Shown: in pieces, positions 1 to 64,000 of the stretch
Layout: the number at the start of each line of letters is the position of its first letter
Position numbering within the stretch: the stretch's first letter is position 1
From: Candidatus Multivoradales bacterium
Lineage (GTDB): Bacteria > Acidobacteriota > Thermoanaerobaculia > Multivoradales > JAHEKO01
Assembly: GCA_965248055.1 (NCBI GenBank)
Contig: CBDFIJ010000004.1
Span: 1,376,001-1,440,000, forward strand
Direction: 5' to 3'
DNA length: 64,000 nucleotides
The notes under the pieces: model-generated
What the model was told of the DNA's origin: nothing
Seen by the model: only the letters and a program-made list of their open reading frames with translations
Databases searched by the model: none
Made by a program: the position numbers and the translations under genes

Positions 1-176
1 CAACGTTTCTCATCGCAGGAAACCCAACACGCCTATCAAGTCCGTCGACGGGCCGATGAACTCGGTCTAGTGCTCGGCGCCGACTAGCCCTCTCAAGCAA
101 CAACGCCACCTCAGATAACGGCAAGACGACTTGGACAAAATTCTTCCGACCAACCTTCACCCTGGAGAATTCATCG

Positions 177-1502
177 ATGAAGCAACCGAACGTCTTTGAA
201 GATTCGCTCGCCCGCTTGGAGCAGATTGCCAGCGCTGCCGGGGTGGGCCCCGAAGTGGTCGCTGCGCTGCGCCAACCCAAAGCGACACAAATAGCCTCCT
301 TGCCCGTGCGCCGAGACGACGGCTCCACCGACTACTTCCAGGCCTACCGTTGTCGTTACAACGACGCCCTCGGACCAACCAAGGGCGGCATTCGCTTCCA
401 CCCCAACGTCACCATCGAAGAAGTTCAAGCGCTGGCGCTGTGGATGACTTTGAAGTGTGCAGTGGTTGGCATTCCCTACGGCGGCGGCAAGGGTGGGGTC
501 ACGGTAAACCCCAAGTCGCTTTCGCGGATGGAGCTAGAGCGCTTGTCTCGTGCCTACATTCGGGCGATGGCGGATTTCATCGGCCCGGACACTGACATTC
601 CAGCGCCCGACGTCTACACCGACGCTCGGATCATGGGCTGGATGGCCGACGAGTACCAGATGATCAAGCGGGTCAAAGCACCGGCTGTGATCACCGGAAA
701 ACCGATCGCATTGGGTGGCAGCCTCGGGCGAGATGAAGCCACCGGTCGTGGCGCCTACTTGGTCACTAAGGCGTGGGCCGACCGCGTTGGGGTGCTGTCC
801 CAAGGAACTCGCGTGGCGATACAAGGATTTGGCAACGCGGGCTACCACTTCGCCCGCCTGATGGAACAGGACGGCTACTGCATCCAAGCGGTGAGTGATT
901 CGCGCGGTGGCATCTATGCTGCCGGTGGCGTGGATATCGAGGAAGTCGCCCGAATCAAAGCCGCCGAGGGCACGGTGCGCGCGGTACCCGGGGTCGAGTC
1001 CATTTCTAACGACGAACTGCTTCGTTTGGACGTCGAGATCCTCGCACCCTCTGCTCTGGAATCCGTGATCGGCGGTTGGAACGTGTCCAGAATCCAAGCC
1101 AAAACCATCGTCGAAGTCGCCAACGGTCCGGTGACCTCGGAAGCCGATGCCGCGCTTGAGGCGGCAGGACAAACGGTTCTGCCCGATGTCTTGATCAATG
1201 CTGGCGGGGTTACGGTTAGCTACTTTGAATGGGTGCAGAACCGCCAGGGGCGTTCTTGGTCTCTGGAGAAGGTACGCCAAGAACTCGCGACCACCATGGC
1301 CGAGGCGTTTGAAGGTGTTTGGAAGTTGGTGGAAGACCGCGGCGTCTCGCCTCGGTCTGCTGCCTACACGCTAGCGATTGAGCGCATTGGTCAAGCAATT
1401 CAGGCGCACGGAACCCGGGAGTACTTCTCGAGCCGTCCTGCCGAAGCCAGAGATGTAGGCGTGAAAGTCGAAGAAAAAATCGCGGTTACGACAGCGGGCT
1501 AA
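177..1502 (+). CDS. gdhA: Glu/Leu/Phe/Val dehydrogenase (glutamate dehydrogenase)
   Basis: GPTKGGIRFHP, GGGKGG, DIPAPDV, Rossmann QGFGNAG, NAGGVTVSYFEW motifs. Confidence 0.92.
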   Translation: MKQPNVFEDSLARLEQIASAAGVGPEVVAALRQPKATQIASLPVRRDDGSTDYFQAYRCRYNDALGPTKGGIRFHPNVTIEEVQALALWMTLKCAVVGIPYGGGKGGVTVNPKSLSRMELERLSRAYIRAMADFIGPDTDIPAPDVYTDARIMGWMADEYQMIKRVKAPAVITGKPIALGGSLGRDEATGRGAYLVTKAWADRVGVLSQGTRVAIQGFGNAGYHFARLMEQDGYCIQAVSDSRGGIYAAGGVDIEEVARIKAAEGTVRAVPGVESISNDELLRLDVEILAPSALESVIGGWNVSRIQAKTIVEVANGPVTSEADAALEAAGQTVLPDVLINAGGVTVSYFEWVQNRQGRSWSLEKVRQELATTMAEAFEGVWKLVEDRGVSPRSAAYTLAIERIGQAIQAHGTREYFSSRPAEARDVGVKVEEKIAVTTAG

Positions 1503-2337
1503 AGAAGCTCCACACCACTGCCAGCAGTGAGACGCCGGCCAACACCAGCCCGGTAAGTAGCTGATCGGCGCGTTCCGGTTTGTAGGGGTCCATCAGCCGG
1601 GCGATGGCATAGCCGCCAACGAAACCACCCAGATGCGCCCAGTTGTCGACGTGGGGAATGAAGGCGCTCAATACGAACAGGGCGATCGCGTACTGCCACA
1701 TGGTCCGACCCAAGCTGGAAGCAATGCCACGACGTCCAGCGTAGACCACCGCGCCAAGCAAGCCGAAGATCGCCGCCGAAGCGCCCACCGTCACATGCCC
1801 TGATCCCATAAGCGAGGCAAGCAAGCCGCTGTTCGTTTTGTAGGTCAAGAAACCCATGCCGGTGGAGGTCATAAACCCCGCCACAGAAGACAGGATCAAC
1901 AACGTCAAAGAACGACCGGTGCCATAAATGGCCGCGGTCACAGGCACCAACTGTCGCAGCCACATCACGTTGAAAAAGATGTGCAGCAAGCCCCCGTGCA
2001 GCCACCCCGCAGACAACACCGTCCACCATCGTCCGTATTCAATCACCGGAACCCAGCTGCTGGCTCCGAAGCGCATGATCGAATCAAACCCAGGCGACAG
2101 CATGCCGAGCAAACCACCGCCCCGGATGGCACTGAGGTCGTAGACCAAGGTCAAGACATACAGCAGGACACAGACCCCAACCACCACCTGCGTGACGCCA
2201 AAATCTCCACCCATGCGTTGCAACTTGGTCGCCAACCCGAACATTCCCGGGCGCACGCGTCCACAAAATGGGCACTTGTCGGCCGAGGAGGAGACGAGCT
2301 TGCCGCACGAGGGACAGATGATGGAGCCGGTTGCCAT
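1486..2337 (-). CDS. Rhomboid-family intramembrane serine protease with N-terminal zinc ribbon
   Basis: MATGSIICPSCG..CPFCG start at 2337; WLHGGLLHIFFN, GASAAIFG (catalytic Ser), AHLGGFVGG (catalytic His). It is the C-terminal part of the 1486..2955 ORF. Confidence 0.88.
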   Translation of the reverse strand: MATGSIICPSCGKLVSSSADKCPFCGRVRPGMFGLATKLQRMGGDFGVTQVVVGVCVLLYVLTLVYDLSAIRGGGLLGMLSPGFDSIMRFGASSWVPVIEYGRWWTVLSAGWLHGGLLHIFFNVMWLRQLVPVTAAIYGTGRSLTLLILSSVAGFMTSTGMGFLTYKTNSGLLASLMGSGHVTVGASAAIFGLLGAVVYAGRRGIASSLGRTMWQYAIALFVLSAFIPHVDNWAHLGGFVGGYAIARLMDPYKPERADQLLTGLVLAGVSLLAVVWSFFSPLS

Positions 2338-2387
2338 GGCTGCGGAGTCTATCCCGTCTCGATCATCGACAAGTGCGACGTCAACGT

Positions 2388-3040
2388 TTAGCCCAGCGCT
2401 TGTTGCGCCAAGGCCGCGCGCGCGTCTTTTCCGTACCTTTTGCTCACCGGGAAGCTCTGCCCCGTCTCGCATCTCGACTATCTGGCGAGTCCCGGAACTG
2501 CGGAACTCTCGCAGTTTGTCGGTGTTTGCCAGAAAGCTACGGTGCAAGCGTACGAACTGCTCCTCTGGGAGTTGCTCCATGACCGCCTTCAGCGAGCTAC
2601 GGAGCAAGTATCTATTGCCCATCGAATGAACCCTGACGTAATTGCCAGCCGCCTCTAGGTAGTCAATTTCCTTTATCGCGATCAGACGCTCGCCATTTTG
2701 GGTTGGGACCGCCAAACTACGTGGCTGCGCCACGGCATCGACCGGCGCTTGCGCAGTGGGCAGCCTGTCCTTGCGAAAGTAGAGCTGCAAGGCCGCGATC
2801 AAGACCAGCCCCAAATAGATCTTGAGATCCTTCTGATATTCGAAAAATAGATTTCCCAGATGGCTATAGGCGACCTGATAGCCCATTCCTAGTCTGGGAT
2901 AGAGCGCGGCGCGCAAGATCACCATCAGGAAGTAGTGCCCAAGGGTAAAGATCACGCTGCCGACTAGGTAAACAGGGAGCGCAAAAAGTCGCAGCTTGGA
3001 GAAAGGGAACTTCCGTACCCAGAAGATGACAAAAGCAGCT
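2388..3040 (-). pseudogene. Membrane-anchored LytTR DNA-binding protein, 5'-truncated and frameshifted
   Basis: IDYLEAAGNYVRVH..FVRLHRSFLAN LytTR motif. Removing one base near 2449-2451 gives the canonical ending ELPVSKRYGKDARAALAQQALG* (TAA at 2388-2390). The hydrophobic frame stays open upstream until the RAYT left end at ~3041. Confidence 0.75.
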
Positions 3041-3148
3041 CTCCCCTAAGTGCCAGATGAGATGAGTCGGTCGGTCTCCAAGCTGGGACAATGTGCCAGT
3101 TTGGATCAACCAAAGAAATCGGCATCTAGCCGAGAAAGGAGACCGACC

Positions 3149-4162
3149 ATGGAGTATCTTGGCATTGACGTTCACTCAAAGTACAGCGAGGTATGTGGGA
3201 TATCTCAGGAGGGTGAGGTGACGGTTCGTCGTCGGATTTCGACGACGGAGACGTCGATCCGTGGGTTCTTCGGTTCTCGTGAGCGTGCACAAGTGACGCT
3301 GGAGAGCGGTCCGGTGACGCCGTGGGTATATCGGTTGCTGTGTGATCTAGGTCATGCGGTAACGGTAGTCAATCCCCGGCGAGTGCGTTTGATTGCCGAA
3401 TCGACACTAAAGACCGACGGCATTGATGCCGAGGTTTTAGCTCGGCTGAGCCGATTAGACCTGGGGTTTCTGCGTCCGGTGTATCAGCGAAGCCCTGAGG
3501 CCCAGGAGCTTCGCACTCGTTTACGGGTGCGATCGGCTCTGGTTAAGTCTCGGACTTCGTTGATCAACGCGGTACGTGGGACTCTGCGTGCTCAGGGCTA
3601 CCGGATGCCTTCGTGTGCGGCCAAGATTTTCATGGTGCGTTACGAATCGATGGGATTCGATTCGGGAGTATCAGAGGCCCTGGCTCCCTTGGTATCGACG
3701 ATCGGTGAGCTGTCGGATCGGATCTGTGAGCTAGAGAATGACCTGAAAGCTCAAGCAAGTACCGATGAGCTTCTCGTTCGTCTGCAGACAGTGCCCGGGG
3801 TAGGGCCTCTGGTGAGCTTGGCTTTTGCCGGCTGGGTAGACAATCCAGATCGGTTTCAAAAGAGTCGAGATGTTGGAGCATGCCTGGGCTTGAGGCCCTC
3901 GCTTCGCAGCTCAGGAGGGCATGAGATCCGTGGCCGGATCACTCGGGAGGGGGATAGCGAGATGCGCCGACTCCTGGTCCAGGCTGCGCATGCATCTTTA
4001 CAGTGTCACAAGGACTCAGCGCTCAAGCGCTGGGGTGAGGGTTTGGTGGCAAGGCTAGGTAAGAGCAAAGCAGTGGTAGCGCTGGCTAGAAAGATCGGAG
4101 TCCTACTGCATAGGTTGTGGGTCACAAACGAGAATTTCCAGCCGTTTCCACAAGCCACATAA
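3149..4162 (+). CDS. IS110-family DEDD transposase/recombinase
   Basis: YLGIDVH, LESG, KTDGIDA, TVPGVG, GLRPSLRSSG (catalytic Ser), AVVALARK; RBS aaggag before ATG 3149. Confidence 0.93.
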   Translation: MEYLGIDVHSKYSEVCGISQEGEVTVRRRISTTETSIRGFFGSRERAQVTLESGPVTPWVYRLLCDLGHAVTVVNPRRVRLIAESTLKTDGIDAEVLARLSRLDLGFLRPVYQRSPEAQELRTRLRVRSALVKSRTSLINAVRGTLRAQGYRMPSCAAKIFMVRYESMGFDSGVSEALAPLVSTIGELSDRICELENDLKAQASTDELLVRLQTVPGVGPLVSLAFAGWVDNPDRFQKSRDVGACLGLRPSLRSSGGHEIRGRITREGDSEMRRLLVQAAHASLQCHKDSALKRWGEGLVARLGKSKAVVALARKIGVLLHRLWVTNENFQPFPQAT

Positions 4163-4421
4163 GCGAGGATTCGAAGTAAGAAAGCAAGAGAAATCAGTCA
4201 TGAGTTTCAAAGGACGGATGAAAAGTTTCGATGACTCCGATAAATGGGTTGGAGGCTGGGACTCCGCGTGCCAGATGGGAGCATCGAATTTCCTCAACAG
4301 ACGGAAAACTCACCATGCACCGGTCCAAAGACGGACCCAAGAGAGTGCGAATAGAAGCTCGTCCTGAGGTTAGATCCGAATCTAAAGAACGCATGATCGA
4401 TGGAAAGAAAACCCTTGACTG
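4163..4421 (+). ncRNA. Putative bridge/seek RNA of the IS1111 element (boundaries approximate)
   Basis: Non-coding region downstream of the transposase. Contains gtgccag (4268-4274, equals left target flank + core), atagaag (4351-4357, equals IS right end + core) and atct (4380-4383, reverse complement of core + IS left end). Confidence 0.7.
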
Positions 4422-4486
4422 GACCGCCCGACTCATAGAAGCCGATTACTTGCAAGGTTGGGAACCTACGTTGCGTCTCCATTCCT

Positions 4487-5374
4487 ATGAGCCGCCGACT
4501 TCGATTCATCCCACCCGGTGGGGCGCTGGTAGAAATCACCTGCCGTACCTTTCAAGGGCGTTACCTCCTCAAGCCGTCTCCCGCTGTCAATCGGTGCATC
4601 CTGGGGATTCTCGGGCGGGCTCAGAGACTCTACCCCACCGAGGTCCATGCCTTTGTATTCATGTCGAATCACTACCATCTCTTGGTCTCAGTACCCGACG
4701 CTCAGCGCATGGCGCAATTCGTCGGCTACCTCAACAGCAATCTGGGACGCGAGTTGGGCAGAATGCATGGATGGAACGGGAAGTTTTGGGATCGCCGTTA
4801 TCAGGCCATCGTAGTCAGCGAAGAGGAAGCGGCTCAAGTGGCTCGACTTAAATACCTGTTGAGCCAAGGAGTCAAAGAGCGCTTAGTTAGACGTCCCACT
4901 GACTGGCCAGGTCTCCATGCTGCCAAGATCCTCCTGGCTAGTAATAGCACGATCACAGGCCGCTGGCGCGACCGAACACGCGAGTACCACGCCAGAGGAG
5001 CAGGCAATACGCAGGTATTTATGTGTATCGAACGACTCCACCTAACGCCCCTTCCATGTTGGCGTGATCAAACTACGCTTTGGATGCGACAACGAGTTCA
5101 AGAACTCGTCGACCTAGTCTGTGAAGAGAATTCCGGCCAAATCGTTGGAGATCCGCCCAATCCCAAACCCACCAAGCGTCCTGCCAGAATCAAGAGATCC
5201 CCAGTTCCACTTTTTCACTGTGCCACCAAGGCAGCCCGCAAAGCACTCTACGAAGCCTACTCCTGGTTTGTTGCCGCCTACAGGGATGCTTGTGAGCGAC
5301 TCAAAGCTGGGCACGAAAACGCCACCTTCCCTCCGGGATCGTTCCCACCGCCCAGACCATTCGTTCCTGTCTAG
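4487..5374 (+). CDS. RAYT-like HUH/Y1 transposase (IS200-like superfamily)
   Basis: N-terminal MSRRLR..EITCRT, HAFVFMSNHYHLLV (HUH), GKFWDRRY, KY catalytic Tyr candidate, DWPGLH; Pro-rich C-terminal extension. Confidence 0.88.
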   Translation: MSRRLRFIPPGGALVEITCRTFQGRYLLKPSPAVNRCILGILGRAQRLYPTEVHAFVFMSNHYHLLVSVPDAQRMAQFVGYLNSNLGRELGRMHGWNGKFWDRRYQAIVVSEEEAAQVARLKYLLSQGVKERLVRRPTDWPGLHAAKILLASNSTITGRWRDRTREYHARGAGNTQVFMCIERLHLTPLPCWRDQTTLWMRQRVQELVDLVCEENSGQIVGDPPNPKPTKRPARIKRSPVPLFHCATKAARKALYEAYSWFVAAYRDACERLKAGHENATFPPGSFPPPRPFVPV

Positions 5375-5609
5375 CTAATTACCGCTCGGTTTGGGCTGAA
5401 CCGGCACTTAGGAGAGGTATGTCCAATCTGAGTCTCTCCCTGTCTAAGAGCTCGATCCCGGAGTCAGAGTTCCGTTCCGGTGTGATTCCGGCCACCAACT
5501 GGGGAGCGCAGATGCGCCGACAACCGAGCTTCAGGAGGTGCTTCCAGACCTCTCAATAATCGCCTGGGACCTCAGTCAGGTACCTCGGCCCAACTCTTTC
5601 TTCGCACCT

Positions 5610-6101
5610 CTACCTAGAATGCACCATTCCAGAGTCCTTCGATACTGAATCAACTCTGACGTACTCCATGACGAGAGAAACTGACTCCTCTCCCCCAACT
5701 CGAACGGACAAGCCCAACACACACGCATCCAAGTCCTCGAAGAGATCAGCTTCCGAAAGATCGTCCCATCTGATGAAGGCGGACTGAGTTGCACCCCGTT
5801 CGACCACACACCTTCTCTCACACGAACCCTTATGAACACGTGCTTCGGATTTTGCTGTTGAACCGTCAACACGCGCAACTTCGCCGCACCGGTTAGTCAC
5901 AAGTACGTTATGCAAGAGCGGTGGAGGCGAGGGAGCAAAGACAGTAATAGGTTGCCACCGAATGTCTAGGCACTCAGTACTCACCTGGCAATCTACAGAA
6001 GGCTGCCCGGAACAGACCGGACGAAACTCTACCCACCGATCACAACCACAGACTACAAGTAGGACTACGCCCATGGTCCATATCGTCTTTGTCACGGGCA
6101 T
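5610..6101 (-). CDS. Putative lipoprotein immunity protein
   Basis: Hydrophobic N-terminus with lipobox-like VCGC; overlaps the stop of the upstream toxin tip (6092). Confidence 0.6.
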   Translation of the reverse strand: MPVTKTIWTMGVVLLVVCGCDRWVEFRPVCSGQPSVDCQVSTECLDIRWQPITVFAPSPPPLLHNVLVTNRCGEVARVDGSTAKSEARVHKGSCERRCVVERGATQSAFIRWDDLSEADLFEDLDACVLGLSVRVGGEESVSLVMEYVRVDSVSKDSGMVHSR

Positions 6102-6891
6102 GGATTTCCTACTTCACCTAGGACCATTGCAGCGTGTCCAATTGCCTGAGCTTCATATTCGTTGTCAACGTACGCATCCATACCTCTCAACCAAGCCCTG
6201 GTCGACGCTCCTAAGTACCTAGGGGCGAAGGAATAAACACCTCCGGCAAACTCACCGGCTTGATCACTATGAGTCAGTTCGTGGGCCACCAAGAGTGCAC
6301 TAGACTCCAGCTGGTCATAGGCGTCCTTGGCAAGGTAGATATCTGATCCAAGTGTAATCCCTCCCCAGTCCTCTTCTGACATCCCAGGTAGCAGTCCACG
6401 ATGGATCGTAACCGTTGAAAGGTTTATCGAGTAGTACGGCTGGAAAGAAGCCGAATAACAGTCCGGCAATAGCTTACTACCATCTGGATTCTGCTTGTTC
6501 TTCAAGTTTTGACCCCCAATCGTATCTTTGTCGCCAGCATCGTTGACTTGTGTCGGAACACCCACTGGGTTGTTTGAGAAGAAAGATAGGAGGATAGATG
6601 CGGACACCTCGGGCGGGGGAGCCGACCCTTGGATCTCATGGTAATCAGTTGGACCTGCAATCCCGGATGCTATGTCAAGCGCGGCTTCCCTGGAGAGGGC
6701 CACCTGAGAAACGTGGTAAGAAATGGGCTCCAGGCCATTGGGATCAAAGTACGTGATAACACCTCCTCTGGCATACCCATACCGATTCCAACTCCCCCCA
6801 CTTCCAGTATTGCCCAACACAGGGTCGACGCTCATAAACCTCCCTAAGTGGTTCGTATAAAACCTCGCATGCATGTAATCCATCCCAGTAT

Positions 6892-8260
6892 GAGATATAA
6901 CCGAAAGTTGTGTATGAGAGTTTGAAGGCGGCGTATCCTGAGCCCGGTTTTCAAAGCTGGGTTCAATCATCCCAAAAGGAGGATACGCCGTTGAGCAAGA
7001 GTAACGTAGTTTCAATCGATCAAGTAGAACGTCCTGAGGACGCTCTGAGTGAGGTCTTGCGCCGAGGTTCACGGTTGCTTCTTTGCGAAGCAATCGAGGC
7101 AGAGGTGGAGAGTTTTTTGGTTGAGTACCAAGATCAACGTACGGCGGTCGGTCACCGGCGGTTGGTGAGAAACGGCTACATGCCAGAGCGGGAGATCCAG
7201 ACCGGAATCGGCGGCATTTCGGTCAAAGTGCCACGGGTGCGGGATCGCCAGGGTGAGCTTCATTTTCGCTCCAATCTAGTGCCACCGTATCTGCGCCGGT
7301 CCAAGAGCATCGCGGATCTCTTGCCCTGGCTATACTTACGGGGGATTTCTACCGGGGACTTCTCACGAGCTCTGGAAGTTTTGGTGGGCCCTGAAGCGCC
7401 AGGTCTTTCGTCTTCGACGGTGAGCCGCCTCAAACGCGTCTGGGGCCAGGAGTACAGCGAATGGCGGCAGCGCGATCTTTCGTCCAAGCGCTACGTCTAT
7501 GTATGGGCTGACGGCATTTACTGCAAGGCTCGCCTGGATAACGCCAAGCTCTGCTTGCTGGTGTTAATTGGTGCCACTGCGGACGGCAACAAAGAACTGA
7601 TCGCTGTTGAAGACGGTTACCGGGAGAGTGAGGCGTCATGGCTGGAGCTGTTGCGAGGCCTGGAAGCAAGAGGCCTTACATTCGAGCCTAAGATCGCAAT
7701 CGGTGACGGCAATCTGGGTTTCTGGAAGGCTCTGGCTCAGGTGTGGGGAAATACCAAGACCCAGCGCTGCTGGGTCCACAAGACGGCCAACGTCTTGAAT
7801 AAGCTCCCCAAGGCGATCCAGCCCAAGGCCAAGCAGGCAATCCACCAAATCTGGATGGCGCAGACACGTCACGATGCCGAGAGGGCTTTTGATGCATTCC
7901 AGGCAATCTACCAAGCTAAATATCCGAAAGCAGTCCAGTGCTTGGTCAAAGATCGCGTCCAGCTACTCGCTTTCTACGATTTCCCGGCTGAGCACTGGGT
8001 GCATTTGAGGACCACCAACCCAATCGAATCAACTTTTGCTACCGTACGCTTGAGAACCTCCAAAACCCGGGGCTGTCTGTCGCGAGAAACCATGCTCTCG
8101 ATGGTCTTCAAGCTGTGCCAAAGCGCAGAAAAACGATGGCGGAGGCTACAGGGCTACAGGCGCATTGCCGAAGTCGTTGAAGGTCTCCAGTTCGTGGACG
8201 GAGAAAAACAAAAACAGATCGCCGCCTGATGGCTCAATACACAACTTTTGACAATAACTC
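6892..8260 (+). mobile_element. IS256-family element, copy 1 (no target duplication; adjacent Rhs sequence missing)
   Basis: Imperfect terminal IRs gagatataaccgaaagttgtgtat / atacacaacttttgacaataactc. Confidence 0.92.
6991..8229 (+). CDS. IS256-family (Mutator-type DDE) transposase
   Basis: RNGY..VPRVRDR, YVWADGIY, GDG, QRCWVHK, RTTNPIESTF; TTG start after aaggagg. Confidence 0.93.
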   Translation: MSKSNVVSIDQVERPEDALSEVLRRGSRLLLCEAIEAEVESFLVEYQDQRTAVGHRRLVRNGYMPEREIQTGIGGISVKVPRVRDRQGELHFRSNLVPPYLRRSKSIADLLPWLYLRGISTGDFSRALEVLVGPEAPGLSSSTVSRLKRVWGQEYSEWRQRDLSSKRYVYVWADGIYCKARLDNAKLCLLVLIGATADGNKELIAVEDGYRESEASWLELLRGLEARGLTFEPKIAIGDGNLGFWKALAQVWGNTKTQRCWVHKTANVLNKLPKAIQPKAKQAIHQIWMAQTRHDAERAFDAFQAIYQAKYPKAVQCLVKDRVQLLAFYDFPAEHWVHLRTTNPIESTFATVRLRTSKTRGCLSRETMLSMVFKLCQSAEKRWRRLQGYRRIAEVVEGLQFVDGEKQKQIAA

Positions 8261-8461
8261 CCATTGCTACCCCAGGTGGTCATGTTTCCGGAGGCGTCGT
8301 AACCGGCCACTGACAGCCGGTTGGTGTTGGCGTTAACCGCAATGGTGGTGGTTTGACATACCTCCAACATTCGGGTGGCACCTTTCCGGCCCGCACCGGA
8401 CCTCTTTAGAGCACCTACTTAGACATGTCCAACGATTGGTGTCCACCTCTACCAACAAACA

Positions 8462-9091
8462 TCAAGAATCCCAAATCTTGATCGCATCTATCACTCGCCA
8501 ATCACTATCTTCACGTTGCAAAACCACCATCCGTCCAGCTCCGCCTAGCTCAGCCCACTGACGCCCATAGTAAAGCAGCGCCTGACCACCATCACTGCTG
8601 AAGCCGACTCTAGAGAACACGATAATCCCCGCGGAGTCCGGGTAGCGGTCGTAGAACACACTCCAGGAAGGAACGCCTTCAAGCTCGTAGAGGGGAAAGT
8701 GACCGCTGCTGTTGTTCACTAATGTGACACGTGTATCGCTAAAGTGAGATCGATTCAACTTGATTGCCGCCTGGTTTTTTCTCACAAAAGATTCGAAAGT
8801 CGATCGTCGGAGATCAGATACGTGGACAGATAGCCACCCCCAAAGGCTCGACTGATCTTGGACGATGTCTTGCTCTTGAAAGGCCGGATCCATCGTTGTC
8901 TTATTGAATACGACGAGGGTGCTCGCTTCTGCATTTCCTCCGCCGGTAACTGCCCACGTCTTGTCTTGGAAGAGTCGGTTGTAGATTTCATAGTCTCGGA
9001 GGTGCTCATGCGGTACAGGAGCATGGCAAGACATCGCTGCGAAACCAATCGCGACCGAGAAAGATAGACCCAATGCTCGATTTCGCATCAC
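8462..9091 (-). CDS. Putative lipoprotein, probable immunity protein
   Basis: Signal peptide ending AMSC; lies directly downstream of the toxin-tip cassette 9168-9743. Confidence 0.6.
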   Translation of the reverse strand: MMRNRALGLSFSVAIGFAAMSCHAPVPHEHLRDYEIYNRLFQDKTWAVTGGGNAEASTLVVFNKTTMDPAFQEQDIVQDQSSLWGWLSVHVSDLRRSTFESFVRKNQAAIKLNRSHFSDTRVTLVNNSSGHFPLYELEGVPSWSVFYDRYPDSAGIIVFSRVGFSSDGGQALLYYGRQWAELGGAGRMVVLQREDSDWRVIDAIKIWDS

Positions 9092-9167
9092 CCCCCTCTG
9101 TTCGTCTTGAGCTTATTCATTGTGAGTTGTACCTATTTCAGCCCCAAGTGGCAACGTTCCTGTAAGT

Positions 9168-9743
9168 TCAAAAAATACAGGTTGCACAATAACCACCATT
9201 AACACCATGCCATTGACCATTGACGAGTACGCTAGATACACCCCCTCCACTTATATTTGAGAAACCCGACCACAAGCTGTTACCGCCGCCACCGCTGCCT
9301 GGTGCTTCAGGAGGCAGCTGCGTTTCCGACTGTTCGGGCACCGGCTTACTGGGAAAATGGTAATCCCATTCTGGCTCCTCTTCTGGTTTCCATTCTGGTC
9401 CGCAGCCTCCAGTCGATATTCCTTGTTCAAGCAACCAACCGGTTGCGGCCCCTCTGGATATGTCTCCCGATTCCGTCATAATCCGGGCAAGGTCTTGCTC
9501 CATGAATTGATGCTCGTCCCAGTTGTCTGCCCAGGTTCCGGAGAAGATGGCGATTCTCTCGCCTGAGAAGTTATACAAGAAGTACCAGCGGGCACCCTGG
9601 GTCACCATGTTGTTGGCGGTATCGTACTCATAACCATTGGCACCCCAGGAGGTCATGTTGCCGGAGGCGTCGTAGGCAGCGGATGACAACCGATTCGTGT
9701 CTGGATTCACAGCGATGGTGGTAGTTTGACATACCTCCAACAT
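9168..9743 (-). pseudogene. Orphan Rhs fragment with internal deletion fused to a variable tip
   Basis: MLEVCQTTTIAVNPDTN..SGERIA jumps directly to unrelated acidic/Gly-rich sequence; the YMHARFY..DPxG core is absent. Confidence 0.7.
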
Positions 9744-9767
9744 TCGGGTGGCACCTTTCCGCAGTTG

Positions 9768-10385
9768 GCTGGCGCGACCGAACACGCGAGTACCACGCCA
9801 GAGGAGCAGGCAATACGCAGGTATTTATGTGTATCGAACGACTCCACCTAACGCCCCTTCCATGTTGGCGTGATCAAACTACGCTTTGGATGCGACAACG
9901 AGTTCAAGAACTCGCCGACCTAGTCTGTGAAGAGAATTCCGGCCAAATCGTTGGAAGTCTGCCCAATCCCAAACCCACCAAGCGTCCTGCCAGAATCAAG
10001 AGATCCCCAGCTCCACTTTTTCACTGTGCCACCAAGGCAGCTCGCAACGCCCTCTACGAAGCCTACTCCTGGTTTGTTGCCGCCTACAGGGATGCTTGTG
10101 AGCGACTCAAAGCTGGGCACGAAAACGCTACCTTCCCTCCGGGATCGTTTCCACCGCCCAGACCATTCGTTCCTGTTTAGTTGATTCCGTTCCGTTTGGG
10201 TTTTATCGGCGCTTAGGGATTAGTATATCCAGTCCGAGTTTCTCCCCGTCCAAGAGCTGAACCGCTGAGCGAAAGTTCCGTTTCGGTGTGAATGAGATCA
10301 CGAACTTGACGTGTTCAATATATCCCTGATCAGCCCAATCAAGCAATTCTAGATTCTCTCAATAATCGCCTGGGACCTCAGTCAG
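9768..10385 (+). mobile_element. 5'-truncated RAYT copy with type-B 3' tail
   Basis: Near-identical to the 3' half of 4487-5374; ends in a head I site. Confidence 0.88.
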
Positions 10386-10513
10386 CGGCTGGGCTTACCA
10401 AAGCCTGGGGTACCGAGGACTGATAACTCGACTACCTAGATCCTGATGAGTGGCTGGAGCGTCATCGACTCCTACTTAGAGAGACCCAACAACACGCGCT
10501 GCCTTTCTTTGAT

Positions 10514-10590
10514 CACTCAATACCGGGACGCCCCCCACCCGGAAAGAAAAGATGTACCCCTTGACATAACGCCGCCTAATAAGTGGCACC
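10514..10590 (+). repeat. 77-bp end segment with head II site, duplicated at 17219-17295
   Basis: cactcaataccgggacgccccccacccggaaagaaaagatgtaccccttgacataacgccgcctaataagtggcacc is present twice. Confidence 0.9.
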
Positions 10591-10620
10591 CAATCCAATC
10601 AGCTTCATTCTGCTTCACAC

Positions 10621-11358
10621 CTATTTCTCTATCTCCTCCTCACTCTCCTCCCAAGCCTCCAACCACTGAAGTGTCTTTTCAACCTTATGCGTCAAATTCT
10701 CGATTTCATCCTCATCTTCCTCGCCCTCAGGCAGTTCACGAAGCAGTTTCAAAGCGTCGTGGGCGGCAGCTAGAGCCTCGTCGTGGCGCCCCAGATCGTA
10801 GTACGAATAGGCCATCCCGTGGCGGCCTTCGATCCTCACAAATGTCTCCGCGCCGCGCTCGAATGCTTCCCGGAATCCAGCGAGCGCATCTTCTTCGCGG
10901 CCGAGCATCGACAAGGATCCCGCTTCGTAAATCCAGCCCCAAGGTTCGCCTCCCTCTCGCGCCAGCTGGAAGTACGGGAGAGTGACTTCCGGACCCATCT
11001 CCTCTCGAAGATAAATTGCAAACCACAGTAGTAGGTTCGCATCTACACCTTTCATCAGATGGGGAGGACTTGCATAACTAAGCGCCTCTCGAAATTCCCT
11101 TTTCTCAACAAGCAGCCGCAGCATGAACTCCCTCGCCATCGTGCTACTGGGGTCTAGCTTGAGGGCCGCACGATACAACCGCTTGGCCTTTATCTCATTG
11201 CCCATCGCGTTTCGTATCCACCCTCGCCAAGCCAACGACCACGCGTCCCGCCAGCCGAGAAACTCGGCCGCCAGGAGAAAGGCGTGCGAGGTCCGATAGT
11301 GACCGTTTTCGCAAAGCTCCATCGCCCTGTCGCGAGCCGCCTTCAGGAAATTGTACAT
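10621..11358 (-). CDS. Tetratricopeptide-repeat protein, probable immunity protein
   Basis: TPR-like helices (AKRLYRAALKLDP, LGREEDALAGFREA, LGRHDEALAA); downstream of a toxin tip. Confidence 0.7.
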   Translation of the reverse strand: MYNFLKAARDRAMELCENGHYRTSHAFLLAAEFLGWRDAWSLAWRGWIRNAMGNEIKAKRLYRAALKLDPSSTMAREFMLRLLVEKREFREALSYASPPHLMKGVDANLLLWFAIYLREEMGPEVTLPYFQLAREGGEPWGWIYEAGSLSMLGREEDALAGFREAFERGAETFVRIEGRHGMAYSYYDLGRHDEALAAAHDALKLLRELPEGEEDEDEIENLTHKVEKTLQWLEAWEESEEEIEK

Positions 11359-11439
11359 ATGTCTAGTGCTCTCTTTTCGGGCCCGGAAAGGGAAATCCAG
11401 CTTGCCCGTTGACTAAAAACTATCAACTGTTGGACCCCC

Positions 11440-12828
11440 TCACTCACTCACACACGGGATGATTGACCCGTTTGCCTGGTCCGCAGAACCCCTTGACTTC
11501 CCGAGTTGACTGTAATCCAGAGGGGGAATCGGAGGAAACTTTGGCGGATCTGGACCTCCATGACTACCTTTGAATCGAATGTTTAACGGTGTCGTGCCTA
11601 GGCCAGTTCGGTAATGACCGGGAAACAGAGTGGGATCTCCGCTGTTTTCCGGAAGAGGCCTGGTGGTGTCTGGGCCGCCTTTCCCAGGTGAGTGCGCGGG
11701 CCGACTAGAGGGGTTTCTTCGGTCCCTAGTGAGGAAGTCCCAGATAGCTGCCGCGCTCATGACTATTAAGGCAGCCTCTCCAAGCGGCGTCGGCTCTACT
11801 ATTGCAACACCGACTGTTGCCGCCAGACCTAAGCCTGAACCTCCATCCTCGCAATCCGGCGGTCCAAGCGGTCCCCCACCCCCGCCGCGGCCACCGCCGT
11901 CTGCATTGGCGCCACCTAGATTCTGGCCGCCCTGGAGATTACCTGTCGCTGCCGGTCCGGGGCTCTCAGGTGGGTCGTCTTGTCCCCATGCATCTTGGTC
12001 CGAAGCTTCGTACCGATCACTCCCATCATCATTATTCACAACAACTGTAGTACCATCGCCGCCGCCGTCGTCAGGACACCAATATGTAGAAGTCCCGTCG
12101 CCATTGTCCGCGATTTTCATACAATTGGCAGCTACACGGCCATCAGGATCGAAATGTGTTACCGGCCTTCCCCCAACATACGACTAACGATTCCAGATAT
12201 TCGGACCAGCCCCCTGCATTACCGGATCCACCCCCATAAACCTCCCCAAATGCGAGGTATAAAACCTCGCATGCATGTAATCCATCCCGGTATCCCCATC
12301 CCTCTCATGCCCAGTAAACTTCATGATGCCGTTGCCAGCCGCGGTGATCTCCTGTCCATAGGGTAGATATTCATGCTCCGACACCTTGTTGCCAAGGTTA
12401 TCGGTCACAAGGCGAATACTCCCCAAGTGGTCAGTATGGTAATGCTGCTTGGTACCGCTTCCATCCTCAGTCCCCAACAACCTCCTACCCATCCAGATGT
12501 AATCCATCTCATGGCTCCAGTTGCCGGATTGGTCTTCACCGACGAGCTTAAAGGTAGATAACACCTGGTTGGAGGGGCCGCGGATGGTCCAATCGACCTC
12601 GCGGGTAGCAATCGAGCCCTGCCAGTCAATGGTGGCGATTCTCTCGCCTGAGAAGTTATACAAGAAGTACCAGCGGGCACCCTGGGTCACCATGTTGTTG
12701 GCGGTGTCGTACTCATAACCGTTAGCACCCCAGGAGGTCATGTTGCCAGAAGCATCATATGCAGCGGATGACAACCGGTTGGTGTCGGGATTCACAGCGA
12801 TGGTGGTAGTTTGACATACCTCCAACAT
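11440..12828 (-). pseudogene. Orphan Rhs core + Gly/Pro-rich tip with an in-frame TAG
   Basis: Core YHTDHLGS..FTGHERD..YMHARFY; reads WNR*SYVGGRPVTHFDPDG through the TAG at 12184-12186 in the same frame as ORF 11440..12120. Confidence 0.82.
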
Positions 12829-12868
12829 TCGGGTGGCACCTTTCCGCAGAGCACTGCAGTGTGGCACC

Positions 12869-13007
12869 TCAATCCAATCAGCGGTTCCGGCACCACAATC
12901 ACAGAAGTTCCATTTTCGGCGTAATCTCTGCCACCAACTAGGCACTCTGAAGCACCTACGCCGACCCCAATGCGTGATCCTAGGCCTCCAAATAATCGCC
13001 TGGCACC
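12869..13007 (+). repeat. ~139-bp RAYT-tail-like segment (type C), duplicated at 24415-24553
   Basis: Two matching copies; shares agttcc..ttcggcgt..gccaccaact with RAYT tails; ends in a head I site. Confidence 0.85.
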
Positions 13008-13048
13008 ATTATCTCCTCTATCTCCTCTATCTCCTCTATCTCCTGTTT

Positions 13049-13414
13049 TCATAGGTATTTGCTTCCATAAAAGAGAAGAATGGCGTTAACCAAAGCGACA
13101 GCCGTGGCGACGCGGGTCGACTCTTTTTCACCTGAATAGACTAACCGCTGCGAGGCGATTGCGAGTACTGCCAGCCATCCCAGCGCAAGAATTCGCGGAG
13201 ACACAAAGGATCCCACTGTAAGCAAGGTCACCCCTTCGAATACCGCCGTTAGCGTCACAACGAAGGTATCCAGCGAGCGCTTCGTCCAATCGAAACCAGC
13301 TCCTTTGGTACACACGAGAATGACCGCCACGGCGGCTCCCAATGCCTCGATCACGCGATGGTAGTCAAACTGATTCGCCACAACGAGATAAGCGCTATCT
13401 ATCCACATCGTCAT
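13049..13414 (-). CDS. Small multi-pass membrane protein, probable immunity protein
   Basis: About four hydrophobic segments; starts 9 nt after the toxin stop at 13423. Confidence 0.65.
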   Translation of the reverse strand: MTMWIDSAYLVVANQFDYHRVIEALGAAVAVILVCTKGAGFDWTKRSLDTFVVTLTAVFEGVTLLTVGSFVSPRILALGWLAVLAIASQRLVYSGEKESTRVATAVALVNAILLFYGSKYL

Positions 13415-14177
13415 CGACTCCGCTACTTGAATTCGCTCGATGGCCCTGCCTTCAGACAGCGCCTATGAATTCCTTCTCCGGCATGGCCTGCTGCAATAGA
13501 AAACGCGATGGCACCAGCTGGGGTACCGGTAACCAACCACCCAACAGCGCCTCCAGTACCATATATCATGGTGTCGCACCCAGCATGAGCGAAGGCCTGA
13601 GCAATAGCGCCGATGCCGTTGAACTCACTCCGGTTGCCGCTAACAACTGCATTCCAAGCATTATTCTCATTCCATCCAAGCCATGTACCATTCCCGCTGT
13701 TCTCTGCAGACCCGAATGATATCTCTGGTGGAGTCGTAACTGTTGTCTCATTAGCCGTTATCGTGAGGCCCTCTGAAAAAGTACCATCGGAGTCCTTCGT
13801 GACACCTGTACTAGTGGAGCTAATGGTAGTGGTGCTCTTGGTTTTGCCGTCTGTTATCGTGATTCTCTTTGCCCCAGTACTTAGATCGGTTTCAATAGTC
13901 TGCGTAGATCCATCTGCATAGGTTATGGTCGTGGTTTCTTGAGTTGGTTTGTAGATCTCCTCCAAATTCGCATCGAACAGCGCCGCGCCAATATCACCCA
14001 CTGACCCGCCACCTCCACCGGTAGCCGCACACTGACCCGTCAAGTGGTGCCAAATAACTGCTGCCCCACTGCTTGCCGAACTGCATCCCGTGGTGTGGGC
14101 CATCCTCATCCCATCCGGATCTACACCTCCAATCGGATTTCCTCCCACATAAGAATACGCATTCCAAACCCCATCTC

Positions 14178-15545
14178 GAGTTATTGTCAAAAGTTGTGTA
14201 TCGGGTCATCAGGCGGCGATCCGATTTTGTTTTTCTCCGTCGACGAAATGGACCCCTTCAACGACTTGGGCAATGCGCTTGTAGCCCTGTAGCCTTCGCC
14301 ATCGTTTCTCAGCACTCTGACAGAGCTTGAAGACCATCGAGAGCATGGTTTCTCTCGACAGACAGCCCCGGGTCTTGGCGGTTCTCAAGCGCACGGTGGC
14401 AAAGGTTGATTCGATTGGGTTAGTGGTCCTCAAGTGCAGCCAGTGCTCAGCCGGGAAATCGTAGAAAGCGAGTAGCTGGTCGCGATCTTTGACCAAGCAC
14501 TGGACCGCTTTCGGATATTTGGCTTGGTAGATTGCCTGGAATGCATCAAAAGCCCTCTCGGCATCTTTCCTGGTCTCGGCCATCCAGATCTGATGGATCG
14601 CCTGCTTGGCCTTGGGTTGGATCACCTTGGGGAGCTTATTCAAGATGTTGGCCGTCTTGTGGACCCAGCAGCGCTGGGTCTTGGTATTGCCCCACACCTG
14701 AGCCAGAGCCTTCCAGAAACCCAGGTTGCCATCACCGATTGCGATCTTAGGCTCGAATGTAAGGCCTCTTCTCTCCAAGCCTCGCAGCAGCTCCAGCCAT
14801 GACGCCTCACTCTCCCGGTAACCGTCTTCAACAGCGATCAGCTCCTTGTTGCCATCCGCTGTGGCCCCAATTAACACCAGCAAGCAGAGCTTGGCGTTAT
14901 CCAGACGAGCCTTGCAGTAGATGCCGTCAGCCCATACGTAGACGTAGCGCTTGGAAGAAAGATCGCGCTGCCGCCATTCGCTGTACTCCTGGCCCCAGAC
15001 GCGTTTGAGCCGGCTCACCGTCGAAGCTGAAAGCCCAGGTGCATCAGGACCCACCAGGGCCTCGAGAGCATCGCTGAAGTCTCCGGTCGATATCCCCCGC
15101 AAGTACAGCCAGGGCAAGAGATCCTCGACGCTCTTGGACCGGCGCAGGTACGGTGGCACTAGATTGGAGCGAAACTGAAGCTCACCCTGGCGATCCCGCA
15201 CCCGTGGCACCTTGACTGAAACTCCACCTATACCGGTCTGGATCTCCCGCTCCGGCATGTAGCCGTTTCTCACCAAACGGCGGTGACCCGCCGCTGTACG
15301 TTGATCTTGGTACTCGGCCAAAAAACTCGCCACCTCGGCCTCGATTGCTTCGCAAAGAAGCAGCCGTGAACCCAGGCGAAGGACCTCGCTCAGAGCGTCC
15401 TCAGGACGCTCTGACTGATCGATTGAAATTACGTTACTCTTGCTCAACGGCGTATCCTCCTTTTTTGGATGATTGAACCCAGACAAAAACCGGGCTCAGG
15501 ATACGCCGCCTTCAAACTCTCATACACAACTTTCGGTTATATCTC
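14178..15545 (-). mobile_element. IS256-family element, copy 2
   Basis: Terminal IRs; 8-bp target duplication cccatctc at 14170-14177 and 15546-15553. Confidence 0.95.
14209..15447 (-). CDS. IS256-family transposase
   Basis: Close, non-identical homolog of 6991-8229. Confidence 0.93.
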   Translation of the reverse strand: MSKSNVISIDQSERPEDALSEVLRLGSRLLLCEAIEAEVASFLAEYQDQRTAAGHRRLVRNGYMPEREIQTGIGGVSVKVPRVRDRQGELQFRSNLVPPYLRRSKSVEDLLPWLYLRGISTGDFSDALEALVGPDAPGLSASTVSRLKRVWGQEYSEWRQRDLSSKRYVYVWADGIYCKARLDNAKLCLLVLIGATADGNKELIAVEDGYRESEASWLELLRGLERRGLTFEPKIAIGDGNLGFWKALAQVWGNTKTQRCWVHKTANILNKLPKVIQPKAKQAIHQIWMAETRKDAERAFDAFQAIYQAKYPKAVQCLVKDRDQLLAFYDFPAEHWLHLRTTNPIESTFATVRLRTAKTRGCLSRETMLSMVFKLCQSAEKRWRRLQGYKRIAQVVEGVHFVDGEKQNRIAA

Positions 15546-16950
15546 CCCATCTCCCCGCTGCACCGGATCCACACTCATCATCCTCCCCAAGTGGCTGGTA
15601 TAAAACCTCGCATGCATGTAATCCATGCCGGTATCCGCATCCCTCTCATGGCCGGTAAACTTCATGATGCCGTTGCCAGCCGCAGTGATCTCCTCGCCAT
15701 AGGGTAGATATTCATGCTCAGAGATCTTGTTGCCCAGATCATCGGTCACTAACCTGACACTTCCTAGATGATCGGTATGGTAATGCTGTTTGGTTCCCGA
15801 TCCATCCTGGGTTCCTAAGAGTCTCCTGCCCATCCAGATGTAGTCGATTTCATGGGTCCAGTTGCCCGATTGGTCTTCACCGACCAGCTTAAAGGTAGAT
15901 AACACCTGATTGCTGGGTCCGCGAATGGTGTAGTCGACTTCACGGGTGGCGATGCTCCCTTGCCAGTCGATGGTGGCGACGCGTTCCCCGGCAAAGTTGT
16001 AGATGAAGTACCAGCGACCATCTTGGCTGACCATGTTGTTGGCGGTGTCGTACTCATAACCGTCGCTGCCCCAAGTGGTCATGTTGCCAGAAGCATCATA
16101 TGCAGCGGATGACAACCGGTTGGTGTCTGGATTCACTGCGATGGTTGTGTGCTGCGCACTCTGACCAGGAGCCCAAGTTGAAACCTTGGTCATATTGCCA
16201 AAGACATCGTAGGTGTAGTCCTGTTGCGTGGTGCCTCCCGTAGGATCTCGGACAAACGCTTGGGTCAAGCGGTTGATCTTGTCGTAGCGATAGAGGTCGG
16301 GAGCGATCTGGTTGGCCAATGGATCGGTAACGACAATGGTCACGATTTTAGTCTGTGCGTAGGTACTGTCACTCACGGTCAGGGTGACGTTGTAGTTTCC
16401 TGCCGAGGCGTAGGTATGCGAGGTACTCAAACCCGAGGCCCCGGTGCCGCCGCCGAAATCCCAGGTGGAGCTCAAAGCCTGACCGTTGGGGTCGCTTGAG
16501 CAGTTGCCGTCAAAAGTGATGTTCTGGCCTACTGTGGCCGAGGTCGACGACGAGCTAAAGCACGCGCTGGGCGCTGCATTGGAGCCCGCGGCTGGGGCCT
16601 TGAACTCAACTTTCTTGATCACCACTGTCGTCGGATCGCCGTTGGTATGCCATTTGGTGAACTGTAGCCTCAAGTCGGCGTAATTGGTCAGGGCCGCTGC
16701 TACGGTGCTGGATAGGCTATAAGTATGGCGTCTCATCACCGTGTCCAGGGTGATGGTGGTCCACTTCAGTACTGTGTTATTCGGTGCCATGATGTAGAGA
16801 CGCACACCTTTGCTGGTGCCGTTTTCAACATTGCCGGTGAGGTACACCTTGTGGCCGCTGTGAACGCCGGGATCGGTCAACCCAGCCATGCGCACCCGGA
16901 AACTGTCGGTGACACCACTCGACTTTTGCGATTTGGTGACGTTGGTGTCG

Positions 16951-17193
16951 TCATCGGAGCTTCTCAGCAAAGGCGTGAAGCATCAACGCAAAGAAGGTCA
17001 GTCCGGCACCCACATTGCCCCACTCCCCTTCTCTAACCGCAAATCCGATGATAGCCCCAAAAACTAGTCCGATCAGAGCGAGTCCTACGGTCCAGCGCTG
17101 CCTCCTGCCAATTCTTACTGTAACCGCGAGAAGAACGCTAAAGCCAACCCCTGTTAAGACCAACTCCCATATTCGTTGCCAATCAAGTTTCAT
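16951..17193 (-). CDS. Small membrane protein, orphan immunity candidate (3' end probably truncated)
   Basis: Three hydrophobic segments; abuts the start of the duplicated Rhs segment. Confidence 0.55.
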   Translation of the reverse strand: MKLDWQRIWELVLTGVGFSVLLAVTVRIGRRQRWTVGLALIGLVFGAIIGFAVREGEWGNVGAGLTFFALMLHAFAEKLR

Positions 17194-17328
17194 CTACTGC
17201 TCACAATGAGGTGGACCCCACTCAATACCGGGACGCCCCCCACCCGGAAAGAAAAGATGTACCCCTTGACATAACGCCGCCTAATAAGTGGCACCATTAT
17301 CTCCTCCATTATCTCCTCTATCTCCTGA

Positions 17329-17580
17329 TCAGTTCCGCCATTTGGCCTCCAAAAGAAAGACGAGCATCGATATGACCACGATGATTCCGACAGAGAGAAG
17401 AATGCGTGTCGGAGTTTCGAGGTTCAGGCTCCGAGAAAGCTCAGAAACAAAGATCCCAGACAACATGCTGTTAAGAAAGATGCTCATCTTATTATCCATC
17501 CCCGTCAATCTTGGCAATATGACTAACGAGAGACAGGCCACAACGAACGAAACACCGACCATCTGCATGACTATTTTCAT
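17329..17580 (-). CDS. Small membrane protein, probable immunity protein
   Basis: Three hydrophobic segments; ATGA overlap with the toxin stop at 17577. Confidence 0.65.
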   Translation of the reverse strand: MKIVMQMVGVSFVVACLSLVILPRLTGMDNKMSIFLNSMLSGIFVSELSRSLNLETPTRILLSVGIIVVISMLVFLLEAKWRN

Positions 17581-18956
17581 TGAACCGCGCCCGCTGCTGC
17601 TCTGCAGACAAGGTCTCCAGAAACAACAATGCCGCTACCCATTGACATGCCAGCGGCCGCTCCGAATACTGCCCCGCCTGCTTCAACAGTCGCAGCGTAC
17701 ATGCCGGCACCTCCGTACCAAGCCGCTGTCGCAACGCCTGCCCAACAGGCTCCATAAACCACCGTCGAGCGTGAATGTACGTCCCCCAGCACTTCGAACT
17801 CATGCCGGTCGTTGCGAACAACTGCTTCCCAAGCATTGTTCTCATTCCATCCCCTCCATGTACCATTCCCGCTGTTCTCTGCAGACCCGAATGATATCTC
17901 TGGTGGAGTCGTAGCTGTTGTCTCATTAGCCGTTATCGTGAGGCCCTCTGAAAAAGTACCATCGGAGTCCTTCGTGACACCTGTACTAGTGGAGCTGATG
18001 GTAGTGGTGCTCTTGGTTTTGCCGTCTGTTATCTTGATTGTGCTTGCCCCGGTACTTAGATCGGTTGTAATAGTCTCCGTAGATCCATCTGCATAGGTTA
18101 TGGTCGTGGTTTCGTGAGTTGGTTGGTAGATCGCATCCAAATTCGCATCGAACAATGCCGCGCCAACGTCACCCACGGCCTCGCCGGTCCCAATGCCCGT
18201 ACAAGTTCCCGATAGAAGTCCGTAAATAATTGCCGCCCCACTCCCCGACAATGCACAGTGAGCCATCGCCCTGCCATCCGGATCTACACCTCCAATCGGA
18301 TTTCCCGCCACATAAGAATACGCATTCCAAACCCCATCTCCTCGATTCACCGGATCCACTCCCATCAGTCTCCCCAAATGCGAGGTGTAGTACCTAGCAT
18401 GCATGTAATCCAAGCCGGTATCCGCATCTCTTTCATGCCCGGTGAATTTCATGATGCCATTACCCGCCGCTGTGATCTCCTGCCCATAGGGTAGATATTC
18501 ATGCTCTGAGACTTTGTTGCCAGAGCTATCGGTCACCAGCCGGATGCTCCCCAGATGGTCAGTATGGTAATGCTGCTTGGTACCTGAGCCATCTTCCGTT
18601 CCCAGGAGCTTCCTGCCCATCCAGATGTAGTCCATCTCGTGGGACCAATTACCGGATTGGTCTTCACCGACGAGCTTAAAGGTAGATAACACCTGGTTGG
18701 AGGGGCCGCGGATGGTCCAATCGACCTCGCGGGTAGCAATCGAGCCCTGCCAGTCAATGGTGGCGATTCTCTCGCCTGAGAAGTTATACAAGAAGTACCA
18801 GCGGGCACCCTGGGTCACCATGTTGTTGGCGGTATCGTACTCATAACCATTGGCACCCCAGGAGGTCATGTTGCCGGAGGCGTCGTAGGCAGCGGATGAC
18901 AACCGATTCGTGTCTGGATTCACAGCGATGGTGGTAGTTTGACATACCTCCAACAT
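17577..18956 (-). CDS. Intact orphan Rhs core + Gly/Ala-rich hydrophobic (possibly membrane-active) tip
   Basis: Complete RHS repeat-associated core, DPDG cleavage motif, 459-aa open frame starting inside a head III site. Confidence 0.85.
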   Translation of the reverse strand: MLEVCQTTTIAVNPDTNRLSSAAYDASGNMTSWGANGYEYDTANNMVTQGARWYFLYNFSGERIATIDWQGSIATREVDWTIRGPSNQVLSTFKLVGEDQSGNWSHEMDYIWMGRKLLGTEDGSGTKQHYHTDHLGSIRLVTDSSGNKVSEHEYLPYGQEITAAGNGIMKFTGHERDADTGLDYMHARYYTSHLGRLMGVDPVNRGDGVWNAYSYVAGNPIGGVDPDGRAMAHCALSGSGAAIIYGLLSGTCTGIGTGEAVGDVGAALFDANLDAIYQPTHETTTITYADGSTETITTDLSTGASTIKITDGKTKSTTTISSTSTGVTKDSDGTFSEGLTITANETTATTPPEISFGSAENSGNGTWRGWNENNAWEAVVRNDRHEFEVLGDVHSRSTVVYGACWAGVATAAWYGGAGMYAATVEAGGAVFGAAAGMSMGSGIVVSGDLVCRAAAGAVQ

Positions 18957-18977
18957 TCGGGTGGCACCTTTCCGGCC

Positions 18978-19466
18978 GCCAAATCGTTGGAAGTCTGCCC
19001 AATCCCAAACCCACCAAGCGTCCTGCCAGAATCAAGAGATCCCCAGCTCCACTTTTTCACTGTGCCACCAAGGCAGCTCGCAACGCCCTCTACGAAGCCT
19101 ACTCCTGGTTTGTTGCCGCCTACAGGGATGCTTGTGAGCGACTCAAAGCTGGGCACGAAAACGCTACCTTCCCTCCGGGATCGTTTCCACCGCCCAGACC
19201 ATTCGTTCCTGTTTAGTTGATTCCGTTCCGTTTGGGTTTTATCGGCGCTTAGGGATTAGTATATCCAGTCCGAGTTTCTCCCCGTCCAAGAGCTGAACCG
19301 CTGAGCGAAAGTTCCGTTTCGGCGTGAATGAGATCACGAACTTGACGTGTTCAAGATAGCCGTGATCAGCCCAATCAAAGAATCCTAGATTCTCTCAATA
19401 ATCGCCTGGAACCTCAGTCCAGCTGCCCGAGCAGACCTCTTAATAATCGCCTGGGACCTCAGTCAG
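18978..19466 (+). mobile_element. 5'-truncated RAYT copy with type-B tail and two head I sites
   Basis: Matches the 3' end of RAYT; begins right after the head III site 18939-18968. Confidence 0.88.
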
Positions 19467-19767
19467 CTTCCCAAGCATTATTCTCATTCCATCCCCTCCA
19501 TGTACCATTCCCGCTGTTCTCTGCAGACCCGAATGATATCTCTGGTGGAGTCGTAGCTGTTGTCTCATTAGCCGTTATCGTGAGGCCCTCTGAAAAAGTA
19601 CCATCGGAGTCCTTCGTGACACCTGTACTAGTGGAGCTGATGGTAGTGGTGCTCTTGGTTTTGCCGTCTGTTATCTTGATTGTGCTTGCCCCGGTACTTA
19701 GATCGGTTGTAGTAGTCTCCGTAGATCCATCTGCATAGGTTATGGTCGTGGTTTCGTGAGTTGGTTG
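19467..19767 (-). pseudogene. Duplicated internal fragment of the 17577-18956 toxin tip
   Basis: QPTHETTTITYADG..WNENNAWEA nearly identical to ~17825-18125; bounded by site motifs on both sides. Confidence 0.88.
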
Positions 19768-19820
19768 CACCTTTCCGGCCGAGGTATCGCCGCCAAATAA
19801 TCGCCTGGCACCACTATCTG

Positions 19821-20720
19821 GGTCTCAGTACCCGACGCTCAGCGCATGGCGCAATTCGTCGGCTACCTCAACAGCAATCTGGGACGCGAGTTGGGCAGAA
19901 TGCATGGATGGAACGGGAAGTTTTGGGATCGCCGTTATCAGGCCATCGTAGTCAGCGAAGAGGAAGCGGCTCAAGTGGCTCGACTTAAATACCTGTTGAG
20001 CCAAGGAGTCAAAGAGGGCTTAGTTAGACGTCCCACTGACTGGCCAGGTCTCCATGCTGCCAAGTTACTCCTGGCAAGAAATAGCACTCTCACAGGCCGC
20101 TGGCGCGACCGAACACGCGAGTACCACGCCAGAGGAGCAGGCAATACGCAGGTATTTATGTGTATCGAACGACTCCACCTAACGCCCCTTCCATGTTGGC
20201 GTGATCAAACTACGCTTTGGATGCGACAACGAGTTCAAGAACTCGCCGACCTAGTCTGTGAAGAGAATTCCGGCCAAATCGTTGGAAGTCTGCCCAATCC
20301 CAAACCCACCAAGCGTCCTGCCAGAATCAAGAGATCCCCAGCTCCACTTTTTCACTGTGCCACCAAGGCAGCTCGCAACGCCCTCTACGAAGCCTACTCC
20401 TGGTTTGTTGCCGCCTACAGGGATGCTTGTGAGCGACTCAAAGCTGGGCACGAAAACGCTACCTTCCCTCCGGGATCGTTTCCACCGCCCAGACCATTCG
20501 TTCCTGTCTAGCTAATTACCGCTCGGTTTGGGCTGAACCGGCACTTAGGAGAGGTATGTCCAATCTGAGTCTCTCCCTGTCTAAGAGCTCGATCCCGGAG
20601 TCAGAGTTCCGTTCCAGTGTGATTCCGGCCACCAACTGGGGAGCGCAGATGCGCCGACAACCGAGCTTCAGGAGGTGCTTCCAGACCTCTCAATAATCGC
20701 CTGGGACCTCAGTCAGTCAG
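19821..20720 (+). mobile_element. 5'-truncated RAYT copy (lacks the HUH motif) with type-A tail
   Basis: Starts just after the HYH codons; ORF 19846..20511; tail matches 5375-5579. Confidence 0.88.
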
Positions 20721-20760
20721 CTCAGGCGGCTCCTATCTGCCTTCCCGCACAATTCCAGAC

Positions 20761-21294
20761 CTATTTCTTCTGCATTCTACGAATTCCAGCAATCAGCGAC
20801 GTGAGGCGCGGAAACCGAACGCGATAGTACGCTCTTTCAAATTCATCGCGGTATTTCTCGGCATCTGCCTCAGAACCTCCCCCGGCACGACCGTTCAGTA
20901 GTGCCACGTGGTGGCCAATCTCGTGAAATAGCGTATCTCGAATCATTAGCGGGCGGAGTACTTTGGTCCAATAGAGCAATCGAGGATATGAGGCGAACAG
21001 ATTGTCTACAAGTATTTCAATGTGAGCGAGTTTGTGGTGTCGCGGAGCAAAATACGATCCAAGAGTGTTTTCTCGCAGATGCGTCCGTCCATGCACACGG
21101 TAAGGGGCCCGCTCCTTTCTTGATAGGGATGCCACATCTCGCAAAATGACACTCCCAAGACCCCGTGTGTACTTTTCCGGCAGCGTCACAAGCGTGCGCT
21201 CAACGACTTTCTCGACACCTCCAAAAGGGCTGGTTAGAGGGTGCCACAAGACTTTCAGGAGACGGCCTTTCTTCGACATGGAGTCCACAGCCAC
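20761..21294 (-). CDS. HExxH zincin-like protein in the immunity position
   Basis: LGSY..IEILV..RDTLFHEIGHH..EADAEKY; 12 nt downstream of a toxin tip stop. Confidence 0.65.
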   Translation of the reverse strand: MAVDSMSKKGRLLKVLWHPLTSPFGGVEKVVERTLVTLPEKYTRGLGSVILRDVASLSRKERAPYRVHGRTHLRENTLGSYFAPRHHKLAHIEILVDNLFASYPRLLYWTKVLRPLMIRDTLFHEIGHHVALLNGRAGGGSEADAEKYRDEFERAYYRVRFPRLTSLIAGIRRMQKK

Positions 21295-21306
21295 AAGGAT
21301 TCAGCT

Positions 21307-21785
21307 CTAGGGGTCACCATCAAACGCCTTCCCGATCCCATTCCAGATTATCATCTTAGCCTTCCCCCAGCGCGAAGTCGGCGATAGGAGTTCGTCCGCG
21401 TCAGGAGCAACGCCTTTTGCGTATTTTAGTCCCCTCCCCGCCTTTCCGCTCATCTTCACGAGGTACTTCGCTCTAGCAATCTTCGCAGCTGAACGTACCT
21501 TCCCTCCGGGTAGAACGAAGGTTGCCAGCTCGCCCAGTCCCTCGGCTATTTCAGTCTGTCCATCAAAGTGGTTAATTCCGCTAGAGGCGCCGCAGCCCAA
21601 TATGTTGTCGCCAAGACAGACGCCGCCAGAAGCATTCGTCCTTACCCTTGTAGTTATAACAGTGAGTTCTTCGTTCACTGAGAATGACCCAGCGTCAAAT
21701 TTCACTCCCGAGGATTCAGCAGAATCCACCCAAGCCCAATATGCTTTGACTTCTTCAGGGCTTGCCCCCGCAAGAAACTCAGCGC
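21307..21785 (-). pseudogene. 5'-truncated Rhs toxin tip
   Basis: NEELTVIT motif and basic C-terminus; cut by the RAYT left end at 21786. Confidence 0.6.
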
Positions 21786-22937
21786 TCCCCTAAGTGCCAG
21801 CTGATTATTTGCAAGGTTGGGAACCTACGTTGCGTCTCTATCCCCATGAGCCGCCGACTTCGATTCATCCCAGCCGGTGGGGCGCTGGTAGAAATCACCT
21901 GCCGTACCTTTCAAGGGCGTTACCTCCTCAAGCCGTCTCCCGCTGTCAATCGGTGCATCCTGGGGATTCTCGGGCGGGCTCAGAGACTCTACCCCACCGA
22001 GGTCCATGCCTTTGTATTCATGTCGAATCACTACCATCTCTTGGTCTCAGTACCCGACGCTCAGCGCATGGCGCAATTCGTCGGCTACCTCAACAGCAAT
22101 CTGGGACGCGAGTTGGGCAGAATGCATGGATGGAACGGGAAGTTTTGGGATCGCCGTTATCAGGCCATCGTAGTCAGCGAAGAGGAAGCGGCTCAAGTGG
22201 CTCGACTTAAATACCTGTTGAGCCAAGGAGTCAAAGAGGGCTTAGTTAGACGTCCCACTGACTGGCCAGGTCTCCATGCTGCCAAGTTACTCCTGGCAAG
22301 AAATAGCACGATCACAGGCCGCTGGCGCGACCGAACACGCGAGTACCACGCCAGAGGAGCAGGCAATACGCAGGTATTTATGTGTATCGAACGACTCCAC
22401 CTAACGCCCCTTCCATGTTGGCGTGATCAAACTACGCTTTGGATGCGACAACGAGTTCAAGAACTCGTCGACCTAGTCTGTGAAGAGAATTCCGGCCAAA
22501 TCGTTGGAGATCCGCCCAATCCCAAACCCACCAAGCGTCCTGCCAGAATCAAGAGATCCCCAGTTCCACTTTTTCACTGTGCCACCAAGGCAGCTCGCAA
22601 CGCCCTCTACGAAGCCTACTCCTGGTTTGTTGCCGCCTACAGGAATGCTTGTGAGCGACTCAAAGCTGGGCACGAAAACGCCGCCTTCCCTCCGGGATCG
22701 TTTCCACCGCCCAGACCATTCGTTCCTGTTTAGTTGATTCCGTTCCGTTTGGGTTTTATCGGCGCTTAGGGATTGGTATATCCAGTCCGAGTTTCTCCCC
22801 GTCCAAGAGCTAAACCGCTGAGTGAAAGTTCCGTTTCGGCGTGAATGAGATCACGAACTTGACGTGTTCAAGATAGCCGTGATCAGCCCAATCAAAGAAT
22901 CCTAGATTCTCTCAATAATCGCCTGGAACCTCAGTCC
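21786..22937 (+). mobile_element. Complete RAYT-like module, copy 2
   Basis: Left end ctcccctaagtgccagctgattatt and right end aataatcgcctggaacctcagtc form an imperfect inverted pair. Confidence 0.85.
21846..22733 (+). CDS. RAYT-like HUH/Y1 transposase, copy 2
   Basis: 295 aa, a few substitutions relative to 4487-5374. Confidence 0.88.
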   Translation: MSRRLRFIPAGGALVEITCRTFQGRYLLKPSPAVNRCILGILGRAQRLYPTEVHAFVFMSNHYHLLVSVPDAQRMAQFVGYLNSNLGRELGRMHGWNGKFWDRRYQAIVVSEEEAAQVARLKYLLSQGVKEGLVRRPTDWPGLHAAKLLLARNSTITGRWRDRTREYHARGAGNTQVFMCIERLHLTPLPCWRDQTTLWMRQRVQELVDLVCEENSGQIVGDPPNPKPTKRPARIKRSPVPLFHCATKAARNALYEAYSWFVAAYRNACERLKAGHENAAFPPGSFPPPRPFVPV

Positions 22938-23019
22938 AGCTGCCCGAGCAGACCTCTTAATAATCGCCTGGGACCTCAGTCAGTACCCCTTGACACCACG
23001 CCGCCTAATAAGTGGCACC

Positions 23020-23361
23020 TCAGTCAGCAGCACACAAGACGAAGGGCACTCCGGCGAGTACACAAACTACAAGGCCAATACCTGCAACACGACGCACCAA
23101 GCTACCGATCCGAACAAGTCTCGCCCCTAGAGCGTCGTCTTCTGCCCACATTGTATTTGCCGCACCGTCGATGAAATACGCAAATGGAACGAAAGTTCCA
23201 AACAACCATTTTGGGAAATCGCGTTTCTTCTTATATCTGAATAAGAGAACATACACTGCAGCCAACCAAACGGTTATCACAAACAAGAACTGCGTCATCA
23301 TTCCGGCAACGAAGAACACTTGGACTATCCTACATACCATTTCAGTCTCCCTCAGATGCAA
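23020..23361 (-). CDS. Membrane protein, immunity candidate; stop supplied by a site tail
   Basis: Three hydrophobic segments; the TGA is the tca of the tcagtcag tail at 23020. Confidence 0.6.
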   Translation of the reverse strand: MHLRETEMVCRIVQVFFVAGMMTQFLFVITVWLAAVYVLLFRYKKKRDFPKWLFGTFVPFAYFIDGAANTMWAEDDALGARLVRIGSLVRRVAGIGLVVCVLAGVPFVLCAAD

Positions 23362-23364
23362 TAT

Positions 23365-23742
23365 TTACTCACTAGAGCACGGATCACCAATGGTCCCAGA
23401 AGTAGACTCTCCGCTTGCCCATGCCGCACCAGGCGGTCCACCGGTAATGGAGACGGACCAATTGCTTTGACCAGAATAGTTGTCTTTGCTTCTCGTAAAA
23501 CCGACAGGGCCAGCCATCCATAGAGAGGTTGTTTGACTCGATCCTAGCGGTGGGCCGTGGGTGTACTGGATTCCAGCCCCTACCGCAACCCCAATTCCGT
23601 TTCCTTCAGTGCTCCGTCCAGCTAGCCCGCGCGTGCCGGCAGAGCCCTCTAAAGCGGCCCCCTTCCAGAGTCCCCCCGCTGCTGCCGCTACGAATTCAAC
23701 GCTATTATTGCAGTAGATTTCGACAATCTCTTCGAGTACCGC
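23365..23742 (-). pseudogene. Gly-rich toxin tip truncated by IS256
   Basis: Gly/Ala/Ser-rich frame directly upstream of an immunity-like gene; 5' end replaced by the IS left end. Confidence 0.6.
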
Positions 23743-24270
23743 GAGATATAACCAAAAGTTGTGTATGAGAGTTTGAAGGCGGCGTATCCTGAGCCCGGTT
23801 TTCAAAGCTGGGTTCAATCATCCCAAAAGGAGGACACGCCGTTGAGCAAGAGTAACGTAGTTTCAATCGATCAAGTAGAGCGTCCTGAGGACGCTCTGAC
23901 CGAGGTCTTGCGCCGAGGTTCACGGTTGCTTCTTTGCGAAGCAATCGAGGCAGAGGTGGAGAGTTTTTTGGTTGAGTACCAAGATCAACGTACGGCGGTC
24001 GGTCACCGGCGGTTGGTGAGAAACGGCTACATGCCAGAGCGGGAGATCCAGACCGGAATCGGCGGCATTTCGGTCAAAGTGCCACGGGTGCGGGATCGCC
24101 AGGGTGAGCTTCATTTTCGCTCCAATCTAGTGCCACCGTATCTGCGCCGGTCCAAGAGCATCGCGGATCTCTTGCCCTGGCTATACTTACGGGGGATTTC
24201 TACCGGGGACTTCTCACGAGCTCTGGAAGCTTTGGTGGGCCCTGAAGCGCCAGGTCTTTCGTCTTCGACG
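23743..24270 (+). mobile_element. Truncated IS256 (left end + 5' third of transposase)
   Basis: Nearly identical to the 5' part of copy 1; breaks at a RAYT-end segment at ~24271. Confidence 0.92.
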
Positions 24271-24721
24271 GCCCGAGCAGACCTCTTAATAATCGCCTGG
24301 GACCTCAGTCAGAGCGTCACTTCCAGATCTCTCAATAATCGCCTGGAACCTCAGTCACAGTCACCGCCGGGGGAAATCTATCCCTTGACATAACCCCGCC
24401 TAATAAGTGGCACCTCAATCCAATCAGCGGTTCCGGCACCACAATCACAGAAGTTCCATTTTCGGCGTAATCTCTGCCACCAACTAGGCACTCTGAAGCA
24501 CCTACGCCGACCCCAATGCGTGATCCTAGGCCTCCAAATAATCGCCTGGCACCATTATCTCCTCTATCTCCTCTAGCCCGAGCAGACCTCTTAATAATCG
24601 CCTGGGACCTCAGTCAGTAGTAGTCTCCGTAGATCCATCTGCATAGGTTATGGTCGTGGTTTCGTGAGTTGGTTGCACCTTTCCGGCCGAGGTATCGCCG
24701 CCAAATAATCGCCTGGCACCA

Positions 24722-24829
24722 CTATCTCATTTCGTCGATACATAAAGGGAAAATGTCCACCCCGGGATCACAGCCCGAAGCAGCCATCGCCAGAATCACT
24801 ATTGAACTCAAAGACATTTTTCGCAGCAT
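24722..24829 (-). pseudogene. Truncated lipoprotein immunity gene (not in the ORF track)
   Basis: Translates MLRKMSLSSIVILAMAASGCDPGVDIFPLCIDEMR*; lipobox ASGC; resembles the 5610-6101 N-terminus; stop comes from the site tail. Confidence 0.6.
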
Positions 24830-24859
24830 TGTCCTATGCTCCATTATCAAACCGGCTAC

Positions 24860-25030
24860 TTAGCCGTCTCCACATGGGTCACCGACGGCCTTGTCCGTCA
24901 TCTCCTCGACAGCATAGGCCTCCTGCTCCTGATGGATAGCAGCATAGGCTTGGTCGCCGGTCATTCCGGCGGCAACACCATCGAGCCAATGGTCGCCATA
25001 GTCCGACAAGAACGAGACAAGGCCCCCGAA
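24860..25030 (-). pseudogene. Last ~55 codons of another toxin tip
   Basis: PFGGLVSFLSDYGDHWLDG..GDPCGDG* between a RAYT remnant and a lipoprotein remnant. Confidence 0.5.
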
Positions 25031-25373
25031 CGGGATCGTTTCCACCGCCCAGACCATTCGTTCCTGTTTAGTTGACTCCGTTTCGTTTCGGGATTTTGTC
25101 GGCGCATAGGGATTGGTATATCCAGTCCGAGTTTCTCCCCGTCCAAGAGCTGAACCGCTGAGTGAAAGCTCCGTTTCGGCGTGAATATGATCGCAACTTA
25201 ACGTGTTCAATATATCCGTGATCAGCCTGATCAAGGAATTCTAGATTCTCTCAATAATCGCCTGGGACCTCAGTCACCTATTCCGGCCACCAACTGGGGA
25301 GCGCAGATGCCCCGACAACCGAGCCTCGGAGGTGCTTCCAGACCTCTCAATAATCGCCTGGGACCTCAGTCAG
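25031..25373 (+). mobile_element. RAYT 3' remnant with diverged type-B tail plus partial type-A tail
   Basis: Last 41 nt of the RAYT gene; head I sites at 25253 and 25349. Confidence 0.85.
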
Positions 25374-25438
25374 TCTAGATACTGAGTGGTCTGCGTGAGG
25401 TCGCCCATATTGGACTGCGTCGACAGCCAGCCGGGGCA

Positions 25439-25840
25439 CTACAAAGATTTGAGATAATCCGCGCACCACTTGAAACCAGATATTGTTTCAAACTCGACAC
25501 TAACCTCAGGATGCTTGAAGATTGGGACGTACGCCGCTTCTTTACCAATGACCGAAACAACCACCTTTCTCCCTTCCCAATGCAAGTCACAAACCGCGAC
25601 GTAGCCAGTACGCACGAGATCGATTCTCTTACCTCGTACTCCTGCTGGTATATTTTTAGCGGTTTCCCTAAAGTCCATGATTCCAACTACATACGGCTGA
25701 TCTTCGTCGCCCGCGGAGCGCACTCGCCGAATGATGAAAGCCGCATACTGCCCGTCCTGGCTGTCAATCGAGTAAACCGGGTATTCACACGAGCAGCTTG
25801 AACAAAGTAAGAGGCATCCTAGAACAATAGATTTCATCAT
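25439..25840 (-). CDS. Cognate immunity candidate of the main Rhs toxin (lipoprotein-like)
   Basis: MMKSIVLGCLLLCSSC signal; ATGA overlap with the Rhs stop at 25837. Confidence 0.7.
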   Translation of the reverse strand: MMKSIVLGCLLLCSSCSCEYPVYSIDSQDGQYAAFIIRRVRSAGDEDQPYVVGIMDFRETAKNIPAGVRGKRIDLVRTGYVAVCDLHWEGRKVVVSVIGKEAAYVPIFKHPEVSVEFETISGFKWCADYLKSL

Positions 25841-28800
25841 TGGATCCCCACACATCCACCCTTCACGTACTGCTGTCCGTTTTTGATTTGATCGTAGTCA
25901 ACTCGATTGTCGCCATATGGCGCTTCAAGTAAAGGTGTTCCCTCTTGATTGGGCTTTCCTTGAATAATCTGATCCATTCCCCCTATCTGCCCCGCTAGCC
26001 AGAGCGGTATCCCCAGTTCGCGTGTAGCTACTCCAAATGCAAAATTGCCCATAGCTGTCGCGGTAGAGTTTCCTAGACTGGGGTTGGATACTCTAAAGTT
26101 CCACTTGTTTCCTATGTCGTGCTGTGTCGGGGCCAAATTTTGAGCCGCGTTTAAGTAGGCAGCGACAGCCCCACCGGGGCCATTCTCAATATCGGAGCTG
26201 ATTTCGTTGGAGATCGCGTTCGCGCCTCCAACACTCATCCCCTCTGGCAATAGCGACTCACACCTCTTCTTGATCTTTTTCAGCATCCCAGCTGGAAGGC
26301 TCTTGCCCGATTTTTCAACTCCCCAACCTTCCTTACAAAGCGGATCGGTCAAGATGTCGCAACCGTTATCTATGCTCTGATTGAAGGTTGCATTATTGAG
26401 CGGCCGTCCAACGGTTATCGTTGAGGTGGTGTAACGTGGGGCAGTAACAATGACGTTCTCGACGTAAGTTGAATCGGTACAAAAGCCTTCTACATTCATC
26501 TGCCCGGCGGGGCACTCATCCAACCCATTGGGATCAAGCATCCGTATCGGATTCCCCAAACCATATTGATACCGATTCCAGCTTCCCCCTCTCCCTCCCA
26601 CATCCCCAAGCACTGAGTCCACCCCCATAAACCTCCCCAAATGCCCGGTATAAAACCTCGCATGCATGTAATCCATGCCCGTATCCGCATCCCTCTCATG
26701 GCCGGTAAACTTCATCACTCCATTGCCAGCCGCAGTGATCTCCTGCCCATAGGGTAGATATTCATGCTCGGAGACTTTGTTGCCCAGATCATCGGTCACC
26801 AGCCGGATACTCCCCAAATGGTCAGTATGGTAGTGCTGCTTGGTACCTGAGCCATCTTGCGTGCCGAGTAACCTCCTACCCATCCAGATGTAGTCCATCT
26901 CATGGGTCCAGTTGCCGGATTGGTCTTCACCGACCAGCTTAAAGGTAGATAACACCTGATTGCTGGGTCCGCGAATGGTGTAGTCGACTTCACGGGTGGC
27001 GATGCTCCCTTGCCAGTCGATGGTGGCAACGCGTTCCCCGGCAGAGTTGTAGATGAAGTACCAGCGACCATCTTGGCTGACCATGTTGTTGGCAGTGTCG
27101 TACTCATAACCGTCGCTGCCCCAAGTGGTCATGTTGCCGGAGGCATCATAGCCAGCCACCGAAAGGCGGTTGGTGTCTGGATTGACCGCGATGACGGTAT
27201 TGCTCCCAGTCTGGCCCGGTGGCTTGGTAAAGACGTTGGTCATATTGCCAAAGACATCGTAGGTGTAGTCCTGTTGCGTGGTGCCTCCCGTAGGATCTCG
27301 GACAAACGCTTGGGTCAAGCGGTTGATCTTGTCGTAGCGATAGAGGTCGGGAGCGATCTGGTTGGCCAATGGATCGGTAACGACAATGGTCACGATTTTA
27401 GTCTGTGCGTAGGTACTGTCACTCACGGTCAGGGTGACGTTGTAGTTTCCTGCCGAGGCGTAGGTATGCGAGGTACTCAAACCCGAGGCCCCGGTGCCGT
27501 CGCCGAAATCCCAGGTGGAGCTCAAAGCCTGACCGTTGGGGTCGCTTGAGCAGTTGCCGTCAAAAGTGATGTTCTGGCCTACTGTGGCCGAGGTCGACGA
27601 CGAGCTAAAGCACGCGCTGGGCGCTGCATTGGAGCCCGCGGCTGGGGCCTTGAACTCAACTTTCTTGATCACCACTGTCGTCGGATCGCCGTTGGTATGC
27701 CATTTGGTGAACTGTAGCCTCAAGTCGGCGTAATTGGTCAGGGCCGCTGCTACGGTGCTGGATAGGCTATAAGTATGGCGTCTCATCACCGTGTCCAGAG
27801 TGATAGTGGTCCAATTCAGCACTGTGTTATTCGGTGCCATGATGTAGAGACGCACACCTTTACTGGTGCCGTTTTCAACATTGCCGGTGAGGTACACCTT
27901 GTGGCCGCTGTGAACGCCGGGATCGGTCAACCCAGCCATGCGCACCCGGAAACTGTCGGTGACACCACTCGACTTTTGCGATTTGGTGACGTTGGTGTCG
28001 TCATCGGTCATCGACCACACCGGTGTAGGGGAAAAACCATCTAGTGACAAATCCGCCACCGGCAGGGCCAGTTGCGAAGTGAGGGTCAAAGATCCGGCAT
28101 TGGAGCCGATCGAGCCGCCGGCATTAGTCGCCACGCAGCGATAGGAGGCCACGTCCGAAGTAATGACTCCAGTGAGGGTCAGGGTCGAGGTGGAGGCTCC
28201 AGAAACACGACCACCATTGGCTAGGTCAGACCACAGGCTGGCGCTGTTCTTCTGCCACTGGTAGCTGATCGGAGCGCTGCCGGAGGCGGCACAGGAAAAG
28301 CTCGCGTTGGCGCCCGCCGCTAAGCTGGACGAAGCAGGATTCTGGCTAATCGCCGGCGGGGCGGTGCCGGGAGAAGAAACCGCATCGCCGATCTGGACAA
28401 TGTTTCCCGAGCCGTCATAGGAGTAGCTACCGGTGTTCCACAGGTTGCCGGGGTTTAAGGTGTAGAGGCGGTTGGTACGCCCATTGTTGTTGGCGTGCAC
28501 GTCGTGGAAGTCTGAGCTGCCGTTTAGATGAGGGATCTCTGACCAGGAGCCAGACGGATGATAGCTGAGATCTCCGGTCCAGTTCTTGACCCGAAGGATG
28601 CGGCCGTTGGACCAATCGGTGTCGACGACCTGACCGTCGGTTCCCAGGGAACTGCAGGATGCCTCCATACAGCGTGGATAGGTAAGCCCATCGTTGAGAC
28701 CCCAAGCGTTGGGATTCATGTTCAGCTGAAACCGCTGCCTCCCACCGGTGCGGGTGCTGTCGAGATTCGCAAAGACGTATGTCGACTTCACGCTCATCGC

Positions 28801-31800
28801 TCCATCCGAGGCTCGATAGGCTCGGTTCTCGGCCACACGCACCTGCTCTTCCCCTTGGGTCGGTGTCCAGGGCAGGTCGAGATAGTTGTAGCGCCAAGTC
28901 TGGTAGACCTTGCCCAAGCCAGGTCCGTTGGCGATGTCGTACTTAGTCTGCGTCACCGCGCGATTGCCGTTGTTGGCATCGCGGACAAAAGTCAGCCTCC
29001 CCAACCAGTCGTATTCAAAGCTGACATTGACTCTACCGTCATTCTTGGAGTCCACTTGACCACGCGAGTTGTAGGAACCGTAACTCACCGTACCGTTTCC
29101 CGTAGCACCGATCTCGGGATGGACCTCGGAAAGAATATTACCCAGGTTGTTGTAGCTGAAGGTCCGGGTTTGCGTCACGGTGCCCGAAACATCCTGATCC
29201 ACTTGGGTCAGGTTGCCGTTGACATCGTACTGGTAGGCGGTTTCCACCAATCGGTTGGTGTCGTTGGCATCCGAGTACTCTTCAACCCTGGTGGTGCGGC
29301 CAAAGCCATCTCGATGACTGTATTTCGGAATCCACTGGTAGCCCACTCCGGTGATAAAGGTCCGGGTTTCGGCCTTAACTGTGCGATCCCCGGTGAAAGT
29401 GGTCTTGATGTCGTAATTCGACCCTTCAGGTGGTCGAACCGTGGTCGCTCGACCAAACGCATCGTAATTCAAATATTGAGTCGTCTGAGTGAGGTCCCCC
29501 ATATTGGAGCGCGTCGACAACCAGCCGCGAGCGTTGTAGGTGGTTTCACTCTCTGCCCACACCCCTCCAGCTTCGGCGTGGCGTTGCTTCCACGGACGAC
29601 CAAAGTCATCAAACCAGGTCTCGTTCTGATCAAACACCCCTCCCCCAGACCACTTCTTGGCCGAGTTGACCTTGGCTGGGGTAGTTGCAGTCGGGGCGGA
29701 GTAGCTGTAGTCCACATAAGCCCCACTGGGCAGTGTGGTCTTCGTCGCTCGGCCCAGACTGTCGTAGGAAAAGGTGGTGGCGAGCAGGTTGGGGTCACGG
29801 CTGGTTTTCACCAAACCGGTCGAAGCATCCAAGGTTACGTCGTAGGTCAACCAAGCTCCCGCGGTGCCATCCGGCTGATAAGGGCGTGAGGTCTTGCGTA
29901 CTCCGCTTTCATAAGTGTGCTTGACCCAAGATTCCGGCTGGGAGGGCAAGTTGCTGCAAACAGAAGTGGTATCCAGTGTCTGTTGATCTCCACCATAAGT
30001 CTTGGCCTCGGCGACTTCACCACCGGTGGTGTGCGTGCCGCGCGCTGGTGGAGTAAAGACACTAACTACATCGTGGGTACTCTTGCCGGCCCCGGTACGA
30101 CTTTGGCGAGAGCATTCCAAGAACCCTGTATTGCTATCAAATTGATAAAAGCCGCGGGTGTACAGCTCTCCTGTTGCGCCGACTTCATTGCTCTGGGTGT
30201 ATTCAAAGGTGCCCAGAATCCAGTTGTCCGACGGGGTCGGAGGTGCCCAGCTGCCGTTGGTGTATTGCACGTTGTTGGCGATCTTGTCGTACTGTGTTTT
30301 GGCGATCCGATCTTTAACCACACTGGTGTTGTCATTAAAGTTGTGCTTGGTGGTCACCGTGCGCCAGTGCCCCAAACCATCGTCATTGGCACTATTGGAG
30401 TCGATATAACGATCGCCGTCATCATGGTAAATCACTCGGCTGTCTTCGACTCGGCGATTGGTCGAAGTCCATTGCGATTGGTCGGTGGTGCCGGAAGTGG
30501 GCAGTACGTCGTGGCGGTAGCTTACGTAGGTAGATCGTAGCTTGGTGCCCGAGCACTGACCGTTAGAGGCATGGGAAGCCGACCAGATCTCGGACGACAA
30601 GTACTTGCCGTCCACCTGAGCCGCTCGCGGAGAGAATGGCAAGCCATACTCCCAGCCTTTTCCTTGACTCCCGACCACATGTTGGCCATTGAAGTAGTGC
30701 TTGGTGCACTCTCCGGTCGGCTGCTGCACCCAGGAGATGGTCTCTGCAGCTTCGGTTGAAGTCTTGGCGTAGTAGGTTGATTTGTAGTTCCAGGTCCCTA
30801 GTACGTTCCCTGAGCTATCTAACATCTCGCGCTTGCCCACACCCGCGGTGGTGTTCCAAGGGGCGGACCCAGCAAAGGTGTTCTCTTGGATTGTCCAAGC
30901 GTAGGCACCGCCGGTTGGCAGGATGAGTTTCTCCAAGAAACCAGGGGCATCGTCCGCACCACCACATAGATTTTCGTAGGTCATAACCCCGTTCTCGATC
31001 ATCTTGTACGAGGTGCCGTCGGGCAGGTTGATTTGCTTCAAATGGGGTAACGGTTCACGGGTACTATTTGATGGATAGTTGTCCTTGCAAGAACGGTTGA
31101 CGTGTTTGTCCCAGTAATCGAGAGTGTAGATGGCTCGCTGGCCGTTGTACGACTCCAAATCTACCTTGGTTACCACCCCTGGCAGGGTGTGCCAATGGTA
31201 GAGGTTGTAGAACGTTAGGTAGTTCTTACGGTTATAGCGATCTTCAAAAGTCCAGATACTGTAGCCGTTGGCGTCAAACGCTGAGCGAGTCACCGTCATG
31301 TCGGGATCGGACGCTGAACCATACGCATTCCACACCTTGGTCAAGTTGTAAGTAGCGCTGGGACCACACCAATCGCCTTTGAATTGCCGAGTCGTACCGT
31401 CGGAGAACTCTATGTTCGCCGTCAGGCAGTCCACATCTTTGAGACGGAGATAACTCCCGTCGCGAGTGTAGAACGTCGATGAATCGCTGTCCAAATGGGT
31501 GCGATCAAAGTCGTTCCAAAAAGTATGGGTACCACCGAATTGGTCGATGTAGAGCCATTTGCCGGTTGAGTTAGACGGATGGGTAGGTTTGTAAAGCTCG
31601 CCTACCCCGACATGCCAACCAATACCACCAGTCCTTCTTCGCAGAGGAACCGCTTGGGTGTAGACGTTGCCATTCTCGACAATCGTCTCGTAGTCCCAAG
31701 TGTTGGAGTTATAAGTGATCGAGAAGGGGCCAAGGGGAATCGTTACGCTCAACGAGCCCGACATGACATCGACGTTGTCGATCTGACCTACTTCAAACAC

Positions 31801-31944
31801 TGATTCCGGCTTGTAGCCAAGGGGATGGTTGGGGTGCATTGCACCGGCGGGTGAGGTGAGACCCAAAGCAGCGAGGATCATCAAACAGGTCCCGGCCCCA
31901 CAAACCCCCGCCCGCCGGGATGACCGGACTTTCGCCACAGTCAT
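25837..31944 (-). CDS. Secreted Rhs/YD-repeat polymorphic toxin with Ig and PKD domains and an Ntox44-like C-terminal domain
   Basis: Signal-like ILAALGLTSPAGA; YD repeats; Ig (FSC..YQWQK..YRCVATN); PKD (WDFGDG..HTYASAGNYNVTLTVSD); core ending NPIRMLDPNG; tip GNFAFG..PYGDN.VD..QIKNG..Y. Confidence 0.92.
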   Translation of the reverse strand: MTVAKVRSSRRAGVCGAGTCLMILAALGLTSPAGAMHPNHPLGYKPESVFEVGQIDNVDVMSGSLSVTIPLGPFSITYNSNTWDYETIVENGNVYTQAVPLRRRTGGIGWHVGVGELYKPTHPSNSTGKWLYIDQFGGTHTFWNDFDRTHLDSDSSTFYTRDGSYLRLKDVDCLTANIEFSDGTTRQFKGDWCGPSATYNLTKVWNAYGSASDPDMTVTRSAFDANGYSIWTFEDRYNRKNYLTFYNLYHWHTLPGVVTKVDLESYNGQRAIYTLDYWDKHVNRSCKDNYPSNSTREPLPHLKQINLPDGTSYKMIENGVMTYENLCGGADDAPGFLEKLILPTGGAYAWTIQENTFAGSAPWNTTAGVGKREMLDSSGNVLGTWNYKSTYYAKTSTEAAETISWVQQPTGECTKHYFNGQHVVGSQGKGWEYGLPFSPRAAQVDGKYLSSEIWSASHASNGQCSGTKLRSTYVSYRHDVLPTSGTTDQSQWTSTNRRVEDSRVIYHDDGDRYIDSNSANDDGLGHWRTVTTKHNFNDNTSVVKDRIAKTQYDKIANNVQYTNGSWAPPTPSDNWILGTFEYTQSNEVGATGELYTRGFYQFDSNTGFLECSRQSRTGAGKSTHDVVSVFTPPARGTHTTGGEVAEAKTYGGDQQTLDTTSVCSNLPSQPESWVKHTYESGVRKTSRPYQPDGTAGAWLTYDVTLDASTGLVKTSRDPNLLATTFSYDSLGRATKTTLPSGAYVDYSYSAPTATTPAKVNSAKKWSGGGVFDQNETWFDDFGRPWKQRHAEAGGVWAESETTYNARGWLSTRSNMGDLTQTTQYLNYDAFGRATTVRPPEGSNYDIKTTFTGDRTVKAETRTFITGVGYQWIPKYSHRDGFGRTTRVEEYSDANDTNRLVETAYQYDVNGNLTQVDQDVSGTVTQTRTFSYNNLGNILSEVHPEIGATGNGTVSYGSYNSRGQVDSKNDGRVNVSFEYDWLGRLTFVRDANNGNRAVTQTKYDIANGPGLGKVYQTWRYNYLDLPWTPTQGEEQVRVAENRAYRASDGAMSVKSTYVFANLDSTRTGGRQRFQLNMNPNAWGLNDGLTYPRCMEASCSSLGTDGQVVDTDWSNGRILRVKNWTGDLSYHPSGSWSEIPHLNGSSDFHDVHANNNGRTNRLYTLNPGNLWNTGSYSYDGSGNIVQIGDAVSSPGTAPPAISQNPASSSLAAGANASFSCAASGSAPISYQWQKNSASLWSDLANGGRVSGASTSTLTLTGVITSDVASYRCVATNAGGSIGSNAGSLTLTSQLALPVADLSLDGFSPTPVWSMTDDDTNVTKSQKSSGVTDSFRVRMAGLTDPGVHSGHKVYLTGNVENGTSKGVRLYIMAPNNTVLNWTTITLDTVMRRHTYSLSSTVAAALTNYADLRLQFTKWHTNGDPTTVVIKKVEFKAPAAGSNAAPSACFSSSSTSATVGQNITFDGNCSSDPNGQALSSTWDFGDGTGASGLSTSHTYASAGNYNVTLTVSDSTYAQTKIVTIVVTDPLANQIAPDLYRYDKINRLTQAFVRDPTGGTTQQDYTYDVFGNMTNVFTKPPGQTGSNTVIAVNPDTNRLSVAGYDASGNMTTWGSDGYEYDTANNMVSQDGRWYFIYNSAGERVATIDWQGSIATREVDYTIRGPSNQVLSTFKLVGEDQSGNWTHEMDYIWMGRRLLGTQDGSGTKQHYHTDHLGSIRLVTDDLGNKVSEHEYLPYGQEITAAGNGVMKFTGHERDADTGMDYMHARFYTGHLGRFMGVDSVLGDVGGRGGSWNRYQYGLGNPIRMLDPNGLDECPAGQMNVEGFCTDSTYVENVIVTAPRYTTSTITVGRPLNNATFNQSIDNGCDILTDPLCKEGWGVEKSGKSLPAGMLKKIKKRCESLLPEGMSVGGANAISNEISSDIENGPGGAVAAYLNAAQNLAPTQHDIGNKWNFRVSNPSLGNSTATAMGNFAFGVATRELGIPLWLAGQIGGMDQIIQGKPNQEGTPLLEAPYGDNRVDYDQIKNGQQYVKGGCVGIQ

Positions 31945-32624
31945 TGGGCACCTCCTTCTTCGGAGGTACCTACTTCTACGGCGCCTACCTCACTGGCCCC
32001 TATTTCAATGGCAAAATACTCCAAACTCCCAGCGTCAAAGCCAATCACTACATCGCCGTCTTTGAAGCGGGCTAGATTGCCCTCCCCCTGATCAACACGG
32101 CGGAGTTTTTGGTTCTTGGCGATCAGCCAACCATCGGCATCGCCATCGTCGCCAGCTCCGCCGTCGTGGACCCGGCCGTGCCAAACACGTGCGCCGCGGT
32201 TCGTGCGGCGCACTACAACGATGTCCAGCTCATTCCCAGGAAGCTCCAGGCGATCCAGAGACTTGAGAACACCGCCAGAAAGGTCGCCCTGGTAACTCTT
32301 GCGTTGGGCAAACCCACCCGGTGAATGAACCGTCCACTCGCCGGTGCCCAGATCCACGCCCACCCACACAGAGCGAGGACCAATCTCAGATTCAGCAATC
32401 AAGTCGCCGTCCACTACCTCCACGTGGCGAATAATCTTGTTCATGTAATCGGCGTACTCGCGGCGTACCCCAATAATCGCCACACCAGAACCAGAGTCCT
32501 CGAGTGGCGATACCCGGTCGCCCACGACCTCCAGCTCCAGACCAGAAACTGGAGTGCCAAAGAACAAGAATGCACAAAAGGCCAAAGCAGCAGTTCTTGG
32601 GAAAACGAAGTTGATTCTAGACAT
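31941..32624 (-). CDS. Secreted hypothetical protein translationally coupled to Rhs
   Basis: Signal-peptide-like N-terminus, beta-rich; GTGA overlap with the Rhs start. Confidence 0.7.
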   Translation of the reverse strand: MSRINFVFPRTAALAFCAFLFFGTPVSGLELEVVGDRVSPLEDSGSGVAIIGVRREYADYMNKIIRHVEVVDGDLIAESEIGPRSVWVGVDLGTGEWTVHSPGGFAQRKSYQGDLSGGVLKSLDRLELPGNELDIVVVRRTNRGARVWHGRVHDGGAGDDGDADGWLIAKNQKLRRVDQGEGNLARFKDGDVVIGFDAGSLEYFAIEIGASEVGAVEVGTSEEGGAQ

Positions 32625-33001
32625 CAGTCTCCTAAATCGCTCAAAAACACGCGACACACTCCCCAAGTCGCGCAAATCGGTAGAGAAGCCCCCGCTCCTC
32701 TCTGGCTTAAGACAAAAGCGAACATACACGAAACCATACGAAAGAAGCAAATGTCATTGTTTCCCCATAAATTTGCCTTTTGAACGCCACAATTTCAAAG
32801 ATTGCATTCAGGAAGTTAGTGCTCCGCGCAAAAAAGGACTCAACAAAGATCCCTAAACGCAGATAGGCTTAGGTCAAAACAAGGACGGGAGCGATCAGCC
32901 GGCGGCGACAAGAAGAAATCGTCCGAGGTACTGCACGAATACCAAGCGGACTCCGCCACAAAGAAAGGTTGGCTGGACGAGCAGTCGCGAACTAGTACTG
33001 A

Positions 33002-36000
33002 CTAGCTGTCCACCACGCTAGCCATCGCGTCACCAGCAATCGCTTCGACAGGCGCAGCAGCTTTGCCACCACGCATCGACGATAGGCCACGTTGGACGAT
33101 CTTCGATACGGCGATGCGGGCGTCGTCGAACAAGGTGTAGAAAACCGGTACGACGAGGAGGGTGAGCAGGGTGGCGGTGGTGAGGCCACCGATGAGGGTG
33201 AGGCCGAAGCTCTTGTAGCCGATGCCCATGGAAGATGTGGAGGCCAGGGTGAGCGGAATCAATCCGCCAATGGTGGTCAAGGCGGTCATCATGATCGGGC
33301 GGAAGCGGCGTTCGGTTGCCAGGATGACTGCCTTGTTGCGGGCAATGCCTTCGTGGCGCAGCCGGGTGACGTAGTCGATCAACACGATACCGTTGTTGAC
33401 CACCACGCCGATCAACAGAATCAGGCCGATGATTCCCAGCATATCGATGTTCATTCCGGCGATCAGATGGGTCCAGATGACGCCCATTGCAGCCAGGGGA
33501 ATGGTGAGGATAATCGACAGCGGCAAGATCGAGCTTTCAAACAAGAAGCCCATCAACAAATAGATAAACACCACCGAGAGCATGGCGGCCAAGATCATCG
33601 CCTGAACGTCTTCGCCTCCTCCTCCACCGCGACGGAAACCGCCGCCCCAGATGACTCCTTCGGGCAGGTCAATCCCCGCAGCCAGGGCCATCAATCGATC
33701 CCGGGTTTCGTCTTCACGACCTTCTTCTAATTGCACCGAAACTTCACGTGAGACCCGTTTGTTGCGGCGAAAGATGTAGGTGGCGCTGGAAAGATACTGG
33801 GGGTCGGAAATCGACGAAAGCTGCGCCAAACCACCTTGTTCATCGGGCACTGCGAAGTCACCCAGCTCGTCCAGGGAGTCTCGATCTTGTTCTCGAAAAC
33901 GCACAGTGACTGGGATCTCTTTGCCGCCATAGCTAAACCGAGGCAAGCTCTGTCCGCGCAGTGCATAGCCGACTACCGCGGCAGCAACCTGCGGGTTGAT
34001 CCCCTGTGTACGCATGCGGTCGCGATCAAGAACCAGGGCCATCTCACTCGGACTATCATCAGTGACCTTCTTAAGACCAATCACGCCATCGACCTTGGCC
34101 AGGAGGTCTTCCAAAGCCAAGGCGGTCTGTTCCAAGAGGTCGGCGTCCTCGCCCTCGAGGAAGAAGGTTTGGGCTTCTTCCTTGTTCTCGTCTGTCGAAC
34201 TGTCGTCCTCGTTGACGAAGTACTTAACGCCAGCTTTCTGGGGCATCGCCTCGATGACTTGGTTGGCGGCAACCCGCGGCGAAACACCCTTCTTGGTGCG
34301 CGGCGTGTTGAACCAGGCGACGATCTCGCCATAGGTCGAGCGGTGGAAGTGGTACCAACCGTCGATATCGAGTTCTTCTTGCATCGAAGCGATGATTTCA
34401 TCGCTCTTCTTAAAGTATTCCTCGGCCTCTTCCAGAGTGGTGTTGTTGGGCAGGCGAAAGTCGATCTCAAAAGCTCCTCTATCCTCTTCTTGGGCTTGGA
34501 CGAACTTAACTCCTTTGTTCATTACTGCGCCGGTGGCAATCAACGAGACCAGGAGAATCAGCGCCAAATCGAGTCGGCGGCGCATGAACACGGTGAGCAC
34601 CTTGATATACCAACGGTTCATCCGGCCAAAGGTGGCTTCGTAGAAACGCCCGGCGATCTCGCCGACCTTGCTCTTCTTTTCCTCGACCCCGTCTGGAGGC
34701 AAGGTGACATAGACCGCCAAAGGAATCATCACCAGCGCCACCAGCAAGGAGCCCAACAGCGACATCGAGATCGGAATTGACAACCGCAGGAGGAAAAACT
34801 GTCCTTGGCCGTCGACCAAGGAAACCGGGAGAAAAACAATGATGGTGGTCAAGGTCGCCATGGTCACTGCCAAGGCGATTTCGCCAGCACCTTCGATACA
34901 GGCTTTGCGTTTGGGCATGCCGTCGCGATGAAGTCGGAAAATATTCTCCGCCACCACCACCGAGTTATCGACCAATAGACCAACCGAGATCATCAGCGCC
35001 AACAAGGTCAGCACGTTGAGGCTTTCGCCCAAGAAATACATCGCGGTCAGCCCGATGACGATCGACAGGGGAATCGACAGGGTGGCGATCAGCGTCATGC
35101 GGATCCGCCGCAGGAAGAAAAACAGCACCACCAAGGCGATCAAGCCACCGATGCGTCCGCTGGAGAGCAGAGTATTGAGGCTCTCCATGATGATCTCGCC
35201 TTGATCGAAAAATGGTTCAACCCCGAGCAGCGACAATCGCGGGTTGTCTTTCATCGAGTCCAACACTGCGCCAACCCGCTTGCTGACCTCCATGGTGTTG
35301 GCTTGCCCTTCTTTGATTACCTGGATCGCGACCGCGTCCTTGCCCTCCAAGCGCACGCGGAATTTGCTCTCGGGTTGGTCGTAATGGACGTAGGCAATAT
35401 CGGACAATCGCACATTGGGGCCGACGGTCCGAGAGTTGAGTTCCTCGACCGAGTCGTAGCGAGCCACGGAGCGCATCAGTAGTTTCTGATCACCATGCCG
35501 CACATGGCCGCTAGCCATCGAAAAATTATCGCCCGCAAGTTGTTGCGCAAGTTCGTAGATGTTGAGGCCAGCGGCTGCGGTGCGCTTGCGGTCCAACTCA
35601 ATTAAGATTTCTTTCTCAATCAGACCATCGATGTTGACCGAGGCCACGCCGTCGATGCGCTCGATCGGCAGTTTGATTTCATCCTCGATGATCTGCCAAG
35701 GATCGGGAATCGCCGGGTCAATGGTGACCGCAAACATGAAAATCGGAATTCCAGAAGCATCCTGCTTCCAAATGATCACCTGTTCCACGTCGTCGGGCAG
35801 GTCTGCTCGCGCCCTTTCAATTCGATCGCGAACCTCACGATAGGCAATATCTAGATCGGTTCCGTGCTTGAACTGCAAAGAAATGCGAGCCCGGCCAGAG
35901 CTCGCCCGCGAATCCATTTTGTCGATCCCGTTGACAGTAGAGAGCTGCTCTTCGAGAGGCAGAATGACCTTGTCGACGACTTCGGGAGCCGGGGCGTCCC

Positions 36001-36172
36001 GCCATGGGACCCAGACTGTCAAACGTGGTTCAACCATGCCGCTGGGAAAGAGTTCAAGCGGAATTCCTACCGCCGCCACCACACCCAAGACGACCACAGT
36101 CACCAACGCCATCAATACTGTGACTTTACGGTTGAGGGAAAAATTGGGCAGCTTGGATTCGATCGGGCTCAT
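33002..36172 (-). CDS. RND efflux permease (AcrB/AcrD/AcrF family)
   Basis: GLLVDNSVVVAENI, GVVVNNGIVLID, RFRPIMMT. Confidence 0.95.
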   Translation of the reverse strand: MSPIESKLPNFSLNRKVTVLMALVTVVVLGVVAAVGIPLELFPSGMVEPRLTVWVPWRDAPAPEVVDKVILPLEEQLSTVNGIDKMDSRASSGRARISLQFKHGTDLDIAYREVRDRIERARADLPDDVEQVIIWKQDASGIPIFMFAVTIDPAIPDPWQIIEDEIKLPIERIDGVASVNIDGLIEKEILIELDRKRTAAAGLNIYELAQQLAGDNFSMASGHVRHGDQKLLMRSVARYDSVEELNSRTVGPNVRLSDIAYVHYDQPESKFRVRLEGKDAVAIQVIKEGQANTMEVSKRVGAVLDSMKDNPRLSLLGVEPFFDQGEIIMESLNTLLSSGRIGGLIALVVLFFFLRRIRMTLIATLSIPLSIVIGLTAMYFLGESLNVLTLLALMISVGLLVDNSVVVAENIFRLHRDGMPKRKACIEGAGEIALAVTMATLTTIIVFLPVSLVDGQGQFFLLRLSIPISMSLLGSLLVALVMIPLAVYVTLPPDGVEEKKSKVGEIAGRFYEATFGRMNRWYIKVLTVFMRRRLDLALILLVSLIATGAVMNKGVKFVQAQEEDRGAFEIDFRLPNNTTLEEAEEYFKKSDEIIASMQEELDIDGWYHFHRSTYGEIVAWFNTPRTKKGVSPRVAANQVIEAMPQKAGVKYFVNEDDSSTDENKEEAQTFFLEGEDADLLEQTALALEDLLAKVDGVIGLKKVTDDSPSEMALVLDRDRMRTQGINPQVAAAVVGYALRGQSLPRFSYGGKEIPVTVRFREQDRDSLDELGDFAVPDEQGGLAQLSSISDPQYLSSATYIFRRNKRVSREVSVQLEEGREDETRDRLMALAAGIDLPEGVIWGGGFRRGGGGGEDVQAMILAAMLSVVFIYLLMGFLFESSILPLSIILTIPLAAMGVIWTHLIAGMNIDMLGIIGLILLIGVVVNNGIVLIDYVTRLRHEGIARNKAVILATERRFRPIMMTALTTIGGLIPLTLASTSSMGIGYKSFGLTLIGGLTTATLLTLLVVPVFYTLFDDARIAVSKIVQRGLSSMRGGKAAAPVEAIAGDAMASVVDS

Positions 36173-36205
36173 TTCGTCTTTCCTCGTTCTGCGTCCACGG
36201 ACTGA

Positions 36206-39200
36206 CTAGGCTGGTTCTGCAATCCCGTCGATGCTTTCGTCTTCCGCCGATTGCGACTGCGAAGCGCGGCGACCGGCAAACCGTTCCTTGAGTCGATCCA
36301 TCATCAGGTAGACGACCGGAATCACCACCAAAGTGAGGAAGGTGGAAACCAAAAGTCCTGAGATCACCGCGATCGCCATCGGCGTGCGCAATTCGGCACC
36401 ATCGCCAGCGCCCAACGCCATCGGTAGCAAGCCGAGACAGGTGGTTGCGGTGGTCATCAAGATCGGCCGCAAGCGCACCGAGCAGGCCTCGAGAACCGCT
36501 TCCTCGACCGGGAGCCCGCGGGTTCGCAATTGATTGATGTAGTCAACTAAGACGATCGCATTGTTCACCACGATCCCGGCCAACATGATCATGCCGAGAA
36601 ACACCACAATCGAAAGGCTGATCCCCAGCAACTTGAGGGCAACCACGGTGCCTAAGAAGGCAAACGGGATCGAAATTAAGATCACCAACGGGTGAATCAG
36701 AGATTCAAATTGGCCAGCCATGATCACGTAAACCAAGAAGATCGAGAGCGCGAGTGCCAAGAACAAGCTGTTGCGGCTGCGCTCCCATTCTTCGCTCTGG
36801 CCGGCGATCAAAAACGTGCTGCCCGGGCGCCATTCCATGGCGTCGAGTCGGCTGCGGATGCTCTCTACCGCCGCCCCCAATGAAACACCTTGAGCTGTAT
36901 TGGCAGTCACCAACGCCACCCGCCGGCCATCGATCCGCCGCACTTCACTGGGACCCTCGGCCAAGGAAACTGCCGCCACCGCGGACAGAGGAATCGGCCG
37001 ATCTCCGTCCGGGTTGACAATCATGGTTTCCACGTCTTGCACCGTCTCTCGATCTTCCATACGCAGTCGAACCAAAATCGGGATGCGTCGGTCCTTAAGG
37101 TTGAAACGCGTCGCCTCAAACCCCTGAACTTGATTCCGAACCAGAGTCGCTACTTGTTGTGGGTTGAGTCCATAGCGCGCCAGCAGGTCACGGTTGTAGA
37201 CCACTTGTACCTCAGGAGCGCCGCGTCGCAGGCTGACCTCGATGTCAGTGAGCTCCGGCATCGACGCCAGATTCTGTCGAGCCAACTCGGCTTGGCGACG
37301 CAAGGAAACAAGATCGTCACCGTGGACTTCCACCTCGACCGGAGCCTTGAAGGAAAACAGCACCGGCCGGACCACCTGGGCTTCTAGGTCGGGAATGCGA
37401 TCGAACCGCTCCCGCAAACGCGCCAGAACCTGGTTTTCGACTCTGGGATCAGAGGAATCCAGCAGCACTTTGAAGCGAGCGGTGTGCTCGCCTTCGTCCG
37501 ATCGGTTGGAGTTGGCGGCGTCGTAACCGACGGTCAGCAACAGCGACTTGATGTGCTCCTTCTCGGCCATGATCGCCTGTTCGACCGGGGCTACAGCGAG
37601 GTCAGTCTGCTCCAGGGGTGTTCCTACCGGCAAGGTCACTTCGACAGTGAACTCTCCCTGGCGCACCTCCGGCAGCAATTCGGTATCAAGGCGGGTCGCT
37701 AGAAATCCTGTCAGAAGCAGCGAAGCGACTACCACGGTCATGATCGATCCGGGAGCAGCCAAGGCCTTCGATAACCGTCTGCGATATCCGGTGCGGGTCG
37801 CGTCCATGCTTCGATCGACAAAACCGCCAACCCCTTTGAGGCGCCTGCCAATCCAGCCAATTCCCTTGGAAGTCAAACGGGCGAGCAGGGTCAACACAAA
37901 GATCACACCCAGAATCAGCTTGGCAATCACTTCGAGGAGAAGACCAATGACTAATCGCAGGACAAAATAGACAACGACAAAGGGCATCGCAAGCCACTTG
38001 AAAATCGTGCCCAACGTTCCGCGCTGCTTTAAAAAATAGGCCTGATAATCTTTGAGAAAAACTCCTAGAGACGCAAAGCGTAGCCAGTTGCGCTCTTCGC
38101 CCGAATCACCCCACTGAACGCCCTCGCGACTGGCCAACATCGGGATCAAGGTCAGGGCGACGATCAAGGCCGCCAGGAGTGACACCACCACCGCGATCCC
38201 CAGGTCGCCGAACGCTTGCCCGGCAACCCCCTCAACAAACACCATTGGGAAAAATACCGCGATGGTGGTCAAGGTTGACGCAGTGACTGCACCTCGCACC
38301 TCAGCGGTTCCTCGCACTGCGGAGGCCTCGATTCCGTCGCCTTCCTCTCGACAACGGAAAATGGACTCCAGCACTACGATCGAGGAGTCGACCAGCATCC
38401 CGACACCCAAAGCCAATCCACCCAACGACATGATGTTGAGGCTGACACCGAACAGGTTGAGTGGTGCAAAGGTGACAATCAGTGAAATCGGAATACTCAG
38501 AGCGATGATCAAGGTGGTGCGTATATCTTTGAGAAAAAACAGCAACACCAACACCGCCAATAAACCACCCATCACTGCAGTGTTGCGGACCTCGTTGATT
38601 GAGTTTTCGATAAACACCGATCGGTCGGCGACCAATCCGATCTCCAGACCTTCTTCCTGAAAGAGCGTACCGATCAGTCCGCCTCCGCCCGCCAGTTGCG
38701 GACCCCGCCCGCGTCCTCCACGACCACCCTTACCGCGACCACCGCGCCCTTTCCCATCCTTGGCGCCGTCCTTAACCTCGGCCTGTTGTGATTCTTCCTT
38801 CGCTTTCGCCGCCCGCTCTTTGGCCTTGTCAATGTCGAACTCACCCAGAGCCGCTTTGACCCGTTTGGCTAAGGCGACGATGTTGGCGTCGGCCTCCTTG
38901 TAAACGTCGATCTGAACGCTTTCTGCGCGGTCGGTGCGGGTGACGATCTCGCGCTCTTTGTGCGCGCGGCGAACTTCACCCAAATCACGAACTCGAACTT
39001 GACGCCCTTCGGAGCGGGTCACCACGGTATCTTCGATCTGGCCCAAATCGAGGAACTCGTTAAGAGTTCGTACCATGTATTCAGTTCGCCCCTCGGTGAT
39101 CGTGCCACCGGCCAGGTTGATGTTCTCCTGGGCCAGCCGGTCGATCACTTGCTGGATCGAGATTCTCGAGCGCTGGAGTTTCTCTTCTTCCAACAGAACG

Positions 39201-39784
39201 TGAATTTCCTCTTCCAAGCCACCGCGCACGCGGGCAGCGGCAACTCCGGGAATCTTTTCCAGATCGCGTTTCACCCGGAGGTCGGCCAAGCGGCGTACCC
39301 GACGCAATCCTTCCTCACCAGAATAGCGATCCCCGGCTCCTGAAAGACTGAGCTCCATGACCGGGTCTAGCGATGGGTCAAAGCGCAAGATGAGAGGACG
39401 TCGAGCCCGTTCCGGCATCAGAATGAGGTCCAGCTTCTCAAGAGAATCCTGAACTGCGTCGGTCATTTTGGTGTCCCAGGTGAACTCCATAATGACGTCA
39501 GAAACGCCGGCACGAGAAACGCTGGAAATGCGCCGCAGCCCGGAGACCACTCCCAGCGCCTCCTCCACTGGGCGGCTGACATCGTTCTCGACTTCTTCGG
39601 GAGCAGCACCGGGATACTCGGTACGCACGGTTAGAGTCGGATAGGACAGCTCCGGCATCAAGGTCACCGGCAGGCGCTTGAGCGAAAACAGCCCAAATAC
39701 CAGCGCGGCAACGAACACCATGGTGATCGCCACTGGGCGACGGGTAGTAAAACTACTCGCCAGTCTGGATGCAGAAGCGCTCAT
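36206..39784 (-). CDS. RND efflux permease (second subunit)
   Basis: GMLVDSSIVVLE, GIVVNNAIVLVD, RLRPILMT. Confidence 0.95.
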   Translation of the reverse strand: MSASASRLASSFTTRRPVAITMVFVAALVFGLFSLKRLPVTLMPELSYPTLTVRTEYPGAAPEEVENDVSRPVEEALGVVSGLRRISSVSRAGVSDVIMEFTWDTKMTDAVQDSLEKLDLILMPERARRPLILRFDPSLDPVMELSLSGAGDRYSGEEGLRRVRRLADLRVKRDLEKIPGVAAARVRGGLEEEIHVLLEEEKLQRSRISIQQVIDRLAQENINLAGGTITEGRTEYMVRTLNEFLDLGQIEDTVVTRSEGRQVRVRDLGEVRRAHKEREIVTRTDRAESVQIDVYKEADANIVALAKRVKAALGEFDIDKAKERAAKAKEESQQAEVKDGAKDGKGRGGRGKGGRGGRGRGPQLAGGGGLIGTLFQEEGLEIGLVADRSVFIENSINEVRNTAVMGGLLAVLVLLFFLKDIRTTLIIALSIPISLIVTFAPLNLFGVSLNIMSLGGLALGVGMLVDSSIVVLESIFRCREEGDGIEASAVRGTAEVRGAVTASTLTTIAVFFPMVFVEGVAGQAFGDLGIAVVVSLLAALIVALTLIPMLASREGVQWGDSGEERNWLRFASLGVFLKDYQAYFLKQRGTLGTIFKWLAMPFVVVYFVLRLVIGLLLEVIAKLILGVIFVLTLLARLTSKGIGWIGRRLKGVGGFVDRSMDATRTGYRRRLSKALAAPGSIMTVVVASLLLTGFLATRLDTELLPEVRQGEFTVEVTLPVGTPLEQTDLAVAPVEQAIMAEKEHIKSLLLTVGYDAANSNRSDEGEHTARFKVLLDSSDPRVENQVLARLRERFDRIPDLEAQVVRPVLFSFKAPVEVEVHGDDLVSLRRQAELARQNLASMPELTDIEVSLRRGAPEVQVVYNRDLLARYGLNPQQVATLVRNQVQGFEATRFNLKDRRIPILVRLRMEDRETVQDVETMIVNPDGDRPIPLSAVAAVSLAEGPSEVRRIDGRRVALVTANTAQGVSLGAAVESIRSRLDAMEWRPGSTFLIAGQSEEWERSRNSLFLALALSIFLVYVIMAGQFESLIHPLVILISIPFAFLGTVVALKLLGISLSIVVFLGMIMLAGIVVNNAIVLVDYINQLRTRGLPVEEAVLEACSVRLRPILMTTATTCLGLLPMALGAGDGAELRTPMAIAVISGLLVSTFLTLVVIPVVYLMMDRLKERFAGRRASQSQSAEDESIDGIAEPA

Positions 39785-40990
39785 TTAGGCCTCAGACTCG
39801 TCGACGTCTGCGGCGTTCTCAGGCTTGAGGCCCAGGATCTCGACTTCACTGCCGTCTTTCAAACCAGCTTGACCAGCAATAACGACCTGGTCTCCAGCCT
39901 CAATTCCATTCAATGGCTCGATGAACTCGCGGTCCTCAAGCACCGGGGTGAGGAGCAAACGTTCCACCTTGTTTTCGTCAACGATGCGATAGAGAAACAC
40001 TTGGTCAGCGTCATAGATCAGGGCCTTTTTGGGAATCAGTACCGCGTCTTCCCGGGTCTGGGTGACCAGATCGACCGAAACATACATCCCCGGTAGCAAT
40101 TCAGCGCTGCGCGGGACATCGACGGTCACTTTGACGGTTCCGCTGCGCGGATCGACCACCGGGGCAATACGCTCAATGGCGCCAGTACGGATAGCTCCAC
40201 CGCGAGCGTCGGCGATAATACGGGCTTCTTGCCCTACCAGTATCCGCGCCAGTTCTTTCTCCGGCACATAGACCCGAGCAACGATCGAGTCAAAATCAAC
40301 GATCTCGAACAGGTCCTGGCTGACGGACACATGGTCACCCATATTGACGTTGCGCACAGTCACGGTGCCGGAAATCGGTGCTTTGACGGCTGTATAGGAC
40401 AACTCCCGCTGGGCATCGCGATAGGCCAACTCTTGTTGCTCCAACTCGTAGGTCGCCTCACTAAAAACTTGGTCTGAGATCAACTTCTGTTGATACAACC
40501 GCTCTTGGCGCTTGAACTCAATCCGCGCTTTCTCCAACTGGCTATCGGATCTGGCTAAGGCCGTGCGCTGTTGGTCGTCTTGCAGGCGCAGCAACACCTG
40601 GCCGCGACTCACCTCGTCGCCCTCTTCGACCAGCAACTGACGCACGCGTCGGGCGGCCTCAGAAAACACCGTCACCGAGCTCTCCGCTTCGAGATTGGTG
40701 GTATATCGCAACACCGACTCGATCGGCCCGCGCCCAATAGCGACGACCTCGACCGGCACTCCCTTGTTTTCTTCTTCCTCTTCGCCGTCGCCCTTGCTGC
40801 CACGTTTATTAGCCTTTTTGCCTTTTTCGCTATCGCTCGATTCAGCGTCTTCACCGGATTCCGCAACCGCGGTTTTGTCTTCAGAATTGGCTTCTTCGCC
40901 TCCCGATTTGGAACACGCGACTGCCCCTACCAGCAACATTACGGCGAGCCAAAGTGCGGCTCTTTCTCTCCACCAATGTGTATTCGTCAT
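39785..40990 (-). CDS. RND membrane fusion (periplasmic adaptor) lipoprotein
   Basis: Lipobox AVAC; VEEGDEV, KAPISGTV, PVVDPRSGT, LLPGMYV. Confidence 0.93.
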   Translation of the reverse strand: MTNTHWWRERAALWLAVMLLVGAVACSKSGGEEANSEDKTAVAESGEDAESSDSEKGKKANKRGSKGDGEEEEENKGVPVEVVAIGRGPIESVLRYTTNLEAESSVTVFSEAARRVRQLLVEEGDEVSRGQVLLRLQDDQQRTALARSDSQLEKARIEFKRQERLYQQKLISDQVFSEATYELEQQELAYRDAQRELSYTAVKAPISGTVTVRNVNMGDHVSVSQDLFEIVDFDSIVARVYVPEKELARILVGQEARIIADARGGAIRTGAIERIAPVVDPRSGTVKVTVDVPRSAELLPGMYVSVDLVTQTREDAVLIPKKALIYDADQVFLYRIVDENKVERLLLTPVLEDREFIEPLNGIEAGDQVVIAGQAGLKDGSEVEILGLKPENAADVDESEA

Positions 40991-41198
40991 TTTTGCCCTT
41001 TTTTCCGGAGTCCTTTTCCCGAGGAACCCTTTTTCTTAGAAGCCCTTTTTTGTCAACAGCTCAAGCGCCTCGTAACCTGTCAAGAACTACGTTGCGCCCC
41101 CCGGTTTGTTTCACGGTTGGATTGTTTTGAAGTGTTTATTTTGATTTGCACACCAACCGGTTCACAGGTCGGCCGGGCGCGAGCCCGGGGACTACCGA

Positions 41199-41423
41199 CT
41201 AACTCGGGGCAGGAGGGTCATCCTCGGTCTCCATCCGCTCGACGACCTGCCGGACTTCGAGTTCCGCGCGGCGAAGCTTGCTGCGCGCGGATTCCAAAAG
41301 TTTGGTGGCACGCTGAAGCTCTTGAGCCAAAGTGTCGATATCGATTCGCTCGTCTTCAATCCCCGACAAAATTGCTTCCAATTCCACCATGGCCTCACTA
41401 AACGTCTTCTCGTTATCGCCCAT
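41199..41423 (-). CDS. xseB: Exodeoxyribonuclease VII small subunit
   Basis: TFSEAMVELEAIL..IDIDTL..KLRRAELEV; follows xseA. Confidence 0.9.
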   Translation of the reverse strand: MGDNEKTFSEAMVELEAILSGIEDERIDIDTLAQELQRATKLLESARSKLRRAELEVRQVVERMETEDDPPAPS

Positions 41424-42798
41424 CGTCATTCTCCATGCTGTCAATTGTTGACCTCAACGCGCCCTCCGCCAATTTGGTCAAAACAGTATCGCCAACAGTC
41501 ACATCCTTGGTGGATCGAACCACCCGACCCGCGGAATCGCGAGTGATACTGAATCCTCGGATCAGTAGTCGCTCTGGTGCAAGCTCCGAGGCCAGACGAG
41601 CATAGCTCGTCAATTGTCGGTGCGCGGCCCTGGTGCGTAGTTGAGCTTGACTGACGATTCGTTGCTCGACCACAGACGCCAGCGAAACACCAGCATCAAC
41701 GCGCCTCATGCTGGCCGCCGGAACGCGTCCGACGATCTGTTGGAGGCGGTAGTGCTCCATCGATATTCGATGCTCCGAGGTTGAGCGTAAACGACCTGCG
41801 ATGCGCTGCAAGCTGCTCTCGGCTCCGGTAATCCGTTGTAAGCCACGAGAGATGCGGAAACCCTGTCGTGATAGCAGTCTGGCTTCGGTGTTAATTCTCT
41901 TGCTAGCGATGGTGCTGATTCTGACAGCGAGGCTGCGCACTTGAACCGCTCGCTCATTCATTTGCTCGACCAAGAAAGATGCCGCCCGAGTCGGGGTCTT
42001 CAAGCTGGTGTTGGCAACCCGGTCGCTAACCGAAAGGTCAATTTGATGCCCTAAGCCAACCAACACCGGTTTGCTACAGCCAGCGATCGCAGCAGCCACC
42101 GGCAGGGTGTCGAAGGCGTACAGATCGCTCTTGGCTCCACCGCCGCGGACCACCACCACCACATCCGCGTCGGTACCCGCAGCCAAACCAATCGCTTGTT
42201 CAATCGAAGCCGGGGCATGCTCACCTTGAACCACCGCATCGAAGCGGGCAATTTGAAATCCCCAACCACTTTCCGCCAGGGTCGCGAGGAAGTCGTGATA
42301 GCCCGCGCTCTCAACCGAGGCCACCAGTGCGACCTTGAGCGGAACCTCGGGCAACGCCAATTCTCGGTTCTGGTCGATTAACCCCTGTGCCGCCAAGTCA
42401 TGCAGCGTCTGACGCCGCAGTTGTTCCACTTTGCCGAGACTGAAGCTGGGGTCGACTTGGCGAATAATGAACTGAAGACGTCCTTGCGGCGGATATAAGT
42501 CGAGGCGACCCAAGACCCGCAGTTCCGCGTTCTCTGATAACTCAACGCCGACGCTGGCCAGTTGGCGCTCGATACGCGCCAAGTCGCCGCGCCAAATTAC
42601 GCCATCCAAGCGACCCTCAAGATGATCGCTGTCGCCCTTGTCGATGAGTTCGAAATAGAGATGACCGGCCCGGCTGCGGTGAATTCTTTGGACCTCACCG
42701 CGGACCCACACAGAGGGGAATGCTTCGCCGACAAAAAGCTTGATCTCCGCACACAGGTCGGAAACCCGATAGGTCTCCTCGTCGAAAGGGCGTTGCAC
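41413..42798 (-). CDS. xseA: Exodeoxyribonuclease VII large subunit
   Basis: VWVRGEV..GHLYF OB fold; VRGGG..DL; GLGHQID; TPT; RGFSI. Confidence 0.93.
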   Translation of the reverse strand: MQRPFDEETYRVSDLCAEIKLFVGEAFPSVWVRGEVQRIHRSRAGHLYFELIDKGDSDHLEGRLDGVIWRGDLARIERQLASVGVELSENAELRVLGRLDLYPPQGRLQFIIRQVDPSFSLGKVEQLRRQTLHDLAAQGLIDQNRELALPEVPLKVALVASVESAGYHDFLATLAESGWGFQIARFDAVVQGEHAPASIEQAIGLAAGTDADVVVVVRGGGAKSDLYAFDTLPVAAAIAGCSKPVLVGLGHQIDLSVSDRVANTSLKTPTRAASFLVEQMNERAVQVRSLAVRISTIASKRINTEARLLSRQGFRISRGLQRITGAESSLQRIAGRLRSTSEHRISMEHYRLQQIVGRVPAASMRRVDAGVSLASVVEQRIVSQAQLRTRAAHRQLTSYARLASELAPERLLIRGFSITRDSAGRVVRSTKDVTVGDTVLTKLAEGALRSTIDSMENDDGR

Positions 42799-43338
42799 CT
42801 AAAACGTATTGAGTTCGCTGGCGTCTTCCAGGGGTATTGATTCAGCCCAGGCGACCGAACTCGGATTACCCAAGGTGTAGCGTTTGATGAACTCTTCAGC
42901 ATCTTTGCGGCGCTTGAACATACGCCAAACAAAGGTATGCCCCGCCGGTGCGGTGAAGTAGGTGTAGTCACGACCGCCTTCAGAAAGGTCAAACCCCAGA
43001 TTGGAATCGCCATTGACGCCAACGCAAGCCATGGCGATCGAACGATAGGCCAGAGCCAGTGCTTTGATCGCTTCTTCCAGCTCGCCGAGCTCTTCGCGCG
43101 ATTGCTGAGTATGAAGAAGCGCAATATGATTTGGGTCTTGTTCCGCCAGCAAGGTATAGGGAACATGCTGATGATCCATCGCGTCGCGGGAATCAGCCGT
43201 GGTGACAAAAACCGACTCGGTGCCGTCAACCTTGTAGGTGATCGCCAAAGATTCCTGCGGCAACTCGGTAAAGACCTCGCGTAGAATCGAATCGTCCTCG
43301 ATGGTGAAATAAAAAAGTCGTCGTTGGCGTCTACTCAT
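42799..43338 (-). CDS. Hypothetical protein
   Basis: 179-aa ORF abutting xseA. Confidence 0.7.
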   Translation of the reverse strand: MSRRQRRLFYFTIEDDSILREVFTELPQESLAITYKVDGTESVFVTTADSRDAMDHQHVPYTLLAEQDPNHIALLHTQQSREELGELEEAIKALALAYRSIAMACVGVNGDSNLGFDLSEGGRDYTYFTAPAGHTFVWRMFKRRKDAEEFIKRYTLGNPSSVAWAESIPLEDASELNTF

Positions 43339-43512
43339 AGTGTGCTCTCAAGAGGTGGTAATACCTCAATTGTTTGATGGTTCAGTCGTTCGATGTCTAC
43401 CCACCTTGGCGTCGGGTGAGTGGATCCACAATCCGCTCATCTGCCGTGTTCTTGCGCTGTTTGCAAGAACGGCAACATGCCCGGACTGGTATTTTACCCC
43501 CAGCGTCAACCC

Positions 43513-44211
43513 CTACGGTAATGGGCTTTGAATGCTTGAGCCCGCCCCGGTCACACTCAAGTATTCCCGAAGACGGACACCTTCCTCTGCGGTCATCTGT
43601 TCCAAGGTCAAAGTGGTCGAGGATCCGGGCTCCGGAAGGGGCACAATCGCGGTGGTGAACACCCGTTCCAACAGACTGCAATCGACGCCAAAGATCGACA
43701 AGGCGATGTTGCAGACACCAAATAGTTGTTGTCCCAACCCGCTTTCAATGCGCAAACTCACCGTCTTCGGTAGCCATACCGTAACCACCCGAACTTCGCC
43801 ATCGGGAAGAAAAAAGAAGCGCAGTTTACCTTCCACTTCCACCTCTTGTTCAGGAATCACCACATGATCGCCCAAGTTCCCAGCCGAGCCCAGAGCGTCA
43901 ATCTTTGCCAACAGATCCCCTTGGCCTTCAAAACGCACCCGCGTCCGCGACTCGAAGACTCCGTCCTGCAACGGTCGCAGTCGCAACTGGTGCTCTAGAA
44001 TCGATAGTTGATGTTCCGGCGATGAAAGGGTCATGCTCACGGGTCCGTCCGATGACCACTCCACATCGACCCCCGAGCGATAATAAGTATCGTTCATCTT
44101 GCTGAAAGTAAATTCGCTCCATGACTCCTCAACGGAACCAATAGAGGGAGCCGAACCGATACCGACCCATAGACACAGGGCCATTAGCAGAGTCTTAGTT
44201 CTCATAGACAT
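43513..44211 (-). CDS. Secreted hypothetical protein
   Basis: Signal-peptide-like N-terminus; co-oriented with neighbours. Confidence 0.7.
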   Translation of the reverse strand: MSMRTKTLLMALCLWVGIGSAPSIGSVEESWSEFTFSKMNDTYYRSGVDVEWSSDGPVSMTLSSPEHQLSILEHQLRLRPLQDGVFESRTRVRFEGQGDLLAKIDALGSAGNLGDHVVIPEQEVEVEGKLRFFFLPDGEVRVVTVWLPKTVSLRIESGLGQQLFGVCNIALSIFGVDCSLLERVFTTAIVPLPEPGSSTTLTLEQMTAEEGVRLREYLSVTGAGSSIQSPLP

Positions 44212-44276
44212 AGAGAGAATTCTAACAGGCGATCGAACTCGACAAAGAAGGTGAAATCAAAGTCCCACGAGGCCGA

Positions 44277-47003
44277 CTAGTAGATGTACCCACCAATCGT
44301 ACGAGCGCGATGACCTCTCTTGCGTACTTTAACTTCAACCTCGTGGAAGGAGCCCAACTCTCCGGGCGGACTCGGAGCATACGCCAACAAAACCTGGTTT
44401 CTCAGTTCTTCCGCAATACTCTCGTAAACCCCTTCCAACTCCTTAGCTTTGGAGATCTCGAACGCCAAACCGCCAGTCTTCTCCGCCAACTGCGCCAGTT
44501 GCCTTCGGAAAGAACCTTTTGCGATCGCCAAGCCAATGGTGTAAACCGAAGTACCACTCGCCTGCGCATAGCCCATCGCGGTTTCAAAATCGATCCGACT
44601 GGCTGTGTCCTCGCCGTCTGACAACAGGACCAACACTTTGCGGCCTTCAAATCCGCGAGCGAAAAACAAGCTGGTGACCAGGGCATCGTTGAGCGCCGTT
44701 CCTCCGTAGGAGATCAGGCTATTGAGGCTCTGACGCGCCAAGTCGAAGTCGTCGGTGGGTGGCGTCAATACCTTGGCCGTACCGGAGAAGGCGATGGTGA
44801 ACACCCGATCTTGAGGGCGAATCGCGCTGTCGAGAAATCCCAGCACCGCGCGTTTCGCCTCCGGTAGTGCATTCTTCATCGAGCTCGAGGTATCGATGGC
44901 AAAGCCAACCACCAACGGGGAATCACGAACTTCTTCAAACTTCTCCAGTTGCTGGAGATTTCCGTTGTCATAAACCTCAAAGTCTTCGGCAGCAAAACCC
45001 TGAGCAGGTCGACCCGAGGAATCGGTCACGGTGGTCAACAGCTCCACCAGCTTGACGTCCACCCTCTCCAGTAACTCCGGTGCATTGAGGAATCGCACGT
45101 CCTCCACCCGGGCGCCGGTGGTGAGGGTCGCCGTGGCGGCCAAGTAGGCGACCACGCCCTTCGCAGGTGCGGTGAAGTAGGTCTCCCAGGGAGGTGCCGT
45201 CAAAGTGGCAATGGTCTGGTCGTCGAGGGCGAACTCCAGCCGATCGATCCGTCGTTCCGGCGGCAAGGTGACCTCCACTCGAACCGTTGCGACCCCTGGT
45301 GTAATTTCTTGATTGGGTCGCGGATCGACGATCTTGACTGAGAAAACACCGCGCGGCTGATTGATCACCAGTTCGTCAGAGGCCACAACAACGCCGTCCG
45401 CATCCAATGCTTCGGCTCGAACTCGCTGCTGGCGTGGGATATCCGCCAGCCGCAGCTCGGCGGCGAAGGGCGGCTTAGTGCGGGTCAATTGCGGCTTGTC
45501 ATCGACTGAAAAGACCACCTTGGCGACCGGTCCGACAACAACCGCTTCGGTATCAAAAACCCCAAACAAAACATCTTCGACCGGTGGCACCAGATAGAGA
45601 ATCGTGCGACTCAATGCCTTCTCTCGCATCACGTGTTCTAGCCCGGTCTCCGCCTGCAATCCGCTATCCCCGATCCCCTTCGGGGGCTTGACCGGCAGCC
45701 GTGGAACCTCGAAGGACTGCTCCAGGTACACCTTGCGACCACTGGTGGGATCGGTGACCCGGAGCCTGGCAGTCAACTCAGTACCGGGGCGTAGCGCCTC
45801 CGAAAAGGCAACGTGAATTCCTTCTTCTGGGTCTTCGAGTTCATCCAGCGGTAAGCGGAAGCGTAGTCGGAAGCGATCGAATGCCTCCTCACCCTGCTCC
45901 AAGATTCCTTCGACCACCAGCCTAAGTTCAGGATCGATGGCGCCCCGCTCTTCGCTAGATTCGAACTCACGAAATTCGGACATGGTGGCCGTTTGAGTCG
46001 AGGAATGGACTTCCCCGGTCCATGTACCGTCGACCGGAACTCGCTGAGGATCGCCATCGTCACTCGGTGCCTCGGCAGTGGGCTCGATCTGAGATAGATC
46101 GGTCGCATCGACGATGAATAGCGTCTCCATCCGCTGGCGGGTCAACTTGGGGAAAAATAGTTGAAACGAAACATCGCTCAGTGTCGTCGAGGACAGCGCC
46201 AAGGTCGGATCTTCGCCGCTATCCGGAAAGACCGTCGCAGTCCACGCCACCGGATCGCTGGGAGGTGCGACCATTGCCAAGATCTGTTGATCGGTGGGTC
46301 GCACTTTCCGGGGTTTGAATAAACCGTCGACCCCGGTAGCTTCATCAATTTGCTTCCAGGCTTCACAGGTACGCTTGTCAAAGCGCTTGCCCTTAATGAA
46401 CTGCTTGAACTCGTCCCACTGCTCCATGTAGTAGCGCATCTCGTAGGAGTAGAGCATCGGCTTGCCATCGGTCGGCAGCCACAGACGAAACGAACCCTCA
46501 TCCCCCTGGTAGAACACTAACGCGGCGTCATTCTCACCGTACTGCCAGATTTCCATCGACTTGAACACGAAGCCGCAGTCGACCTCCAGTGTGCTGGTCG
46601 GCTCGCCCCGGAGAAACACCACCTTGGAGCGATCGTCATTGGGGGTTAGATAGAGGTCCCGGTACAAGCGACGGCGTATCTCGACCGCCTTCTGCACCAC
46701 GTCAACAGCCAGCAATTCCTCGACCTTCGCTAGATAGGCTGCGTCATCCAGATCGGACGATTCGGCAATCAACCAGCCCGGCCCAGCGTCTAATGATCGA
46801 TCCAACGATTCAGCCGCGTTAGCGCGGGAAAACCCCAAGCTCAGCAACACGAGCGCCGCAATCATCACCAGCGCAAAGGACATCCGTTGTAGCGGCTGAG
46901 AAACAGAGGGAGACACCCTTGCTGCCGCACAGACTCGAGTTGTGGAATTCATTTCGATAGGCATCGTCTTACCCCGGAAAGCAATACGGGTGCCACGCGG
47001 CAA
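44277..47003 (-). CDS. Secreted VWA-domain protein with Ig-like domains (true start probably further downstream)
   Basis: MIDAS DTSSSM, GGTALNDA, LLSDGEDTAS, LAEKTGG; N-terminal DDRSKVVFLRGEP resembles GWxTD-type domains. Confidence 0.85.
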   Translation of the reverse strand: MPRGTRIAFRGKTMPIEMNSTTRVCAAARVSPSVSQPLQRMSFALVMIAALVLLSLGFSRANAAESLDRSLDAGPGWLIAESSDLDDAAYLAKVEELLAVDVVQKAVEIRRRLYRDLYLTPNDDRSKVVFLRGEPTSTLEVDCGFVFKSMEIWQYGENDAALVFYQGDEGSFRLWLPTDGKPMLYSYEMRYYMEQWDEFKQFIKGKRFDKRTCEAWKQIDEATGVDGLFKPRKVRPTDQQILAMVAPPSDPVAWTATVFPDSGEDPTLALSSTTLSDVSFQLFFPKLTRQRMETLFIVDATDLSQIEPTAEAPSDDGDPQRVPVDGTWTGEVHSSTQTATMSEFREFESSEERGAIDPELRLVVEGILEQGEEAFDRFRLRFRLPLDELEDPEEGIHVAFSEALRPGTELTARLRVTDPTSGRKVYLEQSFEVPRLPVKPPKGIGDSGLQAETGLEHVMREKALSRTILYLVPPVEDVLFGVFDTEAVVVGPVAKVVFSVDDKPQLTRTKPPFAAELRLADIPRQQRVRAEALDADGVVVASDELVINQPRGVFSVKIVDPRPNQEITPGVATVRVEVTLPPERRIDRLEFALDDQTIATLTAPPWETYFTAPAKGVVAYLAATATLTTGARVEDVRFLNAPELLERVDVKLVELLTTVTDSSGRPAQGFAAEDFEVYDNGNLQQLEKFEEVRDSPLVVGFAIDTSSSMKNALPEAKRAVLGFLDSAIRPQDRVFTIAFSGTAKVLTPPTDDFDLARQSLNSLISYGGTALNDALVTSLFFARGFEGRKVLVLLSDGEDTASRIDFETAMGYAQASGTSVYTIGLAIAKGSFRRQLAQLAEKTGGLAFEISKAKELEGVYESIAEELRNQVLLAYAPSPPGELGSFHEVEVKVRKRGHRARTIGGYIY

Positions 47004-47054
47004 AAGCCTCTGACAGGTGCTGTAGTCCGAGAATCAGCCTAATCGAGATTCGGT

Positions 47055-47483
47055 CTATTCGAGACTCGCCGAACGTCCCTCAAACTCTCCGATCGCCGTA
47101 CGCAACCCCGAGGGCAGTTCCATGGATCGACTTTCCTGGTAGTTGGCCCAGGCCACCACTCCGTCGCCTTCTGCCGCCAACTCCCCGGACCCCAGATCGA
47201 TAATTTGGTAGCCCATGACAAAACTACGGTTTCGGATTTCTTTCACCCGAGCTCGCACTTCGAGCTGCGCCGGATAGTGCAGTTGACGGCGGAAATTGCA
47301 ATTGGTTGCCACCAACGCCGGACCGGTGGTCGCGGTCAGGAAACGGTCGATCTCAATCGCTGCAAAATACCCCATGCGAGCACTCTCCATGAAAGTGAAG
47401 TACTTGGCGTTGTTGACATGGCCGATGGCGTCTTGGTCGCCCCAACGCAGGGTGATCGGTTCAGCGTGTGGATAGTGGGTCAT
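47055..47483 (-). CDS. Acyl-CoA thioesterase (4HBT/YbgC hot-dog family)
   Basis: RWGDQDAIGHVNNAKYFTFMESAR. Confidence 0.92.
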   Translation of the reverse strand: MTHYPHAEPITLRWGDQDAIGHVNNAKYFTFMESARMGYFAAIEIDRFLTATTGPALVATNCNFRRQLHYPAQLEVRARVKEIRNRSFVMGYQIIDLGSGELAAEGDGVVAWANYQESRSMELPSGLRTAIGEFEGRSASLE

Positions 47484-47818
47484 TGCCGGAGTCTATGTCG
47501 CTGACCGGTCTTTGCTCGCATGGAAGACGCCAAACAACGTCGTAGTAGGGGCCGGAGCGATCGATACTGCTAGGGCGACCACTGACGTTGCGCCACGACG
47601 GTGATCTATTGCTTTTTTCTCCGGCAGCAACAGGCAAGGTGACACTCGGATGTCTGTCGATACACCCAGCACCATATTGCAACCGTTTGCTCGATTCACA
47701 TCATCCAGACAGCACAACCGTATGTTATTGTCCCCGATGACAACCGGATATTGGGCTACTTGTAGTGTGCCGCGCAACCTGGATGCGGTGATCACAAGGG
47801 CGCCAGGAGGCTCCTACG

Positions 47819-50743
47819 ATGGCGTTTCGGTGGAAATGGAGTGCAACCAAACTACTCGCAGACCTTGAACGATGGGTCGCGCGATGGAAGTCACCCAAAA
47901 TACTAGTGGGGCTAGCGGTGTTCGCATCCCCTCTTTTCTTTGCCCTGTTGATCCACAGTGCGGTTCTGAAGCAGGAAGTCGTCAACACCCATCGAGACGA
48001 ACTGCGGATTCGGGTCGAGGCAAAAGAGGCTTTGACGATTGGCGACTGGCAGGCTCCGAACACTCAATCACTTGATCAGCGAAGACAGGGCTACAGCCCC
48101 GCGGAAGCAGCCTCCTGGTTCAAGAGCATCGGCTCTCGGCGCTTCGGCTATGGACTCAGCCAAATCTTCCTGGATACCCCTTTGGCTGGGCTCTACGCGA
48201 CTTTGATGCTCTTTTGGTTAATCCACTGTGGTGAGGGTTCATTTGAACGACGACCAGCACTACGTTGGTTTCTAGTCGCGCCGATTTGCGCCGGTGTTTT
48301 CGACATTTTGGAGAACCTCTCCACAGCGAGCCTCGCCTTCTTGGAAAACGACTCCGTATGGCTTGCAAAAGCTGCCTCGCTGGCGACTGTGACCAAGTGG
48401 CTGTGCCTGGGGATCGTTCTGTTGGCGATGCTAACCTTGGGGAGACACACCCTGAAGGCGCTTGTCCATGGACTGGTGCTGATGCGTGTGCCCTTGACCA
48501 TGGCTGCGATTCTGATCTTGCTACCAGTCCTCGCGGTGTCCGGGCCTGCGGCAGTGCGCAGTGTCGTCTATGGGTTGGGTGGTTGGGGACTTTTTGGATC
48601 GGCTCTGCTCACGACCCTCACCGCAGGATTGGTGGCCCACACAGGTGTCCTAATTTGGGAGCGGGCGCCGGTACGCTTCCACGCTGAGGAGTTCTGGGTA
48701 CTGCGAGCGGGGCCATTGAGGGTGCTCTTGCAAAGCTGGTTGGTCGCGAGTCTTGCGGTTCCCCTGGTTGCACTTATGAGTACAACAAAAGCAGAAGGCT
48801 CGTCTGCTTGGCCGGGAATCGCAGGTCTCGTTGTTGCTGGCTTAATTTTAATCGCTATCGTCTGGCTACATGCCATCTTACGACCTCGACTGGTCGGATG
48901 GCTTCAGCGACTTCGCCGAGTACCAACCCCTTCCTCCAACACCATTCGTGCCCTTCTCGGGCCAGGATACTCGTCCGAGAGTTTGCAAGGCGACGCTCGG
49001 TGGCGCCTGGGTCACCTCTATTCGACTCTTCTGTTGTTCACCCTGCTGTTTATCTACGCAGTGGTCGGTACACTCGGCGACCCTGGCAACGACTTTCACC
49101 TTCCAGCGCTAGTCTTCATCCTATTGTTGGTAATGGTTCTTGGCTCACTTTTGTCAGGACTAACGTTCTTTCTCGACCGCTACCGTGTCCCATTGTCGTT
49201 GGCACTCTTCGTTTGGCTGGCGTTGGTCGGAGTCTTGCGCCCACGGCCTCACACGGTCTTGGTTGCAGAGCCGGCGCCAAGGCAAACAGGTGAGGGTCGG
49301 AATTCCAGCGACCTCGACTGGCTATTGCTGGGTACTGATCCGGTTGATGCCGCGGCCAAGCGGCTACAACAAGCAACGCAGGGCTCGAATCGCCCCGTGC
49401 TGACAGTGGTAACAGCAGCCGGTGGCGGAATCCAGGCATCGGCGTGGACAACTAGGGTGCTAACTGGGCTCCAGAAATCTATCGGTAACGAATTCACCAG
49501 ATCTATCCACTTGATTAGTGCCGTCTCAGGGGGATCAACTGGATCCTATCTGTTCGCTGAGAGCTTCAACAGCGACCTCGGAGCACCTCCAGACGATCTC
49601 CTGGAGAAAATATTCGACACCTCAATGGAACCGAGCCTCGCCGAAGCTGGATGGGGCCTCGCTTTTGCCGATGTTCTAAGGTCGTTTGTCCCTTTCACGA
49701 TTTCCGACAAAGAACTCCATCGCGATCGAGGCTGGGCGATGGAGCAAGCCTGGCGCGAGGACGCCTTGGAACTGAAGCGTGCGGCCGAATGCGGCGACCG
49801 TTGCTCGGCACAACAGTCAGCCGCAATCAAGGGATCCTCGCTCGCGCAGTGGGCGCAGAAAGCGGAAAACGGATCACTGCCCGGGATTATCCTCAACTCA
49901 ACTATCGTTGACGATGGTCAGCAGGCGTTGTTTTCCAACCTCAACTTGTGCCGTTTGCAGGAGGTACAAAGGCAACCATTCAAAGGACGGAGTCAGAAAG
50001 TTTCGGACCCATCGCTGCGTCGCCATTTCCCCGATCCTGGGAGTATCAACACCAGAAAGACCAACTGCCCCAACAGCTCGGACGGGCGAGGTCTACCGAA
50101 CCTGGACGCTTCAACCGCCGCTCGACTCTCTGCAACCTTTCCCTGGGTCAGTCCGGTAGCGCGCATTGATTTGCATCCAGATGACAAGCTCAGCGGCCCT
50201 GGATACCATTTTGCCGACGGTGGCTACTTCGACAATTTCGGGACCATGGCGGCGATTCAGTGGTTACGGCTGCTGGCCCACGACAACCGTGCCCCACTTT
50301 CCAGTTACGACGCCATTTTGTTCATTGAGATCAACGCTTTTCCCCAACGGCCGGATCTACCCCCAGACACCCGCCGTTCGGGCTTGTTGTACAGTTTCCT
50401 CGGACCGCTGAAAACAATGCTGGAAGTTCAGACCTCCAGCCAGCTCAGCCGTGGGCTACTGGAACTTGACTTAGTGCGAAACGAGATCACCCACATACTT
50501 GCGGAAAACGCACTCGCAACCGGTTCACAATCACCAACACTGCACTTTTTCGAATTTCGCCCACCCGAGACCTACCTCCACGATCCGCCTCTGTCGTGGA
50601 AACTATCAGGCCCGGAGCAAACCGCATTGACAGAAGCGTGGAATGCAAATGCCACCCAGGATCAAGTCTGCCGAGTTGATGCGCTGTTCTCCGGTAGTCA
50701 AGGGACGTTGAATTGTGACAACAGAATTCCCGCTACCGGATAG
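47819..50743 (+). CDS. Multi-pass membrane protein with C-terminal patatin-like phospholipase domain
   Basis: AAGGGIQA, SAVSGGSTG, SATFPWVSP, DGGYFDNFG. Confidence 0.85.
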   Translation: MAFRWKWSATKLLADLERWVARWKSPKILVGLAVFASPLFFALLIHSAVLKQEVVNTHRDELRIRVEAKEALTIGDWQAPNTQSLDQRRQGYSPAEAASWFKSIGSRRFGYGLSQIFLDTPLAGLYATLMLFWLIHCGEGSFERRPALRWFLVAPICAGVFDILENLSTASLAFLENDSVWLAKAASLATVTKWLCLGIVLLAMLTLGRHTLKALVHGLVLMRVPLTMAAILILLPVLAVSGPAAVRSVVYGLGGWGLFGSALLTTLTAGLVAHTGVLIWERAPVRFHAEEFWVLRAGPLRVLLQSWLVASLAVPLVALMSTTKAEGSSAWPGIAGLVVAGLILIAIVWLHAILRPRLVGWLQRLRRVPTPSSNTIRALLGPGYSSESLQGDARWRLGHLYSTLLLFTLLFIYAVVGTLGDPGNDFHLPALVFILLLVMVLGSLLSGLTFFLDRYRVPLSLALFVWLALVGVLRPRPHTVLVAEPAPRQTGEGRNSSDLDWLLLGTDPVDAAAKRLQQATQGSNRPVLTVVTAAGGGIQASAWTTRVLTGLQKSIGNEFTRSIHLISAVSGGSTGSYLFAESFNSDLGAPPDDLLEKIFDTSMEPSLAEAGWGLAFADVLRSFVPFTISDKELHRDRGWAMEQAWREDALELKRAAECGDRCSAQQSAAIKGSSLAQWAQKAENGSLPGIILNSTIVDDGQQALFSNLNLCRLQEVQRQPFKGRSQKVSDPSLRRHFPDPGSINTRKTNCPNSSDGRGLPNLDASTAARLSATFPWVSPVARIDLHPDDKLSGPGYHFADGGYFDNFGTMAAIQWLRLLAHDNRAPLSSYDAILFIEINAFPQRPDLPPDTRRSGLLYSFLGPLKTMLEVQTSSQLSRGLLELDLVRNEITHILAENALATGSQSPTLHFFEFRPPETYLHDPPLSWKLSGPEQTALTEAWNANATQDQVCRVDALFSGSQGTLNCDNRIPATG

Positions 50744-50915
50744 GGGATATCGCGGTATTTCGGATGTCGCAAAGCTAGCGAACGGCAGATTCTCGCAACC
50801 GGCCGGTATAGATCTTCGATCTGTTGCCGCCATTGTTCTTTGGTTGGTCGTTGCAGAAGCCCATCTCCTGACTTATAAGACGCCCGAACCGGGTATTTTC
50901 GTCACTCGAAATCGG

Positions 50916-51332
50916 CTACAACTGATAGAGCATCCAATACACCACCACGCCAGTGACCGAAACGTAGATCCAGATCGGTAGTGCCCAGCGGGCGATGCGG
51001 CGGTGACGAACAAAGTCTTGGCGAAAGGCCATGGTCAAGACTACGGCGGCGAAGAACGGCACCAGGGCTGCCAGAGCGCTATGGGTGGCAAGGATGGTGA
51101 GGTAGACAGTGCGAATCCAACCGGTACCTTGGAACTTCACCGAGCCGACGTTGTAGTGGTAGGTGAGGTAAGAAATCAGAAAGAGGACGGAGCAGGCAGA
51201 AGCGGTGAGCATGGCCACTTGGTGGCGACCAGTTTGGCGACGCAGAATGAATCGCCATCCGGCGATCAAGCAAACCAAAGAAATCGTGTTGAGGCCAGCG
51301 TTGATGGCTGGTAAGTCGGTGACGTCAAACAT
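50916..51332 (-). CDS. DUF420-family membrane protein
   Basis: LPAINAGLN..H..AM, HRRIARWALPIWIYVSVTGVVVY. Confidence 0.9.
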   Translation of the reverse strand: MFDVTDLPAINAGLNTISLVCLIAGWRFILRRQTGRHQVAMLTASACSVLFLISYLTYHYNVGSVKFQGTGWIRTVYLTILATHSALAALVPFFAAVVLTMAFRQDFVRHRRIARWALPIWIYVSVTGVVVYWMLYQL

Positions 51333-51360
51333 GCGTCGCCGGGTGAAGCCCCGTAGGAGC

Positions 51361-52176
51361 CTAGGCCGCTAGTCCTTCGACCGCAGCTTCTTCTACGTCT
51401 TCGACTTCCGGCTCAGGTAGCGGTTCGGGCTTGGGAGCCTTTTCAGCCAGCCAAGCATCGAACTCCTCTTGAGTTTCCACTGTCAAGAAACCCCGCATCC
51501 GGTAGTGACCCAAGCCACAAAGTTGAGCGCAGGCAATCTCCCAGCGATCATCGCCATTGGTCATCACTGGTTTGAAATCAATCGGAACCTGTTGCCCCGG
51601 AATTGCGTCCTGCTTGACCCGCATGGTCGGCAGACCAAAGCTGTGGATCACGTCCTTGGAAGAGAGCAAGATCGAAACTGTTTGATCGACCGGCAAGTGC
51701 AACTGGTTGATGCTGACAATGTCGTCGGTAGAGAAAGGATCCTCCGGGTCAAGACCGATCGGATTGCTGGCATTGATCAAGTTGATGTCACCGCGACCAA
51801 ATATCCCGTCAGCTCCCGGATAGTGCACGTTCCAAGCGAACTGCTCGGCGACCACCCGGACTTGCAGCGGGTTTTCTGCCGCATCCGGAACCTTGACCCA
51901 GTTAGCCCAGGCCGGAATGGCGAAAAACAGCAGGATCACCGCTTCGGCGGCGGCCACCGCAATTTCGACCCAGGTCGAGTAATGCTTGGTGGTCCCAGCA
52001 TAGCTAGCCGTGGGGTTTTTCTTGGCGCGAAAACGCCACAGCACGTATAGGAAATAGATTCCCCAACCAACAAACAAAATCGCCATCAGCCAATGCAGGT
52101 AGGCGTTCATCTGGTCCAAAGCTGGACCGTGCTCCGAAGCGTTGGGTGGCATCCAACGGGCGAGAAACTCCCTCAT
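51361..52176 (-). CDS. coxB: Cytochrome c oxidase subunit II
   Basis: AEQFAW, SKDVIHSF, KQDAIPG, CuA motif CAQLCGLGHYRM. Confidence 0.93.
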   Translation of the reverse strand: MREFLARWMPPNASEHGPALDQMNAYLHWLMAILFVGWGIYFLYVLWRFRAKKNPTASYAGTTKHYSTWVEIAVAAAEAVILLFFAIPAWANWVKVPDAAENPLQVRVVAEQFAWNVHYPGADGIFGRGDINLINASNPIGLDPEDPFSTDDIVSINQLHLPVDQTVSILLSSKDVIHSFGLPTMRVKQDAIPGQQVPIDFKPVMTNGDDRWEIACAQLCGLGHYRMRGFLTVETQEEFDAWLAEKAPKPEPLPEPEVEDVEEAAVEGLAA

Positions 52177-52177
52177 C

Positions 52178-52450
52178 TCAAGCTCCTTTGCTGACCTTCT
52201 GAGTATTGGCCTTCGGGTGGTCATCGTCAACCAACCGCTGGTCGCGGGTGCGACGGCGAAACTGAACAAACATGGCGACAAAACCAACTTGGACGGTACC
52301 GATAATGGATAGCAGGACCAAGATCGCGCGATTCAAGCCCTTGGCCTGAGCTGAGTCAGGATCGCTATAGCAAACCGCACAACCCCAAGCCTGGGCGGGC
52401 ACCGCCAAATAAATCGCCAGGAGAACCAAGATCACCAGTCCTCTTTTCAT
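52178..52450 (-). CDS. Small CxxC membrane protein of the oxidase cluster
   Basis: Signal, GCAVCY, one TM segment. Confidence 0.65.
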   Translation of the reverse strand: MKRGLVILVLLAIYLAVPAQAWGCAVCYSDPDSAQAKGLNRAILVLLSIIGTVQVGFVAMFVQFRRRTRDQRLVDDDHPKANTQKVSKGA

Positions 52451-52650
52451 CCGTCCATTTCCTTGACCTTGGTCCAAAACCGAGGTGCGTAGACGGCTAA
52501 CAAGATTCCTAACGCGAGAAACACCACCGCAATCATCAATCCTGAGATCTCACCGTTGTGTTGATATTGAGAAAAACCCCAAATTCCAACCAAGATGGAC
52601 AGCGCCATCGAACAGGCGATAAAGATCAAGTGGACAATTTTTAGCGACAT
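52447..52650 (-). CDS. Small two-TM protein of the oxidase cluster
   Basis: MSLKIVHLIFI; ATGA overlap with the next gene. Confidence 0.65.
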   Translation of the reverse strand: MSLKIVHLIFIACSMALSILVGIWGFSQYQHNGEISGLMIAVVFLALGILLAVYAPRFWTKVKEMDG

Positions 52651-52658
52651 TTTGCTAG

Positions 52659-52964
52659 CTAGCCAATGGCCGTGCTATTGGCAACGAAGCCCGAAGGCAG
52701 AATCATCAGCATGATGAAAAAGATCGCGGTCAGCAGCAATAGCCAATAGATGGCTTTCTGCGCGTGCGACAGATGCATGAACACCAGGGCCACCAATGAT
52801 CCCTTGACCGCAGCAATCGCTAACGCGATCGCAATCGCAGGACCGATCGAAATATCGAGATAGCTGGCCAATACCGTCACTACGGTAAGGATTGCCAAGG
52901 CGCCGAAAACCAACAAATACACTTTGACTTGTTTTTGGACGGCTGCTGCATCGTGTGAACTCAT
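52659..52964 (-). CDS. Cytochrome c oxidase subunit IV family protein
   Basis: YLLVFGALAILT..KGSLVALVFMHL. Confidence 0.88.
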   Translation of the reverse strand: MSSHDAAAVQKQVKVYLLVFGALAILTVVTVLASYLDISIGPAIAIALAIAAVKGSLVALVFMHLSHAQKAIYWLLLLTAIFFIMLMILPSGFVANSTAIG

Positions 52965-53029
52965 GGTTTCTCCGTATTCTCTAGCTACTATTCCCTAAGA
53001 TCCCGTCTTCCAACTTAACCGTCCCCGAA

Positions 53030-53620
53030 TTACAGCAAGTAGAGAGTCGGAAACAAGAAAATCCAAACTAGATCAACAAAATGCCAGTAGAGACCAGCAA
53101 CCTCGACCCGGTTGGTAAAGCGCTCCGGCTCGGTCTTCCACATCTTGGCGCCCGGTCCCCAAAGATAACCATTGACGATCAAACCGCCGATGACGTGCAG
53201 CGCGTGCAATCCGGTCATGGTGAAATAGATCGCCAGGAAATTGTTGGTTGAGGGATAGAGATGGTGTCCGAACTTAGTGCTGTACTCGATCGCCTTAATC
53301 ACCATGAAGCCAAAGGCACAGATAATCGTCAGCCCCATCCACAGCCGATAGCGGCTAAAACGGCCTAGTTTTAAGGCTGCCCAAGACATCACCATGGTGA
53401 CACTCGAACCGATCAGGACCAAAGTGTTCAAAGTCGCTAGAGGAACGTTGAGAATCTCTTGTGCATTAGGCCAGCTCTCGGCTCCAGTCCGCAACAAGAT
53501 CAGCGAAGAAAACAGCGCACCAAAGAGCATGACTTCGGAGGCGAGAAACAACCAGATACCAAACTTGGCGTTGTACAGACCGGTGTCCGGCCTCGGCTCA
53601 ACGATATGTGGGATCTGCAT
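53030..53620 (-). CDS. coxC: Cytochrome c oxidase subunit III
   Basis: GIWLFLASEVMLF, TGLHALHV, GLYWHFVDLVWIFLF. Confidence 0.95.
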   Translation of the reverse strand: MQIPHIVEPRPDTGLYNAKFGIWLFLASEVMLFGALFSSLILLRTGAESWPNAQEILNVPLATLNTLVLIGSSVTMVMSWAALKLGRFSRYRLWMGLTIICAFGFMVIKAIEYSTKFGHHLYPSTNNFLAIYFTMTGLHALHVIGGLIVNGYLWGPGAKMWKTEPERFTNRVEVAGLYWHFVDLVWIFLFPTLYLL

Positions 53621-55383
53621 TACGCGCCCTCCTCAGATTGCCCAGGTTCAAATTGGGGCGTGAAGTCGCTCGCGTCCCCAGGGACGCTGTACTCGTAGGG
53701 ACCACGATATGCCACAGGTTGGGTAACGAAGTTGCCATGTCTAACAGGGGGAGACGGTGACAACCACTCAAGCGTTGTCGCTCCCCAGGGATTGGCATCC
53801 ACTTTCTTACCGCCTTTGATACTGATGAAGAAGTTGATCATGAACGGTATTTGGGCGATCAACAAGGCGAAAGCTCCGTAGGACATCAAGCTATTGAGCC
53901 CCAGATACTCCTGCGCGTGGGCGTACTGCTGGCCACCGTCGTAGAGCCGCCTCGATATCCCTGCCAAGCCCTGAATAAACATCGGCATGAAGATGACATT
54001 GATGGCGATGAAGGAAGGCCAGAAATGTAGCTTGCCAAGAAAATCATTGAGCTTGCGCCCAGTGACCTTGGGGTACCAGTAGTAGATGCCAGCAAAAATC
54101 GCGAAAATCGTACCCGGCGCCACCACGTAGTGAAAATGACCGATCACGTAGTAGGTGTCGTGCAGATGGATGTCGGTGGCCCCAAGGCCCAGTGGCAGCC
54201 CGGTTAGTCCGCCGATGGCGAACATCGGCAGAAAGGCTAGAGCAAACAACATCGGCGTGGTAAATCGAATCGACGCTCCCCACAGAGAGATCAGCAGTGC
54301 GGTCAAAATAATCACTGAGGGAATCGAAATGATCATCGTTGTGGTCTGGAAAAACGATGAGATGGTGGTGCCCATGCCCGTGAGAAACATGTGATGGGCC
54401 CAGACGATGAACGACATGAAGCCTAGAAACACACCGGCAAATACCATCGATCGGTAGCCCCAAAGCGGCTTGCGGGTGTTGTTGGCAATCACTTCGGCGA
54501 CGATCCCCATCGCCGGCAAAATCAGCACATAGACCTCAGGATGGGCGAGAAACCAAAACAGATGCTGCCACAAGAGTGGGCTGCCGCCACCGGCGACATC
54601 CAATACCTGACCAGACACCACCAAGCCCGAGGGCAGGAAGAAGCTGGTACCCGCCAGTCGATCCATTAATTGCAAAACCCCGGCAGCTTCCAGCGGCGGA
54701 AAAGCCAAGACCAACAAGAAGGAGGTCACCAACTGGCACCAGATGAAATAGGGCAAGCGCATCATGGTCATACCGGGCGCTCGCAGTTGAAAAATCGTTA
54801 CGATGATGTTCATCGAACCGAGTAGGGACGAGGTAATCAAAGCCACCATGCCAAACAACCACCATGTTTGGCCGGTGGTTGCGATATCTGAAAGCGGTGG
54901 GTAGGAAGTCCAACCTGAATTGGCAGCTCCGCCAGGTACGAAGAAGCTGCAAAACATCACCACTCCGCCGACAAAGTAGGCCCAGTAGCTAACCATATTG
55001 AGCTTGGGGAAAGCCATATCCGGGGCGCCGATCTGGAGCGGCACCACGTAGTTGCCAAACGCGCCCACCAACAAAGGCACTACTGCCAAGAACACCATGA
55101 TGGTGCCGTGCATTGCGCCGAGTTGGTTATAGAACTCCGGTAAGACGATACCGCCCGGTGCGTTCGCTTCACCCAGCAAGGCGCCGACGATCGGCACTGC
55201 TTTACCGGGAAACGCCAGTTGCCAGCGCATCACCAGCATCAAGCTGAAGCCAAACAGCATGAACAGCAAAGCGGTGATCCCGTACTGGATCCCGATGACT
55301 TTATGGTCTTGGGAAAAGATGTACTTGCGCCAGAAAGGCTCTATTACGTGGTCGGACGTTGGGTCCGCGTGATGTTCGCTCAT
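53620..55383 (-). CDS. coxA: Cytochrome c oxidase subunit I (A1-type)
   Basis: DHKVIG, MHGTIM, FWFLAHPEVY, VWAHHM, HDTYYVIGHFHYV. Confidence 0.96.
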   Translation of the reverse strand: MSEHHADPTSDHVIEPFWRKYIFSQDHKVIGIQYGITALLFMLFGFSLMLVMRWQLAFPGKAVPIVGALLGEANAPGGIVLPEFYNQLGAMHGTIMVFLAVVPLLVGAFGNYVVPLQIGAPDMAFPKLNMVSYWAYFVGGVVMFCSFFVPGGAANSGWTSYPPLSDIATTGQTWWLFGMVALITSSLLGSMNIIVTIFQLRAPGMTMMRLPYFIWCQLVTSFLLVLAFPPLEAAGVLQLMDRLAGTSFFLPSGLVVSGQVLDVAGGGSPLLWQHLFWFLAHPEVYVLILPAMGIVAEVIANNTRKPLWGYRSMVFAGVFLGFMSFIVWAHHMFLTGMGTTISSFFQTTTMIISIPSVIILTALLISLWGASIRFTTPMLFALAFLPMFAIGGLTGLPLGLGATDIHLHDTYYVIGHFHYVVAPGTIFAIFAGIYYWYPKVTGRKLNDFLGKLHFWPSFIAINVIFMPMFIQGLAGISRRLYDGGQQYAHAQEYLGLNSLMSYGAFALLIAQIPFMINFFISIKGGKKVDANPWGATTLEWLSPSPPVRHGNFVTQPVAYRGPYEYSVPGDASDFTPQFEPGQSEEGA

Positions 55384-55486
55384 CCACCTCCTCCTGATCG
55401 CGCCGTCTGTTGCGGGCCTCGATCAAGGAGGCTCCGACTCGCAATACTCGGCGAGTTTATGACACTGCCTTGGGTGACGGCAAAAC

Positions 55487-56014
55487 CTATTTCGACTTCC
55501 GCCCGGAAAACACTTGAATCATGACTCCGACAGCAGCTATGCCGAGCAAAACCAGGGGCTGATAGGCAGTGCCGCCACCCAAGGCTTCGAGGATCAATGC
55601 AGCTCCCGCAACCGACGACAGTACCGCCAATCCGAGCTTGAACACACCGCGACCCAGTAACAAACCGACCACCGCACCCACGGCCACCGCAAGCCAACCG
55701 AGGCCGCTGACCTGATACCCGGCATTGGACAGCAACCAAAAAACTGAGAACCCGCCGACCCCAGCGCCGACCAATCCGACTCCGACTTTCTGCACCAACA
55801 AAGCTAACCCAGCCGCGAGGAGACCGACCAAGCCGGCAACTCCCAGACGCAGCTCCAATCCCAAGTCAGGCAGAGAGCTCTGGACCAGAGAGAAGGCGAC
55901 AAAGAAGCCGACCACGGCAGCCAACAGCCAAAGCAACCGCTTTCCGGTCACCAGCAGGACGACCCCAACGATGAAAAACGCAATCAAGAACGGGTCTTGC
56001 AAGAACTCAAACAT
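55487..56014 (-). CDS. DUF4203/TMEM198-like membrane protein
   Basis: Very hydrophobic Gly-rich; GVVLLVTGKRL, SSVAGAALI. Confidence 0.7.
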   Translation of the reverse strand: MFEFLQDPFLIAFFIVGVVLLVTGKRLLWLLAAVVGFFVAFSLVQSSLPDLGLELRLGVAGLVGLLAAGLALLVQKVGVGLVGAGVGGFSVFWLLSNAGYQVSGLGWLAVAVGAVVGLLLGRGVFKLGLAVLSSVAGAALILEALGGGTAYQPLVLLGIAAVGVMIQVFSGRKSK

Positions 56015-56061
56015 CTTGTCTCCTTCAACTCTCCCAAGTTCCCTGACCCGGCCATTCAAAC

Positions 56062-56724
56062 TTAGCCATCGTTGGCAGACTCGAGGATCGCGATATCCGA
56101 CACCAGTCGGTCAACTCCACCCTCTTCAAACGGGTCGTAGTAGCCGCGGATGGTGAGCGCACGGTCGACCAAGACCAATCGCGTGCTGTGGATAATGGGT
56201 TCATCGGCTGAAGCAGCAACGGCCTGTTCTGACGAATCGAGGCCGAGCTTGAACCCGTTAATCGACAGAGATCGCACTTGCTCAAACTCGCCGGTCAAGA
56301 ACAACCAATCTGTTCCGTCGACCTGATTCGCTCTGGCGTAGTCCGCCAAGACTTCTGGGGTGTCGTATCCAGGGTCGACGCTGATCGACACCTGACGTAC
56401 CTGGCTGGCCGCAGGTAGCTTGGCTTCGACTTGCTTGATCGCTGAAACCATGCGCGGACAACTCAAGGCACAGCGGGTAAAGATAAAGCTGGCAACCCAA
56501 GGACGGCCGCGCAAGGACTGTTCACTAACCTCAGCTCCGGTTTGATCAAGCAGTTGGAACTCGGGAACCACCGACAGGGTCGGCAACGTCTGCTCGACCC
56601 CTGACAAGGCTGCTTCTCGACCGCCAAACCAGCCGCCAAACCAGTCGTTCTGCAGAGCCAAGAAGCCGATCAACACCGCCCCCAACAACAACATCGCCAA
56701 GCGTACGCTGCGCATCATCACCAT
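56062..56724 (-). CDS. SCO-family copper chaperone
   Basis: FIFTRCALSCP, SISVDP.YDTPEVL, HSTRLVLVD. Confidence 0.93.
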   Translation of the reverse strand: MVMMRSVRLAMLLLGAVLIGFLALQNDWFGGWFGGREAALSGVEQTLPTLSVVPEFQLLDQTGAEVSEQSLRGRPWVASFIFTRCALSCPRMVSAIKQVEAKLPAASQVRQVSISVDPGYDTPEVLADYARANQVDGTDWLFLTGEFEQVRSLSINGFKLGLDSSEQAVAASADEPIIHSTRLVLVDRALTIRGYYDPFEEGGVDRLVSDIAILESANDG

Positions 56725-56735
56725 AAAACAGCCCT

Positions 56736-57593
56736 CTAAATCAGGCGATCAACCACCAGCAACAACAGCACCGCTGGCAGATATCCCACTGAGTAGAGCA
56801 TCAGCTTTCGTGCATTGGGGTTGGAGACCAAAGAGGTGAAAGTCCAGGCGAGCCAGAGAAACCATGCGCCCAGCAGAGCCGCGCCCACGGTGTAGAACAG
56901 GCCACCGAGGTCGAAGAACCAGGGCGCGAGACTCACCAACACCAAGGCAACGGTGAATCCCAAAGTCTGAGCCCCAGTGCGCTTGCCCTCGGGGTCGCCG
57001 ACCGACAGCAACGGCATCCCGGCAGCCTCATACTGATCGCGACAAAGCCAGGCAATGGAATAGGAGTGCGGCATTTGCCAACAGAACAGCAAGCCAAACA
57101 GGATCCAACCTCCCGCCGACAGTTCGCCGGTCGCCGCAACCCAGCCCATCAAGGGTGGAACTGCGCCGGGAATCGTCCCAGCCAAGGTCGCCAACCAGCT
57201 CTTCCGCTTGAGCGGAGTGTAGACAAAAAGATAGGAGGCCCAAGCGATCAGCCCCAAGACCATCACTTTACGATCCAGCAGTGCCAACACAACCACGCCC
57301 ACCACGGTCAGCCAAGAGCCATAGGCCAGCGCCAACTTGGGGGACAAACGCCCAGATGACAAAGGCCGGTTCGCCGTGCGCGGCATCAATTTGTCGAGGT
57401 CGCGCTCTATGTAGTGATTAAACACCGAGGCGCCACCGGAGATGAAAGCCGTCCCCACCACCACCCACAGCAAGCGTTGCCAGGGCAAGAACGAAGCCTC
57501 ACCGAGAACAAACCCGGCGATTGTCGTCATCACCACCAACATGGTGATGTTCGACTTGCCGAGCTCTAGCAGGTCACGAAAAAACGCGATCAC
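56736..57593 (-). CDS. ctaB: Protoheme IX farnesyltransferase (heme O synthase)
   Basis: NHYIERDLDKLMPRTANRPL, YTPLKR, GAVPPLMGW, WQMPH. Confidence 0.95.
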   Translation of the reverse strand: MIAFFRDLLELGKSNITMLVVMTTIAGFVLGEASFLPWQRLLWVVVGTAFISGGASVFNHYIERDLDKLMPRTANRPLSSGRLSPKLALAYGSWLTVVGVVVLALLDRKVMVLGLIAWASYLFVYTPLKRKSWLATLAGTIPGAVPPLMGWVAATGELSAGGWILFGLLFCWQMPHSYSIAWLCRDQYEAAGMPLLSVGDPEGKRTGAQTLGFTVALVLVSLAPWFFDLGGLFYTVGAALLGAWFLWLAWTFTSLVSNPNARKLMLYSVGYLPAVLLLLVVDRLI

Positions 57594-57596
57594 AGG

Positions 57597-58565
57597 CTAG
57601 GCCACCTGCGAGGCAGCATTGGCAGGTGCCGAGCGTACCCTTCGGGGAAACAAGACCGCGGTGTTCGCCGCCAGTAGGATGCTCACTGCGAAGATGCTGG
57701 CCCCCACCGTTACATGAATCGTGTTGGGCAACGGAGCTTTGCCCGACAGCACCACCAGCGCTCCCAAGGTTATCTGGGTCGCCAGTAGAACCAACAAGAC
57801 CCAAGTCGGCCACACCACGCCACGCACTGTTTCGCCTCCTCGTCGTGTTTCCAGCCAGGCCATGACAATCCACACACCCACCACCAGAGCACCCACGCGG
57901 TGCAGGTAGTGAATCGCGATCGGGAAACTCCAATCAGAGGGCAGTAGCCCACCGAAGACCAATGGGAAATCTGGGATTGCTAGCCCGGCTCCACTGTGGC
58001 GCATGATCGCACCGACCAAAACCTGCGCATAAACCGCGAACGGAAGCCACCGTGTGATGCGGCGTGGTCGGTCGCCGTTGTAGGTCGGCCACAGTTCTTG
58101 GGATAGGCGAATCCAACTCTTCGAGGTCACCACAGCAATCAGCGTCACCAAGCATAAGAACAACTGCGCTGTGCCAGCGTGCGCCACCGAAATCGCGGTT
58201 GGCAGGTAGAACAAAACCGTAGTACCACCGAGAAACGCTTGCACCACAACCGTAGCCAGCGCCGCCCATGCCAACCGTTTTACCCAGTCACGACTCTCCG
58301 CGCGATGTATCCAAACTGCTAAGAAAATGGTCATCAAACCAATCGTGCCAGCGATTAACCTATGCCCGTGCTCTGCACGAACGGTCGAAATGCGCCACCA
58401 ATTGGGCGGATTGATTCCACCATAAGAAGTGGGCCAATCGGGTACCGACAACCCGGCTCCAGTGGAGGTCACCAAAGCCCCCGCAGAGATCAACCCGACC
58501 ACCATACAAACCAAGACCACTGCATACTTATGAAGGGAACTGTTGTACTGCGAATTGCCGTGCAT
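57597..58565 (-). CDS. ctaA: Heme A synthase (COX15/CtaA family)
   Basis: GALVTSTGAGLSVPDWP, EHGHRL, HYLHR, conserved His residues. Confidence 0.9.
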   Translation of the reverse strand: MHGNSQYNSSLHKYAVVLVCMVVGLISAGALVTSTGAGLSVPDWPTSYGGINPPNWWRISTVRAEHGHRLIAGTIGLMTIFLAVWIHRAESRDWVKRLAWAALATVVVQAFLGGTTVLFYLPTAISVAHAGTAQLFLCLVTLIAVVTSKSWIRLSQELWPTYNGDRPRRITRWLPFAVYAQVLVGAIMRHSGAGLAIPDFPLVFGGLLPSDWSFPIAIHYLHRVGALVVGVWIVMAWLETRRGGETVRGVVWPTWVLLVLLATQITLGALVVLSGKAPLPNTIHVTVGASIFAVSILLAANTAVLFPRRVRSAPANAASQVA

Positions 58566-58709
58566 GGCGGTTAGTCTACCGCTAAGTTGAGGCATCTAAA
58601 CCAACGATCTCGATCGATTTTGAAGCACTAGTAGAACACTCCTGGAAAGAGCTCCAGGCGTGAGACAATCACGCCGAACAAAGGCGCTAATCGTTAAGGA
58701 AAGGAACTC

Positions 58710-60359
58710 ATGTCGGCAGTACCCACACCTCGACCCATCACCGAAATCGCAGCTAAACTTGGCATCCAAGATTACCATCTCGTCCCCTACGGCAAGGACA
58801 AAGCCAAAGTCGAACTCGCAGCCGTCGATTCTGGCCGCAAACCAGGGCGGTTGGTACTGGTTTCAGCGATCACCCCAACCAGTGCCGGCGAAGGGAAAAC
58901 CACCACTTCGATCGGGCTCGCCCAAGGACTGGCCAAAATTGGCAAGAACGTATGTCTAGCACTGAGAGAGCCGTCTCTTGGCCCAACCTTCGGCAAGAAG
59001 GGCGGAGCCACCGGGGGCGGCAAGACCATCGTCATTCCAACCCAAGACATCAACCTGCATTTCACCGGCGATTTTCACGCCATCACCAGTGCCAACAATT
59101 TGTTGGCGGCGATGATCGACAACCACATCTATCAAGGCAACGAACTAAAAATTGATTCACGCCGAGTGACTTGGCGCCGGGTCATGGACCTCAACGACCG
59201 AGCCTTGCGCAACACCGTCGTCGGTCTGGGCGGACGCCTGCAGGGGGTTCCCCGAGAGGGTGGCTTTGACATCACCGCCGCCTCGGAAGTGATGGCGGTG
59301 TTGTGCCTGTCCGAGGACGAGAGTGACCTGCGTCGTCGACTCAGCCGCATGCTGGTCGGCTATACCTTTCGCGACGAACCGGTGACCGCCGGTGATATTG
59401 GCGCCGTGGGGGCGATGATGGTGCTGCTCAAAGACGCGATCAAGCCCAACTTGGTGCAAAGTGTTGAGGGCGTGCCGACCTTTATCCACGGTGGCCCCTT
59501 CGCCAACATCGCCCACGGTTGCAACTCGGTGATTGCCACCAAGATGGCGATGGCCCACGCCGACTGGGTGGTCACCGAAGCTGGATTTGGTTTCGATCTG
59601 GGTGCCGAGAAGTTCTTCGACATCAAATGTCGGAGCGCCGGGCTGGACACCGTTGCGGTGGTTCTGGTGGCCACCGTCCGCGCCCTCAAACGGCATGGTG
59701 GGGTCAAGAAAGCCAATTTAGGCACTCCAGATCCAGAAGCCGTCGAACGAGGTCTGCCCAACCTGCACAAACATATCGAAAACATTCGCGCCTTTGGTGA
59801 AACCCCGGTGGTGACGCTCAATCGCTTTGCCACCGACACCGATGAGGAGGTCGAGATGGTGCGACGCGCGTGCGCCGAACACAATGCTCCGTTCGCAGTG
59901 TGCGACGGATTCGCCCTCGGTGGGGATGGGGCGGTCGAGCTGGCCAAAACACTGGTCGAACACACCGAGCACATCTCCACTCCCTACACTCCGCTCTACC
60001 AACTCGAAGACAGCATCGAAACCAAGATGCGCAAGATCGCCAGCACCATGTACGGCGCCAAGACCATTACCTACACTAAATCCGCCAAGCAGGAGATCAA
60101 GCGCCTCAAAGCCCTCGGCTACGACAAACTGCCGCTATGTGTTGCAAAAACTCCAACCTCACTCACCGACGATCCGATGCGGGCGGGCCGACCCCGAGAT
60201 TTTGAAATCACGGTTCGTGGCTTCGTAGTCTCGGCTGGCGCTGGATTCGTGGTACCGCTGCTCGGCGACATCATGCGCATGCCGGGTCTGCCAAAAGAAC
60301 CCCAGGCGATGCATATGGACTTAGTGGACGGGGAGATTCAGGGGCTGATGGGGGCCTAG
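58710..60359 (+). CDS. fhs: Formate--tetrahydrofolate ligase
   Basis: TPTSAGEGKTT, LREPSLGP, INLHFTGDFHAI, HGGPFANIAHGCNS, VTEAGFG, MPGLP. Confidence 0.97.
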   Translation: MSAVPTPRPITEIAAKLGIQDYHLVPYGKDKAKVELAAVDSGRKPGRLVLVSAITPTSAGEGKTTTSIGLAQGLAKIGKNVCLALREPSLGPTFGKKGGATGGGKTIVIPTQDINLHFTGDFHAITSANNLLAAMIDNHIYQGNELKIDSRRVTWRRVMDLNDRALRNTVVGLGGRLQGVPREGGFDITAASEVMAVLCLSEDESDLRRRLSRMLVGYTFRDEPVTAGDIGAVGAMMVLLKDAIKPNLVQSVEGVPTFIHGGPFANIAHGCNSVIATKMAMAHADWVVTEAGFGFDLGAEKFFDIKCRSAGLDTVAVVLVATVRALKRHGGVKKANLGTPDPEAVERGLPNLHKHIENIRAFGETPVVTLNRFATDTDEEVEMVRRACAEHNAPFAVCDGFALGGDGAVELAKTLVEHTEHISTPYTPLYQLEDSIETKMRKIASTMYGAKTITYTKSAKQEIKRLKALGYDKLPLCVAKTPTSLTDDPMRAGRPRDFEITVRGFVVSAGAGFVVPLLGDIMRMPGLPKEPQAMHMDLVDGEIQGLMGA

Positions 60360-60364
60360 GCCAA

Positions 60365-60394
60365 GTCTAGGTCTAAGTCTAAGTCTAAGTCTAA
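60365..60394 (+). repeat. Hexamer tandem repeat GTCTA(G/A) x5
   Basis: gtctag gtctaa gtctaa gtctaa gtctaa between convergent stops. Confidence 0.9.
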
Positions 60395-60837
60395 GATATC
60401 CAACGCATACTGGAATCGGTGACCGTCCAACGGCCATCGTCCAGCGGACCTACATACGACTCATACCTCACTACAAACGCCGTATCTGAGAACCGCCAAA
60501 GGGGCCGTATCCGAAGGATCGCAGCATGCTCCGCATTCTCTTTGTTGCGTTCTCGCCACCATCGGTCCGTCCAATTGGGCCAAACCTCGTCGGTCTCGGA
60601 AAAGAGGTGGACTCGGGAGTCGTCGCTAAACCGCTCCATCAACAGTCCAGGTGGATCCCTATTCCAGCCAACCTCAAAAAAGATCGCGTGCGTCGTACTC
60701 AAGCATCCAACCGACGAGACGCCACTGGGCCACTGGGCTGGCAATTTGACAAATTCCACTGATCGATCACACGCTTGGCCTGCGCCCGCCGTTATCGTTA
60801 ACCACATCGCAAACGAGGCAAGTTTTGTGAGAGCCAT
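60391..60837 (-). CDS. Secreted hypothetical protein
   Basis: Signal-like N-terminus; C-terminus loosely resembles 8462-9091. Confidence 0.5.
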   Translation of the reverse strand: MALTKLASFAMWLTITAGAGQACDRSVEFVKLPAQWPSGVSSVGCLSTTHAIFFEVGWNRDPPGLLMERFSDDSRVHLFSETDEVWPNWTDRWWRERNKENAEHAAILRIRPLWRFSDTAFVVRYESYVGPLDDGRWTVTDSSMRWIS

Positions 60838-60934
60838 GCTGAAATCCTATGCAGTAGCCCATTGGCCCTGGCTTCGCCAAGGTATTCGGCGCGATCGACC
60901 AAGAAACTAAAACCCAACTTAGACAGGAGCACTG

Positions 60935-61417
60935 ATGAAAAACACCGTCATTTCCGTATTCCACGCCGCCAACAGCGTTTTGCACGCCAACGTCGATGGC
61001 CTGACCCACTCAGAGAGCTTGGTGACGCCAGAGCCGGCAGGCAATAGCTTGAACTGGGTGGTTGGTCACTTGGTCGCCACTTACAACCGATTCCTGCCGG
61101 CGATCGGTGGCGCAGCGGTTTGGAGTGACGAACAGTCGGCGGCCTATCGCCGCGGTAGCTCCCTGCTCGACCCCGCCGACGCACTGCCCTTCGAGGAAAT
61201 TATGGAAGCTTTTCGCGCCGCCCACGCAGCTGTGGTCGAACGGGTTGCTGAGCTGGAACCGCAGCAACTGGCGGCGCCTGCCCCCTACTCACCGGGCAAC
61301 AACCCCGACGAAACCATCGCTTCGCTGGCCACAGTTCTGGCGTTTCATCAGTCGTATCACGTCGGGCAGACCGGCATGCTCCGCCGGATCGCGGGCCACG
61401 ACGGAGCGATCAAGTAG
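60935..61417 (+). CDS. DinB/YfiT-family protein
   Basis: NSLNWVVGHL..FHQSYHVGQ metal-binding His pattern; RBS aggag. Confidence 0.88.
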   Translation: MKNTVISVFHAANSVLHANVDGLTHSESLVTPEPAGNSLNWVVGHLVATYNRFLPAIGGAAVWSDEQSAAYRRGSSLLDPADALPFEEIMEAFRAAHAAVVERVAELEPQQLAAPAPYSPGNNPDETIASLATVLAFHQSYHVGQTGMLRRIAGHDGAIK

Positions 61418-61438
61418 CAAGACGAGCCGTTTAGCTTT

Positions 61439-61753
61439 TCAAGCCTTTTTCGTCGGCCGAATCAACGCGTATTTCTGCAGGTCAAGCTCTTGGGTCAGAA
61501 GATCCGGAAGCCGGACCAAGGCGTGTTGCAGGTGGGGTGTCTCCAGGTGGGCATCGAGAGCAGCGACGGAGTCCCATTCTTCGATAAATCGAAACTCATC
61601 CGGGTTGTCGTTGTTGCGCCATAGGTCGTATTGGCGACACCCTGCTTCGGCGTGGGTCGGCTCGATCAATCCAACTAGCAACGCTTCCAACTCTCCCGCT
61701 TTTCCTGGGCGGGCGATCATTGTGGCAATTAGGCGTACGGTCTCTGAAGACAT
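61439..61753 (-). CDS. ABM-family putative quinol monooxygenase
   Basis: ARPGK..THAEAGCRQYDL..FIEEWDS.AALDAHLETPH. Confidence 0.9.
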   Translation of the reverse strand: MSSETVRLIATMIARPGKAGELEALLVGLIEPTHAEAGCRQYDLWRNNDNPDEFRFIEEWDSVAALDAHLETPHLQHALVRLPDLLTQELDLQKYALIRPTKKA

Positions 61754-61836
61754 ATGTGTTTTCTCCCTGGTCAATGCAACAGAGCAGATACTACGACAAC
61801 AACCTCGACCCTTGAGACCACCGATCCAGTCGGCTC

Positions 61837-61877
61837 TTGACGCGACCCCTGCTAAATGCCTATCGTTGAAATACGAT
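61837..61877 (+). promoter_or_regulatory. Sigma70-like promoter with overlapping ATCG-N8-CGAT operator, upstream of arsR
   Basis: ttgacg (61837) - 18 nt - tatcgt (61861); palindrome atcg ttgaaata cgat 61862-61877. Confidence 0.7.
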
Positions 61878-62223
61878 GACCACGAAGCCCACCGCTAACG
61901 CACCCACCATCGGAGCCGTCCCGCCCCAGTGCTGTTCTCTATCGATCAAGGGAGCCGAGCAGAAGCGGCTAGTTTCGATGTTCAAAGCACTGGGAAACCC
62001 CATCCGCTTTGAAATCCTCAAGTTCTTGTTAACCCACCCCGGCTGCATCACTGGTGACATCGTCAACCATTTGCCGATCGCCCAGGCGACTGTGTCGCAG
62101 CATCTAAAAGTGCTGCGTCAAGCCGGTTGGATTCAAGGCGTGACGCAGGGGCCAGCCACTTCATATTGCCTGGATCCTGAGGTCGTCACTTGGTTTCGCA
62201 CCAAGGTCAGCGAAATCTTCTAG
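61876..62223 (+). CDS. ArsR/SmtB-family transcriptional repressor
   Basis: FKALGNPIRFEIL, CITGDIV, AQATVSQHLKVLRQAGWI; N-terminal Cys-Cys. Confidence 0.93.
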   Translation: MTTKPTANAPTIGAVPPQCCSLSIKGAEQKRLVSMFKALGNPIRFEILKFLLTHPGCITGDIVNHLPIAQATVSQHLKVLRQAGWIQGVTQGPATSYCLDPEVVTWFRTKVSEIF

Positions 62224-62504
62224 GGCGTAGGCTGTTTATTGCCCCTGTCACGCGCTTCTCGAAACTTGGCGCGGACTTGCCCCGTTTGTACCGCCATGAC
62301 GATGGCTTGCACAGCACCGATTTCCTCATCACTAATCCCGATTTCTTTGGCGACCCCAAAGTAGCTGTCCATTCACGGATAGCAACCACTGGCCATGGCG
62401 CTGGCCAAGTGCAGCATGACGGTGGTTCGCTCGTCGAGGTGTTGATTGTGGCGAGCGCTCCGGTAGAAAGCCCCCCACGCCCTTCTCTGTTCCTTGGGTA
62501 ACAT
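62220..62504 (-). CDS. CMD/AhpD-like selenoprotein (CxxU), 94 aa
   Basis: MLPKEQRRAWGAFY..LDERTTVMLHLASAMASGCYP-UGA-MDSYFGVAKEIGISDEEIGAVQAIVMAV..TP*; UGA at 62375-62373; SECIS-like hairpin at 62345-62361. Confidence 0.8.
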
Positions 62505-62530
62505 TGAGTCCTCCGTTGCTGGTTGGCTGG

Positions 62531-63526
62531 CTAGCTCGGAATCAAGTATTGAAATCCGTACCCGATACCGATCACACCAGCGGTGAAAACAAGCACGATT
62601 TCCAGCAGTAGGCGTCGAGGAAGAATACGCGACAACATGATTCCCTCGGGCAAGCTGAACCCGGATGAGGCCATTAAGAAAGCAGTCACAGCACCCACGC
62701 TCGCTCCTTTGGCGAGCAAACCGGTGCTTAAGGGCATTAACACCACAATACTGGCGTAGACCGGCACCCCAAACGCGGCAGCAGCCGGAATCGCGAACAG
62801 TGAATCGGGTCCGATCACCCGGCTCAAGGCCTGGGCTGGTAGGTAGTCGTGGATCAAAGCACCGATACCGACCGCGACCAGCAGTGGCCAAGCCAATTTA
62901 CGGAGGTCAACAAAACTCCGTTGAAACGCATTCCTAAACTCAGTCGCGAGGCGACGAGCCCTGGCTTGAATCGACAGTCGCGCGACCAGTGGAGCCCTAC
63001 CGTCCCGGTTGACCTCGGCGATCGGCGCAGTATCGCAAACGGCATCGCAAGCGACATCGCAGTCAGTCTCGGTCGTCTGCGCCAGCTCGTCGCTTGCCGT
63101 TCTATTTCGACCGATGAACCATCCACCGGCAGCCGCCAGGGTCATTCCAGCGGCGCTGTAGAGCAGTGAATATCCCCATCCAAAGTACCGACCCAGAAGG
63201 GCTATCGCCACCGGGCTCACCAGCGGTGAGGCGACCAAGAAGGCAACCAGAGTTGATGTCGGTACTCCGGAACGCAGCAAGCCATTGGCCAACGGAACCG
63301 TCGAGCAAGAGCAAAAGGGCGTCACCGCGCCCAAGATAGTCGCCAACGGCACTCCCAACCAACCAGATCGGCTTCCCAGCCAACGACGAAGTCGCTCCGG
63401 GGTCAGGCGGTCAGTCAGTAGGTAAACCAGAGTACTCACCACCAAGAACAAAGGGATCAACTCAGCAGTGAGCCGCAGGGCAAACCCTAAGGAGTTAAGA
63501 AGTACAGCACTGGTTATTTCATTCAT
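62531..63526 (-). CDS. ArsP/DUF318-like permease
   Basis: LGAVTPFCSCSTVP, AFLVASPLV, GVPVY, GAVTAFLM..SLPE. Confidence 0.9.
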   Translation of the reverse strand: MNEITSAVLLNSLGFALRLTAELIPLFLVVSTLVYLLTDRLTPERLRRWLGSRSGWLGVPLATILGAVTPFCSCSTVPLANGLLRSGVPTSTLVAFLVASPLVSPVAIALLGRYFGWGYSLLYSAAGMTLAAAGGWFIGRNRTASDELAQTTETDCDVACDAVCDTAPIAEVNRDGRAPLVARLSIQARARRLATEFRNAFQRSFVDLRKLAWPLLVAVGIGALIHDYLPAQALSRVIGPDSLFAIPAAAAFGVPVYASIVVLMPLSTGLLAKGASVGAVTAFLMASSGFSLPEGIMLSRILPRRLLLEIVLVFTAGVIGIGYGFQYLIPS

Positions 63527-63564
63527 CGCATATTTACGATAACTAAAGCTTCAACCACTGTCAA
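63525..63564 (-). promoter_or_regulatory. Sigma70-like promoter with overlapping ATCG-N8-CGAT operator, upstream of the permease
   Basis: Minus strand TTGACA - 17 nt - TATCGT - 9 nt - ATG; palindrome at 63525-63540. Confidence 0.78.
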
Positions 63565-63628
63565 CAGCTCCCTCTGAGTTTCTCTGGATTCCTACCGAGC
63601 TAGGGGTTCGTTACCTGGAGTCAGTGCC

Positions 63629-64000
63629 TTAGAAATCTGTGATCTGGGAATCCGTAATCCGGGAACCTGTGATCTGGGAACCTGCGGCCGCTGCGCTAAC
63701 CGTCTTTTCCATGATTTCATCCTTGCCGCCCATGCCGTAGATCACAATCTGGCTGCCCTCTTCGCGACCCAGCCGTTCCAGGACATTCAGGCGGTACATC
63801 TCCATCGCCCTGGAACTGAGAAGCTCAGAAGCTTCTTGCAGCTTGCCGGCGATCGCTTTCTCTGCGTCGGCCTCGGCGATCTTGGCCTGAGCAGAACGTC
63901 GGGACTGGGCCAAGACGCTGAGTTCTTGAATCAGATCGGGTGGCACGTGAACATCGGTGATCTCGACCGACGAGACATCGATACCGAAAGAAGATGCGGC
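63629..64000 (-). CDS. SPFH/band-7 (stomatin-like) protein, C-terminal part (runs off the window)
   Basis: FGIDVSSVEITDVHVP..AQSRRSAQAKIAEADAE..AMEMYRLNVL. Confidence 0.75.
   Translation of the reverse strand, partial: AASSFGIDVSSVEITDVHVPPDLIQELSVLAQSRRSAQAKIAEADAEKAIAGKLQEASELLSSRAMEMYRLNVLERLGREEGSQIVIYGMGGKDEIMEKTVSAAAAGSQITGSRITDSQITDF

What the first reader, a model, noticed from the sequence alone, without database searches (positions are those of the whole stretch)
3041..25840. Candidate new system: RAYT/HUH-transposase-driven, integron-like shuffling array of Rhs toxin-immunity cassettes
Seen: about 10 toxin-tip/immunity modules lie downstream of one full Rhs gene, all on the minus strand. 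They alternate with six full or partial copies of one RAYT-like HUH transposase, all on the plus strand, and with at least 24 same-orientation TGG(C/G/A)ACC-core sites. A site sits just beyond the 3' end of nearly every immunity gene (sites ending 5571, 10590, 13007, 17295, 20708, 23019, 24720, 25365) and at the 5' end of four orphan Rhs cores, much as attC sites flank integron cassettes. Known: orphan Rhs-CT arrays and RAYT HUH nucleases exist, and RAYTs cut and rejoin ssDNA at short motifs. Inference: this transposase rearranges or captures cassettes at its own end motifs and so diversifies the toxin repertoire. I am not aware of a mechanistic description of such a system.
Basis: partly seen in the sequence, partly recalled or inferred. 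Interest (0 to 1): 0.92.

Follow-up and report, generated by a model that had tools for sequence, protein, structure and literature searches.

The report
Rhs toxin array colonised by Y1 transposons
A bacterial contact-toxin (Rhs) gene is followed by spare toxin/antidote cassettes interleaved with copies of a RAYT-like transposon whose end motif marks the cassette borders; this pairing recurs in related bacteria, but whether the transposase moves the cassettes is unproven.

Summary
A 2035-aa Rhs gene (31944-25837, minus) is followed by about 8 orphan tip/immunity modules. Six full or truncated copies of one 295-aa Y1/HUH gene lie on the plus strand, with 30 plus-strand against 6 minus-strand TGG(C/G/A)ACC sites.

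The motif is really about 25-30 nt. It is the conserved core of the terminal inverted repeats that flank every Y1 paralogue, here and across related Acidobacteriota genomes. That makes these elements the known TIRYT/"TIRtron" kind, not REP-RAYT.

The link to Rhs recurs. In 3 of 5 other genomes, 12 of 58 Rhs core ends have a Y1 gene within 5 kb (about 0.9 expected), 11 of the 12 on the opposite strand. In most loci inspected the right-end core lies tens of bases past the immunity stop codon.

Ordinary processes explain much of the array: IS256 and IS110 insertions, segmental duplication and microhomology deletions. The family also abuts the 3' ends of unrelated housekeeping genes. The sites do not fold like attC, and no excision or integration was shown.

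Verdict: a real, recurrent TIRYT-Rhs association. "Transposase-driven, integron-like shuffling" is plausible (about 0.3) but not demonstrated.

The parts
25837..31944 (-). Full-length Rhs/YD polymorphic toxin gene (2035 aa) with PKD and Ig domains
   Evidence: Pfam RHS_repeat, PKD_4 and Ig_3. TIGR03696 Rhs_assc_core at aa 1729-1808.
31941..32750 (-). Upstream ORF (269 aa) overlapping the Rhs start; function unknown
   Evidence: ORF list. No Pfam or NCBIfam hit.
25439..25855 (-). Putative cognate immunity ORF (138 aa) overlapping the Rhs stop
   Evidence: Position only. No family above cut-off.
25280..25375 (+). Solo right-end (RE-a) remnant. Its core at 25359-25365 abuts the main immunity gene.
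   Evidence: 97% identical to 5485-5579 and 20622-20718. Context.
25031..25276 (+). Y1 copy F: last codons of the gene plus an RE-b end (core 25263-25269)
24283..24727 (+). Stack of six motif units with no genes between them (cores 24298, 24344, 24408, 24547, 24603, 24714)
   Evidence: Contains 100% copies of 12861-13029 and 19709-19819.
23743..24271 (+). IS256-type fragment (5' part)
   Evidence: 98.9% identical to 6892-7420. Transposase_mut.
23020..23817 (-). Core-less two-ORF cassette (150 aa and 113 aa). Core 23013-23019 lies 1 nt past the stop.
   Evidence: No Pfam hit.
21792..22983 (+). Intact Y1 element E: left-end repeat at 21792, gene 21846-22733, right-end cores at 22924 and 22969
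20761..21729 (-). Core-less two-ORF cassette (140 aa and 177 aa). The 177-aa ORF has a homologue in the Rhs array of the same-genus genome G001, about 77% nucleotide identity (76-77%), right after a core.
19810..20716 (+). Y1 copy D, 5'-truncated at the HUH codons, with an RE-a end (core 20702)
   Evidence: imperfect microhomology at the junction.
18978..19466 (+). Y1 copy C, 5'-truncated, with an RE-b end (cores 19407 and 19452)
   Evidence: 8-nt microhomology at the junction.
17329..18974 (-). Orphan module: motif leader (core 18962), 459-aa Rhs core end plus tip, 83-aa ORF, then core 17289
13049..16957 (-). Large orphan (94% identical to main Rhs 26618-28007) interrupted by IS256, plus tip and a 121-aa ORF, then core 13001
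14178..15545 (-). IS256-type element, a simple insertion with an 8-9-bp target duplication
   Evidence: The flanks both match 18332-18340 of the paralogous orphan. Transposase_mut.
10621..12846 (-). Orphan module: motif leader (core 12834), core fragment, 226-aa ORF, TPR ORF, then core 10584
9768..10386 (+). Y1 copy B, 5'-truncated, with an RE-b end (core 10371)
8462..9761 (-). Orphan module: motif leader (core 9749), 205-aa core end plus tip, 209-aa ORF
5610..8388 (-). Orphan module: motif leader (core 8376), core fragment split by IS256 (6892-8260), tip with an eCIS_core domain, 163-aa ORF, then core 5565
4444..5579 (+). Y1 element A: gene 4487-5374 and RE-a end (core 5565). Its left-end repeat is interrupted by IS110.
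3050..4443 (+). IS110-family element inserted in the left-end repeat of element A
   Evidence: Pfam DEDD_Tnp_IS110 and Transposase_20. Boundaries from the four genome copies.

Best explanation
What it is: an Rhs polymorphic-toxin locus with an orphan tip/immunity array. The island is about 30 kb and is absent from the syntenic site of the same-genus genome. It has been colonised by TIRYT-type elements ("TIRtrons"). These are a 295-aa RAYT-like Y1/HUH gene bracketed by inverted repeats of about 25 nt whose conserved core is AGGTnCCA...TGGnACCT. The TGG(C/G/A)ACC sites are these ends: intact ends, ends of 5'-truncated copies, and solo remnants.

How it arose (inferred): elements of this family sit with their right end a few tens of bases past the stop codon of a convergent gene. 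At Rhs loci that gene is the immunity gene, so tip, immunity gene and Y1 element form a linked module. The array grew and was reshuffled mainly by ordinary routes. These are duplication and homologous exchange of such modules through the shared Rhs core and the shared Y1/repeat sequences, short-homology deletions that trimmed the Y1 copies and stacked the solo ends, and later IS256 and IS110 insertions.

Shown: the anatomy, the identity of motif and repeat, and the recurrence of the pairing across genera.
Inferred: the route of growth. Catalysis by the Y1 protein at the cores is not required by this reading and has not been shown.
For: Motif equals element end:
- 8 of the 10 paralogues checked show an inverted core 53-55 nt upstream of the start codon, and 8 show one or more cores 200-260 nt past the stop; the exceptions are copy A (left end cut by IS110), the truncated p2373 copy and p2198.
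- The same holds in the same-genus genome G001.
- A TGGnAC[C/G] core follows the gene in 10 of 11 loci from relatives.
- 64 of 79 further loci have TGGNACC within 700 nt of the stop, most of them about 235-275 nt after it.

Concentration: a position-weight scan gives 75 genome hits against 11 in shuffled sequence. Of these, 21 lie in the array, 33 lie within 3 kb of other Y1 genes or fragments, and 17 lie near neither a Y1 gene nor an Rhs core.

Fold and catalytic residues: pLDDT 86; best PDB hit 4er8 TnpA-REP (E 1.1e-6), followed by ISDra2 and IS608 TnpA. NHYH and KYLLSQ align to the ISDra2 HUH and Tyr.

Island: window 177-2356 and 33117-40000 are contiguous in G001 except for a 3.4-kb stretch holding one Y1 element.

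Recurrence:
- Rhs core ends with a Y1 gene within 5 kb: G011 6 of 9, G012 2 of 3, G032 4 of 7, G040 0 of 14, G034 0 of 25. About 0.9 are expected in total, and 11 of the 12 are on the opposite strand.
- 10 of 79 Y1 loci from named Acidobacteriota genome records carry an Rhs. All 10 are on the opposite strand and 9 of the 10 are on the right-end side.
- In five loci the right-end core lies 24-47 nt past an immunity-gene stop.

Ordinary processes:
- 9548-9761 equals 18761-18974 at 100%, and the adjoining Y1 pieces B and C are 98% identical, so this is a segmental duplication.
- Junction C shares 8 nt with the intact gene, and junction D shares an imperfect 11 nt.
- IS256 (3 of about 11 copies) and IS110 (1 of 4) are in the same island.
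- Convergent neighbours of 40 other Y1 loci are diverse: AsmA/YhdP, lyase, AIR-synthase-like, ferritin, kinase, CHAT.
Against: - Flank types reassort exactly at the 7-8-nt core. All four combinations of two left types and two right types occur, plus further combinations. Repeated use of one 7-8-nt site is more than random illegitimate recombination would predict.
- Four orphans start at the same motif leader, and orphans in G032 and other genomes also begin at or near a solo core. The classical Rhs displacement model predicts arbitrary 5' truncation points. However, the four window orphans are paralogous and count as one or two events.
- G001 Rhs arrays hold 5 solo cores with no Y1 gene nearby.
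- Rhs adjacency appears in at least 9 separate Y1 lineages. This suggests a propensity rather than one hitch-hiking event. The rows were partly chosen because they were Rhs-adjacent.
- A 3266-bp unit running from a left end to a distal third right end is 99.9% identical at two genome sites. The elements are therefore recently mobile and can carry extra DNA beyond the first right end.
Confidence: 0.55

Rival explanations
1. Active mobilisation. The Y1 protein cuts and rejoins single-stranded DNA at the cores. Segments bounded by same-orientation cores, or by a left end and a distal right-end-type core, then move as cassettes or as cargo of the element. This would deliver Rhs tips with a piece of core next to a resident Rhs gene, where homologous recombination can install them. 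It would be an HUH-based functional analogue of an integron or of a cargo-carrying IS200-type element.
For: - All array cores read on one strand, the arrangement a single-strand enzyme needs.
- Flanks reassort at the core.
- Orphans begin at a core and end at a core in the window and in G032 locus L040. A whole Rhs operon lies between same-type cores in L047.
- At genome locus L013 a cassette lies between two cores in the opposite gene orientation, so the cores track cassette borders rather than gene expression.
- Solo cores match the repeat flavour of the resident Y1 in each genome.
- A 99.9% identical 3266-bp unit ends at a distal core, not at the first right end.
- Catalytic residues are intact.
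Against: - No event was observed.
- The repeats are inverted around the gene and form no hairpins, unlike every Y1 system whose mechanism is solved.
- Two junctions are microhomology deletions.
- Short direct repeats alone can give deletion and duplication with reassorted flanks.
- Most Y1 loci have no toxin neighbour (69 of 79; 49 of 51 metagenome loci).
- The right border of the island (32750-33115) has no recognisable core.
Confidence: 0.3
2. The motif is an expression signal of the cassettes (terminator, promoter or ribosome-binding leader), and its likeness to the Y1 ends is secondary.
For: - On the coding strand the common unit begins with stops in two or three frames.
- The leader at orphan 5' ends supplies an ATG in frame with the Rhs core (read from the sequence).
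Against: - No stable hairpin or T-run.
- The same sequence brackets every Y1 gene in inverted orientation.
- Units are stacked with no genes between them at 24283-24727.
- At L013 the cassette has the opposite orientation to the cores.
Confidence: 0.05
3. Assembly artefact: the alternation of repeats was produced by mis-joining of repeated pieces.
For: - The order of the repeats could not be checked, because the public runs are short contigs that break at every repeat.
Against: - The unique pieces and their junctions into the repeats are each present as contigs with 0 differences in the three or four runs for which the piece is listed in the truncated table (table 8).
- The chromosome is a single 3.35-Mb contig.
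- The same architecture occurs in independent genomes.
Confidence: 0.03

Closest known systems
TIRYT / TIRtron (Di Nocera et al. 2013, PMC3733652; passages read). Discussed as subclass 2.1 in Quentin et al. 2018, PMC6006769 (abstract and section 15 part 1 read).
   Same: - A RAYT-like Y1 gene flanked by terminal inverted repeats instead of REP hairpins.
- The repeats form a family found as singles, dimers and clusters.
- Several diverged copies per genome.
- Reported as prominent in Acidobacteria.
   Different: - No link to Rhs or toxin cassettes is described in the passages read.
- The published common repeat motif is GGGGWSAS; here the core is AGGTnCCA.
- This protein has Y-x-x-x-Q rather than the Y-x-x-x-NP of class 2.
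- It is 295 aa, with an extension of about 150 aa that has no PDB match.
- Whether it falls in their Acidobacteria group could not be checked, because their alignment is a supplement and supplements are closed.
Rhs orphan tip/immunity arrays (polymorphic toxin systems; Zhang et al. 2012, PMC3482391, passages read)
   Same: - A full Rhs gene followed by tip-immunity pairs that keep a piece of the core.
- Diversification by recombination at the 3' tip.
   Different: - Orphans here begin at a transposon-end motif and are interleaved with Y1 copies.
- That paper mentions XerC/D recombinases beside polyimmunity loci. Its single use of the word "transposase" in the held text concerns URI-domain nucleases, not the toxin arrays.
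REP-RAYT (REPtron), E. coli TnpA-REP, PDB 4er8
   Same: - Best structural match of the N-terminal 150 aa.
- The gene is bracketed by inverted copies of its cognate repeat.
- The repeat also occurs away from the gene.
   Different: - No REP hairpin and no GTAG.
- About 10 paralogues rather than about one copy.
- Below the NCBIfam cut-off, 51 against 80 bits.
- The repeats are few (tens) and clustered, not dispersed.
Integrons, and recombinase-associated interbacterial defence arrays of Bacteroidales (rAID; PMC12247911, passages read)
   Same: - Co-oriented short cassettes, each followed by a conserved intergenic motif.
- A recombination enzyme gene in or beside the array.
- In rAID the cargo is orphan immunity genes.
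   Different: - Those use a tyrosine recombinase of the integrase family, and integron attC sites fold.
- Here the candidate enzyme is an HUH Y1 nuclease, the sites do not fold, and enzyme copies are scattered through the array in the opposite orientation.
IS200/IS605 (ISDra2, IS608 TnpA)
   Same: - Y1 fold, HUH motif and a Y-x-x-x-Q motif.
- A single-strand "peel and paste" mechanism would suit same-strand cores.
   Different: - Those have subterminal hairpins and no inverted repeats.
- They encode a protein of 130-150 aa and insert next to a 4-5-nt target.

Membership tests
Rhs/YD polymorphic toxin with orphan array | Full-length protein with RHS/YD repeats ending in the Rhs-associated core | tested here: met
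   PF05593 6.5e-17; TIGR03696 61.5 bits against a cut-off of 32.5.
Rhs/YD polymorphic toxin with orphan array | Downstream modules that keep a core fragment, a divergent C-terminus and a small following ORF | tested here: met
   TIGR03696 hits in four orphan ORFs; 10 hits in the genome, of which 7 are in the window; core homology mapped.
Rhs/YD polymorphic toxin with orphan array | Toxic tip neutralised by the neighbouring gene product | not testable with these tools
   Apart from an eCIS_core domain in the orphan-1 tip and TPR repeats in the 245-aa ORF 10621-11358, the tips and small ORFs have no family above its cut-off.
RAYT / REPtron | Y1 HUH nuclease fold with HUH and catalytic Tyr | tested here: met
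   Model pLDDT 86; 4er8_A E 1.1e-6, TM on target 0.75; HUH and Tyr aligned to ISDra2 TnpA.
RAYT / REPtron | Reaches the curated family score (NF047646) | tested here: not met
   51.4 bits against a cut-off of 80. Pfam Y1_Tnp scores 37.4 against 23.
RAYT / REPtron | Flanked by REP hairpins | tested here: not met
   Motif units fold no better than shuffles, z from -1.55 to +0.69 in 8 of 8 pieces.
RAYT / REPtron | About one copy per genome (Bertels et al. 2017, PMC5581495, passages read) | tested here: not met
   9 full-length copies plus fragments in this genome; up to 25 matches in relatives.
TIRYT / TIRtron | RAYT-like gene flanked by terminal inverted repeats at fixed distances | tested here: met
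   Left end 53-55 nt upstream in 8 of the 10 paralogues checked, right end 200-260 nt downstream in 8. Same in G001 and in relatives.
TIRYT / TIRtron | The repeats form a genomic family of singles, dimers and clusters | tested here: met
   75 hits against 11 in shuffled sequence; tandem stacks at 19407/19452, 22924/22969/23013 and 24298-24714.
TIRYT / TIRtron | Sequence membership in the published TIRYT groups | not testable with these tools
   Their alignment is a supplementary file, and supplements are closed.
IS200/IS605 | Subterminal hairpins, no inverted repeats, TnpA of about 130-150 aa | tested here: not met
   Inverted repeats are present, there are no hairpins, and the protein is 295 aa.
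Integron | IntI-type tyrosine recombinase next to the array | tested here: not met
   None among the 30 ORFs between 3050 and 32750 scanned with Pfam. Smaller ORFs were not scanned.
Integron | attC-like sites that fold as single strands | tested here: not met
Integron | Site-specific excision and integration of cassettes | tested here: inconclusive
   Flank reassortment at the core is compatible with it. The read test gave only contigs.

The most novel reading that the evidence does not exclude
A clade of TIRYT-type Y1/HUH transposases in Acidobacteriota (class Thermoanaerobaculia, judged from the record titles of homologous loci) works as a cassette vehicle for Rhs toxin tips. Its right end docks at the immunity gene. 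A second, distal end-type core lies at the 5' edge of a retained piece of Rhs core and closes the mobile unit. Single-strand cutting and joining at the AGGTnCCA cores inserts, deletes and reorders tip-immunity cassettes. Homologous recombination through the carried core fragment then installs the new tip on the resident Rhs gene. This would be the first HUH-based counterpart of an integron, and the first assigned biological role for TIRYT elements.
Probability: 0.3. Interest if true: 0.85.

Novelty: new variant of a known kind. Interest (0 to 1): 0.6.

Why it matters
How Rhs and other polymorphic toxins acquire new tips together with the matching immunity gene is usually put down to unspecified recombination. 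What the many RAYT-like and TIRYT genes do is also unknown.

This locus, and at least ten loci in other genera, place the end of a TIRYT element a few tens of bases from the immunity gene's stop codon. Its end motif also sits between successive cassettes. This gives a concrete, testable candidate for both questions.

Even if the enzyme plays no catalytic part, the element would still give cassettes a shared downstream stretch of homology and a shared short repeat, which is enough to shape how toxin arrays grow. I found no paper linking Y1, RAYT or TIRYT genes to Rhs arrays. That rests on full-text searches of the held library; subscription journals are not covered.

Tried and rejected
1. Read evidence for rearrangement. 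Four runs of one sample hold the stretch, but only as short contigs. Contigs break at the repeats. One loose end beyond a core was matched to another genome copy of the same unit (copy at 2,228,348); the loose ends at 10591 and 17295 were not traced. This gives no information for or against circles or variants.

3. Exact 25-nt right-end unit in metagenome contigs: 0 matches. Y1 relatives in metagenome contigs: 51 loci, best identity 53%, so no close strain was available for an array comparison. Only 2 of the 51 carry an Rhs-like hit, and many of these loci are short.

4. Hairpin or attC-like folding of the units: none.

5. Sigma-54 or sigma-70 promoter reading of TGGCAC: no matching downstream or upstream element by eye. 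Dropped without a formal scan.

6. A core at the right border of the island (32650-33220 aligned to G001): only weak likeness.

7. Orthology of element A with the Y1 at the syntenic G001 site: rejected. The G001 copy groups with paralogues at 1.48 Mb.

8. Clusters of same-orientation cores outside Rhs loci:
- G000 684-686 kb: a tRNA-adjacent variable region with small miscellaneous ORFs.
- G001 C1 108-117 kb: small miscellaneous genes (protease-like, glyoxalase, unknown ORFs) beside conserved housekeeping genes.
- G000 66-69 kb: an IS-rich region.
So the motif is not exclusive to toxins.

The matrix was then built from genome coordinates instead.

10. The tree test of Rhs adjacency is biased, because the G011, G012 and G032 loci were fetched for being Rhs-adjacent. 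I use only the minimum number of separate lineages from it.

Full report
**Anatomy**

The window is bases 1,376,001-1,440,000 of a 3.35-Mb contig, 57% G+C. ORF 25837-31944 (minus strand, 2035 aa) is an Rhs/YD protein with PKD and Ig domains. Its Rhs-associated core lies at aa 1729-1808.

Going downstream, towards lower coordinates, there are five pieces that keep an Rhs core end followed by a divergent C-terminus and a small ORF: 17577-18974, 13423-16957, 12184-12846, 9168-9761 and 6092-8388. There is also a duplicated toxin fragment (19466-19767) and two cassettes without core (20761-21729 and 23020-23817). Only one tip has a family hit above its cut-off (eCIS_core) and one immunity-position ORF is a TPR-repeat protein; the other small ORFs have none.

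Six copies of one gene lie on the opposite strand. Copies A (4487-5374) and E (21846-22733) are full length. Copies B, C, D and F are truncated at the 5' side and all keep the 3' end.

- an IS110-family element at 3050-4443;
- two IS256-type elements, at 6892-8260 and 14178-15545;
- an IS256 fragment at 23743-24271.

**The motif**

TGGVACC occurs 50 times in the window against 29.6 +/- 5.1 in shuffles. Inside 5565-25365 it is on the plus strand 30 times and on the minus strand 6 times. The genome-wide density is 0.25 per kb per strand, and the array's 20-kb bin is the richest in the genome, with 22 sites against 12 for the next bin.

Read in context, about 25 of the sites belong to units of 30-45 nt. 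A 17-nt version allowing up to 2 mismatches has 24 genome matches, 16 of them in the array.

The key point is that the same sequence, inverted, lies 53-55 nt upstream of the start codon of 8 of the 10 Y1 paralogues checked. One or more direct copies lie 200-260 nt past the stop of 8 of them. So the motif is the terminal inverted repeat of the element, with the conserved core AGGTnCCA...TGGnACCT.

The repeat is equally found in other genomes:
- around both Y1 genes of the same-genus genome G001;
- in 10 of 11 loci from other relatives;
- in 64 of 79 loci from named Acidobacteriota and Thermoanaerobaculia genome records, most of them about 235-275 nt after the stop.

A 24-nt weight matrix built from 16 ends gives 75 genome hits at score 16, against 11 in shuffled sequence. 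Of these, 21 are in the array and 33 are within 3 kb of other Y1 genes or fragments. Eleven hits outside the array lie within 8 kb of an Rhs core (some of these also count among the 33), and 17 lie near neither. The motif is therefore not spread over the genome like a classical REP. The units do not fold: z-scores run from -1.55 to +0.69 for 8 of 8 pieces.

**The protein**

- Pfam Y1_Tnp scores 37 bits against a cut-off of 23.
- NCBIfam REP-associated tyrosine transposase scores 51 bits, below its cut-off of 80.
- An AlphaFold model built from a 22-sequence alignment has pLDDT 86.
- Its N-terminal 150 residues best match E. coli TnpA-REP (4er8; E 1.1e-6, TM 0.75 on the target), then ISDra2 and IS608 TnpA.
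- NHYH and KYLLSQ align with the HUH and the catalytic Tyr of ISDra2 TnpA.
- Residues 155-273 form an extra domain without a PDB match.

The family is large. There are 1212 hits at E <= 0.001, and sources call them "transposase" or "REP element-mobilizing transposase RayT". It is present in 36 of 41 related genomes, with up to 25 matches per genome. That tally includes the unpublished genome G002; no other claim here rests on it.

In the literature this is the TIRYT/TIRtron kind. These are RAYT-like genes flanked by inverted repeats that also occur as singles, dimers and clusters, with a sharply defined group in Acidobacteria (PMC3733652, passages; PMC6006769, abstract and section 15 part 1). 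Their supplementary alignment could not be seen, so membership of that exact group is open.

**Is the link to Rhs more than chance?**

In this genome the other Rhs-related places also carry the motif:
- a second, IS3-ridden Rhs locus at 2.228-2.235 Mb;
- the region downstream of the second full Rhs, at 2.334 Mb;
- a locus at 1.48 Mb, where the last roughly 25 codons of an Rhs core plus a tip start about 25 nt after a Y1 right end and are closed by another same-orientation core.

In G001 the syntenic site holds only a Y1 element, so the whole 30-kb island is missing there. G001's Rhs arrays lie elsewhere. They contain 5 solo cores on the Rhs coding strand and no Y1 gene.

In five further genomes with few contigs, the Rhs core ends that have a Y1 gene within 5 kb are:

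| Genome | Rhs core ends with Y1 within 5 kb |
|---|---|
| G011 | 6 of 9 |
| G012 | 2 of 3 |
| G032 | 4 of 7 |
| G040 | 0 of 14 |
| G034 | 0 of 25 |

About 0.9 are expected in total, and 11 of the 12 are on the opposite strand.

In a sample not chosen for Rhs, 10 of 79 Y1 loci from named genome records carry an Rhs-like gene within the held flanks. All 10 are on the opposite strand and 9 are on the right-end side. Of 51 mostly short metagenome loci, 2 do.

Where inspected, the right-end core lies 24-47 nt past the stop of the immunity ORF (L035, L036, L074, L115). Solo cores of the resident flavour lie between successive Rhs modules (G032 locus L040; L047).

On a Y1 tree, Rhs adjacency needs at least 9-10 changes among 108 rows. 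Some rows were fetched because they were Rhs-adjacent, so only the minimum number of lineages is meaningful.

**What argues for ordinary processes**

- The convergent neighbours of 40 other Y1 loci are a mixed set of housekeeping and other genes. Sitting just past the 3' end of a convergent gene is therefore a habit of the family, not something special to immunity genes.
- IS256 (3 of about 11 copies) and IS110 (1 of 4) also accumulate in this island. Other places with solo cores are IS-rich or variable regions.
- Orphans 2 and 4 share 214 nt at 100% identity, and the adjoining Y1 pieces B and C are 98% identical. This is a segmental duplication.
- The C junction shares 8 nt with the intact gene, and the D junction shares an imperfect 11 nt. 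These look like illegitimate deletions.
- The Y1 copies in the array are 89-98% identical over the parts they share (77-92% for fragment F), so they arose within this genome. Other paralogues are 62-67% identical at the protein level.

**What is left over**

- The sequences to the left and right of the 7-8-nt core assort independently. Two left types combine with two right types in all four ways, and further combinations exist. This needs repeated exchange exactly at the core. Slippage between short direct repeats could do it, and so could a site-specific enzyme.
- Four orphans begin with the same leader of about 40 nt, in which the core is followed by an ATG in frame with the Rhs core. These orphans are paralogous, so they count as one or two events. 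A G032 orphan also begins at a core.
- A 3266-bp unit is 99.9% identical at two genome sites. It runs from a left end through the Y1 gene and two right-end cores to a third, distal core that holds an IS110. The elements have therefore moved recently, and they use a distal end.

**Verdict**

The recurrent, oriented TIRYT-Rhs pairing is real. As far as my searches reach it is undescribed. The nearest precedents for an enzyme beside a toxin or immunity array are XerC/D next to polyimmunity loci and the rAID arrays.

That the Y1 enzyme itself moves the cassettes is a reasonable hypothesis at about 0.3. It is supported only by circumstantial anatomy.

Noticed in passing
window 3050-4443; genome copies at 804,837, 1,144,445 and 2,104,276: Four identical IS110-family copies. 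The element's left terminus begins with the same GTGCCAG as the Y1 repeat core. Three copies sit inside a Y1 repeat (the left end of element A; a distal right end of the 1.142-Mb and 2.107-Mb elements). The fourth is joined to a tandem TGGCAC. This looks like target-specific insertion into the repeat, as known for IS110 relatives that insert into REPs (abstract of PMC8450116 seen in the listing).
   Followed up: partly
window 2356-33117 compared with G001:C2:417144-420515: The whole Rhs island is absent from the syntenic site of the same-genus genome, which holds one Y1 element there. That Y1 groups with the paralogues at 1.48 Mb, not with elements A and E. The site was therefore occupied independently, or the copy was replaced.
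   Followed up: partly
window 8350-8388, 9720-9761, 12805-12846, 18933-18974 (minus strand): The repeat-derived leader at orphan 5' ends contains an ATG in frame with the Rhs core and a purine-rich stretch about 10 nt upstream. The orphans could therefore be translated as stand-alone truncated Rhs proteins.
   Followed up: no
window 6892-8260 and 14178-15545: The second IS256-type copy is a simple insertion with an 8-9-bp duplication. The first is flanked by Rhs segments that are about 420 bp apart in the main gene, which indicates an IS-associated deletion or an exchange between IS copies.
   Followed up: partly
L013 (G000:C4:1476001-1492000): Two 99%-alike Y1 elements lie 5.3 kb apart. Between them are an Rhs tail plus tip, small ORFs, same-orientation cores and a CHASE2-TIR domain protein.
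   Followed up: partly
L014 (G000:C4:2224001-2238000): A second Rhs locus broken by three IS3-family (rve) elements, with one array-type core downstream.
   Followed up: partly
L157-L164 (metagenome contigs): Short contigs match only the last 50-67 residues of the Y1 protein, at 60-70% identity. That is higher than any full-length metagenome hit (53% or less). They are either 3'-end remnants like copy F or a separable C-terminal module.
   Followed up: no
genome contigs C1-C3: Three small contigs (15-28 kb) have 39-43% G+C against 57% for the chromosome. They may be other replicons or foreign DNA in the assembly.
   Followed up: no
L028 (G000:C4:684,400-685,800): Four to five same-orientation cores in intergenic gaps between small ORFs, in a stretch of about 4 kb that G001 lacks. 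A 99%-conserved 79-nt segment lies nearby, probably a tRNA gene; this was not checked with the tRNA tool.
   Followed up: partly

Follow-up and report, generated by a model that had tools for sequence, protein, structure and literature searches.

How does an insertion sequence (IS) come to split a short motif in front of a transposase gene, and does it carry the information for choosing such a site in its own sequence? This question arises from a locus in the window, i.e. the whole stretch of 64,000 nucleotides analysed, in which a sequence-only reading had recognized an IS1111 element inserted in, and apparently programmed against, a motif at the end of RAYT elements, with guide segments readable in its 3′ non-coding region. 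All coordinates given below refer to the + strand of the window.

An IS1111-group element in a split target site

The IS has a length of 1385 bp (3057–4441), its ends being set by an empty allele and by three further copies of 99.9–100% identity. At the left junction the flank cccctaaGTGCCAG is followed by ATGAGATGAGTCGG with 3057 as first IS base, and at the right junction CCGACTCATAGAAG, terminated by the last IS base 4441, is followed by CCGATTACTTGCAAGG. The target GTGCCAG-CCGATTA (hyphens mark insertion points) is thereby split into the left half GTGCCAG (3050–3056), which is found as the same 7 nt to the left of all four copies that retain a left end, and the right half CCGATTACTTGCAAGG (4442–4457), as read from the sequence and from the alignment of the filled and the empty allele. 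The latter, GTGCCAG-CTGATTATT, is an uninterrupted paralogous site at 21794–21809, located 52 nt upstream of copy 2 of a Y1 transposase gene; aligned to it, the left and right flanks of the filled site abut with zero duplicated bases.

The left end (3057–3077) consists of a 7-nt terminal extension ATGAGAT and the left subterminal inverted repeat GAGTCGGTCGGTCT (3064–3077), the right end (4415–4441) of TTGAC (4415–4419), the right subterminal inverted repeat GGACCGCCCGACTC (4421–4434) and the terminal extension ATAGAAG (4435–4441). The repeats, each placed 7 nt from the respective IS end, are complementary in 13 of 14 positions; this inverted repeat with one mismatch in 14 was read by eye and was also recovered by a pattern search allowing up to two mismatches. 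All of the 11 aligned sequences have CTTGAC unchanged at the right end. The sole long open reading frame, with the ATG at 3149 as best start, encodes a DEDD transposase of 337 aa (3149–4162) which matches Pfam PF01548 (DEDD_Tnp_IS110; E 3.7e-22) and PF02371 (Transposase_20; E 1.1e-19) and scores 236.9 bits against NCBIfam NF033542, 'IS110 family RNA-guided transposase' (cutoff 140). Its segment GLRPSLRSSG corresponds to the motif GL-P----S(T)G, which, together with a length of 330–350 aa, is given for IS1111 transposases in the description of the group by Siddiquee et al. 2024 (PMC11187229). The non-coding regions of 92 nt on the 5′ side and 279 nt on the 3′ side of the gene show the IS1111 arrangement. 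The earlier assignment to the IS1111 group is therefore borne out by the DEDD domains, the subterminal repeats (7–17 bp in this group), the longer 3′ non-coding region, the length and motif of the transposase and a site-specific insertion without target duplication, as evident from the filled and empty alleles and the constant left flank; the asserted splitting of GTGCCAG-CCGATTA and the existence of an empty allele were likewise confirmed.

Copies of the element and their flanks

A blastn search yielded eight matches to the IS in the genome of the window (G000; 3.41 Mb). Full copies are the window copy (w), B and C; D is cut at IS position ca. 1253 by another multi-copy IS, E and F are 3′ fragments (96–97% identity), and G and H represent diverged 3′ relics (82–83% identity). 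Copies w, B, C and D are 99.9–100% identical. Among the Logan contigs of a single sample, that of the IS exceeds the flank in depth by a factor of about 3.9; the contigs of four runs of this sample, which drop rare forms, contain no circle junction and no empty-site joint, and their loose ends correspond to known alternative flanks only.

The right junctions are CATAGAAG-CCGATTACTT in w, CATAGAAG-CCGAATATTC in E, CATAGAAC-CCTCTTTTTC in B and C, and CATAGAAC-CCGCTTTTCT in F, B and C being not independent because their right flank is common to both over 1864 nt. Among these five right flanks at the shared CATAGAA[G/C] end, the half CCGA(T/A)T occurs in two (w, E) and CC(T/G)CTTTT in the remaining three (B and C with one shared flank; F). 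The paralogous empty site of D reads GTGCCAG-ACATTCC, without a family-type right half. Flanks of the form GTGCCAG-NNGATT, as proposed for other copies in the sequence-only reading, were thus recovered on the left side in every case and on the right side in w only, the CCGAAT of E fitting the family motif described in the following.

The Y1 end motifs as target family

The gene downstream of the insertion (4487–5374), copy 1 of the Y1 (IS200-like/RAYT-like) transposase genes, codes for 295 aa and matches Pfam PF01797 (E 3.1e-9). Its product passes the Pfam Y1_Tnp model (37.4 at a cutoff of 23) and, with 51.4 of the 80 bits required, fails the RAYT model NCBIfam REP_Tyr_transpos, so that 'RAYT-like' is the cautious designation. 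A further attribute of RAYTs, flanking of the gene by members of a dispersed short repeat family, is present. Sixteen tblastn matches to the Y1 protein were obtained in G000, twelve of which include the 5′ end of the gene, and in each of these twelve GT[GTA]CCA[GC]-C[CT]GA[AT]T precedes the start codon by about 52 nt (11 intact, one split by the IS), in accordance with the claimed insertion into a motif preceding Y1 genes. The exact GTGCCAG is found in five of the twelve, the split one counted. In the chromosome the motif occurs 53 times versus 5–11 times in ten shuffles and is clustered around Y1 genes; both CCAG and CCAC forms belong to the family.

A predicted guide RNA of two modules

The strings GTGCCAG (4268–4274), ATAGAAG (4351–4357) and ATCT (4380–4383) are read directly in the 3′ non-coding region. 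Window-wide shuffles gave means of 10.35 (GTGCCAG) and 3.75 (ATAGAAG) matches per 128,000 strand positions, corresponding to 0.02 and 0.008 expected matches on the + strand of the 279-nt region; ATCT, a 4-mer, is expected there about once and is therefore uninformative. Across the window GTGCCAG is not over-represented (11 seen, 10.35 expected). The guide signal consists in position and covariation, not in counts.

Folding of the window RNA and of all 12 relatives yielded a common two-module plan, each sequence being folded separately because the MAFFT alignment of the 3′ regions takes no account of structure where the hairpins vary. The target module is closed by an outer stem of 11 bp between a 5′ strand (4227–4238; TTCGATG, a bulged A, CTCC) and a 3′ strand (4278–4288; GGAG, CATCGAA), for which compensatory variants are found among the relatives (GGGCG/CGCCC, GGCCG/CGGCC, and CTGC/GCAG replacing CTCC/GGAG in the genomes G295 and G378). 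Its internal loop accommodates two putative target guides around a variable hairpin, GGAG-GCTGGGA-CTCC at 4251–4265 in the window RNA and GGTG...CACC in one of the sublineages described below (t2 of G024). The 5′ loop strand is the predicted right-target guide GATAAATGGGTT (4239–4250), which would pair with the top strand at the right junction and was left unplaced in the sequence-only reading; the 3′ loop strand (4266–4277) contains the predicted left-target guide GTGCCAG (4268–4274) and, directly behind it, the ATG with which the left end begins. The second module (4316–4349) is composed of an invariant stem TGCAC/GTGCG and an enclosed hairpin, GGTCC-AAAGAC-GGACC in the window RNA, which varies in sequence and is paired in 12 of 12 relatives. 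Behind it, the proposed left-donor guide ATAGAAG (4351–4357) repeats the last 7 nt of the IS. All guides are found in loop strands of the folds.

The fold energy of the single RNA sequence is not unusual (z-score −1.6; 14 of 200 shuffles fold as well), and no Rfam family matches the non-coding region. The sole Rfam match, Acido-Lenti-1, lies inside the open reading frame at chance level (E 0.43) and was discarded. Support for the guide RNA rests on covariation, not on thermodynamics.

If the second module is built like the target module, its right-donor guide is to be expected 5′ of the second stem. The candidate at this position is CTCA (4309–4312), followed by CCAT (to 4316). Over 10 lineages, positions 2–5 of the left end (TGAG/TGGG/TGGA/TTGT) are tracked by CTCA/CCCA/CCA/CAA in the 4309–4312 region, the segments aligned with CTCA being CCCA where the left end is xTGGG (three lineages), ACCA where it is xTGGA and CCAA where it is xTTGT. 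The effect is small, with a mean run of 4.0 for the own end versus 3.4 for others, a figure based on 4 nt and three states only; the assignment of CTCA as right-donor guide is suggestive only.

Three other segments were discarded as guides. AAATCAG (4192–4198), the reverse complement of CTGATT and a candidate for the right-target guide, differs among lineages and does not track their targets. A GTGCCAG in the left end (3093–3099) is unchanged in t2 of G024 despite the target GTGACAG of this sublineage. The third is ATCT (4380–4383), which had been proposed as right-donor guide and is replaced by ACCC and ACCT in the aligned t1 and t2 sequences, even though the left end ATGAGATGAG is common to all three.

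This last finding also bears on the guide order. The layout left-target (4268), left-donor (4351), right-donor (4380–4383), put forward earlier and corresponding to IS621-type bridge RNAs, could draw on the actual presence of the three strings in the sequence. Besides the chance-level expectation and lacking conservation of ATCT at an identical left end, it conflicts with the position of the right-target guide 5′ of the left-target guide, which is the order of IS1111 and the reverse of that of IS110; we consider this layout very improbable. The order observed is right-target, left-target, (right-donor), left-donor, and a top-strand target match 5′ of the bottom-strand match is what the account of IS1111 seekRNAs in PMC11187229 describes.

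Covariation of the guides with targets and ends

G024, a genome from another genus of the same family, harbors two IS sublineages, t1 and t2, about 75% identical to the window IS. Sublineage t1 is inserted at GGTGCCAG or GGTTCCAG followed by CCTTT(C/T)CGC, and t2 at GGTGACAG-GATAC (7 loci). In a metagenome-assembled genome (MAG) with 16 loci, which carries the G024 lineages and is thus not independent of G024, the t2 left flank is GGTGACAG in 14 of 14 cases and the right flank starts with GATAC in 12 of 13. Uninterrupted GGTGACAGGATAC sites number 17 in G024, compared to 0 for a control pattern, and many of them form inverted pairs 21–80 nt apart. A search of this genome with the window Y1 protein as query found no homologue.

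In the alignment of the 3′ regions, GCGTGCCAGATGG of the window IS and t1 is changed to GTGTGACAGATGG in t2, which means that the left-target guide at 4268–4274 varies with the target: the same replacement of C by A is seen in guide and left flank (GTGACAG), and five further target classes agree. About 20 nt upstream of the left-target guide, where the window IS has GATAAATGGGTT, t1 contains GAGAAAAGGGTT, the reverse complement of its own right junction AACCCTTTTC over 10 nt, and t2 contains GAAAGTATCCTT, the reverse complement of AAGGATAC(T).

For a quantitative comparison, the 3′ region was searched against 401 genomes of the class, with matches in 15 including G000, and 10 lineages with both junctions were compiled from the matched genomes and from other collected loci. 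A related-locus search with a single protein gave only one close MAG and 5 distant matches not amenable to alignment. Four segments were cut by conserved anchors, their registers being chosen by us from these anchors, and the longest exact run between a guide and its own flank was compared with that to the flanks of the other lineages in 20,000 permutations. The mean own run of the left-target guide is 7.2 versus 4.1 for other flanks, a value reached in 1 of 20,000 permutations, and that of the right-target guide 7.1 versus 3.3, reached in none; for the left-donor guide and the right end it is 6.7 versus 5.3 (p 0.006). These permutation figures overstate the independence of the data, since the lineages are kin. 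In two independent cases the left-donor guide and the right end have changed in parallel: both read ATGGAAG in G295 and G378, and ATAGACG in G113. In G350, the guide differs from its own right end at one position. Weaker matches between guide and flank were found on the left in G020 and G113 and on the right in G377 and the window copy, the latter with a run of 3 nt; for B, C and F a 5-nt run AACCC was read by eye.

In metagenomes, the exact right end of the IS as query gave 0 matches and the conserved core of the second module 9 loci; 7 of these loci were assessable (L088 is without a right end and L093 without the target module in the locus). Comparison of the right guide with the own junction revealed 10 of 11 matching positions in L085 and L087, 9 of 11 in L091 and 8 of 11 in L089, as well as 7 contiguous positions after a 1-nt shift in L090 and 6 contiguous positions in L092. 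In L086, where the contig breaks off after 6 nt, 5 of these match, and its right guide is the reverse complement of CCGATTCT; L086 is therefore tuned exactly to the GTGCCAG-CCGATT form of the motif.

The left-target, right-target and left-donor guides are thus backed by covariation, and positions can be proposed for all four guides. Both the left-target (4268–4274) and the left-donor guide (4351–4357) had been predicted in the sequence-only reading, and each covaries with its flank or end across the relatives. Two RNA segments matching the two target strands in IS1111 order, as indicated by this covariation, characterize a seekRNA. That the internal GTGCCAG and ATAGAAG are instead chance repeats or protein-binding sites, with no guide RNA involved, would be compatible with the ordinary folding energy (z-score −1.6), yet it would leave the guide-flank covariation over six target classes and the compensatory stems unexplained and would disregard the mechanism experimentally demonstrated for family members, as described in PMC11187229; we regard it as extremely improbable.

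Target selection and the core bases

How closely the right guide of the window lineage is adjusted to the Y1 end motifs was judged from the genome as a whole. GTGCCAG occurs 551 times, and only 19 uninterrupted copies have the family right half. From the right guide a 9-nt sequence (CCATTTATC) can be deduced, with which the 1065 GTGCCA[GC] sites were compared: no site fitted perfectly, one agreed in 7 of 9 positions and 16 in 6 of 9. Among these best 17 fits (at least 6 of 9), 7 are family members (CCAAATATT five times, CCGAATATC twice), and family sites constitute only 31 of the 1065.

These data have to be weighed against the possibility that the 7-nt left guide and 2–5 further nt (GTGCCA[GC]CC) determine the target nearly on their own, the right guide being not tuned and the link to Y1 ends existing only since the motifs happen to contain GTGCCAG. 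Such a scenario is in line with the heterogeneous right flanks CCGATTACTT, CCGAATATTC, CCTCTTTTTC (B, C) and CCGCTTTTCT, with the empty site GTGCCAG-ACATTCC paralogous to D and with the run of merely 3 nt between the right guide and the flank of the window copy. It does not readily account for the location of w in a Y1 5′ motif and of E next to a family right half despite the scarcity of such sites among the 551 GTGCCAG, nor for B and C, located at one end of a 1864-nt segment the other end of which coincides with an inverted Y1 5′ motif, nor for F, which abuts inverted Y1-end motifs downstream of a Y1 gene; D is 290 nt away from a motif. The 7 family sites among the 17 best right-guide fits and the right guide of L086, the reverse complement of CCGATTCT, argue in the same direction, and we judge selection by the left guide and few further bases to be rather unlikely, if worth serious attention. 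The IS exploits the GT[GTA]CCA[GC]-C[CT]GA[AT]T site family with a right guide of only approximate, loose fit. The phrase 'programmed against' the motif, used in the earlier reading, consequently holds for the left half, which is matched exactly, and goes too far for the right half, given the poor match of the right guide (3-nt run) and the presence of CCGA(T/A)T in only two of five right flanks.

A peculiarity concerns the core bases. AG forms the end of both the left and the left-donor guide, whereas in the window IS, t1, L085, L087, L089 and L090 the right guide would pair with AC. At the right junction, AAG is present in w, E, L002 and relic H, and AAC in B, C, F, L012, L018, L085, L087, L089 and L090. 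On a simple reading of the sequences, the right junction would keep the base of the target and the left junction that of the donor; both junctions are seen in only two events (B/C and L012).

Relation to known systems

The RNA-guided kind of system as well as the targeting of REP sequences or transposon ends are already known. The IS1111 members IS4321 and IS5075 reportedly target the ends of another transposon. Like the window IS, they thus have the end of another mobile element as target, the host there being a Tn3-family transposon and here a Y1 (RAYT-like) unit with REP-like end motifs.

RNA-guided targeting by IS110/IS1111 elements is established (PMC11187229, PMC11208160). The seekRNA elements ISEc11, ISPa11, ISKpn4 and ISPst6, as portrayed in PMC11187229, resemble the window IS in the DEDD transposase of 330–350 aa with the GL-P----S(T)G motif, in the subterminal repeats, in the long non-coding region downstream of tnp with two short target matches, the top-strand match being 5′, and in natural retargeting between close relatives. 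In contrast to these, the window IS has another target (GTGCCA[GC]CC...) and a disagreement of the core bases between its guides, AG versus AC, and its RNA is predicted from the sequence. The bridge RNA of IS621 (Durrant et al. 2024, PMC11208160) shares with the window RNA two modules with target and donor guides flanking internal loops, and the IS621 core dinucleotide is common to target and donor as in the window IS. However, the IS621 RNA resides in the left end and its left guide precedes the right guide, whereas the window RNA is in the right end with reversed order; moreover, the donor module is less clear in the window RNA than in IS621, which PMC11208160 likewise remarks for IS1111 orthologues. 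ISPpu9 and ISPpu10 of Pseudomonas putida, as characterized by Pares-Guillen et al. 2025 (PMC12288879), are IS110-family elements at a fixed position in REP sequences, with AG at the boundaries and, elsewhere in the genome, transposase-less derivatives containing only the downstream RNA part, features shared with the window IS; unlike these elements in that account, the window IS has its guides in the downstream region.

A mechanistic scenario and its biological implications

Taken with the observed anatomy, copies, flanks and covariation, window positions 3057–4441 very probably represent an intact, recently active IS1111-group insertion sequence with a two-module seekRNA/bridge-type RNA and with Y1-end motifs as targets. 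In the scenario we propose, the 3′ non-coding region would encode an RNA of a target module (4227–4288) and a second module (4309–4357). Of the two loop strands of the target module, the 5′ one (4239–4250) would be the complement of the right target half as read on the top strand, and the 3′ one (4266–4277) would repeat the top-strand sequence of the left half, GTGCCAG. The second module would carry the copy of the right end, ATAGAAG, on its 3′ side and a weak candidate for a left-end guide on its 5′ side. The complex of transposase and RNA would then recombine the circular IS with GTGCCA(G/C)CC... sites, and insertion would hence occur in the GT[GTA]CCA[GC]-C[CT]GA[AT]T motifs marking the ends of Y1 (RAYT-like) elements. 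We infer, as parts of this scenario, production and binding of the RNA, the chemistry of strand exchange and any effect on the Y1 gene.

A broader reading would regard this IS1111 lineage as a specialised hyper-parasite of the REP-like end motifs of Y1 elements, whose guides co-diversify with the motifs, as GTGCCAG/CCGAWT here, GTGACAG/GATAC in G024 and GTTCCAG/CCACTTC in the metagenome might exemplify. Owing to the disagreement between AG and AC, a single RNA would then be able to use motifs with either G or C, and the base of the target (AAG or AAC) would be retained at the right junction. We think this reading unlikely.

As regards annotation of the genome, the insertion explains the split motif in front of Y1 copy 1, and the IS insertions independently mark GT[GTA]CCA[GC]-C[CT]GA[AT]T as a real repeat family. 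For the IS1111 group, the lineage provides a natural guide RNA annotated throughout; together with its relatives it forms a series of natural retargeting, and in one genome of this series two sublineages differ in their guides. The differing core bases in the two target guides constitute a feature testable by engineers of IS110/IS1111 recombinases.

Target motif family and target guides

The insertion sequence (IS; window 3057–4441) interrupts the 5′ motif of a gene family coding for Y1 (RAYT-like) transposases, which has at least 12 members in the genome of the window, with products of 279–295 amino acids and protein identities of 61–100% within the family. Two members are located in the window (4487–5374 and 21846–22733) and further ones on contig C4 of the same genome. 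The motif GT[GTA]CCA[GC]-C[CT]GA[AT]T is found ca. 52 nt upstream of the start in each of the 12 genes, that of the gene at 4487–5374 being split by the IS. Genome-wide, it is matched 53 times compared with 5–11 times in shuffled sequences, and the matches cluster close to the Y1 genes.

The two target guides in the predicted guide RNA of the 3′ non-coding region specify different core bases, namely AG in the left guide (4268–4274) and AC in the right one (4239–4250). Both AAC and AAG are found at the right junctions of the IS loci, and among the target motifs there are CCAG as well as CCAC forms.

The genome G024, belonging to another genus of the same family, carries two IS sublineages with differing target guides, GTGCCAG/CCTTTTC and GTGACAG/GATAC. 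Their loci are L002, L012, L017, L020, L021, L023, L025, L027 and L029 in G024 and L030–L045 in a MAG assembly which contains the same lineages and is not independent of G024. G024 also harbours 17 uninterrupted GGTGACAGGATAC sites, many of them arranged in inverted pairs, and a search of this genome with a Y1 protein from the genome of the window revealed no homologue.

A third GTGCCAG in the left non-coding end of the IS (3093–3099) was ruled out as a guide because it is unaltered in the G024 sublineage targeting GTGACAG. Another conserved segment, TTGAC at 4415–4419, lies 22–26 nt from the right end and is invariant in all 11 relatives aligned. It could represent a putative −35 box, with the rest of the promoter supplied when the ends are joined in the circular form, an arrangement described for other family members.

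Other IS copies and 3′ relics

In the full copies B and C, the IS and 1864 nt of identical right flank together make up a unit of 3249 nt (contig C4, 2104283–2107530 and 1142300–1145547). GTGCCAG marks both limits of this unit in inverted orientation, the far one being a Y1 gene's 5′ motif. The outer flanks of the two units are unlike each other on either side. It appears as if the IS had travelled as passenger of a Y1 element, or as if the same spot had been hit in two identical elements. The common flank also contains a MITE-like repeat of ca. 178 nt (2106039–2106216), present in at least eight other places with 93–99% identity.

The left flank of the truncated copy D (contig C4, 804823–804843) reads GTGCCAGTGCCAG and carries an extra TGCCAG relative to the paralogous empty site (198649–198665), where a single GTGCCAG is followed by ACATTCC. 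D is cut off by the end of another IS (806097–806450), whose 296-nt terminal segment has 13 further copies and whose 57-nt tip is found 14 more times.

Two diverged relics consist only of the 3′ part of the IS (contig C4, 2189021–2189188, plus strand; 2181139–2181311, minus strand). The start of each coincides precisely with the left-target-guide DNA inside the IS, GGTGCCAG/ATGGAGGC and GGTGACAG/ATGGAAGC (slash, start of the relic), and their left flanks are similar to one another. These transposase-less relics are comparable to the solo ssr9 and MITEPpu9 of ISPpu9 (PMC12288879). The left junction (window 3050–3059) and the guide DNA (4268–4277) have a 10-nt direct repeat, GTGCCAGATG, in common, which could be the source of such transposase-less derivatives of the IS.

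Follow-up and report, generated by a model that had tools for sequence, protein, structure and literature searches.

Mobile-element termini in an Rhs orphan-toxin array, with a putative guided IS110-type insertion as a source of their exchanged tails

The window analysed here is a stretch of 64,000 nucleotides from a Candidatus Multivoradales bacterium (contig CBDFIJ010000004.1). It encodes a main Rhs gene and, downstream of it at lower coordinates, orphan toxin/immunity modules that share Rhs core sequence, and the whole region may be read as an IS-laden orphan-toxin array (Table 1). Between positions 5500 and 25400 the heptamer TGGNACC occurs 32 times on the plus strand and six times on the minus strand, with 6.0 per strand expected from the genome-wide density. 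Repeated sites composed of a head, this core and a tail make up 25 of the 32 plus-strand occurrences, all 25 in the same orientation, and the other seven are ordinary coding occurrences.

Table 1. Coordinates of the elements, termini and modules in the window.
Feature	Position	Strand	Description
Y1 copy 1	4440-5579	+	gene 4487-5374; right end head I-TGGGACC (5565-5571)-TCAGTCAG; left tip absent; Pfam Y1_Tnp
Left-truncated Y1 copy	9768-10386	+	from aa 160; right end head I-TGGGACC (10371-10377)-TCAGTCAG; self-BLAST, genome BLAST, tblastn
Further left-truncated Y1 copies	18978-19423, 19810-20716, 25031-25276, 25280-25373		self-BLAST, genome BLAST of reference copy, tblastn
Y1 copy 2, complete	21793-22940	+	left end AGTGCCA-GCTGATTATT at 21793; gene 21846-22733, 295 aa
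Y1 copy 2, right end	22924-22930 (core)	+	head I-TGGAACC-TCAGTCC
Solo right-end unit, 42 nt	19425-19466	+	GCCCGAG...AATAATCGCCTGGGACCTCAGTCAG
Identical 42-nt units	22942-22983, 24271-24312, 24576-24617		100% identity; each flanked by unrelated truncated sequences
Subtype I' terminus	13001-13007 (core)	+	CCAAATAATCGCC-TGGCACC-A[T/C]TATCTC; copies 19806-19812, 24547-24553, 24714-24720
Site IV	12862-12868	+	...GCACTGCAGTG-TGGCACC-TCAATCCAATCAG; unoccupied counterpart of the 24408 site
Head III-TGGCACC (8376-8382)-TTTCCGG	8345-8391	+	minus strand reads GGTGCCACCCGAATGTTGGAGG..., straight into Rhs fragment
Other cores with head III leader	9749-9755, 12834-12840, 18962-18968
Headless CACCTTTCCGGCC	19768-19780	+	joined to orphan-toxin fragment; copy 24676-24688; one G short of full core
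IS110/IS1111-type remnant	10378-10590	+	left-end-like piece 10378-10403 (20/26 matches) and last 190 nt of right end (head II); TGGCACC 10584-10590
IS110-type right-end fragment	17219-17295	+	77-81 nt, head II; TGGCACC 17289-17295, then tail ATTATCTCC
IS110-type right-end fragment	22983-23019	+	about 38 nt, head II; core 23013-23019, then TCAGTCAG
IS110-type right-end fragment	24376-24414	+	about 40 nt, head II; core 24408-24414
IS256-family IS	6892-8260	+	transposase 6910-8229, within orphan toxin; Pfam Transposase_mut; NCBIfam IS256 321 bits against 150
IS256-family second copy	14178-15545	-
IS256-family fragment	23743-24271		529 nt
Main Rhs gene	25837-31944	-	2035 aa; Pfam RHS_repeat, PKD and Ig domains
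Orphan Rhs C-terminal module	17329-18956	-	17577-18956 and small downstream ORF 17329-17580
Other orphan modules	12184-12945 with 10621-12120; 9168-9785 with 8462-9091; 6092-7093 with 5610-6101; 15537-16970

The head I sequence AATAATCGCCTGG is present at 16 sites, all on the plus strand, and is followed by [G/A]ACC and TCAGTC at 12 of them, by CACC and ATTATCTCCTC at two (tails at 13008 and 24554) and by CACC and ACTATCT at the remaining two (tails at 19813 and 24721). Head II, CTAATAAGTGGCACC, has four sites in the window, also all on the plus strand, with the tails CAATCCAATCAG (10591), ATTATCTCCTC (17296), TCAGTCAG (23020) and TCAATCCAATCAG (24415). Head III, CATTCGGGTGGCACC followed by TTTCCG, is found at four plus-strand sites that have one ancestral junction with Rhs sequence in common, and it shares the pattern TTGACA-N17-TGGCACC with head II. 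At 19768 and 24676 the sequence CACCTTTCCGGCC comes after ...gagttggttg without any head. Every head, tail and coordinate listed in the first-pass annotation was found at its place. Since the blocks 12861-13029 and 24407-24575 (169 nt) as well as 19709-19819 and 24617-24727 (111 nt) are exact duplicates with 100% identity in self-BLAST, the pairs 13008/24554, 19813/24721 and 19768/24676 represent one event each, copied once. A distinct subtype, I', comprises the four head I sites whose tails differ from TCAGTC; here CCA precedes instead of CTC or CTT and the core always reads CACC, and the two tails ATTATCT and ACTATCT are identical at six of seven positions.

By sequence comparison, a multi-copy family of Y1 (HUH) transposase elements akin to RAYT/IS200 has imperfect inverted ends in which TGGNACC is the conserved heptamer lying furthest out. 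The left end of these elements reads 5'-GGTNCCA-[C/G][C/G]CGA[A/T]T... and their right end ...A[A/T]TCG[C/G][C/G]-TGGNACC-3', and beyond the heptamer the outer 7-13 nt of each terminus form its tail. Head I with TCAGTCAG is the right end of the Y1 element that the window itself carries, and I', III, IV and V can be assigned as solo termini of sister Y1 subfamilies. The tblastn search of the genome returned 19 rows, namely nine full-length and eight partial Y1 protein copies and two weak rows that belong to a single distant homolog. At least part of the arrangement flank/GGTNCCA (or a one-mismatch form)...ATG and/or ...TGGNACC/flank was seen in 13 of 13 loci displayed, and the same end architecture was found in the genomes G001 and G266 and in several of 21 displayed loci from Acidobacteriota and others (e.g., L029, L034, L041). 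Copies 1 and 2 in the window are 95.6% identical (self-BLAST); the copy 2 protein scores 37.5 bits for Pfam Y1_Tnp against a cut-off of 23, and copy 1 is syntenic with the sole gene between equivalent flanks in G001. As in the RAYT/REP(IN) systems, judged by excerpts of two accounts, a Y1 HUH gene is flanked by short inverted repeats and solo repeats are scattered and clustered (10.1101/119735, PMC2817692). RAYTs are, according to the same excerpts, typically single-copy genes with more than 100 REPs (10.1101/119735, PMC2817692), whereas here nine full-length and eight partial genes stand beside only tens of termini, and the Y1 protein falls below the NCBIfam RAYT cut-off.

It had been proposed from the window alone that heads and tails are exchanged combinatorially at a fixed position, with several related end types being cross-compatible. 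Genome-wide, head I is joined to TCAGTC in 14/14 sites, subtype I' to A[T/C]TATCT in 4/4 and head III to TTTCCG in 4/4, while head II meets seven tails at eight sites and head V three tails at three sites. The sites are indeed related mobile-element ends, and their junction lies at the same fixed place in the core; variable tails are confined to heads II and V. Cross-compatibility of RAYT ends found no support, because heads I, I' and III are strictly tied to a single tail each. All cross-head pairings in the window come from head II, the headless T4 junction being additional.

Head II is the right end of an IS110-family element with IS1111 architecture and a DEDD transposase. The transposase of this element matches PF01548 (6.8e-18) and PF02371 (1.1e-19) and reaches 204.9 bits for the NCBIfam model 'IS110 family RNA-guided transposase' against a cut-off of 140. 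The gene stops about 400 nt before TGGCACC, and the intervening region is non-coding. The earlier proposal of a test for RAYT-paralog ends is borne out for the heptamer, which forms their tip, but head II itself is no RAYT end. All eight head II copies in the genome break at the exact same base, and seven of them are right-end-only (515, 206, 190, 98, 81, 40 and 38 nt); apart from the 26-nt left-end-like piece at 10378-10403, no left junction of the type head-TG-left end was found for head II copies in this genome. The left end of the genome's only full IS110-type transposase gene copy is split by an IS256-like insertion and its guide is mutated, so nothing suggests present activity. At the site where head II precedes TCAGTCAG the core reads TGGCACC, whereas type I sites carry G or A at that position in 14/14 cases; if exchange takes place at TG, an ordinary type I site is excluded as the target there. 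The TCAGTCAG tail at this site also contains the stop codon of the minus-strand ORF 23020-23361.

The insertion target was analysed in relatives, where a left-end regular expression detected the left end in 17 of 34 loci scanned. Five G266 copies among the 17 sit in another, REP-like hairpin target, and in at least seven of the remaining left-end loci the left flank ends like a Y1 head (...AATGTTCGGC/, ...CCAATCGCC/, ...AGAATGCCC/). The IS right end was located in 8 of the 17, its tip being followed by [T/C]GGCAC[C/A] and a tail, and in 7 of 29 loci a Y1 gene, or a C-terminal piece of one, is found directly upstream in the same orientation. Both states of one site are present within the single genome G266, the empty site (L103) reading ...cgctgagtcggc-TGGCACC-tatttggg and the occupied one (L102/L074) ...cgtcgggtcggc/TGATGATCC...IS...TAATGGG/TGGCACC-tatttgggg. 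In relatives, these junctions show that the IS inserts in a single orientation between Y1 head and TGGCACC, both junctions sharing TG, and we infer an oriented insertion of this kind into a Y1 terminus for the window as well. Here 24407-24575 (head II) agrees letter for letter with 12861-13029 (head IV) from G/TGGCACC onward, the two forming an occupied and unoccupied pair. On the basis of this identity and of the empty and occupied sites in the relative, the head II junction can be set between TG and GCACC, which agrees closely with the earlier proposal of a position in or just 5' of CACC.

For IS1111-type elements it was described, in the excerpts of the study considered here, that the non-coding region lies downstream of the gene, that the seekRNA matches both target strands and that targets include REPs and attC sites (PMC11187229). 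The loop 9-mer was scored against the right junction in 24 of 26 IS copies; it complements its own right junction at 9/9 positions in five copies and at 8/9 or more in 13, compared with 17/552 and 96/552, respectively, of the non-self loop/junction pairs. In about a third of the relatives' copies, 7 of the 24 scored, complementarity is at most 6/9 and extends little past the core. Core and guide change together: GGAAC occurs with GGTTCC (L076), GCTCC with GGAGC (L073), TCAAGTTG with CAACTTGA (L085), CACCACAA with TTGTGGTG (L087) and GGCACTTGT with ACAAGTGCC (L081). [quoted passage not shown] The guide kept in this genome, GAAAGGTGC (copy at C4 1.491 Mb), is a 9/9 complement of GCACCTTTC, the head III core plus tail, but is only 5-7/9 complementary to the junctions occupied by head II in the window, which speaks against guided insertion there.

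Taken together, it is likely, as judged from sequence, that the sites are mobile-element termini and that guided IS110-type insertion into Y1 ends underlies most of the head/tail swapping, with no dedicated recombination system. The element would insert one-way and oriented between the head and TGGCACC of a Y1 terminus, the RNA loop NNNNAGGTGC of its non-coding region pairing with GCACCTNNN at the target. Insertion would part the head from its tail, so that the IS right end precedes the tail in place of the head, which would explain why head II meets seven different tails. The IS copies may then have decayed through deletions that begin at adjacent termini, so that stubs of the right end remain. 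The IS110 element does not account for the headless CACCTTTCCGGCC junction, for the 42-nt units that stand alone, for the truncated Y1 copies or for the link to Rhs orphans.

Such oriented insertions are already known, and the present one would be a new example. One study reportedly deals with an IS1111-type element inserting in an oriented manner into the ends of Tn3-family transposons. With it the present element shares oriented insertion into the ends of another transposon family, inverted repeats in sub-terminal position and non-coding sequence behind the gene; the ends here, however, appear to be Y1 (RAYT/IS200-like) ends and the junction the TG in TGGCACC. According to excerpts of two further reports, ISPa11 is a REP-targeting IS110-family element (PMC11187229), and ISPpu9 inserts in REPs, with several end types recombining at one dinucleotide (PMC12288879). 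ISPa11 and ISPpu9/ISPpu10 resemble the present case in having as target a short repeat tied to a Y1 transposase and exchange at an invariant dinucleotide (PMC11187229, PMC12288879), and in the 'modular transposition' of ISPpu9/ISPpu10 the end types A, A', B and B' recombine to give mixed modules and tandem right-end modules (PMC12288879). In contrast to these elements as excerpted, the target here is the terminus of multi-copy IS-like Y1 elements and not a high-copy REP, and the right-end fragments are ragged on the left and have no recognisable left box.

Ordinary homologous or illegitimate recombination, slippage and deletion at short repeats of a non-essential IS-dense region, with no site-specific enzyme involved, is an unlikely explanation. 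The 7-nt core, 13-20-nt shared head segments and microhomologies are available as repeats, junctions at microhomologies do occur (CAGT at 10378, TTCCGGCC at 18965-18990 versus the Y1 gene, ATCT at 19813), and both the large exact duplications (169 and 111 nt) and the three IS256-family copies or fragments that cut through modules fit such events. However, RecA-type exchange needs more than a 7-nt core, eight head II copies break at the identical base, and the same junction recurs in other genera together with a matching guide.

Quite unlikely, too, is that the Y1 transposase cuts at the heptamer and rejoins strands across subfamilies, all ends being cross-compatible and the segments between direct cores exchangeable cassettes. 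The heptamer is the sole element common to all termini, the co-orientation of the 25 array sites is what a single-strand cut-and-join enzyme would require, and right-end-anchored, left-truncated copies directly follow a further terminus here as well as in G001, G266 and G299; moreover, the head II junctions misfit the resident guide and are without left-end partners, and the 42-nt solo unit lies between unrelated truncated sequences three independent times. Yet the tails of heads I, I' and III are never swapped genome-wide, every swap in the window involves an IS110-type end or is imprecise, as in the headless junction, and most duplicated-block boundaries lie after tails or at microhomologies and not in the core; comparison of the junctions from a reference-copy BLAST against the genome also revealed no recurring motif at the left boundaries of truncated Y1 copies.

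Integron attC sites are directly repeated at the boundaries of gene modules; their core is short and conserved, their arms vary, and the head and tail of one site may come from different neighbours. The present sites are alike in being direct, with a short core and variable arms at module boundaries, but the core is TGGNACC in place of GTTRRRY, the arms are transposon ends and inverted cores in pairs were not observed. That orphan modules form an integron-like cassette system, delimited by direct GGTNCCA sites that also give the translation start, is very improbable: GGTGCCA lies on both sides of modules on the Rhs strand (e.g., 18968 to 17289, 12840 to 10584), a 32-nt leader with in-frame ATG, seen for ORF 17577-18956, is identical in four orphans with only about 84% similarity between their coding parts, the G001 array has six termini antisense to rhs genes and two G001 orphans start at different Rhs positions, 16-22 nt behind a site, but none of the cassettes recurred in a second context in the two genomes compared, the only recombinases identified are IS-encoded, and the four leaders have one junction in common and so may be a single event. 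Rhs loci consist of a main rhs gene followed by orphan C-terminal toxin/immunity modules that keep core homology, and they are IS-rich. The array described here follows this organization, with the difference that its orphans begin at a Y1-type terminus in two species and not at an arbitrary point.

The repeated sites reported by the first-pass annotation were recovered in full between 5555 and 25373. They comprise 16 copies of AATAATCGCCTGG, four of CTAATAAGTGG and four of CATTCGGGTGG, throughout on the + strand, and in each of these 24 cases the head runs into (G/A/C)ACC and one of a few short tails. The core heptamer TGGNACC occurs 32 times on the + strand and six times on the - strand of 5500-25400, with 6.0 per strand expected from its genome-wide density, and 25 of the 32 lie in the repeated site types, the remaining seven being ordinary coding occurrences. 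Because of this excess and of the share held by the repeated types, the site pattern is real and beyond chance. Not all sites are independent: in a self-comparison 12861-13029 equals 24407-24575 and 19709-19819 equals 24617-24727 (each 100% identity), and one junction with Rhs sequence is common to all four head III sites. A type I site consists of head I and TCAGTCAG, the I' terminus of I' and ATTATCTCC, head III is joined to TTTCCG and the terminus of the type found in the relative G266 is TATTTGGG.

It had been proposed that heads and tails are exchanged combinatorially across the core and that the ends of RAYT paralogs are cross-compatible. Genome-wide, head I is followed by TCAGTC at 14/14 sites, two of these outside the window, making this tail part of the repeated unit; head I' is followed by A(T/C)TATCT at 4/4 sites (two independent) and head III by TTTCCG at 4/4 sites. 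Head II precedes seven different tails at eight sites and head V (...CATCTCATC) three at three sites. Each of the heads I, I' and III thus has a tail of its own, unlike head V, and the mixing observed in the window stems from the right end of an insertion sequence (IS). The fixed exchange point of the proposal holds, as both junctions share TG in G266 and as the 12861/24407 pair differs only ahead of the core, while the mutual compatibility of paralog ends is not supported, since I, I' and III keep one tail each. From sequence comparison, the exchange is best described as one-way insertion of one apparently guided element, whereby the IS right end would be placed before whatever tail the invaded terminus carried, resulting in the mixed head II junctions. 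At head II followed by TCAGTCAG the core carries C, and all type I sites have G or A.

The invaded termini are those of a RAYT/IS200-like HUH transposase element (Y1 element). Its transposase of 295 aa matches PF01797 (Y1_Tnp; 37.5 bits, cut-off 23) and its translation contains the HYH motif (...SNHYHLLV...). A typical paralog is arranged as flank, GGTNCCA (or a one-base variant) with CCCGAAT..., ~40 nt, ATG and gene, followed by ~200-280 nt, ...A(A/T)TCGCC-TGGNACC and flank. The ends form an imperfect inverted repeat with the heptamer as outermost conserved part, and TGGNACC is the tip of the Y1 elements. The GGTNCCA...TGGNACC architecture is also found in the same-genus genome G001, in G266, which belongs to a different family of the same order, and in several of the 21 homologs listed (28-53% identity; Acidobacteriota and other MAGs, e.g., loci L029, L034, and L041). 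It provides defined ends for a widespread group of Y1 elements, with transposases of 295 aa, that looks undescribed so far. In G266 the core is followed by TATTTGG(G) both in RAYT copies and at IS junctions. The genome of the window has 18 head I sites, and searching it with a loose terminus pattern yielded 92 hit rows, in which some sites are entered two or three times and many are chance or coding occurrences.

As in RAYTs, a gene encoding a Y1 HUH domain lies between inverted repeat copies (GGTNCCA... / ...TGGNACC). RAYTs, however, are typically present as one gene copy with more than 100 REP/REPIN sequences, whereas this genome has nine full-length and eight partial copies, with paralogs 63-67% identical (tblastn). 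The protein scores 53.9 bits against the NCBIfam RAYT model NF047646 (cut-off 80) and 22.8 bits against the IS200 transposase model NF033573 (cut-off 55). Since they are below the curated cut-off, multi-copy and accompanied by few repeats, the Y1 elements are not RAYTs in the strict sense. IS200/IS605 elements lack terminal inverted repeats, possess sub-terminal hairpins on one strand and insert 3' of a fixed tetra- or pentanucleotide. The Y1 elements described here have inverted ends. In both tail variants a short hairpin, as read from the sequence, stands before head I. The left flanks often end with ...CC(A/T)AATA, and neither a target-site duplication nor a fixed flanking tetranucleotide was consistent among the flanks compared. 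A 111-116-nt repeat with five copies that are 98-99% identical (window 4334-4444; contig C4 of the same genome at 683433, 1144155, 1487918, and 2105560) adjoins Y1 copy 1 at its left end and is also located after the right end of a paralog.

The longest copy of head II extends leftward into an ORF of 338 aa of the IS110 family, with the domains DEDD_Tnp_IS110 (PF01548, 6.8e-18) and Transposase_20 (PF02371, 1.1e-19) in Pfam and 204.9 bits against NCBIfam NF033542, 'IS110 family RNA-guided transposase' (cut-off 140). Head II, which had been considered a possible end of another RAYT paralog, is instead the right end of this element. The stop codon of the gene lies ~400 nt before TGGCACC, with a non-coding region downstream of the gene, and the region upstream of it spans 110-165 nt in relatives. 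According to excerpts of PMC11187229, IS1111-type elements have their long non-coding region after the transposase gene and not ahead of it, and judged from its DEDD transposase and its layout the element belongs to the IS1111 group of the IS110 family. This group usually has sub-terminal inverted repeats of 11-13 bp; relatives of one family carry a 10-bp pair without mismatch (TAGAAGGCTC / GAGCCTTCTA), TAGGCGG / CCGCCTA is all that the nearest relatives show, and in this genome the left end is degenerate. Relatives were found in 25/300 genomes of the order (E <= 1e-80). All seven remaining copies of head II are fragments of the right end (515, 206, 190, 98, 81, 40, and 38 nt) with the same final base. 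Seven of the eight copies have no left junction, only a 26-nt left-end-like piece survives (10378-10403), and a single left-end copy was found elsewhere in the genome, at C4 3.2898 Mb. In the sole full gene the left end is split by an IS256-like element and the guide is mutated; the gene appears to be disabled. In this region (C4 3288431-3289800, loci L001/L008) the IS256-like insertion lies ~20 nt ahead of the IS110-type start codon and has a direct repeat of ~9-11 bp (...CCACAAAGGA), and an IS3-family orfA lies directly outside the IS110-type left end. As for the motif TTGACA-N17-TGGCACC, it is neither a conventional promoter, as TGGCAC is not a -10 box, nor a sigma-54 promoter, as the GC at the -12 position is missing (both by reading). 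The TTGACA of the head would fit the -35 half of a circle-junction promoter, which is known for IS110-family elements (excerpts of PMC12288879).

A Y1 gene or a C-terminal piece of it lies directly upstream, on the same strand, in 7/29 IS110-type loci. The IS left end, starting with TGA(T/G)(G/A)(A/C)TC..., was recovered by pattern in 17/34 loci of relatives; five G266 copies among the 17 have a different, REP-like hairpin target and at least seven other left flanks end like Y1 heads (...AATGTTCGGC, ...CCAATCGCC, ...AGAATGCCC). The right end was located in eight of the 17, with the tip ...TTGAC-N17-19...TAATGGG followed by (T/C)GGCAC(C/A) and a tail. G266 has an empty site in the 3' tail of a Y1 copy (...cgctgagtcggc-TGGCACC-tatttggg), and the occupied sister copy reads ...cgtcgggtcggc, then the IS from TGATGATCC... 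to TAATGGG, then TGGCACC-tatttgggg, which places the IS between head and heptamer with TG common to both junctions. In the window, the block running from the boundary G/TGGCACC-TCAATCCAATCAG... is identical at 12861, where head IV precedes it, and at 24407, where head II does. Insertion of the IS110-type element thereby appears to be oriented, directed to one specific sequence and without target duplication. The five G266 copies form a sister subfamily (L096-L100) with left flanks ...GCCCTGAAAGGGC-N-ATTTGAA(T/G)AGCC, and their REP-like hairpin target, unlike the Y1 terminus, may be a case of natural retargeting. Head III ends with 14 nt identical to Y1 left ends and contains TTGACATACC, which agrees in sequence and register with IS110-type right ends; ungapped identity favours neither of the two families. 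The tail ATTATCTCCTCTA resembles the IS left end (TG-ATGATCCTCTAG), but its register is off by GCACC.

A candidate guide was recognised only after alignment of relatives, beyond a k-mer search of this genome alone. It is a loop (...NNNNAGGTGC(T/C)GG...) ~20-30 nt after the stop codon, within a stem that was read by eye from alignment A2 and whose sequence differs between families, and the 9-mer of the loop is the reverse complement of the right junction GCACCTNNN. Out of 26 copies tried, 24 were scored for the right-hand match only, two being lost to the anchor. The loop matches its own right junction at 9/9 positions in 5/24 copies and at 8/9 or more in 13/24, compared to 17/552 and 96/552 for non-self pairs of guide and junction. 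Paired changes of guide and junction are GGTTCC with GGAAC (L076), GGAGC with GCTCC (L073), CAACTTGA with TCAAGTTG (L085), TTGTGGTG with CACCACAA (L087), and ACAAGTGCC with GGCACTTGT (L081). The loop thus behaves as expected of a putative seekRNA or bridge RNA, for which a match to the target is known in the IS110 family (excerpts of PMC11187229 and PMC12288879). This series of candidate guide-target pairs is unusually clear, and 24 natural pairs with changes on both sides constitute material on the drift of seekRNA/bridge-RNA specificity in nature. Covariation in the stem (GACTCGAGGCCGC...GCGGCCTCGAGTC versus GGTGGGAGGCAGGG...CCCTTGCCTCTCACC) was seen by eye, unscored, in an alignment of 18 non-coding regions; folding of the 18-row alignment, which includes the mis-registered row L004:9930-10070, gave 0 pairs, and a permissive Rfam search found no match in the IS locus, in a second locus or in window 4000-26000. 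The guide of this genome, GAAAGGTGC, is the perfect complement of core plus TTTC at head III sites and matches only 5-7 of 9 positions at the window junctions occupied by head II. About one third of the relatives' junctions match the guide little beyond the core. The head II insertions of the window would be off-cognate, made by lost variants or of other origin.

Homing of IS1111-type elements to transposon ends is already known: IS4321/IS5075 home to Tn21-family ends (a title cited in PMC11187229), IS1111-type elements to REPs and attC sites (PMC11187229 and PMC12288879, in excerpt), and ISPpu9 recombines several end types at one dinucleotide (PMC12288879, likewise). In contrast to IS4321/IS5075, the target described here is the terminus of RAYT/IS200-like elements, which would represent a new instance. 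Integron attC sites have a GTTRRRY core in an imperfect palindrome, whereas the sites read here have TGGNACC and no paired inverse core; a Pfam scan of the 26 window ORFs yielded no tyrosine recombinase or IntI-type integrase. The signature left by IS1111-type insertion into the conserved ends of another transposon family mimics a new combinatorial recombination system, and it is worth recognising as other scans will meet the same pattern.

The headless junction, the solo 42-nt units and the truncated Y1 copies need a process other than IS110-type insertion. The headless CACCTTTCCGGCC junction is one G short, the solo units sit between unrelated truncated sequences, and microhomology is present at several junctions of headless, solo and truncated copies. 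Y1 copies are far more often left-truncated with an intact right end than the reverse, often in tandem after core and tail, and such copies directly after another terminus were found in this genome, in G001 (L024), in G266 and in the further relative G299. In G266, eight full-length copies stand against at least nine C-terminal fragments among 27 matches. The idea of a pseudo-left end was dismissed, as no recurrent motif was found at the left boundaries of the truncated copies compared. This excess of right-end-anchored truncated copies goes beyond known mechanisms. IS110-type right ends are also found in tandem, as a 206-nt and a 98-nt copy at C4 1145572-1145886 and as a 326-nt repeat in L077.

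Coordinates of Y1 copies, Rhs features and termini (window positions unless a contig or locus is named)
Feature	Coordinates	Strand	Remarks
Window's own Y1 element, full copies	4440-5579; 21793-22940		right end head I + TCAGTCAG
Left-truncated Y1 copies, window	9768-10386; 18978-19423; 19810-20716; 25031-25373		
Right-end-anchored copies (Y1 or IS110-type), elsewhere	G000:C4 2373131-2373874, 66336-66561, 68779-68923; L024; L077; L092; G266		G000, genome of the window
Main Rhs gene	25837-31944	-	2035 aa; RHS repeat, PKD, Ig domains
32-nt orphan leader sites	8345-8391; 9718-9764; 12803-12849; 18931-18977	-	
Termini in Rhs array L025 of G001	7967; 12583; 12634; 13729; 13746; 16282	antisense to rhs	positions within L025

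This stretch forms the tail of an Rhs locus, where the main Rhs gene precedes orphan Rhs C-terminal modules with small ORFs downstream of them. Three IS256-family copies or fragments interrupt the modules, among which copies and pieces of the Y1 gene are interspersed. As the flanks are ~3.4 kb apart in G001 with only the homologous Y1 gene between them (G001:C2:414956-423396 versus window 4200-33100), the Rhs island of ~28 kb is extra in this genome; it starts directly after the right end of the syntenic Y1 copy. Four orphans on the Rhs strand start with an identical 32-nt leader (GGTGCCACCCGAATGTTGGAGG...), and the coding parts after it are only ~84% alike. Because an in-frame ATG lies in the leader, with GGAAAGG from the tail ahead of it, the orphans may be translated independently. 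The Rhs array L025 of G001 (G001:C1:268000-286500) contains TGGCACC termini at six positions, each of them antisense to the rhs genes, and two of its orphan Rhs fragments begin 16-22 nt past a site, with Rhs residues ~1035 and ~1133; two genomes are too few for a rule. A solo head I adjoins the second Rhs-like locus of the genome of the window. The recurrent position of termini at the start of Rhs orphan modules is beyond known mechanisms, and a literature search found no publications joining such modules with a tyrosine transposase.

It is conceivable, though rather improbable, that the termini are Y1 nick sites acting as fixed breakpoints, with one side pinned and the other free, which build and reshuffle Rhs orphan arrays while the IS110-type element parasitises the ends. 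The right-end-anchored, left-truncated tandem copies of four genomes would then arise from one-sided rearrangement, and the orphan modules in two species would begin at a terminus that supplies the start codon; the Rhs link on which this reading is built was seen in two genomes. If true, it would mean that a RAYT/IS200-like family generates copies in a one-ended mode that is not known for Y1 transposons, and that this family is the architect of polymorphic-toxin arrays, with an RNA-guided IS as parasite of its ends.

Read on the - strand, the tail TCAGTCAG is CTGACTGA and gives the stop codon of the ORF 23020-23361 (tail at 23020-23027) and, at 19459-19466, that of a 103-aa fragment ORF (19459-19770); together with head I it has, on the - strand, stops in all three frames. 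At C4 66300-66340 (- strand) a head I copy is broken after CGCCTG and followed by TCACC-CCACCACCACCACCAATCCAATCC and then by TCAGTCAG, which ends a small ORF, so that this degenerate site combines pieces of two tail types. The contigs C1-C3 of the same genome, of 14.8, 16.7, and 28.4 kb, have a G+C content of 39-43% compared to 57% for the chromosome and may be plasmids, phage or foreign contigs.
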